This document shows positions 1-32,000 of a DNA stretch of 32,000 nt, in pieces. The DNA lies in contig OY782392.1 of NCBI GenBank assembly GCA_963677765.1, forward strand, positions 60,001 through 92,000, read 5' to 3'. The stretch comes from Candidatus Saccharimonadota bacterium. Lineage in GTDB: Bacteria; Patescibacteriota; Gracilibacteria; BD1-5; UBA6164. Made by a program: the position numbers and the translations under genes. Position 1 is the first letter of the stretch. Every line of letters starts with the position of its first letter. The notes under the pieces are model-generated. The model saw only the letters and a program-made list of their open reading frames with translations, searched no databases and was not told the DNA's origin.

Positions 1-363
1 ATCCATAGAAGCTTTAGTAGCATTTTTTATATCCCCAATTGTTTTCCATCAAACTATTCAAAATCATGCTATAACAACAGTAAGTAGAACAAAGAAAAAA
101 TTAACAGTGTTAGCTGAGTATGATAAAGCTTTATCAATTGCTGAAATTTCTCTAGATTGAATATCTTGATATATTTCTCTTTTTAATGTCTCTTGATCAA
201 TTCTTAATTCTTTTAATTCAGTTAATATAAACCTTTGAGTCCAATCTATTTCTTCTGGAACTAAAACTTCAGTATCAGAAGAATCAAATCCATTTATATC
301 AGCTGAAAAACAAAAAGAAAAAGAAAGAAAAAAAGCAATCAAAACAAAAAGTATTTTTTTCAT
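1..363 (-). CDS. Hypothetical secreted/membrane-anchored protein (3' end runs off the window)
   Basis: ATG at 363-361. Signal-peptide-like N-terminus MKKILFVLIAFFLSFSFCFSA. The 'stop' of the supplied ORF (TGA, 66-64) reads as Gly, and the frame stays open to position 1 (...LLTVVIAGFGIVGWKTIGDIKNATKASMD). Confidence 0.6.
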
Positions 364-376
364 ATATTTTTAAAAT

Positions 377-961
377 TTATTTAATATTAGTTTTATTATT
401 AGAATGTCATGTATAATAATCAACTATAGGGTTGCAAAAATTATAAAATCAATCTAATAATTTATAGTTAGGTTCATTTGTATTTTCTAAATAATTTTTT
501 TTGAATTCATCTGGTTTCTTATCAAGAATTCACATTATTAAATCATGATATTTTTTTGGAATTATATAACTATCATCAGACTCATAACAAACATCTTCAT
601 TTTTTAATTTAATATAAGCTGTAAAATAACTATATCAATCTTGTTTTTGTTTTATATTATCTGTAACATCTATCATTTCATAAGCAAGTTCCCTTTTTGA
701 AATCATTTCAAACTCTTCATCACTTACTACTAATCAGTAACCATTAACAAAACAGTTATTACATTTTTTTATATCTAGAAAAACACCATTATAACATGTT
801 TTTTTATCCTCAAAAGTTATTTCAATCGTAGGAGTCCAAACTCTTTTATATCATTGTAATTCTAAATATATCATATCTTCTTCTGATATTTCTCTATTTA
901 AAGTAGAGTTCCAACCAGATGCAGATAATAAAGATCAGTATCAAAATATTACTTTTTTCAT
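377..961 (-). CDS. Gamma-glutamylcyclotransferase / ChaC-AIG2-like family protein (194 aa)
   Basis: Code-25 translation MKKVIFGYGSLLSASGWNSTLNR... carries the N-terminal [VI]FGYGSL motif of the GGCT/ChaC fold and a later RELAYE segment. ATG at 961, TAA at 379-377, length divisible by 3. Contains several in-frame TGA codons. Confidence 0.65.
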
Positions 962-1165
962 TATAAATTATTACTCAAAAAAATAAAACATAAAAACACT
1001 TATTAGTTTTTGATTTGAAACCATAAAACTATAAGTGTGTTGCTCAAAAATACAAGAACAATATATCTATTAAGAATAAAAAAACAAAAGTTTTTATAAA
1101 ATTTAAATTTTGTTTTTTTTATAATATATTTAAAATATAAATATTAAGATGTTATCTATCTAAAT

Positions 1166-2215
1166 ATGGAAGAAATAAAATTTAGAGATAAATTAGAAAG
1201 ACAAAGATTTGATAATTTATACAATGAGAAATGACATCTTTTGACAAAAGACTTAGAACTATTAATAAAAAATGTTATAGTTATTTTTAAGAGGCATTCA
1301 AATGATGAGTCATACTTAACATTAGCACTAATATATTGAATGCTATACTTTTGAATTATAGATAAAAACCATAATATTATAAAAAAATCAGATTCAGAAA
1401 AAATAAAACTTATTAAATTAAGTTTTAAATATGAAATGGAATGAGATTATAAAAAATTTTTGGATGTAGTATTAGAAATGGAAAAAGATTTATTTCTTTT
1501 CAAAACTGTTATTAAATATTCTATTTTGTCTTTTGAAAAGAAATTTATAAAAATAGCTTCAAATCAAGAAAATTATTATAAATCAATATGATATGTATTA
1601 CCATACCTTACATATATTGAATCACCTTTCCTTGGTTTTTTCCAAGATATATATTTTAAGAAGGTTTATCCTAAAAAATATGAAAAAATAAGAAAATTCT
1701 ATAGAGAAAGAGTTGATAGAATAGAATTTCCTTGAGAGCATATGTTTACAATGGTAAATAATCTTACAAATATAATGATGCAATCAGAATCATTTTGAAA
1801 TATTAAAGTAAGAAGAAAAACATATTTTAGTATATATAATAAACGTATAAGAAAAAAAGGTAATACAAGTATGGATAATATAGGTATAAGAGTAATTTTT
1901 CCTGATAAAGAAAATTTAGAAAAATTTGTTAAATTATTTGAAGAAAAATATGTTTTTATAGAAAAAAAAGACTATATAGAAAAACCTAAAGAAAACTGAT
2001 ATAAAAGCATACACTTCAAATACATAAGTCCGTATAGAGATTCTCAAGTATTAGTTGAGTTACAATTAAGAACACTAAAAATGGATAAAGAAATTCATTC
2101 AACTGATATAATAAGCCATTTTAGCTATACTTTAAACCAAAATAAATGGTCTAAAAATTTCAAAGAAATACAACAATGATATATCTATACATCAAAAATA
2201 TTAGAGATTAAATAA
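1166..2215 (+). CDS. RelA/SpoT-homolog (RSH) protein: degenerate HD-like N-terminal half plus intact (p)ppGpp-synthetase domain, no TGS/ACT C-terminal region (349 aa)
   Basis: All four synthetase motifs are in frame: RRKTYFSIYNKRIRK (RxKxxxSxxxK), DNIGIRVIF (DxxGxR[IV]), ENGYKSIHF (GYxSxH, with G encoded by TGA) and VELQLRT (ExQxRT). The segment FQDIYFKKVYPKKYEKIRKFYRERVDR resembles the HD-SYNTH linker of long RSHs. ATG 1166, TAA 2213-2215. Confidence 0.8.
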
Positions 2216-2227
2216 TTATTAGAAAAA

Positions 2228-3949
2228 GTGAAACATTTAAAGGTAAAAATAAAAAATTTAGAGTTTGATTGAGAAACTATATTAAAGGATATAGATTTTA
2301 CACTAAATAAAACAGATAGAGTTTCTATTGTATGATCTAATTGAGCATGAAAAACTACACTATTAAAATTATTAACATGAGAAATAAAATGATATGATTG
2401 AAGTATAGATAATGTATGAAATTTAACTTTATGATATCTAAAGCAAATACATAGTGATAATGATAATAAATTAGTTAGAGAAGAATTAAAAGAAGCATTT
2501 ACAGATATAATAGAAATGGAAAAGTCTTTATCTATCCTAGAAGAAAAAATGTGAGAAGAACCTGAAAATATTCAAATAATAGAAGACTATACATCAATGC
2601 TTGAACAGTTCAATAATATTTGATGAAATGACTTTAATAACAAAATCCACAATGTAGCAAATTGAATATGAATTTTTGAATTATTAAATAAAAAATTAAA
2701 TGAAATAAGTTGATGACAGAGAACAAAAGTTGCACTAGCAAAAGTATTATTGGAATCTCCTGATATATTATTCTTGGATGAACCAACTAACTTTATAGAT
2801 ATGTGAAGTGTTGAGTGGTTAGAAAGCTTTTTACAAAATAAATGGAAAAGTTGATATGTAATAATTTCTCATGATAGAGAATTTTTAGATAAAACATGTG
2901 ATAAAACATATGAAGTTCAACCTAAAAGATGAATAACATATTATCATACAAACTATACATGATATTTGGCAGAGAGGGATAAAATAGAAAAGAAAAAATT
3001 AGAAGATTATAAAAGAGAGCAAGAATTTATAGACAAAGAAGAAAAATTAATCAATAGATTTAGAGCTTGAAGTAGAGCTTGATGGGCAAAATCAAGAGAA
3101 AAGGCACTAGAAAAGAGAGAAGTTATTCAAGCTCCTTTTATAGCTAAAAAACCAAAATTCTTTTTTAGCTTTACTTGAGAAGTACCAGAAAAAGTTCTTA
3201 GTTTTAAGGAGTGTTTTATATGAAGAGAAGAACCTTTGTTTTATATAAATGAAGTATATTTATATAAAAAACAAAGGATAGGTATAGTTTGAGAAAATTG
3301 AGTTTGAAAATCTACATTTTTAAAAACTATTATATGACAATTAGAAATTCTTGATTGATTTTATAGTAAAGGAAAATGAGTTAAGTTTTGATATTATTCA
3401 CAATTACATGAGGAATTAGATTTTAATCTAACAATAAGACAAAATTTTGAAAAAGCATGAATTAATTACCCTGAACAAAATCTTATTTGATTACTAAGTC
3501 ATTATCTTTTTGAAAGAGAAGATTTAGATAAAAAAGTTAGTGATTTATCTTGATGACAAACATCTAAACTACTATTTGCTATATTATGACAGAAAGAATA
3601 CAACTTACTAATACTTGATGAACCAACTAATCACCTAGATTATGATACTAGAGAAAGCTTAGAACAATCATTAAAAGAATTTAACTGAGCAATTCTTTTT
3701 ATATCTCATGATAGATATTTTGTAAATAAACTAGCTACAAATATATGGTTTATAGATAATAATGAATTATCTGTATCTTACTGAAACTATGAAGATTATA
3801 AATTCAAACAAGAACACAATATAGATATGGATATGAGTTTATTTGATGAAGAAGCACAATTAAATCTTGTATTAGAAGAAAAATTATGAGAAAAACAATT
3901 CAAAAGACTAAAAGATAAATTTAGCTGAAGAAAGCATAGAAGGAAATAA
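2228..3949 (+). CDS. ABC-F family ATPase (two ABC cassettes, no TM domain; Uup/YheS/EttA-like translation factor class), 573 aa
   Basis: Two Walker A motifs, GSNGAGKTTLL (2331-) and GENGVGKSTFL, in which most or all Gly are TGA. Two LSGGQ signatures, two Walker B motifs (ILFLDEPTN, LLILDEPTN) and a K/E-rich inter-cassette linker. GTG 2228 is the first plausible start after the in-frame TAA at 2213-2215. TAA 3947-3949. Confidence 0.9.
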
Positions 3950-4017
3950 AAAAGCCTTGAAAAAAAATTTTTTTATATAAAATAAGTAAGTTATTTAAAT
4001 ATTTAACAATAAAAAAT

Positions 4018-4548
4018 ATGAATTTATACCATGATATACCATTAGGTAATGAAGATTTTTCTGAAATTAATGCAGTTGTAGAAATACCAAAATGAAGTAA
4101 AGTAAAATATGAATTTGATTATAAAACAGGTGCTGTATGGGTAGATAGAGTTGGAAAAACTCCTATTGATTATACTTTTAATTATTGAGATTTACCTCAA
4201 ACATGGAATGAATGAGATAATGATCCATTAGATGTAATTATCTTATGTACTCAACCATTACATCCAGGAACTGTAGTTCCACTAAGAGTTGTTGGTGGAT
4301 TAAAAATGATAGATTCATGAGAAGATGATTACAAAGTATTAGCTGTTGCTGATGATAAATACTATTCTGATGTTAATGATATAGAAGATGTTAACAAAAA
4401 AGAATTAGAAGATATAGAATATTATATGTTACACTATAAAGATTTACATGGTAAAAAAGTAGAACTTAATGGTTGGGATAATAAATCAACTGCTCAAGAA
4501 ATATTAAAAAAATGTAATGAAGATTACAAGAAAAAATTCAATAAATAA
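4018..4548 (+). CDS. ppa: Inorganic pyrophosphatase (family I), 176 aa
   Basis: Translation ...VVEIPKGSKVKYEFD...DGDPLDV-like (NEGDNDPLDVIIL)...VVGGLKMIDSGEDDYKVLAV is the classical soluble PPase signature. ATG 4018, TAA 4546-4548. Confidence 0.92.
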
Positions 4549-4560
4549 TATTTAAAAAAT

Positions 4561-4590
4561 AGATATAATGTTACATTATATCTATTTTTT
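4561..4590 (+). terminator. Rho-independent terminator after ppa
   Basis: Perfect 10-bp stem agatataatg / cattatatct (4561-4570 / 4574-4583) with a 3-nt loop, followed by aTTTTTT. Confidence 0.8.
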
Positions 4591-4730
4591 AAATAAAAAA
4601 CTTGCTATATATCAAATATAAATATAATTAAATTTGTAAAACTAAATTTTTTCATTTGTGTTCAATAGTTATCAGAATAATCATGGCCATTTGTGAATAA
4701 TTTATTTTACGGTTTTTATTTAATTAGTAC

Positions 4731-4994
4731 ATGTATATGGAAACTAAAAAATTATTCATTGGAGGTTTATCTTGGGGGTTAGATTGGCAAGAAATCAAAG
4801 ACGTATTTAAAGAATACGGAGAAGTTGTTTTCGTTAAAGTTATCAAAGATAGAGAAACTGGAAAATCTAAAGGTTTTGGTTTTGTTGAATTTGAAAACTT
4901 AGAAGATGCTGTTAAAGCTAAAGAAGCTATGGACGGTGCTGAAGTTGATGGTAGAACAATTAAAGTTGATTTTGCTGTTGAGAAAGAAGCATAG
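4731..4994 (+). CDS. RRM-type (RNP-1/RNP-2) single-domain RNA-binding protein, 87 aa
   Basis: RNP-2 LFIGGL and RNP-1 KGFGFVEF are both present. Intact ORF even under the standard code; TAG stop 4992-4994. The start may be ATG 4731 or ATG 4737. All 9 Gly are GGN and there is no TGA. Confidence 0.9.
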   Translation: MYMETKKLFIGGLSWGLDWQEIKDVFKEYGEVVFVKVIKDRETGKSKGFGFVEFENLEDAVKAKEAMDGAEVDGRTIKVDFAVEKEA

Positions 4995-5004
4995 TTTTTT
5001 CAAA

Positions 5005-5039
5005 ATAAGAAGAAGTAATTTACTTCTTCTTATTTTTTG
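5005..5039 (+). terminator. Rho-independent terminator after the RRM gene
   Basis: 13-bp stem ataagaagaagta / tacttcttcttat with loop att, then TTTTTGT. Confidence 0.8.
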
Positions 5040-5100
5040 TTTGAAAAATATATAATTTTAGTTATAATACAAAAAATTTAAAGTTAAGTAATTATATATT

Positions 5101-5421
5101 ATGACTGATAATCAAAAAAACTTCTGTCCATTTCTAGATTTTATGTGATTTTTATCAAAAAAATGGATTTTAATAATAATAAAATCCATAAGTGATTGAT
5201 GTAAATCATACTCAGATATAGAAAAAAATCTTGTATGAGTAAATCCAAGAATATTATCAAATAGATTAAAAGAATTACAAGAACAATGATTTGTAGAGAA
5301 AAAAACTATATCTAAAACTCCTCATAAAGCAATATATTGTTTAACAAAAAAATGAGAATCTCTTTCTTGTCATATACAATCAATTAGTGATTGGGCAAAA
5401 GAAAATATGCCAAAAAAATAG
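5101..5421 (+). CDS. HxlR-family (winged-helix, DUF24) transcriptional regulator, 106 aa
   Basis: Translation MTDNQKNFCPFLDFMGFLSKKWILIIIKSI...NPRILSNRLKELQEQGFVEKK matches the HxlR pattern (CP-x-G-x-KW...L..RL..L...G.v.R). ATG 5101, TAG 5419-5421. Confidence 0.8.
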
Positions 5422-5448
5422 ACTAGTAAATTTACTAGTCTATTTTTT
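5412..5448. terminator. Bidirectional terminator shared by the convergent HxlR gene and the small membrane protein gene
   Basis: Perfect palindrome atagactagtaaa/tttactagtctat (5418-5443), flanked by an A-run on the left and a T-run on the right. It overlaps both stop codons. Confidence 0.75.
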
Positions 5449-5638
5449 AATCATCACCACTTACTCAAAGTTCATCTAAATCATAATCATTTAAAAACAA
5501 TATAAGAACTCACAATCAAATACTTAATAAATTTGATAATACAAAATAATTTGGTAGCAAATAATGATCTAAAAAATTCCAAACTCATCTCCATATCATA
5601 ATAACTGCTACAGCTAATATAAATATTTTTAAATTCAT
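5447..5638 (-). CDS. Small two-TM membrane protein, 63 aa (hypothetical)
   Basis: MNLKIFILAVAVIMIWRGVWNFLDHYLLPNYFVLSNLLSIGLGVLILFLNDYDLDELGVSGDD has two hydrophobic helices and an acidic tail. ATG 5638, TAA 5449-5447. There is no homology evidence. Confidence 0.45.
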
Positions 5639-5732
5639 AATAAATAAGTTTTTATTTTTCTTTTTGAATATCATAATAATATATAAAACAATAATATATA
5701 TTATAGCATTATAAAATTAAAAAAGTCAAAAA

Positions 5733-6971
5733 TTAGAACTTAATTTTAAAAATAGTATATTCTCATAATTTACTATCCACATTTATTTCCCATCAATATA
5801 TTTCTGATATCTTTTTTACAATTGATAATCAAATTCAATATCATTTTGTATTTCTAGATTTATCAGCTTTATAAAACCTATCCCATATATGAGATAAATC
5901 ATTATTACTAATTCATATTCAATTATCTTTTATATAAAGTTCTGATCCTTTATAATTTATATCTATTATTCATTTATTATTAGAATATTTTATAGCATTT
6001 CAAACTATATTTGATAAAAATATAAATAAATAATTTTTATTTGATTTTACAACAATATTTGATCATATATTTATATTAACCTTAATTTTTTTATCATTTA
6101 TTTCTTTTTGATAATTGGAGATTACTTCATTTATTAAATCAAGTAATTTATTACTTGATTGTGATTTAATATGACCTATATCACTAAGACTTATTAATCA
6201 ATCAATTAATCAATTAAGTTTATTAGCTTCATTTTTTATTTCTTTTATCATTGATATATCTCACTTATTTAACTCAAGCATTAGTTGAGAATTAGAATCA
6301 ATTATTGATATCGGAGTTTTTAATTCATGACCAGCATTATGAATAAAATTTTTCATATCTTTTATATTTTCTTCTACTGGTAAAAATATTTTATCAATAA
6401 ATTTTAATCATATAAAATAGATAAAAAAAGAAAAAAATAAACTTATCATAGTATAAAAAAACATATCATTTATATAATCAAAAAAACCATATCAATGTTT
6501 TTTTATTAAAACTAATTTATTTCAATTATTTAATTTTAATTTACTAAAATAATAAGAATCCTTATCATAAATTTTATTGTAATTTCATTCAGACAGAATT
6601 ATTTTTTCTAATATATTATATTTTATATTTTCTTTTATATTTGAAAATAATACATTATTATTAGAGTCCAAATAAATATAATTTAAAAGCAATTTTGGCA
6701 TATCTAGATTTTTCATTGATCAATCATCTATTTTTTTCATCATATTATGACCATCGAATCTAAAATTCCCTACTCTTAATATATCATTTAATGTAATACT
6801 TCATTTTTCTACAGAAGTTATTACATTAGAAAAAGATCTATAATCATTATTTTTAATTTGAAAATATTTAGAACTAAAAAAAACTAATCAGAATACAAAA
6901 ATAACCAAAAACACTATAACAGAAAAAGTTATAGTTAATTTAGTTTTTAATATCTTTAAATTTTTTGACAT
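5733..6971 (-). CDS. Sensor histidine kinase (two N-terminal TM segments, HisKA + HATPase_c), 412 aa
   Basis: H-box FIHNAGHELKTPISII, N-box LSNIVGNAIKYS, G1 DNGIGI, F-box WDRFYKAD and G2 GYGIGLSIVKKI all lie in one frame under code 25. ATG 6971 is 3 nt after the response-regulator stop. TAA 5735-5733. Confidence 0.9.
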
Positions 6972-6974
6972 ATA

Positions 6975-7634
6975 TTAATTAATTAAAAATCAAAATCATT
7001 TTTTTGTTTCTATAATATCTTTTCAAAGTTTTTTTCTTAAATATCAGATATAAACATCAATAGTTTTACTAAACATAAAATCTCATTCCCACTCTCACCA
7101 TACATTTTCATAGATTTGTTGTCTAGATAATGATATTCACTTATTTTGCAACAAATATTTCAATAAATTAAATTCTAAATTTGATAATTTAATCTCTTTT
7201 CAATCCTTTTTTACCTCATGTTTTTGTAAATCTAATTCTATATTATCTTTTGATAATATACTTGATTTATTTATAAGTTTTCTTCTCAATAAAGCATTTA
7301 TCCTAGCTAGTAGTTCATTATACTCAAATGGTTTTACTAAATAATCATCAGCTCATATATTAAGTCAATTAACTATATCATCATTAGTTCACATTGATGT
7401 TAACATTATTATAGAGACATCTTTTCATGAATCTCTTAAGTCTTTACATATTTCTAGTCATGAAATATTTGGTAAATTAATATCTAATATAATTGCATCA
7501 TAAAACTTTGTTTTTGCCTTGTACAATCAATCTTTTCAATCAAGAGCTACATCTACAAATATATCTTTTAGAGCAAAATACCTAACTATATTTCTTGATA
7601 GTATTTCGTTATCTTCAATTATAAGTATTCTCAT
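6975..7634 (-). CDS. OmpR/PhoB-family response regulator (REC + winged-helix), 219 aa
   Basis: MRILIIEDNEIL...AIILDINLP...IIMLTS...GADDYLVKPF is the receiver domain. LSNLEFNLLKYLLQNKG...VWGEWEG...TIDVYIGYLRKKL is the trans_reg_C domain. ATG 7634, TAA 6977-6975. Confidence 0.92.
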
Positions 7635-7692
7635 AATATTATTTTATATTTTATAATAATTATTATATACATAAATCATTATATATAAAATA

Positions 7693-7711
7693 ATTAAGAA
7701 AACATTAAGAA
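7693..7711 (-). promoter_or_regulatory. Tandem direct repeat TTCTTAAT-N3-TTCTTAAT (minus-strand sense) upstream of the RR-HK operon; putative OmpR-type operator (site A)
   Basis: ATTAAGAA occurs at 7693-7700 and 7704-7711 (11-bp register), 57 nt upstream of the RR start and just downstream of the preceding terminator. The same repeat occurs at 8306-8325 and 12312-12331. Confidence 0.55.
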
Positions 7712-7743
7712 AAAAGCTAGATTTTAGAATCTAGCTTTTTTTT
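7711..7743 (-). terminator. Rho-independent terminator after the LTXXQ protein gene
   Basis: 13-bp stem aaaaagctagatt / aatctagcttttt (7711-7723 / 7728-7740) with loop ttag, and A/T runs on both sides. Confidence 0.75.
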
Positions 7744-8218
7744 ATCTTTCCATATGTCATCTCATTTTTCCTTTACCCATTTTATTTCATTTAAAACTAT
7801 TCATTAATTCAGTTTCTTCAGTAGTTAACTCTTCACCATTTTTATATTTTTCCATAACTACTTTCATTTCTTCTCTTTTTTGCTCCATTTCTTCTTTTGC
7901 TGCTTTCATTTCAGCTCTTTTTGTAATTATTTCTTGTCTAATAACTTCTTCTTCACTTGTTAAATTATCTCAAGCTAATAATTTATCTATAACTGTTTCT
8001 CTAGTTTCTCTTTCTAGCTCTTTTTCAGTTCTAATTTCTTCAAAATAAGCTTTTTTTTCTTCTGTAGTCATAGACTCAAATTCAGATATTTGTTCATCAG
8101 TTAAATTCATTTTTCACATAAATTTCATACCTCTTTCTGAAAAGTCTGCATTTACATATGCAACACTAGATAAACCAATAGTTGCCATAGCTATAGTAGC
8201 CAATACTTTTTTGTTCAT
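7742..8218 (-). CDS. Secreted Glu/Lys-rich helical protein with LTXXQ-type motif (CpxP/Spy/ZraP-like), 158 aa
   Basis: Signal peptide MNKKVLATIAMATIGLSSVAYVNA. Mature part contains MNLTDEQISEFE (LTxxQ), later LTSEEE and LTTEET repeats, and a basic tail. ATG 8218, TAA 7744-7742. Confidence 0.6.
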
Positions 8219-8305
8219 AATAAAAAATAATTAATAAATAATATATGTATAATTAGTTAGTAATCAATGCATGCTTAATGATTACATATATATAATAATA
8301 ATTTT

Positions 8306-8325
8306 AATTAAGAAGTAATTAAGAA
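8306..8325 (-). promoter_or_regulatory. Tandem direct repeat operator (site B) upstream of the LTXXQ protein gene
   Basis: AATTAAGAA occurs at 8306-8314 and 8317-8325 (11-bp register), 87 nt upstream of ATG 8218 and 5 nt after the permease stop. The 28-nt block 8302-8329 is identical to 12308-12335. Confidence 0.55.
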
Positions 8326-8329
8326 AAAA

Positions 8330-9529
8330 TTATTCAAATCTTAATGCATCAATTGGTCTAAGTTTTGCTGCCTTATAAGCTGGTAATAATCAAAAGAATA
8401 AACCTATAAAAAGAGAAAAACAGAAACTTAATATAACAGAATTAACAGAAATAATGGAATTAATAGAAAAATAATTCAATATAAAAACTACAATATAACT
8501 AAATATAATTCATATAAATCATCATAAAATACTTAGACTTGATGCTTCTGTTAAAAATTGTAATATTATATCAATTTTTCAAGCTCAAATAGCTTTTCTT
8601 ATTCAAATTTCTTTAGTTCTTTCTGTAACTGATACTAACATTATGTTCATAACTCAGATACCTCATACAAGTAACGATATTCATGCAATTCATGCAAGTA
8701 GCATAGTTAAAGTTTCAGTAATAGAACTAAATTTTTCTAACATTTCAGCTTGATTTCTGATATTATAAGGGAGACTATTGGGATTTATAACATCTAAATA
8801 ATCTTGTAAAAAATTATCTATTTCAGTTTGAATAATATCTACATTATTAGAATCAGTAACTGAAACAATTAATTGAGAATAATATTTAGTTCACTTAATT
8901 CTAACTCATGCAGTAGTAATAGGTATAAAAACTGAAGAATCATAACTAGAGTTTTCTTCTATTACTCATATAACTAAAAAAACATTATTTCATATTTTAA
9001 ACGATTCTCAAATTGGATTATTTCAACCAAATAACTCATTTACTACATCTTGTCATAATATAGCAACCTTATCTAAAGAGTTAATATATTTTTCACTTAT
9101 ATTGTTTCAAAAAATAATTTCAATATTTCTTATATTTAGGAAATTATTATCAATTCAATATATTGTAGAGCTCATATCATTAGCTCAATAAACTAACTGT
9201 CAATTTGTAGATATGATAGGTAATATTCAATCAACTCATGAAATATTATTTTTCATTTCAGTTAATAAATTATCATCAAAAATATCAGTAGACTGAGTTC
9301 TATCTCTCGATGATCAAAACCCTCATCATGGAGAAATAGTCAAAATATTAGTTCACATTTCTTCAATTTGATCAACTATAGACTGACTACTTCAATTTCA
9401 AATTGCAGTTAATATAATTACAGAAGAAACTCATATAATAATTCATAGCATACTTAGACTAGATCTTAATTTATTTGCCCTTATTGAAATAAATGAATTT
9501 ATTATATTTTCTATTATTGTGTAAATCAT
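8330..9529 (-). CDS. ABC transporter permease, MacB/FtsX-type (MacB_PCD + FtsX domain), 399 aa
   Basis: N-terminus ...IRANKLRSSLSMLGIIIGVSSVI, a large extracytoplasmic domain, then C-terminal [28 protein letters not shown]...LLPAYKAAKLRPIDALRFE, which is canonical MacB/FtsX. ATG 9529, TAA 8332-8330. Confidence 0.9.
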
Positions 9530-9532
9530 TTT

Positions 9533-10201
9533 TTATATTTTATCAACTATTAATCAATCCTTTATTGAAATATGTTTTGATGCATATTCATCAATTTCTT
9601 TTTCATGAGTAATCAAAATTATAGTTTTTCATTCTTTATTCAATTCAGATAATAAATCCATAATTTCAATTCAAGTCTTAGTATCCAAAGCTCAAGTTGG
9701 TTCATCAGCTAATATAAATCAAGGATTAATAGCAAGAGCCCTAGCAATAGAAACTCTTTGTTGTTGTCATCATGAAAGTTCATTTGGTTTACTATTTATC
9801 TTTGTATCTAGTCATACTTTTTTTAATGCTTCTAGAGCAATTTTTTTTCTTAATTTCTTGTTAACACCTTGGTAAGATAATGGTAACATTACTTGTTCTA
9901 ATACACTCATTCTTGGGATAAGATTATAACTTTGAAAAATAAAACCTATATTCTTTCATCTTATTTTAGATAAATCTGATTCTTTTTTTCAAGATACTAT
10001 TTTATCATCAAAATAATACAATCATTCTGAAGCTATATCAAGCATTCAAATAATATTCATAAGAGTTGATTTTCAACTTCAACTAGGTCACATTATAGAT
10101 ACAAAATCTCATTTATTTATTTCTAAATCTATTCATTTTAATACCTCAATATTATTTTCTCACATTTTATATCTTTTTTTTATTCATTGTAATTTTATCA
10201 T
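9533..10201 (-). CDS. ABC transporter ATP-binding protein, MacB/LolD-type, 222 aa
   Basis: Walker A GPSGSGKSTL (all Gly are TGA), Q-loop FIFQSYNL, signature LSGGQQQRVSIARAL, Walker B ILADEPTGALD and H-loop ITHE. By my hand count 19 of 21 Gly codons are TGA. ATG 10201, TAA 9535-9533. Confidence 0.93.
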
Positions 10202-10213
10202 AATACATTTTTA

Positions 10214-12262
10214 TTAATTCATAATTGATTTATTTCATCTATTTCAAGAAGGTCATGTTGGTAATAGTGAATTATTATTTTTATTCTCTGAAGTTCATGT
10301 TATAGAAAAATTACTACTATAAATTTTATCTCAAATATTTAATCAAGATATAACCTCAGTATTTCAATTTGAACTTAATCATGTTTCTATATAAATTTTT
10401 TCCTTAATTCAATTTTTATCTATATATACATATGACTTATCTTTTTCATTATTTATAGAAGATGATTTAATCAATAAAATATTATTTTTTTCTAATGTAA
10501 TTATTTCAACATCAGCAGTAAATCATGAAAATATTTTTTTATTAAATTCTTCAGTCATTACTAATTTTACCTCATAAGAAATCACTCAAGAATTAGAAAT
10601 AGGAGTTGTATCAATGCTTGATATAATTCATCTGATTGGGTTTTCTAAATATGCATCAAAAGTAATTATTGCTTCATCTCATATTTCAACATCTACTATA
10701 TCTATTTGATCTAAGTATACTGAAATTTCAATTAAATTTGGATTTTCAATATAAATATATTTATCAGTATCATTATTTATTTTATCTCATACCATATAAT
10801 CTATCTTTCTAATAATTCAATCAAATGGAGCTGTAATTTTATAATCCTCAAGACTTTCATATGCATCATTAAGTTTTATTTCAGCTTGTCTTATAGAATT
10901 ATTTGCTTTTGTTATATTTGATTGAGTAGGTCATTCTAATAATTCCTTATAATTTTCATTAGCTATTTGAAGAGAAAATTTTTTTGATTCTATATCTTGT
11001 AACTTTTCTTCTAATTCTAATTTATTTGATACTAAAGTTTGTTCATATTCTTTTTCACTATTTGATAATGATATATATTGTTTTTCTATACTTAGTTCTT
11101 GTGATTTAATAGATTCATTAATTGATAAGATACTAGAATTATTTGATTTTGTAAGTAGTTCTAAATCAGTTAGAGTATTTAAAGTATTTAAATATCAATT
11201 TATAGAACTTATTTTATTTAAACTACTAGTTCTATATCATCAAATAGAACTTTTCATTGAATTAATATCGGATTCTGTTAAAACATCTCAACTTTCAACA
11301 CTAGCATCTACTGTATTATAAAAATATTCTGTAGTTTGTGATAAACTATTGAACAATCCAAGAAATTCATTTAATAAGCCAGTTAATTCTTCTATATTTG
11401 ATTCATAACTATATCAATCTAACTTTATAGATATTTCATTATATAAAGAGATACTAAATAATAACTCATTTCTTGCTTTATTTTTTAATGATGAATCTTT
11501 AGCTCATAAATAAATATCATAAGAATCATTAATACTCTTATTTTTATTTGTAACTCACATAATATAATCTGATTTTTCAATGATATCATTAGCTTCTAAT
11601 AATAAAACTTTTAGACTATCTTCGATATCACTTATTTTTTTATTGTTATCTGATAAAGTGTCTTGATAATTATTATTTTTTTCTTTAATCGAGTTTTCTA
11701 ATTCATCTTTTGAAATAGATAAATTATTTTCTAAATTAATAATTTCTTTTTTTAATGATTCAATATCACTCAACATTTTTTCTTCTGATATACTTTGAGT
11801 TACAAGAAGATTATCATATTCCTTTTGTGCATTTAATAATGCATTTTCAGCATCTGTTATGTTCTTTTTTGATTGCATAATAGAGCTTTCATCAGGTCAA
11901 TCATATAAATCAGATAAAGAAATTTTAGCATTTTCAAGATTAATTTTAGCTTCTTCAATAGAAGAATAAGCATCACTATTATCAATTTCAGCAATAGTTT
12001 CTCATTTCTTTACAGACTCTCATTCTTTAAAGTTTACAGATGTTACAGTTCATGAAATATTGAATCATAAACTTTGTTCATCTACTAATTCTGTATTTCA
12101 AACTACTTGTATAGTTTCTGACAGACTTCAAGTACTTACAACTATAAAATCATCTACAATAGAAATATTACTTTCATTTTTAGAAGATCAATTAACATTC
12201 AAGTAAACAAGAACTAATAATAATGGTAATAATCAAAACAATAAATACTTTTTATTCAGCAT
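10214..12262 (-). CDS. HlyD/MacA-family periplasmic adaptor (membrane fusion protein) with a greatly expanded coiled-coil insert, 682 aa
   Basis: N-terminal TM MLNKKYLLFGLLPLLLVLVYL; lipoyl-like half SGTVTSVNFKEGESVKKGETIAEID and its partner ITAPFDGIIRKIDYMVGDKI. A long N/S/K/E-rich heptad-like region lies between them and includes the supplied ORF 11555-11878. ATG 12262, TAA 10216-10214. Confidence 0.85.
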
Positions 12263-12311
12263 AATAATACAATAAAATAAAATAATATAATGAATTTATT
12301 GTATTATTTTT

Positions 12312-12331
12312 AATTAAGAAGTAATTAAGAA
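12312..12331 (-). promoter_or_regulatory. Tandem direct repeat operator (site C) upstream of the adaptor-ATPase-permease operon
   Basis: AATTAAGAA occurs at 12312-12320 and 12323-12331 (11-bp register), 49 nt upstream of ATG 12262 and immediately downstream of the terminator of the preceding gene. Confidence 0.55.
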
Positions 12332-12360
12332 AAAAACAATAACTAAATTAGTTATTGTTT
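12326..12360 (-). terminator. Rho-independent terminator after the bPH-like membrane protein gene
   Basis: 12-bp stem aaacaataacta / tagttattgttt (12334-12345 / 12349-12360) with loop aat. A T-run follows on the minus strand. The stop codon (12350-12348) lies inside the hairpin. Confidence 0.75.
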
Positions 12361-13409
12361 TCTTGCAATAATATATACATTTCTCTTATTTCATTTTTTG
12401 TTTCATCATCACCATTTTCAAAAATTTCTTTTATTCTTGATTCATGATTTAATATATATTTTCTTAATTTTATTTTATTTTCTACAGTATCAATATTATC
12501 TATTCATATTTCTGATTTAAATTTTTTTAATAATACATTAACTTCTTTTTCCATTAAAGCTAAATCATTATTTAAAACCTTCTGGCTTTCAGATAAAGTT
12601 TTTACAGGACTACCAATATAATCCATTGTCATTTCTCAATTATCCTTTTGATCTCATTCTGATAAAACAATTATATCTCCATAGTTGAAAAAAGAACCTA
12701 ACAATCATCTATATGAACTATTCATAGTTTTAATTTTATTGGCATTCATACTTTGACTATCTCACAGGATTCATCTTTGGTTATAAAAAATAATTTCTCA
12801 TGGAATAATTATTTTAAAATCCATTTCTTGATTAATCATTTTTTTCAAATAACTATAAAACAATAATGTTTGTATTATAAGTAAAAAACTATTAACTAGA
12901 CCAACTCAAAAACCTAATGCTCATCATCAAATAAGAGAAGCAAGTCATGTAAAAGAAGTAAATATACTAAGAGCAAATAATACAACAAATAAAAATATTG
13001 TTTGATTAAAAAATCTAGTAAAAACAAGATCACTTTCTTTGCTTTTTTTTATAGCTGAATGAACATCCTGAATATAAGGAACACTTCATTGTATTTTATA
13101 AAACCTATATATAAATAATATAACAATAAAAACCCAGTAAATAATATTTATTGATAAAAATCAAGCTACAATAGCAGGAATTAATTCAATTTTAGAGTTA
13201 GAAAAAGTTAAAAGATATACATTTGCAAATCATATAGCTATAACAAATAATACTCTCCAAGAATGTATTATACTATAAATCCAATGTCTTTTTACTAATA
13301 TAAGAAATCTAACTCCATCATTAGCTAGTTTTTCTAATAGTTTTGTATCTCAAGCAACATCAAAAGATTTGAATATAAATTCAAATGCTCATCTAAAATT
13401 AAAAATCAT
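12348..13409 (-). CDS. Multi-pass membrane protein with a C-terminal bacterial-PH-like (bPH/YdbT-like) segment, 353 aa (hypothetical)
   Basis: About four hydrophobic helices (e.g. WRVLFVIAIGFANVYLL, AIVAGFLSINIIYWVFIVILFIY, IFLFVVLFALSIF, GFGVGLVNSFLLIIQTLLF). These are followed by ...IIFYNQRGILGDSQSMNANKIKTMNSSYRGLLGSFFNYGDIIVLSEG, which resembles bPH_2 domains. ATG 13409, TAA 12350-12348. The family call is tentative. Confidence 0.5.
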
Positions 13410-13421
13410 ATTTTTTTGTAT

Positions 13422-13470
13422 ATAAATAAAAAATCATTCATAAATTATTATATAACTTATAAATGATTTT
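13422..13470 (-). terminator. Rho-independent terminator after the AAA+ gene
   Basis: About 14-bp stem aaaatcattcataa / ttataaatgatttt (1 mismatch), followed on the minus strand by TTTTTTATTT. Confidence 0.6.
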
Positions 13471-13484
13471 CAAAATATTTTTGA

Positions 13485-15257
13485 TTAATTTACATAATCA
13501 TCCAAATCTATTGTTATATTATATTTTTCAGCATATACTTTTCATATAAAATAAACTATTTCAAAAATTTGTTTTGTATTAAGATTATTTCAATCAAAAA
13601 ATTTTTCAGAAAAATATAATCAAACATCATCAACTATATCATATGGTTTAATAGATTTTAATCAATTATTTTCTACATATTTTACAACTTTTTTTTCTAC
13701 ATATCTGTATACCACTCTTTGTGTAAGAGGATAAAAATTATCTTTATGTTCTTGTAAAAAATCAAATCTTCACAATGCAGTAACATCAGAAAGTAATTCT
13801 ACCATTGAACAATTTCTAAGAAACTTAATATCTCAAGAGTTAAATCATAAGTCAGTAAAAACTTTTTCCATTTGTCTCAAATCTTCAGAAAAATCTGTAT
13901 CATCATCATCTATATGCAAATTATAGATAGAGATATATTCTGTCATCAACTCATTTAATCATCTAAGTTTATCTAGATTTATTCATTGATTAAATATTAA
14001 ATTATTATGATTATTAGCTACAAGTTCTTTTCATTTTATAGATTCATTTTGTTCATCAAGAAATTCATTAGCTACATAAACATTATAAATAGTTTTTTCT
14101 CAATCCATATCAAGAGCAATTTCTATAGGAGCTTTTATGTGATAAAATTCTTGGAATCTTTCAGAATTAAATAAGTCAATAAGTTTATTTTCAACATGCT
14201 TTTCAAAAGATCAAATTAATCATCTAGCTCAAGATTTTTGATTAAATCAATTTTCAAGTATAGATGATATTATATTTTCTCATAATGATATTGATAAATC
14301 CATTGTTTTATAATACCTCTTATAATGCTCATTTAATTTTCTTTCTTGAATTCTTATTATTTCTAAAGCATTTTCTTTAGTAAGAGATTCAAATTCAATA
14401 AATTTATCAACTCTTCATCTAAACTCTGGAGAAAATCTTTCTTTTATTGCTTTTTTTATTATTTCAGATGAGTCTTTATTTTCTGATTCTTCTGAGGCAG
14501 AAACAAATCACATAGTTGGTTTTGATTTAGTTTCCTCTATTTCTTTTTGTCAGATATTAGATGTAAATATTATTATAGAATTTTTAAAATATCATGTTTT
14601 TCAATCTCAAAATGTAACTTTTCACTCATCCAAAATTCATAGAAGCGATTGAGCAACATCTCTATGTGCTTTTTCAAATTCATCAAATAAAATAATATTA
14701 AATCATGGCATATGTCTTATAGAATCATGAATTGTTCATGCCTTTTTAGCTCATTCATAATATCAATCTAATATTTTTGGATCTAATGGTGTTGGATCTC
14801 AATAACCAACATAAGATGGTGGAGCTCAAAATAATTGTCTTTTACTATGAGACTCTTGATAAGCTTCACAATTTATTTTTGTAAATCAACCTTCATATCA
14901 CATTAATACTTTGGATATACATTTTACTATTTCAGTCTTACCTACTCATGTAGGACCTGAAAAAAACAATACACCCAAAGGTCATTTTTTTGGCTTAGTT
15001 CATAAAACAGAGTTTTTAATTAATTGAGCAACAATTTTTTTAGCTTCATCTTGTCAAATAATTTCTTTGTTCATTTCATCGATGAATTCTTGTTCTAATG
15101 GATGTATTTCATCCAGCTCAATAGTATGACATACTCTATCTTTTACATCATAAACAATATGTTCAGTATTTTCTTCCCTCCTTTCGTTATTATTTATAGC
15201 TGTATTTCATTTTTTATATTCTAATAAAGCAACAGCTCATCAATTAGTATTTATCAT
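13485..15257 (-). CDS. Stand-alone ClpB/ClpA D2-type AAA+ ATPase (AAA_2 + ClpB_D2-small) with about 200-aa uncharacterised C-terminal extension, 590 aa
   Basis: IIGQDEAKKIVAQLI...PLGVLFFSGPTGVGKTEIVK (Walker A), NIILFDEFEKAHRDV (Walker B), IIIFTSNIG, RFSPEFRGRVDKFIEF and SGARGLI (sensor 2) follow the order and wording of Clp/Hsp100 NBD2. No NBD1, N-domain or middle domain is present. ATG 15257, TAA 13487-13485. Confidence 0.8.
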
Positions 15258-15418
15258 AATAACAAAAATAATTTTTTAAAACACTTAAATAAAGTGCAAC
15301 TATTGTTTATAATGTTTTTAGAAGCAAAGTCAATATTTTATTAGTAACTAAAATAAAATTGACAATAAAAACAAAAATATTACTATACAAAATATAGTAA
15401 ATTATTAATTATAAATAT

Positions 15419-16207
15419 ATGAAAACTCTAAACTCTTATTTTATCCCTCATTGAGGTTGACCATGGAATCTATTATGACAAGATTACATGGAAAAATCTT
15501 GAGAAATAGAATTAAAAAAATATTTAAATCAATTATGAAAAAATCAAGAAGACTTTGATGCTGTATTATTAATAACTCCTCACTGGGAAGAAAAAGATAT
15601 TACACTTAGTTTCAATGATGATTATAATCTAATTTATGATTATTATGGTTTTCCAAAAAATACATATAACGTTGATTATAAAGTTAATTGAGATAAAAAT
15701 ATAGCGGAAAAAATAGAAAAAGAACTAGAAAAAAACTCAATTCAAAGCAAAAGAGATTATAAAAGATGATTAGATCATTGAAGTTTTATTCCTCTAATGG
15801 AAATATTTCCAAATATAGATAAACCTGTTATACAAATGTCTATATCTAACAATTTAAGTGCTGAATATCATTACAAAGTATGAAATGCATTAAAAGAATT
15901 AAAGAAAGATAAAATTCTTATTATATGAACAGGTATGAGTTATCATAACATGAGATGATTTTTTTCTAATGATCCTATACATAGAAAAAACTCTATTGAA
16001 TTTAATAATTTTATAGAAGAAAATATAAATAATATAAATAAACTAATAAATTGGGAAGAAAATTCATTAAGTAAAAATGTACATCCTAGATCTGAACATT
16101 TTATGACATTCTTTATTATATTATGAACATCATTAGATTGAAAAATAGAACAAGATATAAAAATAGATATATATAATAAAGAAATTATTTGATATAAAGT
16201 AAAATAA
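15419..16207 (+). CDS. Class III extradiol dioxygenase family protein (LigB/YgiD, 4,5-DOPA-dioxygenase-like), 262 aa
   Basis: MKTLNSYFIPHGGGPWNLL..., LLITPHWEE, YDYYGFP, GLDHGSFIPL and IGTGMSYHNM match the YgiD/LigB subunit B pattern. ATG 15419, TAA 16205-16207. Confidence 0.8.
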
Positions 16208-16213
16208 AAATTT

Positions 16214-16906
16214 ATGAATAAAATAATAAAAAAAGATGAGTTATATAGCTTTGATCATTGATGGGTTAAATGAACACATACTTTTTCATTTAACAACTAC
16301 TATGAACCAAATAATATGAATTTTGGTAATTTAATAGTTTTCAATGATGACTATATAGAAGCAAATAATTGATTTCCGATGCATCCTCATGCAAATGCTG
16401 AAATACTAACAATAATGCTAGAATGAACATTAACACACACTGATACATTATGAAATAAAGAAGATATAAAAAACTGAGAAATACAAACTATGACAGCTGG
16501 TACATGACTATTTCATAGTGAAGCTAATGAAACAAATTATCAAACACACTCTTATCAAATTTGGTTTAAAACAAATAAATTAAATAATAAACCAAGTTAC
16601 AAAAATCATAAAATAAATTTAGAAGAAAATAAATTAAATTTGTTAGTATCATGAGATATAAATAATTCAATATGATTTTTAAATGCTAATGTAAAAGTTT
16701 ATAGATGAATATATAATGAAGAAAGTGTTTTTGAATATGAAATAAGAAAATGAAGATGATTATTTTTATATATGAGTAAATGAGATATTAATATAGACTG
16801 AAAGCAAATAACTGAAAAAGATCATATTAGATATACAGAAGAATGAACATATAATATAAAAACAAAAGAAAATAGCGACTTTATATTGATAGATGTAGAG
16901 ATATAA
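16214..16906 (+). CDS. Pirin-family cupin protein (YhhW/quercetinase-like), 230 aa
   Basis: ...FSFNNYYEPNNMNFGNLIVFNDDYIEANNGFPMHPHANAEILTIMLEGTLTHTDTLGN...QTMTAGTGLFHSE carries the pirin metal-binding HxH...H...E signature. It starts 6 nt after the previous stop. TAA 16904-16906. Confidence 0.85.
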
Positions 16907-16938
16907 AAAAAGACAAAATAAATTATTTTGTCTTTTTT
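16906..16938. terminator. Bidirectional terminator between the pirin gene and the convergent 130-aa gene
   Basis: Stem agacaaaata / tattttgtct (16911-16920 / 16924-16933) with loop aat, flanked by A6 and T6. Confidence 0.8.
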
Positions 16939-16950
16939 ATTTATAACTTA

Positions 16951-17343
16951 TTAAGAAAAAGAATTAAAATGATTAATAAAATCTTCTTCTCTATAAGAAG
17001 AAAATAACTTAACTTCATCTATAACATCTTCAACTTTAGTATAATTTCTTGAAAATTTATTTAGCTTTCTTTCAAAAAAGAAAAACATTTTTTTAATTAC
17101 TCAGATATTTGAATATAGTTCTATTAAAAATCAATCAGGTAATCCATAAATATTTATTTTATTTCAAGGATTATCTATTCTTTCTATAATAATTGAAAAA
17201 GGATAATCTTCACTATCCCATTTTCATTCTTCTATTTCAGTTTTTTGAATATTTAAAAGATTTTTAACTTCATCAATATTATTAGTTATCAATTCTCTTT
17301 TATCTAATATTAAATATTCTTTTGTAATTTTTATATTTTCCAT
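16951..17343 (-). CDS. Hypothetical protein, 130 aa
   Basis: Code-25 ORF MENIKITKEYLILDKRELITNN...GKWDSEDYPFSIIIERIDNPGNKINIYGLPDGFLIELYSNIG... ATG 17343, TAA 16953-16951. I recognise no family. Confidence 0.5.
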
Positions 17344-17434
17344 AGTTTAGTTTACTTTGTTATTTAATAAGGGAAATTTATTATCTAAAATAATAGATTA
17401 TATTATTATAATAATATAAAAACTACTAAACTAC

Positions 17435-17464
17435 AAAAAACTCAAGAATAATTCTTGAGTTTTA
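17435..17464 (-). terminator. Rho-independent terminator downstream of tRNA-Lys
   Basis: Stem ctcaagaa / ttcttgag (17441-17448 / 17453-17460) with loop taat, flanked by A6 and T4. Confidence 0.65.
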
Positions 17465-17480
17465 GCTTTAAAGTAAAGAT

Positions 17481-17556
17481 TGGTGGATCCACCGGGGTTC
17501 GAACCCGGGACCTATCGCTTAAGAGGCGAGTGCTCTACCAACTGAGCTATGAATCC
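17481..17556 (-). tRNA. tRNA-Lys (anticodon CUU), CCA encoded
   Basis: Reverse complement: GGATTCATAGCTCAGTTGGTAGAGCACTCGCCTCTTAAGCGATAGGTCCCGGGTTCGAACCCCGGTGGATCCACCA. It has a 7-bp acceptor stem, D-arm GCTC/GAGC, anticodon loop C-T-CTT-A-A, T-arm CCGGG-TTCGAAC-CCCGG and a 3' CCA. Confidence 0.93.
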
Positions 17557-17614
17557 TTATTTTTGCCAAAGTATTTTATTTTTTTTAGGCTAAAAATCAA
17601 ATTTTATTTAAAAT

Positions 17615-17650
17615 AAAAAGTAATGATTAATATAATAATCATTACTTTTT
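17615..17650 (-). terminator. Rho-independent terminator after the large surface protein gene
   Basis: Perfect 15-bp stem aaaaagtaatgatta / taatcattacttttt with a 6-nt loop, 3 nt below the stop codon. Confidence 0.75.
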
Positions 17651-17652
17651 TA

Positions 17653-20600
17653 TTAATAATCTAATATAAGATTAAATCATAAATTCATTTGATAATTCCC
17701 TGCTGCTTGTTCATCTGATAATAAAGCTCATATTTTAAAAACATAAGTATATTCTCTTAATTCTCAAGTAGTATTAGGATTTCTTAACTCTGTTCATATT
17801 ACAGGATTATCTGTAATAGAGTTAAGTCAAGTATATGGGGTCATATCATATCAAACTCATAAACTTCAATTCCAATCAAATATTATATTTCCCCTACTAT
17901 CATTAAATTCATTTTGTTTAAAAATTTCAACATCAAAAGCTGCTCAAATTGTTTTAACACTAACAACTATTTCATCTGGAGAATAACTAGCTCAAAGAGT
18001 AGATAAATAAGCTCAAGTATTTACAAAAAATTCTGGCTCATCTATATAGAACTCCAAAATTATAGAACCAATATTTCAATAATTATCCCTTATTTGAAAA
18101 TCATACATATACCTACCAAATTCTAAATTATTTATAGAATAATTAGACTGTAAAAGAGTAGTAGAATTATTTGATATATATGTACTAGCTATATTTGGTC
18201 ACCAACTAGAAACTCAATCCCATTTATAAAGTTTTAATACAGCAGATGATGTATCAATTCATGTTCATATATCACTATAACCAATAATTATATTATGATT
18301 TCATCATGGTAATATACTATTATTTACAAAATTAGTAGCATCAATAGTTGGTAAATCATTATCAGGATTAGTATCATAAAAAGTTATATAATCCACATAA
18401 GCTTTATCATCTAAACTATTAGTTCATCAATCTTTTATATAACACCATTTATAAGTATGAGTTCAAGAACTAACATCATTTTTATTATAAGTAGACCATC
18501 AAACATTACCAGACCAAGATTGTTGTTCAACATTATCAATATAAAACCTTAGAAAATCAGCTCAAGCCTGACTAGAAACTCTATATTTAAAATCTATAGT
18601 TCATAATCATTGAAAAGTGTTTTGTACTTCAAAACATGCTTGACTATTAGCTATTCATGTATTACCACTTTCTAATGAAAGAGCTCATTCAAATACTCTA
18701 TTTCAGGCTCTTGTCCATACTCATGAAACAACACTATATTTTCATGGAGTTTCAAAATCTATTATAGAACTAATAGCTTCAGCTTGATTTAATACATTTA
18801 TTTGAAATTGTTTTTGAAAAGTACCTCAATTTCAATCATTTGTTTCAATTCTTATATTATATAATGATTGTATTTCATAATCTGGAGAACCATCCAATAT
18901 AAGATTATTTCAAGATATGCTAAACAGATTATTATCATCATCTCACAATCAAATAGCAAAACTATAAGTATGAGTATCTCAAACATCTAAATCAGTAGTT
19001 GATATAGTAGATATAACAGAACCTGCAGCTAAATTTTCTTCAACTGAAAGATCAGATAAAATTATATCTGTTGGTATATTATTAGATGATGATTCTGTAG
19101 CAATTGTAAATAAGTTTCCATTTGAAAGATTTATTCATTGAACTCACCATATTGATCATGATAAATTATTCATTGATATAGGAGTCTCATCTTCTAAATC
19201 TCAATTATTATTAGAATCATAAACAAAATAATAATTTGTTCATGAGTTCAAATTTGGTATATCAAAAAATGCATCATTTACATCAAAACTAAGATCAGTT
19301 AATCATGTATCACCTACTTCCTGAGTAATCCATTTACGATTCAATAAATCAAATCAAGTTAAAGAAGGTGCTGCAACCCAGGTATTAGATAAATTATTAT
19401 CAGAAATAAATAAAAATTCTAAATCATCTATAGTACTAAAATTTGGACTGATATTACTTCATTGAGATTGAGCTCTTATAGTAAGTATTCATCAATCATT
19501 AACAGATTTTGCTTCTACTTGTCTAAGTCATGAAGTTTCATCTCTAGCAATTGCTAATATATTATTATTAAATTGAGTGTTTAAACTACTATTATATATT
19601 ATATTTCAGCTAGAATCATAATAATCAAAAGATCAATTAGACATAGTTATTCAATATTTGATAGCTAAGTAAGATTCAATTTTTTGTCTATCAAAAGTAG
19701 ATAATCAATCACTAAAGTTTATAATCTCAGCTATTTTTCAATTATAAGGGAAAGGATTATTAGTATCAGAGCTTCTACCTATACTAAAATCAGCATCAGC
19801 TATAGTTTGATAAGTATTAGTAGAAAAATTATTAACTTGTAATCATTTTTCATAGATATTAGTAGTTTGACTTAAATCGTCACTATTAACAGATAAAAGC
19901 ATAGGTTTATTAACACTATAATTAGCATTTCATATTTGAGATGATCTCCAGTTTGTAGATGATCATATAGCATGAGTCAAAACTTCATCTGCAATTGCAA
20001 TTGTAAATGCTCACATAGTTAATCATGAAAAAGGTAATCAACATGTTCAACTACTAAGTATTCAAGTATCACAATTAAAACCAAAAGGAACTTGTCATGA
20101 TATAGTTCAATTCACATCTTGATTAGGAACTATAACCATAAAATAAGAGTCAGTATATCATCAATTATTTGTTCACTCAAGATATTGAGTTGAATCAAAA
20201 TTTACCAAAGGATAAAAATTAAGATTATCATTTGTGTTATTTAAATATGTAGGAGCAACTACACTAGTAGCATTTTTAGAATTTCAAGATTGATCATACC
20301 ATAAATTAAGATTGGTTCAATCAACAAAAGTATCAGTTCATTCATTTGATTTAAACCATAAACTAATATTAGTACTAGTTCAACCTGGATTATAATTAGG
20401 TGTATAATATACTTTTAATATTACTCTAGAAACATTAATAGTAGCGGATCATGTTCTTGTATATCTATACTGAAGTAATACTCACAAATTTGGATCCAAA
20501 ATTTCTGAAGCACTAAAAGTAGTTCACCATAAATCACCATCTCATCAATATGTTGATATATATTTTCAAGTATTTGGTCTATTTACATTCGATGCATAGT

Positions 20601-20982
20601 TATTTCATACTCCTGTAGTTCAATTTTTTGTTAACTGTACAGTAGTATCTCTCATTCTAGTATTAGTAGCTTGCCACTCTACTCAGATTTCTAGTCATGT
20701 TATATCAGAATTAGATGGTATAGAGTTTAACAATTCTCAAAATCAACCCACATATAATATATTTGTATAATCATTTCTATTAGTAATAGTAGATGATGCT
20801 TGAGTATTAGTATCATTACCATTTACATTTGAAACATTAGTCCATCAAAAATTACCTCATCATATATCAGATGAGTTAGTTGGAAACTTATCAGTTGTTA
20901 TATTAGCAAAAGAAGTTCAAGATAAAACTAAAAAAGAAATAACTAAAAAAAATATGTTTTTAATTATGAATCTCAAATTCAT
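17653..20982 (-). CDS. Large secreted surface protein with LamG/concanavalin-like and cadherin-like repeat domains, 1109 aa
   Basis: Signal peptide MNLRFIIKNIFFLVISFLVLSGTSFA. LamG-type block ...LWYDQSGNSKNAT...[31 protein letters not shown]. Cadherin-type repeat DIILSDLSVEENLAAGSVISTISTTDLDVGDTHTYSF...LFSISGNNLIL...PDYE...YNIRIETNDGNGGTFQKQFQINV. ATG 20982, TAA 17655-17653, length divisible by 3. Confidence 0.8.
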
Positions 20983-21123
20983 AAGTTTTATTTTAAAAAA
21001 TACTAAAAATAGTATATAGATTTTTTAAAATAAATAAATAATAATTAAATACTTTTTTCTAGACAAGCTTGAAAAATGTTTTATTTTGATTAAATTAAAT
21101 TTATTATTAATAATATAAATAAT

Positions 21124-21963
21124 ATGAATGATATAATAAACTTAAATAATATGGATTATCAAAGATATATAGATTTAGCTATAGAATGAACGATCTCATA
21201 TGGACCTAAACTAATTTGAGCTTTACTTGTATTGTGGATTGGTTTCAAAATAGTAAAAATGATAGATAAAGCTCTAGTAAAAATTATGGATAGAGCTGAG
21301 CTAGATCCAATGTTAGAATCTTTTATAAGCAGCCTAGTTATAATTATACTAAAAGTGCTAGTAATAATTAGTGCTGCTTGAATTGTTTGAGTTCAAACTA
21401 CTTCATTTGTAGCTATGTTAGCTGCAGCATGATTAGCAATAGGTATGGCATTATCTTGAACTCTTCAAAACTTTGCAGGTTGAGTTATGATATTATTTTT
21501 AAAACCTTATAGTATTTGAGATTATATAGAAGCTGCTTGATATAGCTGAACAGTAAAGGAAATTCACATATTTAATACTGTTTTAATTACTGCTGATAAA
21601 AAAGTAATAATAATACCTAACTCTGATTTAAGTAATTCTTCAATGACAAACTATTCGGTAGAACCAATAAGAAGACTAGACTTACAAGTATGAGTTAGTT
21701 ATAGTGATGATATAGATTTAGTTAAATCTACTTTGGATGAAATAGCAAAATCAGACGAAAGAGTTATAGTAAAAGATTGAATAACTATTGCATTAAATGA
21801 ATTATGAGATAATGCTGTTATTTTTAATTTTAGAGTTTTTTGTAAATCATGAGACTACTGGGCTTTAAGATGAGATTTATTAGAAAATATCAAAAAAACA
21901 TTTGATAAAAAAGGTATTTCATTTCCTTTTCCACAAAGAGATGTTTATGTTTATAACAAATAA
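21124..21963 (+). CDS. mscS: Small-conductance mechanosensitive channel (MscS family), 279 aa
   Basis: TM region ...LIGALLVLWIGFKIV..., pore helix [44 protein letters not shown], and the beta domain GTVKEIHIFNTVLITADKKVIIIPNS. ATG 21124, TAA 21961-21963. Confidence 0.9.
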
Positions 21964-21993
21964 AAAAAAGAAGATTTTAAATCTTCTTTTTTT
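21962..21993. terminator. Bidirectional terminator between mscS and the convergent desaturase gene
   Basis: 11-bp stem aaaagaagatt / aatcttctttt with loop tta, with A-run and T-run flanks. It overlaps both stop codons. Confidence 0.8.
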
Positions 21994-22966
21994 ATTTTAT
22001 TGTTTCTCAAGTTTTCAAAGTATTATATATTTCTTTTAATGAAACAAAAAAAGACACATCATGATATTTTATATTATTAGTATGACAATATTTTTTTACT
22101 ATCTTTGAAAGTTTAAGTATATTTCATCTAGATACACTAGGAAAAATATGATGTTCAACTTGTTTATTTAATCATCAAAAAATATGATTAATAATAAGTC
22201 ATCATTTTACATTTCTAGAAGTTCTAGTTTGTAAATCAAACCATGAGTATTTTGTTACTTCATTTCAATCAATAATTTCCATTCATATATGATTAACCAT
22301 AAAAGAAAAGGCCAAATGAACTCAAACTAAAACATATATAGCAAACAAAGAAAAAATAGTAATAACAATTCAATAATTCAAAAATAAAACCAAAGGTAAT
22401 ATAGCAAAATAAACAAGAGACAATAAAAGTTCTAAATATAATTTATTTTTTAGTATATGTTTGTAAGACAAATAAATTAAATTAAAATAAAGAATAGAAG
22501 TAACAATCCAAAACAAATAAACTTTATGTTTATCAAAAAATTTACTTTTTCATTCATTTTTAGTAAAAATTTCATCATAATCTCTAATATCTGTATCATG
22601 AATATCACTATTAGTAAAAGTATGATGTTCTACATTATGTTTTTTTCTCCACCATGAAGCAGATAATCAAATTAACATATTTCATGTAATAAGTGAAAAA
22701 AATGAATTAGTCTTATTATTTTTAAAATATTGATTATGTATCAGATCATGAGATATAAATCATAATTCAACAGTAAGTATATAATAATATATTATTACTA
22801 AAAAAATATTAACCTTATCTATAAAAAATAATCATAAAAAATATAATCCTATAAAAATAATTAAATTTTTTATTCAATACAAAGGAGTAGGTTTTAATAA
22901 TCAAGAGTTTGAAACTATTTTTCTTAATTCAGAAAAATGAGCATCATAGATTTTTTTATCGTTCAT
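21992..22966 (-). CDS. Membrane fatty-acid desaturase family protein (three His boxes), 324 aa
   Basis: His boxes HDLIH, WWRKKHNVEHH and QVEHHIFP are in canonical order, separated by hydrophobic spans. ATG 22966, TAA 21994-21992. Confidence 0.85.
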
Positions 22967-22972
22967 TTATTT

Positions 22973-24241
22973 TTATTTAATTCAAGTAAAGTTATTTGAA
23001 GTATCTACTTTTATAAAGATATTATCTGTATCTAGTATATTAGTAGTAGAAAAAAACATATTTTCTTGTAAAAAAGAGTTATGATTTTTATATCAAGACA
23101 TTGCTAAGTCATCTGTTAATATAAAGTCTGATTTTAATGCTATATTTAATATTTCATCTTTTAGATCATTAGGTAAATACATATGACCTACCATTATTCA
23201 TGATTTTATAAGACTTTTTGATAAAAAATAATCAAATAGTTCTATATTTTTATTTAAGTAATCAATATTATCATCATATATTAATACACTATCATGAGAA
23301 TCAACATTTCAATCTCAGTGTCATGGAAAATGCTTAGCATAAACTAAAACTCAAGTCATATTTGATGCCCATATATAAGAATCTATAAGTTTTTTATATT
23401 CTTCAATATCACTAGAAAAACTTCTAGACAATCATGTTATAACAGGATTTCACAAATCTAAATCCAAAACCAATCAATGAGTATTTATTCATACATCATC
23501 TAAATTTTTAAGTTTTATAAATGCTAATATATCTAAAAAATCTTGTTTATTATTATCTGAAATTTTTTTATATGACTCATTAATAGATTCATTAGATGGA
23601 TAATAAATTCATGAGATTAAAGAATCTAATATAGATTTTTCTAATTCATCTAATTTTTTATATTTATTATAAATATAATCATTAGAATAATAAAAACTTC
23701 ATTTAACACTAGAGAAATCCTTATATCTATTTATAAATCATCACTCCTGGTCAATAAACAATAAAATATCTGGATTTATTTCTTTTATAAGAGATATAGA
23801 TTTTTTCATTATATCAAAATCAATATTTTCTTTATTTCTAAAAAGAAATACACTAAAACTATTTTTTATTTTTTCTTGATTATTAAGAATAACTTCCTTG
23901 TTATAATCAAAAGAATTATCAAATCTTATAATTATATTAGAGTAACTATAATCAGAATATTTAGATAAATTAAAGTCATTTAATTCATAAAAATAATCAT
24001 TTAATGAATTTTTTATATATAATAAAATCTCTTTGTTCTTATTGCTATCACTTAGTTTCGATTCAATTAACGAAACTTTATCTAAAAAACTCATTATTCT
24101 TGTTTTCTTATAAAAAAATGTCTTTTTTTCCAACATTTGATAATAAGAATTCATTATATTATTTATATCATTCTTTGTATATGCTCATACATTAATAAAT
24201 AAACACATACTAATAATAAATGATATTAATATTTTTTTCAT
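22973..24241 (-). CDS. Secreted glycoside hydrolase family 3 protein (NagZ-like beta-N-acetylhexosaminidase), 422 aa
   Basis: Extends the supplied ORF 23741-24154 in both directions under code 25. Signal peptide MKKILISFIISMCLFINVGA from ATG 24241. LLFIDQEGG (GG are TGA) and KHFPGHGDGNVDSH are the GH3 N-domain signatures. TAA 22975-22973. Confidence 0.8.
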
Positions 24242-24242
24242 A

Positions 24243-26339
24243 TTATAAATTATTTAAAAAATTATCTAAATCTATAACTTCTACTCATAAGTCATTTGCT
24301 TTTTTAAGTTTTGATCAAGCTTTTTCTCAAGCCAAAAGAAAATCAGTTTTTTTTGTTACGCTTGATACAAACTCTCAACCTGATTTTTCAAGTTTTTCAA
24401 CTAAACTATCTCTAGAAACTTTTTGTCATTCTAATTCAAAACTTCATGTTATACACACTTTTTTGTTATTGAAAATTGAATTAGTATCAATATTTATATA
24501 TTCATAATATTTTATATTTAATATATCTACTAATTGTGTTAGAATTATTTTATGAGAATCTGAATTAAAATAATTAACAATATTTTTTGCTAACTCTGGT
24601 CATATATCATTCAAAGATATTAAATCATCTTCTGTCAAAGAAAAGTCCAAAATAGAGTTTTTATCTGTAAAAAATCTAGAAATTATTTTAGAAGTTTTTT
24701 TACCAACTCATGGAATTCATATAGCTGATAAAAAAGTAGTAATATCAACTTTTTTAGATTTTTCAACTCATTCTATAAGATTATTAACTGATTTTTCTTT
24801 ATATCATTCCAAAGATAAAATTATATCCTTTTTATCTTTTATATTGAAAATATCAACTAAGTTATTTATAATACCTAATTCTAAAAACAACTCTACTTGC
24901 CTCTCTCAAAATCAATCAATATTAAATCAAGACTTTCAAACTGAATATGTTAACATTTCAGAATGTTTAGCAGGACAATCAATATCATTTGGACAATAAT
25001 ATCTTACTTTATCTTCATCTTTTTTAACTGGAGTTTTACAAGAAGGACAAAATTCTGGAGTATGTATTTTTTCTAAATCATTTCTATTAAATTTTTCTCA
25101 TTTAAAAGTTATAAAATCTCAATTATCTACAACTCATGTAATTTTTGGAATAACTTCTCAAGCTCTTTTTATAAAAACATAATCACCTAATCTTACTCAA
25201 AGTTTCTCTATTTCATCATAGTTATGTAAAGTGGCTCTTTTAACTATTACTCATCAAATATTTATAGCTTCAAGATTAGCAACAGGTGTTATTGTTCATG
25301 TTCTTCATACACTGTGATCTACTGAAATTATTTGAGTAGTAAATATTTCTGCTGGAAATTTATAAGCAATTGCATATCTAGGATGATGAGCAGTCCATCA
25401 AATATCTGACCATAAATCTATAGAATTTACTTTTATAACTAGACCATCTATTTCAAAATCTATATCTTTCTTAAAAGAATCAATAGTATCAATAGAATCA
25501 ATAACTCATTCAATTGAATCAAATATTTCAAAATAACTAGATATTTCAAATCATAGTTTTTCTAAATCTAATATAACATCATAATAATTAGAAATATTTT
25601 CTCTATGTCTAAATTCATCAAAATTAGCTAAATCATAAGCATAGAATTTTAAATTTCTTTCTTTAGTAATTTTTATATCTTTTGTTCTAACACTTCAACT
25701 AGCAGCATTTCTAGGATTTGAAAAAACTTTTTTATTTTCTTTTATAGCTTTTTTATTCAGAGATTCAAAAGAGCTAATAGGCATTACAACTTCTCATCTA
25801 ACTTCTAAATGTTCTTTGTAATCAATATATTTAGGTATATTATCTATACAAAAAATATTTTGAGTAACATCTTCTCATTCAATACCATTTCACCTAGTAA
25901 TAGCTTGTACCAATTCTCATTTTTTATAAATAAGCTCTATTCATAATCAATCAAATTTGTATTCCAAAGTATATGAAACATTATTTATTTTTTCGTTATC
26001 AATATTTTTTATAACTCTATCATTAAAATCTCTAAGATCAATTTCATTATAAGTATTATCAAGACTAATCATAGGTCTAGAATGTCTTACTTTTTCAAAA
26101 CTAGATTCTATTATTTCAGCTCAAACTCTAAGAGTTTGTTTGTAATTAGGATTATATTTATCTTCTAAAAACTCTAATTTTTTAAAAAGCAAATCATACT
26201 CATTATCAGAAATAATAGGAGATTCTTTATTATAATAAAGGTCACTATGATATTCAATAATTTTTTGTAAATTTTCTAAATCTTCCCTATTTAAATCATT
26301 ATTATCTATATTTAGATATTTTTTTGATAATTCTAACAC
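24243..26339 (-). CDS. ligA: NAD+-dependent DNA ligase, 698 aa
   Basis: N-terminal Ia domain ...YHSDLYYNKESPIISDNEYDLLFKKLEFLE, adenylation motif EYKFDGLGIEL (KxDG) and Zn finger CPSC...C-x-C. HhH region GIPGVGKKTS and a C-terminal BRCT-like segment ITGSFE. GTG start at 26339 (the first start candidate after the in-frame stop). TAA 24245-24243, 1 nt before the GH3 start. Confidence 0.9.
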
Positions 26340-26652
26340 TATATTTTTGTTAAAAAATAATTAAAGACAACGAAAAAATTAACATTTTATATTAAAAAAT
26401 AGTTATTTTTAGCATAAAAAAGATCTTTTAACTATTTTTTAACAATATTATTAAGTAGTAATATTTTGTATACAAAAATGTAACAAAAATGACTTTTTAA
26501 AGGTTTATTTTTTACTACTTATGTATACTTTTTTTGAACAAAAACACAAGTTTTTTTATAAAAATTACATACAAATAAATAACTAGTTTTTCTCTATTTT
26601 AAAGCAAAAACTAACAAAAAATTTAAAATAATTAAAAAAAAGTTATTTTTTT

Positions 26653-26682
26653 TTGGAAGATAATTTAAAAAAGTGTTATAAT
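26653..26682 (+). promoter_or_regulatory. Near-consensus sigma70-type promoter with extended -10, driving the non-coding region
   Basis: TTGGAA (26653-26658), an 18-bp spacer, then TGtTATAAT (26674-26682). Predicted TSS about 26687-26690. Confidence 0.55.
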
Positions 26683-26686
26683 AGTT

Positions 26687-27149
26687 ATGTAAGTTAGTTC
26701 AAACGAGCTACATCTTACATTCCTTAAAATGTTAACTTCTACTCTGTCAGAATGGTTTTTGCAAAAATCCAGCAAAACACCTCAAATAGATTTAGCTTTG
26801 ACTAAATCAACAAAAATAAAAACAAAAAGGGTTGTTAGTTGTATTCATTTAGAAATTAACATAGATTGATTTTTAAATGAATACAACTAACTCCAAGAAA
26901 AAAAACAAAAATACGAAAAAAATTTCGAAAAACAAAAACAAAAGAGAATGGTGAATAGCTCTCTAAAAATTACCCAAACAGAGTTCAAGTTAGTCGTGTA
27001 AACCGACAAGAAAAGCAAGGATTAGTTTTTCAAAACTGATCTTTATTCCCCTTAGCATTGAACAAACACACTTTTTATCGCTTTGGATGTGAATTTAGAC
27101 ACCACACCGCTTAAGTACTATTACCCAATATGCTTAAGCTCTTTTTTTT
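26687..27149 (+). ncRNA. Candidate novel structured ncRNA, about 460 nt (or about 505 nt if the second terminator is used); class unknown
   Basis: Promoter upstream and tandem terminators downstream, with no credible ORF under code 25. Hairpins: nested 26687-26720 (atgtaag..tagttc-aaac-gagcta..cttacat), 26753-26771, 26789-26808, an 18-bp perfect stem 26834-26851/26874-26891, 26914-26927, an 11-bp stem 27019-27043, and 27109-27139. ATTACCCAA is repeated at 26969-26977 and 27120-27128. The region looks locally GC-richer than its flanks by eye. Confidence 0.45.
27109..27149 (+). terminator. First of two tandem intrinsic terminators ending the candidate ncRNA
   Basis: gcttaag (27109-27115) pairs with cttaagc (27133-27139) over a 17-nt loop, followed by tcTTTTTTTT (27142-27149). 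Confidence 0.5.
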
Positions 27150-27151
27150 AC

Positions 27152-27192
27152 AAAAAAACTCTCTAATATATTTATTAGAGAGTTTTATTTTT
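27152..27192 (+). terminator. Second tandem intrinsic terminator
   Basis: 12-bp stem aaactctctaat / attagagagttt (27156-27167 / 27174-27185) with loop atattt, followed by a T-rich tail TTTTATTTTT. Confidence 0.8.
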
Positions 27193-27204
27193 AGTAGACT
27201 TAGC

Positions 27205-27232
27205 TTTACATAATCAAATTAGTAAATATTAT
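27205..27232 (+). promoter_or_regulatory. Putative promoter of the nrnA-like / GT2 / pyk gene string
   Basis: TTTACA (27205-27210), a 16-bp spacer, then TATTAT (27227-27232), about 30 nt upstream of ATG 27263. Confidence 0.4.
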
Positions 27233-27262
27233 CTATAAAAAGTTAATTATTAAATAAAAAAT

Positions 27263-28234
27263 ATGTTAGAAAAAATAAATGAATTTAAAAAACTAATTGA
27301 AAACTCAAAAAATATACTACTTATAAATCATATAAGAATGGATCCAGATGCATTTTGAAGTTTGGCAGCTTTTTATTTAATAATGAATAAATACTGAAAA
27401 AATGTTAGAGCAATAAATGATGAAAACACACCTGAAAGCTTTAATTTTTTATGAGCAGAAAATATTATAGAAAAAAATTTAGATATAAAATCGTACAATC
27501 CTGATTTAATAATAAGTTTTGATGCAGCTAGTATATGACAATTATGAGAAACATACAAAAATAACAAAGATATATTTGATAAAAATAATTTTGTTGTAAT
27601 TGATCATCATATGACGAATGAAGGATTTTGAAAATTAAATATAATAGATTCAAAAATGTCCTCTACATGTGAATTACTATTTTATATACTTGAAAAAATA
27701 GATTTAGTTAAATATATAGAAAAAAAAGAAGCAACATTATTAACTGCATGAATACATACTGATACAAATATATTTTACAATTCAAACACAAACAGTTCTA
27801 CTTTAATTACTGCGGCAAAATTAATGGATTTATGAGCTGATTTTAGAGCTCCAATGTATAATTTTTTTCAAAAATCAAGTTATGAAAAATTAAAACTGAC
27901 ATGACTTATTTTTCAATCATTAAAAAAATCCGAAGATTGAAAAATAATATGGGTTAAAATAACAAAAGACTTCTTCGAAAAAACTAATTCAAGTGATGAA
28001 GATATTAGTTGAATTATAAATAGAATGATAAATGTCGATTGATGTGAAATTGCGTTTATTATATATGAAATCTGAAATCTAGTAAAAGCTAGTTTTAGAT
28101 CAAAAGAATATAGTGTTTGAGACCTATGTGCTAGTTTCCCTAATTGATGATGACACAGACTAGCTGCATGATTTAGAAGTGAAAAAGATATAAATACTAT
28201 AGAAAAAGAAATTTTAGATAAAATAAAATTATAA
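27263..28234 (+). CDS. DHH/DHHA1-family phosphoesterase (NrnA-like oligoribonuclease / pAp phosphatase), 323 aa
   Basis: Motifs ILLINHIRMDPDAFGS (DHH motif I/II region), VVIDHH, TAGIHTDT and C-terminal NGGGHRLAAGF (GGGH, all three Gly are TGA). ATG 27263, TAA 28232-28234. Confidence 0.85.
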
Positions 28235-28239
28235 ATATA

Positions 28240-28267
28240 TTGACATTTTATTATTTTATTTTATATT
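28240..28267 (+). promoter_or_regulatory. Putative internal promoter upstream of the glycosyltransferase gene
   Basis: TTGACA (28240-28245), a 16-bp spacer, then TATATT (28262-28267). Confidence 0.35.
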
Positions 28268-28300
28268 TATTTAAATTTTTAATTAATTATAAGTAAAATA

Positions 28301-29113
28301 ATGGTAAATTGAACTATTGTTATCCCTGCATATAATGAAGAAAAAAGAATAGAAGAAACTATACTAAGAGCAAAAGCTCAAAACACATGACATAGCTACA
28401 ATATAATAGTAGTAGATAATTGAAGTAATGATAAAACAAAAGATATAGCACATAAAGCTTGAGCTGAAATAGTTGAAGAAAAAACTAAATGAGTAAAGTT
28501 TGCAAGATTAAAATGAATAGAAGCTGCTAGAGACTTATATAATTCAAGAATAATAATGCAATTGGATGCTGACAGTCATATATGACCTAATTGGGTTGAA
28601 GAACATTTAAATCAATTTGAAGATGAAAATGTATGAATAGTATGATGAAGTATTAAATGGACTAATAGAAGTTTTAGTACAGCTGCTTTTATTCACACTT
28701 TAGATTTTTTTAGAGGTAGAGTTATATCTATAACAGATTTAAAAATAAAAAGTTACTTTGAAAAAAGAAAATTCTGGATAGAAAAATGAGTAATACCTAT
28801 TCCATGAACTAATATGTCATATTTATCTGAATTAGGTGCATGTAGTTCTACAGTTTTATGATGAACTAGCTCTTTATGAGAAGACTATTTCAAAGCTACT
28901 AGAATATATCAAAATCATATACTAAATAATCCTGAGTGAGAAGTCAGATTAATAGATAATAAAAATATATTAGTAAATACTCCTTCTAGATGAGATCAAG
29001 ATTTTGTAAATTTCTTAATATCAAAATATAAATACAAAAAATCTAATACTTGTGAAGCAATAAAAAAATGAAAATTAAATGATGAAAGTTGCCAAATGAC
29101 AGATTCTAGATAA
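28301..29113 (+). CDS. Family 2 glycosyltransferase, 270 aa
   Basis: GTIVIPAYNEEKRIEETI, IIVVDNGSNDKT and IMQLDADS (DxD) form the GT-A/GT2 signature. ATG 28301, TAA 29111-29113. Confidence 0.85.
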
Positions 29114-29152
29114 TATAAATACCTAAAAAATAAATTCCTAAAAAAATCTAAT

Positions 29153-30577
29153 ATGAAAAAAACAAAAATAATAACTACCCTTTGACCCGCTACAGATTCA
29201 AGAGAAACTATAAAACAATTATATTTAGAGTGAGCAAATGTAGTTAGATTAAATTATTCTCATACAAATTATGAATATTTTGGAGAAATAATAGATAAAG
29301 TACAGGAATTAAATAAATCATGAGAAACTAATTTAGGTATATTAACAGATACTAAAGGTCCTGAAATAAGAACAAAAGCAATAGAATGAAAAATAGAATT
29401 AGAATTATGAGAAGTTTTTATATTAACTACATTATCTAATGAAGATAATATAACACCAAACAATAAAAAAGTTGTAGTTTGTGACTATGAATATATAGTA
29501 ACAGACTTAGATATATGACATATTGTAGACATTGATACAGGATTATTAAAAGCTAGAGTTATAGAAAAAAAACCATGAGAACTAATTTGTGAAGCATTAA
29601 ATTCTCACAAAATTTGATCAAAAAGACACTTAAATTTACCATGAGTTAAACTTCACTTACCTTGAATAACAAAAAGTGATAAAAATGATATAGAATTTGC
29701 AGTAAAAAAATGAACTGATTTTATAGCATTATCATTTGTTAGAAATAGAGAAAATATATTAGAATTAAGAGAATATTTAGAAGAGTTAAATGCTACAAAA
29801 TGAATTCAAATAATATCAAAAATAGAAAATCAAGAAGCTCTAGATAATATTGATGAAATAATAGAAGAAAGTGATTGAATAATGATAGCCAGATGAGATT
29901 TATGAGCTGAGGTTCCATATGAAACTCTACCTATAATTCAAAGAGAAATAGCATCAAAATGTAAATATGCATGAAAATATTTCATAGTTGCTACACAAAT
30001 GCTAGAATCAATGATAGAAAACCCTATCCCTACTAGAGCAGAGGTTACAGATATATTTAATGCAGCAATGCAAAAAGCTGATTGTACAATGCTATCATGA
30101 GAAACAGCAGCTTGAAAATACCCTATAGAAGCTGTAAAAACTATGTCTAGAGTCCTAGAATATACTGAAAAACAAATAACATATAAACATGATAAGTACT
30201 TCATAAAAGACTTATGAGTTCATGAAGATAAAAAACAACTAATAAAAAATGCTGTTAATACTGCAGAAAATGTTTGAGCAAAAAATATATTAGTTTTTAC
30301 TAATTCATGATTTATGGCAAAAACTATATCAGCATTTAGACCAAATTTACATGTATATTCTTTTACATTTAGTGATTTTCTAAGAAAAAAATTGACTATT
30401 TTGTTTTGATTAAAAACTTTTTTAATTGAAAATAAATCAAATGAACAAAACTTAGAAGAAGCAATAAAAATACTAAAAGATAAATCATTAATGAAATCAT
30501 GAGAAAAAATAGTTACTATATATGGTATAGAGAGAAAATGAAAAATAATACCAAGTATACAAGTAATTGAAATATAA
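29153..30577 (+). CDS. pyk: Pyruvate kinase, 474 aa
   Basis: [60 protein letters not shown] and MLSGETAAGKYP all lie in one frame under code 25. ATG 29153, TAA 30575-30577. Confidence 0.93.
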
Positions 30578-30606
30578 AAAAACTAGGATTAAAACCTAGT
30601 TTTTTA
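30576..30606. terminator. Bidirectional terminator between pyk and the convergent 139-aa gene
   Basis: Stem aactagg / cctagtt (30581-30587 / 30595-30601) with a 7-nt loop, flanked by an A-run and a T-run. The TAG stop of the minus-strand gene lies in the right arm. Confidence 0.7.
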
Positions 30607-31015
30607 TTTTTGAGAAAATTACTCTATTAATTTTTGGTAAGATATGATCAACTTTTATATCACCTGATATAACACAATTAACTTTTAGAGAAAAAAGTTT
30701 ATTTATAATTTTTTCATTTATTATATATAAACTCTCTTGACCATAAGAAACTTTATTATTAATAAACAATATTACAACTACATTATTTACAAGTATATTT
30801 TTATAAAAAGTTTCATCTTCTAAACTATCAGCATCAATAATAAAAATATTTAAAGAAGTTATATCTAGTTCCAATAAAGAATATTTTTCAATTTCTAGAT
30901 AAGTAACAGCAATGCTAATATAATTTTTCATACTAACAAAGGCACTTTCTACATTTTTTTCAAAATCATGAGATACATTTAAATTATCCCCTATATATAG
31001 ATTTACTTTTAACAT
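30596..31015 (-). CDS. Hypothetical protein, 139 aa (alternating beta/alpha pattern loosely reminiscent of a receiver/flavodoxin-like fold)
   Basis: Intact in any code (no TGA), with a TAG stop. It is the only gene in the window with a canonical SD: GAGGAGGaattaATG (31016-31027, minus strand). A possible TTGACT -35 lies at 31074-31069. The fold suggestion rests only on KVNLYIGDN / NIFIIDADS / VVVILFINN strand-like segments. Confidence 0.6.
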   Translation of the reverse strand: MLKVNLYIGDNLNVSHDFEKNVESAFVSMKNYISIAVTYLEIEKYSLLELDITSLNIFIIDADSLEDETFYKNILVNNVVVILFINNKVSYGQESLYIINEKIINKLFSLKVNCVISGDIKVDHILPKINRVIFSKIKN

Positions 31016-31082
31016 TAATTCCTCCTCTTTTTTTAAAAGTTTATTTATAGTATATATTTTATAAATATAGTCAAGAATAAAA

Positions 31083-31110
31083 AAATAGACTAAATTAGTC
31101 TATTTTTTTT
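31083..31110 (-). terminator. Rho-independent terminator after the RND permease gene
   Basis: Stem aatagacta / tagtctatt (31084-31092 / 31096-31104) with loop aat, and A-run/T-run flanks. The stop codon 31097-31095 is inside the hairpin. Confidence 0.7.
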
Positions 31111-32000
31111 ATTCTATCAGTTTTTTTGTATAAAAACCAACTATAATATAATGATGGGACAACAAACAATGTCATTGTTGATCATGCTATCAATCAAAAT
31201 ACAATTGTAAATCATAATCAAGCCCAAAATTCATCTTGTAAAGCTAATGGTAAAACTCAAAAAACAGTTGTAAGAGTAGTAACTATTATTGGTTGTAATC
31301 TAGATTTTCAAGCAGAGATTACACTATGAATATTATCTATTCCTTTTTCTAAGTTTCTATTAATTCTATCTATTAATATAATAGCATCATTAACAACAAC
31401 TCATGTCATAGCAATAAATCAAATCATAAAAGTAATACTATATGGATTTCAAGTTAAAAATAATCAAATATTAACTCAAATAGTAGCAAGTATTACTGAA
31501 TATAATACTATTAATGGTTGTCTGAAACTATTAAATTGAAATACTAAAATAGAGAATATCAAAAACATTGATATAAACAATGACGCAATTGTAGATTGTA
31601 TTAAATCTGCATTTTCTTGATTTTCTCATCATTTTTCATAAGAAATTCATTCAGGGAAATTATAAGTAGAAGCATACTCATCAACCTTTGGTTGTATATC
31701 TGTAGATAATACTCAAGATTCTAAATCAGCTTCAACTGTAATTGTAATTTTTCAATCATCTCTAGTAATAGAAGTAATTGCCTTTGTAAATTCATAATCT
31801 GCAAAATCTCAAACTCTAAGTTTACCAGACCTAGTATTTATCATCAGATTTGATATTTCATCTGGACTTAATTCGTCTTCAAAGTCAGCAATTTTTAAAA
31901 CTATATCATTATCTTCATATTGAGACTTTATACTTCATGCTTTTAATCAATTTGTATATAAATATACTTCATTTACTATATCAGATGGAGTTAGTCATAA
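31095..32000 (-). CDS. RND (AcrB/HAE-type) efflux permease, C-terminal about 300 aa (5' end outside the window)
   Basis: ...LIQSTIASLFISMFLIFSILVFQFNSFRQPLIVLYSVILATIGVNIGLFLTG...FIAMTGVVVNDAIILIDRIN...SRLQPIIVTTLTTVFGVLPLAL is the typical TM10-12 region of AcrB-family pumps. The frame is open to position 32000. TAA 31097-31095. Confidence 0.85.

Follow-up and report, generated by a model that had tools for sequence, protein, structure and literature searches.

Translation table 25 is the genetic code of candidate division SR1 and the Gracilibacteria, which correspond to GTDB class JAEDAM01 with its orders BD1-5 and Absconditabacterales, and CGG has been reported to be reassigned in some Gracilibacteria. 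In table 4, used by the Mycoplasmatales, the Entomoplasmatales and some endosymbionts, UGA stands for tryptophan; Mycoplasma, Spiroplasma and several insect endosymbionts that read it in this way are likewise very AT-rich. The reading of UGA as glycine was described for the Gracilibacteria clade (PMC8629427); proteomics of a BD1-5 bacterium bore it out (PMC4032931), and prfB went undetected in all BD1-5 genomes available at the time (PMC6851277). An Absconditabacteria variant combines UGA = glycine with the transfer of CGA and CGG to tryptophan (Shulgina and Eddy 2021, PMC8629427).

Here we analysed a 32-kb stretch of DNA, hereafter called the window, for which an earlier note had proposed that TGA is read as glycine throughout (genetic code 25). 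Alignments, substitution of all 20 residues at TGA positions, Pfam scores and lineage all support this interpretation. The window almost certainly represents chromosomal DNA of a member of the Gracilibacteria (BD1-5) with a small genome, a GC content of 22.5%, and table 25 as its code. As in table 25, UGA has a sense meaning, its columns align with glycine, and the sole stops are UAA and UAG; table 25 organisms have small, AT-rich genomes like the source genome, whose closest proteins and gene order are those of Gracilibacteria, and we found no difference in kind. The GC content of the window is at the low end of the range reported for table 25 (0.21-0.53; PMC8629427). The code itself is already known, and nothing new on it is shown here.

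Open reading frames and codon usage

Under table 11, the window contains 12 stop-to-stop ORFs of at least 100 aa, as had been claimed, with a summed length of 1457 aa and a maximum of 167 aa. With TGA as a sense codon, 51 such ORFs were found (12923 aa summed, longest 1123 aa), and a control with TAG as sense gave 19 ORFs and 2317 aa in total. A greedy set of non-overlapping ORFs with TGA as sense has 28 members, approximately 25 of which are confident genes (Table 1). They cover 88.8% of the window and terminate with TAA (26 ORFs) or TAG (2 ORFs) only, in agreement with the roughly 30 long, tightly packed genes announced in the earlier note.

Table 1. Features of the window, with numbers of in-frame TGA and GGN codons. 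Paired Pfam scores are in bits, with TGA translated as G and as W, respectively.
Feature	Position	Strand	Product	TGA	GGN	Remarks
g2	377..961	-	hypothetical protein, 194 aa	8	3	no Pfam match
g3	1166..2215	+	RelA/SpoT-type small alarmone synthetase-like	9		PF04607 RelA_SpoT 61 bits
g4	2228..3949	+	ABC-F ATPase	40	2	GTG start; ABC_tran 154 (G), 76.9 (W)
g5	4018..4548	+	inorganic pyrophosphatase	4	8	PF00719 168 bits
g6	4731..4994	+	RRM-type RNA-binding protein	0	9	TAG stop; GC 32%; PF00076 RRM_1 91 bits
g8	5733..6971	-	sensor histidine kinase	20	6	HisKA + HATPase_c
g9	6975..7634	-	OmpR-type response regulator	15	0	Response_reg 96 (G), 76 (W); Trans_reg_C 73 (G), 52 (W)
g10	7742..8218	-	hypothetical protein	4	5	ORF only, no Pfam match
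g11	8330..9529	-	MacB-type ABC permease	32	4	MacB_PCD 131 (G), 68 (W); FtsX 72 (G), 32 (W)
g12	9533..10201	-	ABC transporter ATPase	19	2	ABC_tran 108 (G), 59 (W)
g13	10214..12262	-	HlyD-family periplasmic adaptor	32	2	HlyD_3 51 bits
g14	12348..13409	-	hypothetical membrane protein	17	7	ORF only
g15	13485..15257	-	Clp/Hsp100-type AAA+ ATPase	39	5	AAA_2 123 (G), 86 (W); ClpB_D2-small 38 (G), 21.5 (W)
g16	15419..16207	+	LigB-family extradiol dioxygenase	14		PF02900 95 bits
g17	16214..16906	+	pirin-family protein	15		Pirin + Pirin_C_2
g18	16951..17343	-	hypothetical protein	4		ORF only
tRNA-Lys(CUU)	17481..17556	-	sole tRNA of the window			ARAGORN; Rfam tRNA 69.9 bits
g19	17653..20982	-	large secreted protein, 1109 aa	85	20	16 TGG
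g20	21124..21963	+	MscS mechanosensitive channel	15		three MS_channel domains, all G > W
g21	21992..22966	-	fatty-acid desaturase	17		PF00487 106 bits
g22	22973..24241	-	GH3-like glycosidase	16		Glyco_hydro_3 41 bits
g23	24243..26339	-	NAD-dependent DNA ligase LigA	34 downstream of ATG 26072, at least 1 upstream		GTG start at 26339; Pfam domains G > W
candidate RNA	26687..27150	+	candidate structured non-coding RNA, ~460 nt			
g24	27263..28234	+	DHH/DHHA1 phosphoesterase, NrnA-like	18		DHH 59 (G), 47 (W); DHHA1 31 (G), undetected (W)
g25	28301..29113	+	family-2 glycosyltransferase	18		PF00535 87 bits
g26	29153..30577	+	pyruvate kinase, main test gene	24	5	0 TGG; PK 382 (G), 323 (W)
g27	30596..31015	-	small gene, 139 aa	0	3	TAG stop; no Pfam match
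g28	31095..32000	-	RND (AcrB-type) transporter, C-terminal part	at least 17		runs off window edge; ACR_tran 169 (G), 105 (W)

Across the 28 ORFs, 519 of 9439 codons (5.5%) are in-frame TGAs, vs 1.2% for all GGN codons combined and 0.6% for TGG. Approximately 83% of glycine positions are thus written TGA, for a UGA:GGN ratio of 4.6 to 1, and 5 of ~9100 codons are GGC or GGG. The implied protein composition is 6.8% Gly with code 25; with code 4 it is 6.1% Trp and 1.2% Gly. The identical procedure applied to two standard-code control loci (L001 and L002) gave a TGA share of ~1%, and in relatives the share of TGA among glycine codons ranges from 49 to 86%, being higher at lower GC.

There is virtually no chance that the standard code applies and that the in-frame TGAs are true stops in a decayed region, sequencing errors, or sites of selenocysteine insertion or programmed read-through. 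Apart from table 11 being the default, nothing favours this reading, and it is countered by the 519 TGAs in 28 ORFs located on conserved glycine columns, by protein lengths that agree with those of homologues and by the same TGA usage in syntenic genes of independent assemblies. Pseudogenization and selenocysteine were both rejected as readings. Selenocysteine recoding would leave UGA rare and at Cys columns, whereas the codon has a frequency of 5.5%, is present in almost all genes and does not align with Cys; at the TGA columns of pyruvate kinase representatives (see below), Cys accounts for just 12 of 2988 residues.

TGA codons in conserved motifs

All motifs listed in the earlier note were found, with TGA occupying the glycine positions. 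In the ABC transporter ATPase, GPSGSGKST (10064-10090) is encoded by TGA CCT AGT TGA AGT TGA AAA TCA ACT. The GSNGAGKTT Walker A motif of the ABC-F ATPase is at 2333-2359, and both Walker A and both signature motifs of this protein use TGA. Three ABC signatures are present, two LSGGQ and one ISGGQ, all with TGA TGA, and GPTGVGKT of the Clp-type ATPase (14934-14957) has one TGA within it. TGA also encodes glycine in TTLGPAT and RGDLG of pyruvate kinase, in GYKSIH of the alarmone synthetase (1997-2014), in IDQEGG of the glycosidase (23738-23755, GG = TGA TGA) and in GGGH of the DHH phosphoesterase (28145-28156, TGA TGA TGA CAC).

UGG is still the tryptophan codon. The codons of WIGF in MscS, in which Gly is GGT, and of WSKNF in the RSH protein agree with the earlier statement that tryptophan is encoded by TGG. 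The two types of codons adjoin in NVWGEWEG of the response regulator (TGG TGA ... TGG ... TGA); in its alignment with PDB entry 1kgs, the first TGG faces W and the neighbouring TGA faces S.

Residues aligned with TGA

We tabulated the residues facing TGA codons, as the earlier note had recommended, and Gly proved dominant. In alignments of seven proteins with solved structures, TGA columns correspond to Gly in 87 of 143 cases and never to Trp, GGN columns to Gly in 15 of 23 cases, and TGG columns to Trp in 5 of 12 cases and to Gly in none. Gly was found at 21/38 TGA columns for the ABC-F ATPase against Escherichia coli YbiT (9njf; Trp 0), 14/19 for the ABC transporter ATPase (5xu1), 21/31 aligned columns for LigA against the E. 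coli enzyme (2owo), 6/13 for the response regulator (1kgs), 7/16 for the RND transporter against MexK (9xwg) and 3/3 aligned columns for the pyrophosphatase (1twl), for which TGG columns match Trp in 2 of 3 cases. Pyruvate kinase was also aligned to PDB structures.

For pyruvate kinase, we used 137 cluster representatives that contain few Trp residues; in this set, 58.6% of the residues at TGA columns are Gly, vs a background of 6.2%, a share equal to that at GGA and GGT columns, and Trp occurs once among 2988 residues. When each of the 20 residues was placed at the TGA positions and scored with a profile built from these representatives, Gly ranked first with 601.6 bits, 45 bits ahead of the next residue (N, 556.6 bits) and 71 bits ahead of Trp (530.1 bits). 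In Pfam searches with 10 proteins, each TGA-containing domain scored higher with G than with W (Table 1). In distant homologues, approximately 40% of TGA columns face another residue than Gly, chiefly N, A, S, D and E, which represents ordinary divergence, since GGN columns show an equal proportion.

The best 120 homologues of the large search are nearly all relatives in code-4 or code-25 translation, which makes them circular as an independent test. They served only to examine the interchange of TGA and GGN, independent evidence being provided by the cluster representatives, the PDB structures and Pfam. In 109 relatives in code-4 translation, invariant glycine columns carry only W (i.e. TGA) or G (i.e. 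GGN).

These data bear on table 4, in which UGA would be read as tryptophan. It shares with the window the sense reading of UGA, a low-GC reduced genome and an identical ORF structure, such that ORF structure alone does not separate tables 4 and 25, and a large protein collection stores these genes in code-4 translation. However, Trp is absent from the TGA columns of the structure alignments and nearly so from those of the pyruvate kinase representatives, it scores below Gly with the independent profile and in all Pfam domains, and it would enter the Walker A, LSGGQ and RGDLG motifs and require an implausible 6.1% Trp and 1.2% Gly. Unlike in table 4, UGG alone encodes tryptophan in the window, and the frequency of UGA is that of a glycine codon rather than a tryptophan codon. 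Code 4 was therefore rejected, being already refuted by the column counts, and we regard it as exceedingly improbable. In all conserved genes that were tested, UGA falls on glycine positions, and it is the main glycine codon.

Lineage and decoding of UGA

The window appears to belong to the Gracilibacteria / Absconditabacteria lineage, as judged from named homologues and gene order. Among the matches listed, the named close homologues of its pyruvate kinase are all from 'Candidatus Gracilibacteria bacterium', and its gene order is common to the Gracilibacteria assemblies GCA_041694155.1, GCA_028691535.1 and HOT-871 CP017714.1.

By analogy with this lineage, a tRNA-Gly with a UCA anticodon, bearing the customary glycine identity elements (G1:C72, C2:G71, G3:C70, U73), would be dedicated to reading UGA, and release factor 2 would have been lost, leaving this codon without a competitor. 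Under the strong AT mutational bias, UGA would then be preferred to the GC-rich GGN codons, which fits the trend of the relatives, whose UGA share of glycine codons goes up as GC goes down. The lone tRNA gene of the window, a tRNA-Lys(CUU), is not the UGA decoder. ARAGORN found no tRNA-Gly(UCA) in the 32-kb window or in loci L001-L008, the latter having no tRNA at all; Pfam found no release-factor domains among the proteins of the window, which covers 32 kb of the genome, and no release-factor genes were found in eight related loci.

Decoding might also be ambiguous, with UGA read mostly as Gly but to a noticeable extent as Trp or another residue, or as a terminator in some contexts; wobble of tRNA(UCA) with UGG could further blur both codons. 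BD1-5 proteomics detected single peptides with Trp, Ala, Asp and Lys at UGA, vs 40 with Gly (PMC4032931), and the wobble potential of U34 was pointed out by Shulgina and Eddy (PMC8629427). In the window, g5 and g6 are poor in TGA (4 TGA:17 GGN, vs 512:88 elsewhere; Fisher p = 8e-11), a depletion compatible with selection against a codon of lower accuracy, given that both genes may be highly expressed, although ordinary codon bias or foreign origin could also explain it. The fidelity of decoding is beyond the reach of sequence data, but the presence of UGA throughout at catalytic and nucleotide-binding glycines points to accurate decoding, and we consider appreciable ambiguity very unlikely. 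As g6 and g27 contain no TGA, they are uninformative about the code.

Arginine codons and possible code drift

The window resembles the Absconditabacteria variant in belonging to the same super-lineage, in reading UGA as glycine and in its strong depletion of CGN codons, AGA being the main Arg codon. In ~9100 codons, CGA, CGG and CGC are all absent and CGT occurs twice. Unlike in that variant, there is thus no CGA or CGG column to align, and the nearest relatives are named Gracilibacteria. Code drift might have gone far in the lineage: UGA would nearly have replaced GGN, CGN would be effectively extinct, some of these codons would be unassigned or reassigned, and GGN would persist mainly in a few highly expressed or recently acquired genes (g5, g6 and g27); we regard this scenario as rather doubtful. 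The window represents a clear example of AT pressure driving a reassigned stop codon towards becoming the main codon of an amino acid.

Consequences for annotation

Table 11 breaks up every gene of the window, and table 4 inserts tryptophan at ~5% of positions, catalytic glycines included. The warning of the earlier note about automated pipelines is borne out by a large public protein collection, in which the pyruvate kinase of the window has W at 24 of 24 TGA positions. When this W-containing sequence was back-translated and used as a query, only two distant standard-code loci were retrieved and all close relatives were missed, because the W residues of the peptide had become TGG. A recent preprint lists JAEDAM01 genomes still mis-assigned to table 4 and caps its 'glycine ratio' feature at UGA = GGN (10.64898/2026.05.24.727570), a value that the window exceeds.

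For LigA, a start at the first ATG, at 26072, would remove domain Ia. Its orthologue in the syntenic locus L003 has 698 aa, including Nlig-Ia.

Other features of the window

The large secreted protein g19 has a weak Cadherin match, and its syntenic orthologue in L003 has DUF8202. The hypothetical protein g10 is possibly secreted, given its hydrophobic N-terminal stretch. The small gene g27 lies within a 467-bp insertion (30612-31078, blastn) that L003 and L005 do not have, and its ORF is intact and conserved in locus L014.

Separately from the code, we identified a candidate structured non-coding RNA between the LigA and phosphoesterase genes. Rfam gave no match for it, and the gap at 26.3-27.3 kb returned nothing but hairpin and terminator noise. 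The candidate RNA has a promoter-like site and a terminator hairpin of its own and a GC content of 26-35%, vs 12-18% in its flanks, and it is conserved in eight distinct sequences with 31 compensatory pairs.

Reading frames and codon usage

UGA is translated as glycine throughout the window, and UGG remains a tryptophan codon. We counted stop-to-stop ORFs of at least 100 aa over the whole window (22.5% GC) under several readings. Table 11 gave 12 ORFs totalling 1457 aa, the longest having 167 aa, and reading TGA as sense gave 51 ORFs totalling 12923 aa, with a longest ORF of 1123 aa. As controls, TAG as sense yielded 19 ORFs (2317 aa in total, longest 203 aa), and TAA as sense produced only a scatter of 63 ORFs (8856 aa in total), none of them longer than 341 aa. 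With TGA as sense, a greedy non-overlapping set of 28 ORFs (g1 to g28) covers 88.8% of the window. Termination is by UAA and seldom by UAG (26 and 2 ORFs, respectively), and 20 of the 28 ORFs harbour ordinary bacterial Pfam domains. For g1, g7 and g27 the ORF itself is the sole support; that of g27, however, is conserved without interruption in a related strain (locus L014).

In-frame TGA accounts for 5.5% of the codons in the window ORFs, all GGN codons together for 1.2% and TGG for 0.6%. Code 25 thus yields a normal composition (6.8% Gly, 0.6% Trp), and code 4 an abnormal one (6.1% Trp, 1.2% Gly), so that the codon counts alone nearly settle the amino acid at TGA. In the confident genes (~9100 codons), arginine is hardly ever written CGN: there is no CGA, CGG or CGC and there are two CGT codons, next to 218 AGA and 21 AGG; GGC, CTC, CCC and TGC are each seen just once or twice.

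Two neighbouring genes, g5 and g6, have a different usage, with 4 TGA and 17 GGN codons together versus 512 TGA and 88 GGN in the remaining genes (Fisher p = 8e-11). The GC content of g6 is 32%, and its stop codon is TAG. The scarcity of TGA in this pair possibly reflects selection against UGA in what are perhaps highly expressed genes, or a foreign origin.

Features of the window and of related loci (coordinates of L loci are those of the respective locus)
Feature	Position	Strand	Remarks
g4, ABC-F ATPase	2228-3949		GTG start
g5, pyrophosphatase	4018-4548		GGN-rich, TGA-poor
g6, RRM RNA-binding protein	4731-4994		GGN-rich, TGA-poor
g23, LigA	24243-26339		GTG start
Conserved boxes upstream of ligA	about 26460-26570		putative regulatory element
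Candidate structured ncRNA	26687-27150	+	~460 nt, GC-enriched
g26, pyruvate kinase	29153-30577		
g27	30596-31015	-	139-aa ORF, no TGA, stop TAG
Insertion	30612-31078		467 bp
Candidate ncRNA in L003	about 7593-8055		
Candidate ncRNA in L006	about 6275-6727		
Candidate ncRNA in L008	about 7830-8227		
Candidate ncRNA in L009-L014			

Glycine at TGA positions in homologues

The earlier note had placed TGA at glycine positions of well-known motifs, with their Trp residues written TGG; codon read-out of every motif it listed bore out both claims. We then scored 10 TGA-rich proteins twice against Pfam, with G or W at TGA, and G prevailed in every TGA-containing domain, including PK (381.6 versus 323 bits), ABC_tran (154 versus 76.9), ACR_tran (169 versus 105.5) and MacB_PCD (131 versus 67.8). 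DHHA1 was matched with the G translation only, and the LigA zinc finger, a TGA-free domain, scored the same either way.

For seven proteins, TGA was also written as X and the sequence aligned to its best solved-structure partner. The partners have Gly in 87 of the 143 aligned TGA columns and Trp in none, the non-Gly residues being chiefly N, A, S, E and D. GGN columns behave alike (23 aligned, 15 Gly, no Trp), and the 12 aligned TGG columns hold 5 Trp and no Gly.

An exhaustive representative search with the pyruvate kinase as query brought 149 new cluster representatives, 137 of which were kept, having at most 4 Trp each, too few for a code-4 translation of a TGA-rich gene. Across these 137 sequences, the 24 TGA columns of the enzyme are 58.6% Gly against a background of 6.2%, and Trp occurs once in 2988 residues. 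The per-column Gly fraction at TGA (0.59) resembles those at both GGA (0.56) and GGT (0.62), and all other codons with more than a few aligned columns have their standard meaning. We also built a profile HMM solely from these representatives and scored the window's pyruvate kinase with each of the 20 amino acids, or X, at TGA: Gly reached 601.6 bits, compared with 556.6 for Asn, 540.9 for X and 530.1 for Trp. Finally, in 109 close relatives stored in code-4 translation, invariant Gly columns contain only W (TGA) or G (GGN), the interchange expected of synonymous codons.

Related loci and known genetic codes

Three assemblies share the gene order of the window, in which ligA is followed by the gap and the DHH gene, and then by the genes for pyruvate kinase and the RND transporter: GCA_041694155.1 (pyruvate kinase 83% identical), GCA_028691535.1 and CP017714.1, the oral Gracilibacteria HOT-871 genome. 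All close pyruvate kinase homologues that bear a name are from 'Candidatus Gracilibacteria bacterium'. Ten related loci were run through the identical ORF and codon procedure. Coverage was 0-29% under table 11 and 75-92% with TGA as sense, and TGA made up 49-86% of Gly codons, more where GC was lower, versus ~1% in two controls that use the standard code, one from Pirellulales and one from a Patescibacteria genome. TGA-dominant glycine coding is thus a property of the clade and not of this genome alone.

The assignment of UGA to glycine is correct here, but it is already known: the code is that of table 25, within the lineage for which that table was defined. Proteomic data from a BD1-5 enrichment included 97 peptides specific to the Gly translation versus 3 for Trp (PMC4032931). 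In this lineage, UGA is decoded by a tRNA-Gly(UCA) carrying standard glycine identity elements (PMC8629427), and all BD1-5 genomes examined have RF1 and lack RF2 (PMC6851277). Going by this literature, the present organism would likewise use such a tRNA-Gly(UCA) with standard identity elements and would possess RF1 but not RF2. The sole tRNA in the window is tRNA-Lys(CUU), and a scan of eight loci (L001-L008) gave no tRNA genes.

Table 4, defined by Trp at UGA columns, was considered and rejected, as these columns are not Trp in homologues. CGA and CGG are additionally reassigned to Trp in some related lineages of the Absconditabacteria type; for reading such a change the window offers no CGA, CGG or CGC codon and just two CGT.

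Consequences for annotation

Recognizing UGA as glycine is important for annotation. In a large public protein collection, the window's pyruvate kinase is stored with Trp at every TGA (entry P0001, from an NCBI/ENA contig of 1,048,296 bp, identical to the window copy at all non-TGA positions). Most Gracilibacteria entries without a name are likewise code-4 translated (P0001-P0123), and Gly at TGA appears only in entries named by NCBI. Owing to these code-4 copies, a back-translation search missed all close relatives. Start codons matter as well: the start codon of LigA is a GTG at 26339, and a first-ATG start would remove domain Ia (89 codons); for the ABC-F protein, it would remove the first Walker A motif.

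A candidate non-coding RNA and other features

The gap beside ligA contains a promoter-like TTGGAA/TATAAT pair followed by a GC-enriched stretch that ends with a terminator-like hairpin and T-run. We consider this stretch a candidate conserved, structured non-coding RNA. It adjoins ligA in three Gracilibacteria assemblies and was found with a 25-base pattern in six metagenome contigs. In four related loci an extra gene separates it from the DHH gene (annotated CitMHS in L006, and seen as 1.1-1.4 kb blastn gaps in L009, L010 and L013), indicating that it is not simply the leader of that gene. No Rfam 15 family matched it, E values up to 1 included. A consensus fold of eight distinct sequences comprises 13 helices and 109 pairs, including one long-range helix, with 96.7% of cells paired. 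Compensatory changes affect 31 pairs, versus 13.1 +/- 2.2 in shuffles (none of 500 reached 31) and 2-5 in a slid-partner control. The invariant loops AAAAAUCCA and AAGGAUUA might base-pair with each other.

Between the genes for pyruvate kinase and the RND transporter sits an insertion that carries g27. L003 and L005 do not have it, and there the stop codons of the two genes stand 18 bp apart. Pfam gave no match for g27, and its lack of TGA possibly stems from expression-linked avoidance of UGA or from a foreign origin.

Upstream of ligA, conserved boxes stand out within otherwise poorly conserved intergenic DNA. They include the palindrome TTTTGTATACAAAA and a second copy of GTATAC, have matching stretches in L003, L006 and L008, and may serve ligA as an operator or promoter.

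Follow-up and report, generated by a model that had tools for sequence, protein, structure and literature searches.

In E. coli, envelope stress is sensed by CpxRA, an autoregulated OmpR-family system with cpxP/spy, degP, htpX and dsbA, and the CpxR box is GTAAA-N5-GTAAA. In monoderm bacteria, two-component systems control MacB-type ABC exporters, such as the YknXYZ-type pumps or, in the case of HssRS, HrtAB. PhoB boxes consist of 8-bp repeats that are separated by a 3-bp linker and end 10 bp upstream of the -10 element, and the cyanobacterial SphR has the consensus CTTAACCT, with CTTAATTCtatCTTAATTT at pstS2 as an example (PMC1906773). The CiaR box TTTAAG-N5-TTTAAG has its -10 element 10 nt downstream, and the final G of its hexamer is reported to be essential; the CiaRH regulon has htrA as one of its strongest targets and also includes several small non-coding RNAs with terminators of their own (PMC3091779).

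The system described here lies in a window of 32,000 nucleotides, i.e. the whole stretch of DNA that was analyzed, from an uncultivated, genetically recoded bacterium of the Gracilibacteria with 22.5% GC and genetic code 25 (TGA = Gly). When TGA is not read as stop, the ORF coverage of the window increases about 9-fold, and TGA codons are found at conserved glycine positions of the Walker A motif (GPSGSGKST) and of the receiver domain, as expected for the code of Gracilibacteria/Absconditabacteria. All homologues that carry names are from Gracilibacteria. The following genes of the cluster become visible only with TGA as glycine codon:

5092-5421, plus strand: HxlR-type regulator gene, beside the kinase gene
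5733-6971, minus strand: sensor histidine kinase, 412 aa (Pfam HisKA + HATPase_c)
6975-7634, minus strand: OmpR/PhoB-family response regulator, 219 aa in code 25 (Pfam Response_reg + Trans_reg_C)
7742-8218, minus strand: small all-helical protein of 158 aa, secreted and charged, with LTxxE/Q motifs; lineage-specific family
8330-9529, minus strand: MacB-type ABC permease (Pfam MacB_PCD + FtsX)
9533-10201, minus strand: ABC ATPase (Pfam ABC_tran)
10214-12262, minus strand: HlyD/YknX-like adaptor, 682 aa, including a long coiled coil (Pfam HlyD_3, HlyD_D23, Biotin_lipoyl_2)

The motif TTCTTAAT-N3-TTCTTAATTA occurs exactly three times in this window, always on the coding strand and once per intergenic region of this one gene cluster. 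Exact matches to TTCTTAATNNNTTCTTAATTA are found at 7691-7711, 8305-8325 and 12311-12331, all on the minus strand, and no extra match appears in the window when up to two mismatches are allowed. By chance, a mean of 0.21 would be expected, none of 100 dinucleotide-preserving shuffles reached three, and with one mismatch permitted the 19-nt core is found three times versus 0.08 expected. The half-site by itself is not enriched in the window (15 found versus 13.0 expected), and when two TTCTTAA units are permitted to be spaced by 0 to 20 nt, the 11-bp phasing alone occurs, three times. The non-random element is the tandem arrangement of the half-sites. A weight matrix that had been trained on sites from other genomes only ranked the same three sites on top (25.7, 25.7 and 19.8 bits), followed by a match of 15.9 bits antisense within a gene; the best score in 20 shuffled windows was 15.6 bits. 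The sites and the -10-like hexamers associated with them are:

7678-7683, minus strand: -10-like TATAAT, 9 nt downstream of site A, with 43 nt to the ATG of the regulator gene
7693-7711, minus strand: site A, TTCTTAAT-GTT-TTCTTAAT, in front of the regulator-kinase operon; exact match, 19.8 bits
8292-8297, minus strand: -10-like TATTAT, 9 nt after site B
8307-8325, minus strand: site B, TTCTTAAT-TAC-TTCTTAAT, in front of the gene for the small secreted protein; it immediately follows the stop codon of the permease gene; 25.7 bits
12298-12303, minus strand: -10-like TACAAT, 9 nt downstream of site C, with 35 nt to the ATG of the adaptor gene
12313-12331, minus strand: site C, TTCTTAAT-TAC-TTCTTAAT, upstream of the adaptor-ATPase-permease operon; 25.7 bits

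Exact matching and shuffling thus agree with the initial annotation, which had reported three motif copies. Its 28-nt block shared by sites B and C (8302-8329 and 12308-12335) is indeed identical over exactly 28 nt, its distances of 49-87 nt to the start codons come close to the 58, 88 and 50 nt measured from the second half-sites of A, B and C to the ATG, and the A/T-rich -10-like hexamers that it had mentioned are present once per site, exactly 9 nt downstream.

As read from the sequence, none of the motif promoters has a TTGACA-like -35 hexamer 16-18 nt upstream of the -10 element, and canonical promoters are present elsewhere in the window (TTGACT-18-TATAAT and TTGACA-16-TACTAT). The gap between the motif and the candidate -10 hexamer TAnnAT is fixed at 9-10 nt; as such hexamers are easily found at 22.5% GC, the assignment rests mainly on this fixed position across genomes. 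An extra TATAAT lies 3 nt after the second half-site in the regulator promoters of L040, L099 and L121, and the geometry may therefore not be uniform. Three hairpins accompany the sites:

7710-7741, minus strand: terminator-like hairpin with T-run that ends the small-protein gene, tail entering site A; 14 pairs, -14.7 kcal/mol
8260-8285, minus strand: leader hairpin GTAATCA-N12-TGATTAC, beginning 6 nt after the -10 element of site B
12330-12364, minus strand: terminator-like hairpin with T-run that ends the upstream membrane-protein gene, tail entering site C; -13.8 kcal/mol, z = -7.2

The T-runs that had been noted before the motifs are, for sites A and C, the tails of these strong terminator-like hairpins, which makes separate transcription units plausible at these two sites. 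The remaining one of the three consecutive units that had been proposed is less clear, as there is no hairpin between site B and the permease stop codon, and read-through from the exporter operon is thus possible. In the small-gene promoters of all 13 loci examined, a leader hairpin whose stem has this sequence occupies the corresponding position; it is weak or imperfect in L190 and L191.

Eight loci were retrieved via the regulator protein, namely the window, L001-L004, L190, L191 and the paralogue locus L192, with 60-89% identity and 21-37% GC. In all eight, the motif is found upstream of the regulator gene, at the position orthologous to site A, and likewise upstream of the preceding gene for a secreted helical protein (in L192 a putative family member), and it precedes the exporter operon in 3/3 of the loci that have this operon. 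Each of the eight has a pair of TTCTTAA half-sites phased by 11 bp, followed after 9-10 nt by a TATAAT-like -10 element. In 20/20 protein-anchored sites the half-sites are exactly 11 bp apart, i.e. they form the tandem direct repeats about one helical turn apart that characterize OmpR/PhoB-type operators, and the C of the half-site is invariant in 20/20. Over these 20 sites, TTCTTAA (columns 0-6 and 11-17) and the -10 element alone show high relative entropy, which drops to about zero in linker, 9-nt spacer and flanks. Sites orthologous to site B were found in L001-L004, L190, L191, L018, L040, L099, L130 and L160, those orthologous to site C in L001, L003 and L132, and further motifs upstream of the regulator gene in at least five loci of a genome scan and in eight loci of a metagenome scan.

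A relaxed motif search on both strands of about 110 kb gave 14 matches, all 14 on the sense strand before cluster genes. In the metagenome scan, 60 stretches match, about 20 of them on TGA-recoded, low-GC contigs, and 12 of these recoded stretches precede orthologues of the regulator, the small protein or the adaptor. A 242-kb contig has two matches alone, at the adaptor operon and at the regulator gene, and long contigs generally have one to three copies each, among the matches listed. In the DNA that was searched, the motif is rare outside promoters of the cluster type, and it is conserved at the orthologous promoters of all eight regulator-retrieved loci. The genes downstream of it in related genomes, which the initial annotation had suggested to list, include those of the regulator, the small protein and the adaptor, as well as htrA, htpX and other envelope genes.

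The response regulator belongs to the OmpR/PhoB family by its receiver domain (PF00072, 1.9e-27) and its winged-helix Trans_reg_C domain (PF00486, 2.4e-20), and its closest solved structures are DrrD, PrrA, RegX3, PhoP and MtrA. It reaches no NCBIfam equivalog cut-off, and the kinase remains below the PhoR and PnpS equivalog cut-offs. A Pho regulon of the PhoBR/SphRS type is not indicated, as the regulator scores 168 bits versus a PhoB cut-off of 296 and the kinase 134 versus a PhoR cut-off of 334. The kinase, which adjoins the regulator in every orthologous locus, has a predicted extracytoplasmic segment of about 130 aa and, as far as the sequence can be read, no PAS domain. The recognition helix FSKTIDVYIGYLRKKLG and the wing are invariant among the regulator orthologues. 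Adjacency, co-conservation and this invariant helix suggest that the adjacent regulator is the protein that binds the motif, and the link to the OmpR-type regulator that had been proposed is supported by sequence comparison (8/8 loci, invariant recognition helix, rarity elsewhere). Likewise, a site in front of the own operon in 8/8 protein-anchored loci is consistent with the suggested autoregulation.

For the small protein, the designation as LTXXQ protein could not be upheld. None of its 54 homologues has a Pfam domain, the few source-named ones all being from Gracilibacteria, and the protein of the window has no Pfam match either; an LTXXQ match appears in 1/8 orthologues, below threshold (21.1 bits versus a cut-off of 24.3). 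A profile search against the PDB gave nothing relevant, and the all-helical AlphaFold2 model has no Foldseek match among PDB folds at E <= 0.001. Membership in the CpxP/Spy/ZraP (LTXXQ) family, which calls for a Pfam LTXXQ or Metal_resist match above the cut-off or for a CpxP/Spy fold, can thus not be assigned; as confidence in the model is moderate only (pLDDT 74), a distant relationship may still exist.

Permease (MacB_PCD + FtsX), ABC ATPase and HlyD-family adaptor are encoded together in one operon, and the exporter is therefore of the MacB-type tripartite kind; its orthologues carry YknX_C. A Bce-type module can be ruled out, as the permease is of the short four-helix FtsX type (399 aa). 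The operon appears as a cassette:

8302-12335, minus strand: exporter cassette between two identical 28-nt operator copies (8302-8329 and 12308-12335)

This arrangement accounts for the 28-nt identity. Beside the sensor, L004 and L002, two sister genomes, have no exporter operon, and a single operator there joins both flanking contexts. Conversely, the same signal precedes htrA in the relatives L072, L123, L125 and L126, the gene of an HtpX-type protease in L173, and genes for BatD, PepSY and small membrane proteins in relatives; predicted short motif-driven non-coding units are found in L003 and L192. The htrA link is clade-specific, with the motif at 2/5 htrA loci that were retrieved via the protein. 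The circuit is thus probably not self-contained, and the view that its complete code is visible in one window is not supported. With htrA, htpX and other envelope genes behind the signal in relatives, the regulon resembles a response to envelope or secretion stress, which would then be its stimulus.

How could the repeat function? We propose, with a probability of roughly 0.7, that it serves the adjacent OmpR/PhoB-family response regulator as its operator, in the manner of a Pho box or a CiaR box. The kinase would phosphorylate the regulator, and two molecules would then bind head-to-tail on the two TTCTTAA(T) half-sites 11 bp apart. If TAnnAT is taken as the -10 element, the site spans about -40 to -22 and would hence stand where a -35 element is lacking, and RNA polymerase could be recruited by the bound dimer. 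As Pho boxes and CiaR boxes have the same geometry, such a class II activation with positive autoregulation is most likely. With the same signal before three units, the regulator most likely switches on its own operon, the small secreted helical protein and the MacB/YknXYZ-type export pump, the latter two being co-induced, and in relatives the signal may also drive htrA, htpX and other envelope genes.

What alternatives exist? The same regulator could act on the same sites as a repressor, blocking RNA polymerase by its occupancy of about -40 to -22 until the signal relieves it. The site does overlap the region that polymerase must contact, the motif had already been termed an operator in the initial annotation, and a second conserved TGTATATAAT, which lies downstream in the regulator promoters of the window (7662-7671), L001, L002 and L004, could drive expression independently. 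Nevertheless, repression seems unlikely, as no motif promoter has a -35-like hexamer to be occluded although canonical ones exist elsewhere in the window, and as position and spacing match activator sites of the OmpR/PhoB family (PMC1906773, PMC3091779); activation is the mode that these features point to. Improbable is also that the motif is bound by another protein, either the HxlR-type regulator beside the kinase or a paralogous response regulator from elsewhere. The HxlR-family gene is syntenic in the window and L001-L004, but the motif is kept in L190, L191 and L192 with no HxlR gene nearby, and 11-bp tandem direct repeats fit OmpR-family dimers, HxlR/MarR-type dimers being generally reported on inverted repeats. 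A close paralogue with the same recognition helix is present in at least one genome (P0120), where either regulator may use a given site, but it owns a separate copy of the whole arrangement, with the variant half-site TTCTTAC.

It is very improbable that the repeats are non-regulatory, i.e. scars or recombination sites of the cassette insertion or duplicated terminator-promoter junk. Such an origin would agree with the two identical 28-nt copies that bound the exporter operon, with its absence in sister genomes and with a breakpoint inside the repeat, but far from any cassette boundary the motif is also found before the regulator gene and, in other genomes, before htrA and htpX, its conservation is limited to half-sites and -10 element at fixed spacing, and it spans lineages at 60% regulator identity and of differing GC. 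The constant distance to the -10 element and the T-richness could finally suggest a general promoter element of the lineage, for instance an UP-like element or a sigma factor's -35 element. As sigma factors do not read a -35 element as an 11-bp tandem repeat, as among the window's transcription units, of which there are about 12 or more, only three have the motif, others having canonical TTGACA-like -35 elements, and as long contigs have only one to three copies among the matches listed, this is the least probable of all explanations.

An activator site for the adjacent regulator is also what the likeness to Pho boxes and CiaR boxes suggests. Like here, the Pho boxes of E. coli PhoB and of SphR are composed of at least two direct 8-bp repeats with a 3-bp A/T-rich linker and an 11-bp period, and they replace the -35 element, as the motif is proposed to do; the SphR consensus shares a CTTAA core with TTCTTAAT, and PhoB, SphR and the regulator of the window are of one family. 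Among the matches listed, no phosphate-uptake (pst/pho) gene lies downstream of the motif at any locus examined. To the YknXYZ and HssRS-HrtAB systems, the locus is similar in that an OmpR-family regulator with direct repeats apparently controls the adjoining permease (MacB_PCD + FtsX), ABC ATPase and HlyD/YknX-like adaptor, but here the exporter is an optional cassette that sister genomes lack. With CpxRA, it has in common a probably autoregulated OmpR-family system beside, and apparently co-regulated with, a gene whose small, helical, secreted product has LTxxQ-like motifs, as well as HtrA/DegP- and HtpX-type proteases among the putative targets in relatives; in contrast, the CpxR box is unlike the TTCTTAA repeat, the gene order here is co-directional and not divergent, and the small protein cannot be placed in the CpxP/Spy/ZraP family. 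A CiaRH regulon in the strict sense (NTTAAG-N5-TTTAAG with the essential final G) is not present, as this position is T, A or C in 20/20 sites, and the systems differ in phylum and genetic code as well as in the clade-specific htrA link. The streptococcal CiaRH nevertheless resembles the system described here, which has CTTAAT-N5-CTTAAT with the -10 element at 9 nt, htrA as putative target in four related genomes and the short motif-driven non-coding units, a likeness that need not mean orthology with CiaR. The type of switch is thus well known and newly seen in the Gracilibacteria lineage, where, if the mechanism is true, it would serve to answer envelope or secretion stress and not form a closed loop of sensing and export.

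The window has a GC content of 22.5%, and standard-code ORF calling returned almost no genes or long ORFs in it; code 25 was used instead. If TGA is not read as a stop, ORFs of at least 100 codons cover 38.9 kb of the window versus 4.4 kb (sums over six frames, with overlaps counted), and TGA occupies conserved glycine positions in the window genes, for example in the Walker A motif, which then reads GPSGSGKST. As all named homologues moreover belong to Candidatus Gracilibacteria, we conclude that the organism uses code 25. The database entry for the window's own regulator places it on a contig of 1,048,296 bp. A public protein collection translates the TGA codons of this lineage as tryptophan (entries P0001, P0003, P0241 and many Logan/ENA entries), and the window's own regulator and small protein are found there with 93% and 97% identity, respectively; the identities given here and the alignment behind the structure model are therefore slightly distorted. 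The only Rfam match of the window at gathering threshold is a tRNA gene (17484-17556, minus strand, 69.9 bits). In code 25, the cluster in its order of transcription and its neighbors on the opposite strand are:

13485-15257, minus strand: ClpB-like AAA protein, first in transcription order
12348-13409, minus strand: membrane protein
10214-12262, minus strand: HlyD/YknX-like adaptor
9533-10201, minus strand: ABC ATPase
8330-9529, minus strand: MacB-type permease
7742-8218, minus strand: secreted protein of 158 aa (the small protein)
6975-7634, minus strand: OmpR/PhoB-type response regulator (the regulator)
5733-6971, minus strand: histidine kinase, last in transcription order
5092-5421, opposite strand to the cluster: HxlR-type gene
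4728-4994, opposite strand to the cluster: RRM-protein gene

The tandem of two TTCTTAA half-sites with 11-bp period that the initial annotation had described is indeed present in three exact 21-nt copies on the coding strand, before the regulator-kinase operon (site A, 7691-7711), the small-protein gene (site B, 8305-8325) and the adaptor-ATPase-permease operon (site C, 12311-12331), and nowhere else in the window; the described 28-nt identity shared by sites B and C is likewise exact, and a -10-like hexamer (TATAAT, TATTAT and TACAAT) follows each site after exactly 9 nt. With up to two mismatches in the 21-nt pattern, shuffled sequences gave 0.21 matches as compared to three in the window, and 0.08 matches are expected from shuffles for the 19-nt core with one mismatch. 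The lone half-site is at chance level in the window (15 found versus 13 expected), and six of these 15 copies pair up into the three tandems, so the enrichment is restricted to the tandem arrangement; when gaps of 0-20 nt were permitted, the 11-bp phasing was the sole arrangement of paired half-sites. A weight matrix built without the window sites ranked A, B and C as the three best positions of the window, exceeding every shuffle. Strong terminator-like hairpins immediately precede sites A and C, and site B is preceded by the stop codon of the permease gene without such a hairpin.

Homologues of the regulator number in the thousands; the nearest are 60-89% identical and come from Gracilibacteria where a source is named. 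Seven comparison loci (L001-L004, L190, L191 and the paralogue locus L192) were fetched via the regulator protein, and this sample is therefore not biased by the motif. All seven have tandem TTCTTAA-type half-sites with 11-bp period before the regulator gene and a TATAAT-like hexamer 9-10 nt further downstream, so that the signal is conserved at orthologous promoters. The secreted-protein gene ahead of the regulator carries the same signal, as does the exporter operon where it is present: L001 and L003 keep the complete order of adaptor, ATPase, permease, small protein, regulator and kinase, and L002 and L004 keep the last three only. L191 (36.5% GC) and L192, the most divergent loci, have a half-site that has drifted to TTCTTAC with unchanged geometry. 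Among 20 sites, information is limited to TTCTTAA, with an invariant C, and to the -10 element, with about 0 bits in linker (3 nt), spacer (9 nt) and flanks. Recognition helix and wing, FSKT[I/V]DVYIGYLRKKLG...IET[K/R]KG, do not vary among these regulators. Isolated -10 assignments are weak in such an AT-rich background, and the argument thus rests on the geometry that is fixed across genomes.

Could the motif simply reflect AT-rich low-complexity sequence, as the initial annotation had itself considered? In the scanned contigs it is rare and promoter-specific. A relaxed regular expression gave 14 matches in the window and L001-L004 (about 110 kb, both strands), all of them on the sense strand and ahead of cluster genes. 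A scan of species-representative genomes with TTCTTAA-N4-TTCTTA-N11-TANNAT gave at least 120 stretches, and about 20 of the 120 matches listed belong to Gracilibacteria, Peribacteria or Patescibacteria assemblies, which is, in our judgement, probably far above the share of these groups in the collection; the window's own 1.05-Mb contig is not among the matches listed. A stricter pattern, with two complete TTCTTAA units plus TATAAT without mismatch, was run to completion over a metagenome collection and gave 60 stretches, about 20 of which are on TGA-recoded low-GC contigs; eight of these precede regulator-kinase operons, two to three small-protein genes and one an adaptor operon. Ahead of one of these eight operons, whose regulator is 96% identical, the linker is ATT versus GTT with unchanged half-sites. 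A 242-kb metagenome contig contains just two matches, one before the adaptor operon and one before the regulator.

Many pattern matches outside Gracilibacteria are conserved tandem repeats with the same distance to the -10 element: TTCTTAAGAATTTCTTAAG in three Bacillus species (L014, L015, L066), matches in Erysipelotrichaceae (L006, L009, L079), and cyanobacterial-type, Pho-box-like matches (L008, L101, L112, L115, L163, L171) such as TTCTTAACCATTTCTTAATAAACA..GGTATAAT in Chamaesiphon-like contigs. Rather than noise, they look like response-regulator boxes in other phyla, which probably serve further OmpR-family members and in cyanobacteria are probably Pho boxes. A nearly identical copy, AATTTAAATTCTTAAAATATTCTTAAATATAAATATTATAATACTT, is common to six metagenome contigs, five of which (L149, L154, L156, L166, L172) have 15-19% GC and no long ORF in either code, and the sixth (L168) has 34% GC and contains ORFs; the six resemble copies of a repetitive non-coding element of unrelated, possibly eukaryotic source.

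The circuit in the window is probably not complete and self-contained, as on recoded contigs the same signal is found ahead of further envelope genes, htrA and htpX among them. It precedes HtrA/DegP-type proteases (Trypsin_2 and PDZ domains) in L072 and L123, an HtpX-type M48 protease in L173, assigned via its HEMAH motif alone, and genes for BatD-like, PepSY and small membrane proteins. Five HtrA orthologue loci were fetched via the protein; those with the highest identity (77% and 68%) have the motif, and it is absent from the three more distant ones, which makes htrA a clade-specific candidate target; as a universal target it was rejected (motif in L072, L123, L125 and L126 but not in L127-L129). 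The motif-positive htrA locus L126 and the motif-bearing regulator promoter L121 belong to the same genome. In L133 and L147 (31% GC), where ORF coverage rises if TGA is not a stop, a TTCTTAAGAAATTCTTAAG repeat with TATAAT lies 109 nt upstream of a putative DsbA/thioredoxin-like secreted protein, read as such from its CPFC motif alone, which would add an envelope-folding gene preceded by a related box.

The identity of operators B and C can be explained by comparison with genomes without exporter (window 8302-12335 versus L004 3905-4075 and L002 9007-9140). The upstream membrane-protein gene of the window is 93% identical to the gene immediately before the small-protein gene in L004, and L001 and L002 share 82% identity in the corresponding flanking genes. 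In each of these two independent pairs, one genome has the adaptor-ATPase-permease operon between the orthologous flanks and the other lacks it, and the junction falls within the operator repeat. The single operator of L002 and L004 has on its upstream side what precedes site C (terminator hairpin with T-run) and on its downstream side what follows site B (small-gene leader); the exporter operon is therefore a cassette between two operator copies. By this comparison, it has been gained or lost at least two times with a breakpoint inside the repeat, which fits recombination between its two operator copies. In L001, L003 and L132, the exporter operon opens with a gene for a membrane protein of 102-105 aa that is missing in the window.

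The family of the small protein is narrow (54 matches, without Pfam domain), and its few named members are all from Gracilibacteria; the small protein contains repeated GE(T/E)LT-x-(E/D)E motifs. Its earlier label "LTXXQ protein" is not justified: one of eight members gave an LTXXQ match, below threshold, a PDB profile search gave no match, and Foldseek with the all-helical AlphaFold2 model (pLDDT 74) found no matching fold. An identity as CpxP/Spy was rejected on the same searches.

Small-protein promoters also contain a leader hairpin (window 8260-8285, minus strand; L001 about 9134-9156; also L003, L018, L099, L130, L160, L190, L192). In those examined it begins 4-6 nt after the -10 element, with a conserved (G)TGTAAY...RTTACA(C) stem and a variable loop of 5-15 nt; where the leader of a lineage is long, a further hairpin, CAAAG-TTAC-CTTTG, is present. 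The leaders match no Rfam family. As the stem is conserved in sequence and does not covary, the hairpin could be a 5'-end stabilizer or a protein-binding palindrome. Extra copies of motif and TATAAT lie between the small-protein and regulator genes of L003 (9770-9960 and 8834-8925) and L192 (8729-8945), each followed by 45-200 nt with its own terminator hairpin and no ORF of more than 15 codons. These units are candidate regulator-dependent small RNAs, comparable to the CiaR-dependent csRNAs; as a conserved small RNA they were rejected, having no sequence relatives in any fetched locus. The regulator promoter contains a second conserved TGTATATAAT, 6-8 nt downstream of the first -10 element (window 7662-7671, minus strand; same position in L001, L002 and L004), which may be a constitutive promoter for basal expression of the sensor system.

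Gracilibacteria are uncultivated bacteria with small genomes and a reassigned stop codon, and our literature search found no regulator-operator pair or regulon described for Gracilibacteria or the CPR. Taken together, this may be the first time that the cis-regulatory code of a Gracilibacteria (Patescibacteria/CPR) lineage can be read. It would be that of an envelope-stress regulon found throughout the class, with a core of the regulator-kinase operon and a lineage-specific secreted helical protein, with htrA, htpX and other envelope genes recruited clade by clade, with regulator-dependent small non-coding transcripts, and with an exporter cassette gained and lost through operator-copy recombination; for this joint reading, we estimate a probability of roughly one in three. 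The candidate co-regulated genes point to envelope stress. A clean motif that is kept with its regulator over 60-89% identity gives a testable handle on gene regulation in Gracilibacteria: it allows to predict which genes respond together (secreted helical protein, exporter, HtrA and HtpX proteases), and the defined promoter-operator pair might be reconstructed, with the genes recoded, in a surrogate host.

Mechanistically, all three window promoters lack a TTGACA-like hexamer at a distance of 16-18 nt from the -10 element; canonical promoters (TTGACT-18-TATAAT, TTGACA-16-TACTAT) do occur elsewhere in the window. The Pho boxes of PhoB and SphR (PMC1906773) and the CiaR boxes (PMC3091779) are activator sites with published geometry, and the operators described here resemble them in having two 8-bp units with a 3-bp linker that end 9-10 nt before the -10 element. 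From the missing -35 element and this geometry, we infer activation through head-to-tail dimer binding. A phosphorylated regulator dimer would bind the half-sites head-to-tail at about -40 to -22 and recruit polymerase, and the outcome would be positive autoregulation with co-induction of small protein and exporter. Repression by the same regulator from these sites is the less probable alternative. The activating mechanism is standard for OmpR/PhoB-type regulators and no new principle, and the value of the system therefore lies in the lineage and in the content of the regulon.

The regulator itself fits no named subfamily, as it stays below every NCBIfam equivalog cut-off (best PhoB, 168 versus 296 bits), and its PDB neighbors are generic. 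No phosphate gene was seen downstream of the motif in the loci examined, and this is thus not a Pho regulon; nor do the half-sites have the final G required by CiaR. The gene arrangement has a parallel in cpxP beside cpxRA: here, too, the gene of a small protein adjoins a two-component system, and at this level the analogy stands.

Follow-up and report, generated by a model that had tools for sequence, protein, structure and literature searches.

Bacterial RNAs that exceed 400 nt and combine many covarying helices with tertiary contacts are rare. Those with known roles are ribozymes or central RNA-protein machines; OLE, ROOL, GOLLD, and the raiA motif RNA remain unexplained and are actively researched. 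These four classes are longer than 400 nt, contain many covarying helices, pseudoknots, and conserved unpaired nucleotides, occur in a narrow phylogenetic range, and were found by comparative analysis of long, relatively G+C-rich intergenic regions. A different type of free-standing RNA is Pseudomonas CrcZ, which titrates Hfq/Crc, has about 400 nt with its own promoter and terminator, and carries six repeated single-stranded A-rich motifs of the AAnAAn type between hairpins. In Staphylococcus aureus RNAIII, hairpins are strung together by A-rich linkers, the terminator hairpin has a conserved C-rich loop, and an hld ORF is embedded. Type B RNase P RNA has two domains, and its L5.1-L15.1 contact links a hairpin of the 3' half to one located just within the first long-range helix. 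Bacteria of the candidate phyla radiation (CPR) are unculturable and host-dependent and have stripped-down genomes. In the literature searched, no comparable large RNA class is described for this radiation, and nothing relevant was found on an ncRNA of such kind in Gracilibacteria or other CPR lineages.

The RNA described here, found in a 32,000-nt stretch of a Gracilibacteria contig (the window), has features in common with each of these systems. It resembles OLE, ROOL, GOLLD, and raiA in all the respects listed above; however, it has no Rfam match to any of them, and it differs in host lineage (CPR/Patescibacteria, genetic code 25) and in motifs. To our knowledge, it is not associated with protein genes comparable to oapA/B/C. 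The likeness to CrcZ in size, free-standing organization, and A-rich motifs between hairpins is functional only, and the new RNA has two tracts, not six, and a tight covarying core with tertiary contacts that sponges do not need. Its length, A-rich linkers, and C-rich terminator loop are similar to those of RNAIII, but it contains no ORF corresponding to hld and has a long-range closed domain and a loop-loop kiss. Because Shine-Dalgarno sequences are hardly used in the host, the targeting logic of RNAIII cannot be transferred. Type B RNase P RNA is of comparable size, and the kiss of the new RNA likewise joins a hairpin inside the first long-range helix to a 3'-half hairpin; in contrast, the new RNA lacks the P4 pseudoknot, CR-I, CR-V, the P1 pairing of the ends, and any model signal at E ≤ 10. 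The RNA of about 460 nt is conserved across Gracilibacteria and matches no known family, and thus is a previously undescribed large bacterial RNA, with function unknown.

The window has a G+C content of 22.5%, and TGA is read as glycine (genetic code 25), as in Gracilibacteria. The gap at 26340-27262 separates ligA on the minus strand (24243-26339; 698 aa, 100% covered by homologues, Nlig-Ia domain at residues 22-69) from an nrnA-like DHH/DHHA1 gene on the plus strand. As ligA occupies positions up to 26339 and the DHH/DHHA1 gene begins at 27263, the gap comprises 923 nt. Its plus strand carries one gene, that is, a promoter, a transcript of about 460 nt, and an intrinsic terminator. The G+C content is 26-35% over 26650-27174, compared with 13-19% in the spacer.

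The promoter (26653-26682, plus strand) consists of a -35 box TTGGAA, an 18-bp spacer, and an extended -10 box TGtTATAAT. In a scan it is the top match of the region (10 of 12 positions plus the extended TG). A TATAAT/TATACT hexamer stands at a constant distance from the conserved GTAAGTTA in all 38 homologues with upstream sequence, of which 26 carry the extended TG and 29 show a TTG in the -35 box. The putative transcript extends from about 26689, a start inferred 7 nt past the -10 hexamer, to about 27149, an end inferred within the T-tract; because no transcript data exist, the ends, abundance, and stability of the RNA are all inferred. The terminator H11 (27108-27149, hairpin at 27108-27140) is supported by covariation, with both-side changes in 8 of 9 stem pairs, such as GCUUAAG/CUUAAGC versus GACUCAG/CUGAGUC. 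Its apical motif UAUUACCCAAUA is conserved and includes the second copy of ATTACCCAA (27120-27128); the loop retains UACC, and a T-tract follows in 40/40 sequences. A second, tandem terminator hairpin was found by scan at 27152-27192 (stem at 27155-27186, 14 pairs followed by ATTTTT). It lies outside the conserved RNA, and its sequence is not conserved, yet a second terminator recurs in L093, L007, L009, L010, L036, L087, and the L016 group. The fold of 26685-27150 has an energy of -113.5 kcal/mol on the plus strand (z = -10.6), versus z = -3.4 on the minus strand, and many G-U pairs fit the plus strand only, e.g., UG at columns 65/427 in 30 of 40 sequences. Comparison of sequences, without transcript data, shows that the RNA gene is read from the plus strand and possesses both a conserved promoter of the sigma-70 type and an intrinsic terminator of its own. 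A first-pass annotation of the window had proposed a free-standing unit in a gap of about 920 nt, with a near-consensus promoter, a G+C content that looked richer than in the flanks by eye, and two tandem terminators; all these claims held, the first terminator by covariation and the second by scan. It had also proposed a plausible promoter specific to nrnA at 27205-27232, and a promoter-like site does occur there, 3' of both terminators.

The same RNA was recovered from more than 45 Gracilibacteria contigs and is present in most Gracilibacteria examined; 40 distinct full-length copies have lengths of 401-546 nt. Part of the pattern used to retrieve homologues from metagenomes was the sequence of A-tract 2, described below. 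The nhmmer E-values range from 1e-115 to 1e-33 across about 60 loci. Nucleotide identity of the RNA to close and mid-distance relatives is 92, 88, 86, and 80%, versus 92, 80, 80, and 72% for ligA. Its identity equals or exceeds that of ligA and nrnA, and that of the spacer is lower. A stripped-down genome that keeps an RNA of 0.4-0.5 kb under selection at least as strong as that on DNA ligase implies an important function for this RNA.

Whether the RNA always lies between ligA and nrnA was a check named by the first-pass annotation, and the answer differs for the two sides. ligA is the divergent upstream neighbour, about 300-400 nt off, in all informative loci but L088, in which the RNA follows a different, co-directional gene; the gene on the far side of ligA varies among loci. 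Two other loci of code-25 Gracilibacteria (L019 and L114) have no RNA copy adjoining ligA, only the ligA neighbourhood having been considered there. On the other side, nrnA is the usual but not obligatory neighbour. In the window and in many homologous loci, the terminator is followed after 70-120 nt by the DHH gene, which has the same orientation. In L007, L009, and L010, the promoter and the terminator are kept, the next gene (adh_short or CitMHS) is convergent, and nrnA lies 2-3 kb off, beyond genes on the opposite strand. In L036, L046, and L087, nrnA is displaced by 1-3 kb, with other genes in between. The RNA copies in these loci are among the best conserved.

The fold of the RNA is supported by strong covariation. 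A 13-helix model with 102 pairs is 93.9% paired on the 40-sequence alignment, compared with 30.6-46.3% when the partners are slid. Both-side changes are seen in 76 of the 102 pairs (556 cells), versus 53 pairs and 152 cells in shuffles; on none of five measures was the observed value reached by any of 500 shuffles, and the pairs with the highest mutual information coincide with the model helices. The RNA consists of two domains: Domain I, closed by a long-range helix, and Domain II, which spans H8 through the terminator hairpin. A covarying loop-loop kiss between AAUCC and GGAUU links the two. The near-invariant unpaired blocks are two AAAAAY-repeat tracts (17-19 nt), GUAAGUUA, AGAAYGG, UUAUUCCCCU, and AGGAWGUGAAU, and the UACC(C/A)A loop on the terminator hairpin is also near-invariant. 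The family is now described by an alignment of 40 sequences, a secondary structure that has been tested, two tertiary pairings, and clear boundaries at the promoter and the terminator, which suffices for a covariance model, gene annotation, and RNA synthesis.

All elements lie on the plus strand. The 5' hairpin H1 (26688-26719, 95.8% paired) has a nearly invariant 5' strand, the above-mentioned GUAAGUUA, with G4, T5, A6, G8, T9, T10, and A11 invariant in 40/40 sequences, and shows one compensatory change, A-U to G-C. Domain I (26733-26992), supported by covariation, is closed by H2 (26733-26747 with 26978-26992), in which 12 of 13 pairs have both-side changes, with as many as five pair types per position; these pairs are among those with the highest mutual information. 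Inside it, the hairpin H3 (26754-26781) has an upper stem with 5/5 covarying pairs and a lower stem GGN/NCC that also covaries (GGU/ACC, GGG/CCC, GGA/UCC, and GGC/GCC). A pairing of GG 26754-26755 with the CC of the first ATTACCCAA, predicted by RNAalifold, was rejected because this GG sits in the covarying lower stem. A lone pair at columns 72/420 may be genuine (31 sequences have G-C, 7 have G-U, and 2 have A-U). The H3 loop AAAAAUCCA (26763-26771) kisses the loop of H9'. The kiss joins 26766-26770 to 27019-27023, is 99.5% paired, and has both-side changes in three of five pairs (U-A to C-G in 6 sequences, C-G to U-A in 9); it was first detected as the non-nested high mutual-information pairs 90/501 and 92/499.

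The small variable hairpin H4 (26788-26808, GAUUUAG/CUAAAUC) is found with differing sequences in most homologues, as judged by eye and not scored. It is followed by A-tract 1, ACAAAAAUAAAAACAAAAA (26810-26828), which is single-stranded, can be read as (AAN)6, and is nearly invariant in 40/40 sequences. The long hairpin H5 (26834-26891) is a variable expansion segment, 97.5% paired with both-side changes in 19 of 22 pairs; its arms, 26834-26859 and 26866-26891, have 26 nt each and are 92% complementary. This hairpin is lacking or reduced to a very short form in the groups of L013, L016, and L078; L023, L088, and L106 have enlarged versions. Another small variable hairpin, H6 (26914-26927, CGAAA/UUUCG), has differing stems in homologues, again by eye, and is absent in the shortest members. 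A-tract 2, AAAAACAAAAACAAAAG (26928-26944), is nearly invariant and shares the core AAAAYAAAAAYAAA with tract 1. Each tract is flanked by hairpins, and no covarying partner for either was found in a mutual-information scan of the homologue alignment. The next element (26943-26977) includes the hairpin H7 (26943-26962), with both-side changes in 5/7 pairs, and a pseudoknot of its loop GGUGA (26950-26954) with UUACC (26970-26974) of the first ATTACCCAA. This pseudoknot is 97.5% paired but has weak covariation support; for the middle pair, 27 sequences have G-U, 8 have G-C, 2 have U-G, and 1 has A-U.

Domain II begins with the small variable hairpin H8 (26993-27007), which has both-side changes in 4/4 pairs and, in the clade of L002/L003/L004/L023/L033, an insertion of about 30 nt. 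Because H8 is only 81% paired, the alignment is imperfect here. The hairpin H9' (27010-27031) has the stem GAAAAGC/GUUUUUC, 93.6% paired with both-side changes in 6/7 pairs, and the loop AAGGAUUA of 8 nt, which takes part in the kiss with the H3 loop. H12 (27038-27100) pairs GAUCU at 27038-27042 with AGAC at 27097-27100 around the irregular H10 (27045-27055 with 27081-27094), and this region contains the conserved strands UUAUUCCCCU and AGGAWGUGAAU. Columns 519/586 here are G-C in 22 sequences and A-U in 9, and 5 of 6 inner pairs of H10 show both-side changes. A helix between AAUUUAGAC and a box just past the T-tract was considered and rejected; it has 8-10 bp of complementarity in several homologues, yet 65% pairing overall, as in shuffles. 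As to the structural part of the first-pass annotation, the 5' hairpin, the long stem, the three small stems, and the 9-nt motif repeated at 26969 and 27120 held; the latter is ATTACCCAA, whose TTACC/TACC core is conserved at both sites in homologues. An 11-bp stem proposed at 27019-27043 failed. It does form in the minimum-energy fold (11-12 bp), but is 73.7% paired, no better than shuffles; its arms instead join other, covarying pairings, and H9' takes the place of that hairpin.

Searches against known families were negative. At the gathering score, Rfam 15 models matched neither the window nor any of 11 further loci, and relaxing the threshold to E ≤ 10 brought no hit in the window or in homologues either; this includes the models of OLE, ROOL, GOLLD, raiA, and HEARO. 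CrcZ was the sole family of known function to surface over the stretch; its 10.7 bits against a gathering score of 95 are meaningless, and therefore the RNA is not a member of that family and no homology is indicated. The first-pass claim that only ORFs of 29 codons or fewer exist under code 25 failed, as there is a 53-codon ATG ORF at 26729-26890 on the plus strand and a 73-codon TTG ORF at 26665-26886 on the minus strand; however, no ORF, including these two, is conserved among the homologues. The main reading of the first-pass annotation, a free-standing novel structured ncRNA, held: homologues were found, the covariation is very strong, and there is neither an Rfam match nor a conserved ORF. 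Every refutation test it had named that was run favoured this reading.

Based on these observations, it is very likely that the gap holds a genuine gene for a structured ncRNA that stands alone and represents a new family, although this is inferred from sequence alone, with no transcript data. The RNA is free-standing rather than a leader, because the downstream gene is convergent in several genomes. As for its role, we suggest that the RNA would work in trans, being stable, abundantly made, and acting together with a protein. In this view, binding platforms would be offered by the C-rich loops and by the two single-stranded A-tracts, each of which can be read as (AAN)6, all displayed on a rigid folded core. 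Such platforms on a rigid core would point to scaffolding or sequestration of an RNA-binding protein or a ribosomal subunit rather than to control of the neighbouring gene in cis. Several observations support this mechanism. Two near-invariant unpaired tracts share the AAAAYAAAAAYAAA core and have no covarying partner. They lie between hairpins, which is the layout of the protein-sponge RNAs CrcZ, RsmY, and RsmZ. Genes of RRM proteins are encoded in the window (a single-RRM protein of 87 aa at 4731-4994) and 1.6-2.5 kb past ligA in L011 and L113.

On the other hand, no partner protein has been identified, and the RRM gene, 22 kb from the RNA in the window, is a mere lead. A-rich sequence is common at 22% G+C, so the tracts are distinguished by invariance, not by composition. 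An RNA so large and so tightly folded could be catalytic rather than passive. The near-constant divergent pairing with ligA might mean a functional link that this mechanism leaves unexplained, and the absence of a copy beside ligA in L019 and L114 also counts against it. Taken as a whole, the explanation that combines a new-family ncRNA gene with a trans-acting scaffold or sponge is the one we favour, with moderate confidence; the scaffold/sponge mechanism as such, inferred without binding data, is tentative, and we consider it more apt to be wrong than right.

Among the alternatives, the best surviving one, though unlikely, is a ribozyme of a new kind or the RNA core of an RNP machine not yet discovered, with the invariant unpaired blocks forming an active or substrate-binding site. 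It is supported by the length of 400-550 nt, at least 11 helices, two tertiary pairings, and many invariant unpaired positions. Such complexity is typical of catalytic or machine-like RNAs (RNase P, group I/II introns), and the same argument has been made for OLE, GOLLD, and ROOL; UACC/GGUGA-type motifs also bear a resemblance, suggestive only, to elements pairing with tRNA ends or elbows. However, neither a substrate nor a cleavage site nor a processing partner can be specified, none of the Rfam ribozyme models fits the motifs, and features such as the variable expansion H5 and the long A-rich linkers are more typically seen in scaffolds. In its boldest form, which remains a possibility, this reading would make the RNA the core of a lineage-specific machine restricted to Gracilibacteria, a new ribozyme or RNP as elaborate as RNase P or SRP. 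Its targets would be tRNA, mRNA leaders, or ribosomal subunits, contacted via the A-tracts, AGAAYGG, GGUGA/UUACC, and the UACCCA loop. Gracilibacteria have a recoded stop codon and reduced ribosomes and rely on Shine-Dalgarno sequences hardly at all.

Another unlikely scenario is a multi-hairpin base-pairing regulator in the style of RNAIII, whose C-rich loops (UACCCA, UUACCC) would pair with G-rich mRNA sites. The size, the hairpins split by A-rich linkers, and the conserved C-rich loop of the terminator hairpin agree with it; RNAIII hairpin 14 bears a C-rich loop. RNAIII-type C-rich loops target Shine-Dalgarno sequences, but these are nearly absent in the window, where 25 of 26 gene upstream regions are plain A/T. 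In addition, the first UUACC is already engaged in the internal pseudoknot, and no target has been identified.

A regulator tied to ligA, through a common divergent control region or by action on the ligA 5' UTR, is very unlikely. In its favour are the divergent ligA in all informative loci but one, with a varying gene on its far side, and the conserved boxes of the spacer between ligA and the RNA, including the palindrome TTGTATACAA and the box UGUUUUUGU (in ligA-strand reading). The complementarity of the latter to the A-tracts is seen directly but is weak evidence in an A/T-rich genome. Against it, the RNA of L088 has another, co-directional upstream gene, and ligA of L019 and L114 has no adjacent RNA. 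A 13-helix fold with tertiary contacts far exceeds the need, and the adjacency could be inherited gene order.

It is also very unlikely, and largely refuted, that the RNA is a very divergent universal RNA (RNase P, tmRNA, SRP, or 6S) missed by standard models. CPR bacteria do have diverged RNase P RNAs that required sub-threshold searches (PMC8172020), the presence in most Gracilibacteria examined is what a housekeeping RNA would show, and type B RNase P RNA also has a loop-loop kiss (L5.1 with L15.1). However, RNase P RNAs "with many conserved features" were recovered in all circular CPR genomes studied, two Gracilibacteria included (PMC8172020). At E ≤ 10, Rfam models of RNase P, tmRNA, SRP, and 6S gave no match in a 1-kb search of the window or in 8 homologous loci, and ARAGORN found no tmRNA in the window or in 15 homologous loci. 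The RNase P motifs CR-I (GGAAAGUC...) and CR-V (ACAGAA..GGCUUA) are absent from the RNA, and the mutual-information scan revealed neither a P4-type pairing nor a pairing of the 5' linker with the 3' region. There is no P1 or acceptor pairing, since the 5' end is the local hairpin H1 and the 3' end is the terminator. Look-alikes of CR-II to CR-V (AUGGUGAAUAG, GUGUAAACCGAC..GCAAGG, and GGAUGUGAAU..GACAC..CCGCUUAAG) were rejected because conservation of GUAAAC is lacking, CCGCUUAAG is nothing but the covarying stem of the terminator, there is neither P4 nor P1, and no model matches. A tmRNA tag read from the A-tract (NKNKNK...) was ruled out because frames and stops differ among homologues; the frame past the A-tract is not conserved, and therefore there is no tag ORF. 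The covariation-supported structure contains no SRP domain IV hairpin with a GNRA tetraloop. As to 6S RNA, a single irregular hairpin of about 180-200 nt with a central bubble, the RNA is instead a branched two-domain fold of 400-550 nt. Thus, the first-pass statement that hallmarks of RNase P, tmRNA, and SRP RNA are missing held by Rfam, ARAGORN, and the covariation structure.

The alternative offered by the first-pass annotation, a long cis-acting leader, attenuator, or riboswitch for the nrnA/GT2/pyk string, failed; it is refuted as a general function and all but excluded. The DHH gene often lies 70-120 nt past the terminator on the same strand, and the terminator could in principle be regulated. 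Nevertheless, nrnA is separated from the RNA by other genes in six loci (L007, L009, L010, L036, L046, and L087), the adjacent gene is convergent in the first three of them, where gene calls exist, and the window has two tandem terminators followed by the separate promoter-like site of nrnA. Two terminator/anti-terminator pairings were scored, and neither beats shuffles. A switch is not ruled out entirely, since the sequences past the T-tract align poorly. Finally, a small protein-coding gene can practically be dismissed: although the 53-codon plus-strand ATG ORF at 26729-26890 exists under code 25, most homologues lack its start codon and frame, indel lengths do not keep to multiples of three, and the stems show compensatory rather than synonymous substitutions.

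Two further ideas were dismissed. A replication origin in the A/T-rich spacer was ruled out, as the GC skew tracks gene orientation only, and in the complete genome CP042461 the locus is found at 0.41 of the length. A phage origin was rejected, three pattern matches in IMG/VR being due to chance. In public gene calls, the RNA gene is currently overlaid by hypothetical ORFs.

The 923-nt gap between ligA, the gene for NAD-dependent DNA ligase (24243-26339, minus strand), and an nrnA-like gene for a DHH/DHHA1 phosphoesterase (27263-28234, plus strand), followed by genes for a family-2 glycosyltransferase and then pyruvate kinase, contains an RNA gene. As established by sequence comparison, without transcript data, this RNA is separately transcribed, strongly constrained and compactly folded. 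Its sigma-70-type promoter with an extended TG (26653-26682, plus strand) is the best match in the region. In all 38 copies with upstream sequence, TATAAT or TATACT stands at a constant distance from the invariant GTAAGTTA; the TG extension is present in 26 of them and TTG at -35 in 29. The G+C content is 13-19% in 26275-26724 and 26-35% across 26650-27174. Every copy terminates with a hairpin plus a T-tract. The first-pass annotation had reported the near-consensus promoter, a G+C content higher than that of the flanks, the identities of the flanking genes and two tandem terminators. All of these held: the second terminator was detected by a terminator scan, and the first has a loop too large for the scan but was validated by structure comparison.

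Straight downstream of the T-tract, most homologues (L006, L001, L010, L011, L033 and others; such handles denote loci or contigs from relatives) carry a conserved box YGUCUAAAAUUU. The box is missing from the window (27150-27160); there, and in L093 as the nearest relative, a second strong terminator occupies its place. Pairing of this box with the internal AAUUUAGAC was rejected: it gives 8-10 bp in several copies, and family-wide it is at the shuffle level.

A LigA-anchored scan of species-representative genomes yielded four Gracilibacteria MAGs, all with a homologue of 26640-27200 immediately upstream of ligA and oriented opposite to it (nhmmer E 8e-89 to 8e-16). LigA homologues from a protein collection led to 11 further contig sets, in which the RNA is again upstream of ligA except in L019 and L114, where there is no intergenic gap at this place; the count leaves out L018, a contig that is too short. 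A metagenome search with a degenerate 26-nt pattern (A-tract 2 plus the H7 loop) returned 90 stretches, about 45 of them true homologues; in viral contigs this pattern gave only chance matches. Distinct full-length copies number 40 (401-546 nt, 22-33% G+C) and were aligned as A2. Nucleotide identities between the window and L093, L006, L001 and L009 are 92, 88, 86 and 80% for the RNA, 92, 80, 80 and 72% for ligA, and 88, 77, 71 and 69% for the spacer that separates ligA from the RNA promoter. L019 and L114 are code-25 Gracilibacteria contigs (ligA at 5001 and 6001, LigA 57-58% identical to that of the window) that have TatD and Metallophos neighbours in common. No RNA copy was found within 12-14 kb in either; this clade might keep the RNA elsewhere in the genome, or it might lack it.

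Folding of 26685-27150 gives -113.5 kcal/mol for the plus strand, lower than dinucleotide shuffles by 10.6 standard deviations; for the minus strand, z is only -3.4. A mechanical repeat search recovered a long-range inverted repeat together with the long stem and the 9-nt repeat noticed in the first pass. RNAalifold and a mutual-information scan with average-product correction agree on most helices; the final model, hand-refined and then counted on A2, has 102 pairs in 13 helices. Standard pairs fill 93.9% of its cells, versus 30.6-46.3% once the partners are shifted by 1-3 columns. Changes on both sides affect 76 pairs and 556 cells, versus 53 and 152 in shuffles, and none of 500 shuffles reaches the observed value, whichever measure is used. 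The transcribed strand is the plus strand, because its G-U pairs, for example that of columns 65/427 (UG in 30 sequences of A2), become A-C mismatches on the opposite one.

On this strand, a 5' hairpin, H1 (26688-26719), precedes Domain I. H2 (26733-26747 with 26978-26992), a long-range helix in which 12 of 13 pairs covary, closes this domain. Within it lie H3 (26754-26781), whose lower GGN/NCC stem covaries too; H4, a small hairpin; A-tract 1 (26810-26828); H5 (26834-26891), a long hairpin that is dispensable; H6, again small; A-tract 2 (26928-26944); and H7 (26943-26962). Domain II comprises H8, H9' (27010-27031), H12 (27038-27042 with 27097-27100) around the irregular H10, and the terminator hairpin H11 (27108-27140). 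A hairpin at 27019-27043, drawn in the first pass, failed for want of comparative support. Two pairings are non-nested. The kiss joins the loops of H3 (AAUCC, 26766-26770) and H9' (GGAUU, 27019-27023); it is 99.5% paired, and two compensatory switches, one from U-A to C-G and the other from C-G to U-A, have arisen in it independently. The pseudoknot links GGUGA in the H7 loop (26950-26954) to UUACC of the first ATTACCCAA (26970-26974), with 97.5% paired and a middle pair varying among G-U, G-C, U-G and A-U. Its covariation support is moderate to weak, as both sides change in only one of the five pairs and two pairs are invariant.

Several blocks of A2 show conservation but have no pairing partner: at the 5' end GUAAGUUA, and further AGAAYGG, both A-tracts with their common core AAAAYAAAAAYAAA, UUAUUCCCCU, AGGAWGUGAAU, and the terminator hairpin apex UACC(C/A)A. 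Three motifs, the A-tract, AGNAUGG and UUACC, are present twice in the RNA.

It is very likely that the RNA forms a new class, because Rfam has no family for it, ARAGORN makes no call and the literature searched contains no paper describing it. At the gathering score, Rfam 15 matched only tRNA-Lys (17484-17556) in the whole window. At E <= 10, hits in the 1-kb gap were confined to microRNA models, matched as generic hairpins, and a few sRNA models below threshold, and no family recurred in eight homologue loci; 11 further loci gave only tRNAs. ARAGORN called no tmRNA, whether in the window or in the 15 homologue loci that it was run on. Conservation, covariation, these Rfam negatives and convergent neighbours thus uphold the main reading of the first-pass annotation, a free-standing novel structured non-coding RNA. 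The support for its existence and its structure is very strong; its function is open.

The preferred reading, inferred from sequence alone, is that the RNA acts in trans together with a protein. A rigid folded core would display C-rich loops and, between hairpins, two long A-rich tracts that are single-stranded and invariant, a layout seen in protein-titrating and scaffold RNAs. The distal face of the Hfq hexamer binds (AAN)6 in this length and register, and A-tract 1 can be read as (AAN)6; the likeness to an Hfq ligand is by analogy, without evidence on Hfq in this lineage. The A-tracts also resemble mRNA leaders, since the window genes have A-rich leaders almost without Shine-Dalgarno sequences: one of 26 gene start regions has such a sequence (gene 30596-31015, upstream GAGGAGG), and the other 25 have plain A/T-rich leaders without one. 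Ribosomal protein bS21 is often absent in the lineage (PMC9297842). A conceivable partner for the single-stranded parts, with no link shown, is an 87-aa single-RRM protein (4731-4994, plus strand; RRM_1, E = 3e-26) in which the RNP-1 and RNP-2 motifs are clear; L011 and L113 have similar RRM genes at a distance of 1.6-2.5 kb beyond ligA. Shine-Dalgarno scarcity, bS21 absence and RRM genes are at best leads on function, not evidence.

The main rival to this scaffold or titration reading is a catalytic role, which remains possible given how large and complex the RNA is. The alternative raised in the first pass, an attenuator or riboswitch leader of the DHH phosphoesterase, glycosyltransferase and pyruvate kinase genes, failed: a cis leader as a general role is rejected by the convergent orientation of the next gene in L007, L009 and L010. 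As to synteny, also questioned there, ligA is the divergent neighbour in all informative loci but L088 (1394-3309). In this sole exception the RNA, with enlarged H5 and H8 hairpins, lies after a co-directional gene of >446 aa and unknown function, and an obligatory link to ligA is accordingly rejected. A conserved small protein would have refuted the non-coding reading. ORFs of 53 codons (ATG, 26729-26890, plus strand) and 73 codons (TTG, 26665-26886, minus strand) do exist under code 25, contrary to the earlier limit of 29 codons, but neither is conserved, and a protein-coding gene is rejected. RNase P RNA, tmRNA and SRP RNA, whose hallmarks the first pass had looked for without success, and 6S RNA were rejected by membership tests; CPR RNase P RNAs, although diverged, were still recovered by Rfam models in all circular genomes of one study, including two Gracilibacteria (Lui et al., PMC8172020). 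An origin of replication at this locus was rejected as well.

Public hypothetical ORFs without Pfam matches are annotated in L011 (4240-4734, plus strand, 164 aa), running antisense over the RNA gene, and in L016 (4601-4993, plus strand, 130 aa), over the RNA 5' end alone plus the spacer. Both are probably annotation artefacts. In the window, the very A/T-rich spacer contains boxes at 26467-26476, 26522-26529 and 26538-26555: the perfect palindrome TTGTATACAA, another ATGTATAC at a distance of about 54 nt, and ACAAAAACACAAGTTTTT, an AAAAAC/GTTTTT inverted repeat. They are kept even in loci whose LigA is only ~60% identical and, judged from sequence alone, might be operator or promoter elements for ligA, the RNA or both.

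The window (22.5% G+C) uses genetic code 25, because TGA is read as sense, at conserved glycines of ligA (e.g., TRGNGIEGEDVT). Its genes are uninterrupted only under this reading, and ligA has 35 in-frame TGA versus six GGN codons. Throughout the window TGA is a frequent sense codon, mostly in place of GGN for glycine. Gracilibacteria and Absconditabacteria use code 25; the closest public LigA proteins in a protein homology search carry the label Candidatus Gracilibacteria. The tRNA-Lys(CTT) gene (about 17481-17556, minus strand), the sole Rfam/ARAGORN feature of the window, is found again a few kb beyond ligA in L004, L008, L009 and L011 and shows the extent of gene-order conservation around ligA. 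The window also encodes a 349-aa protein with a RelA/SpoT synthetase-type domain alone, like a small alarmone synthetase (1166-2215, plus strand), and a 590-aa ClpB-like AAA_2 ATPase (13485-15257, minus strand).
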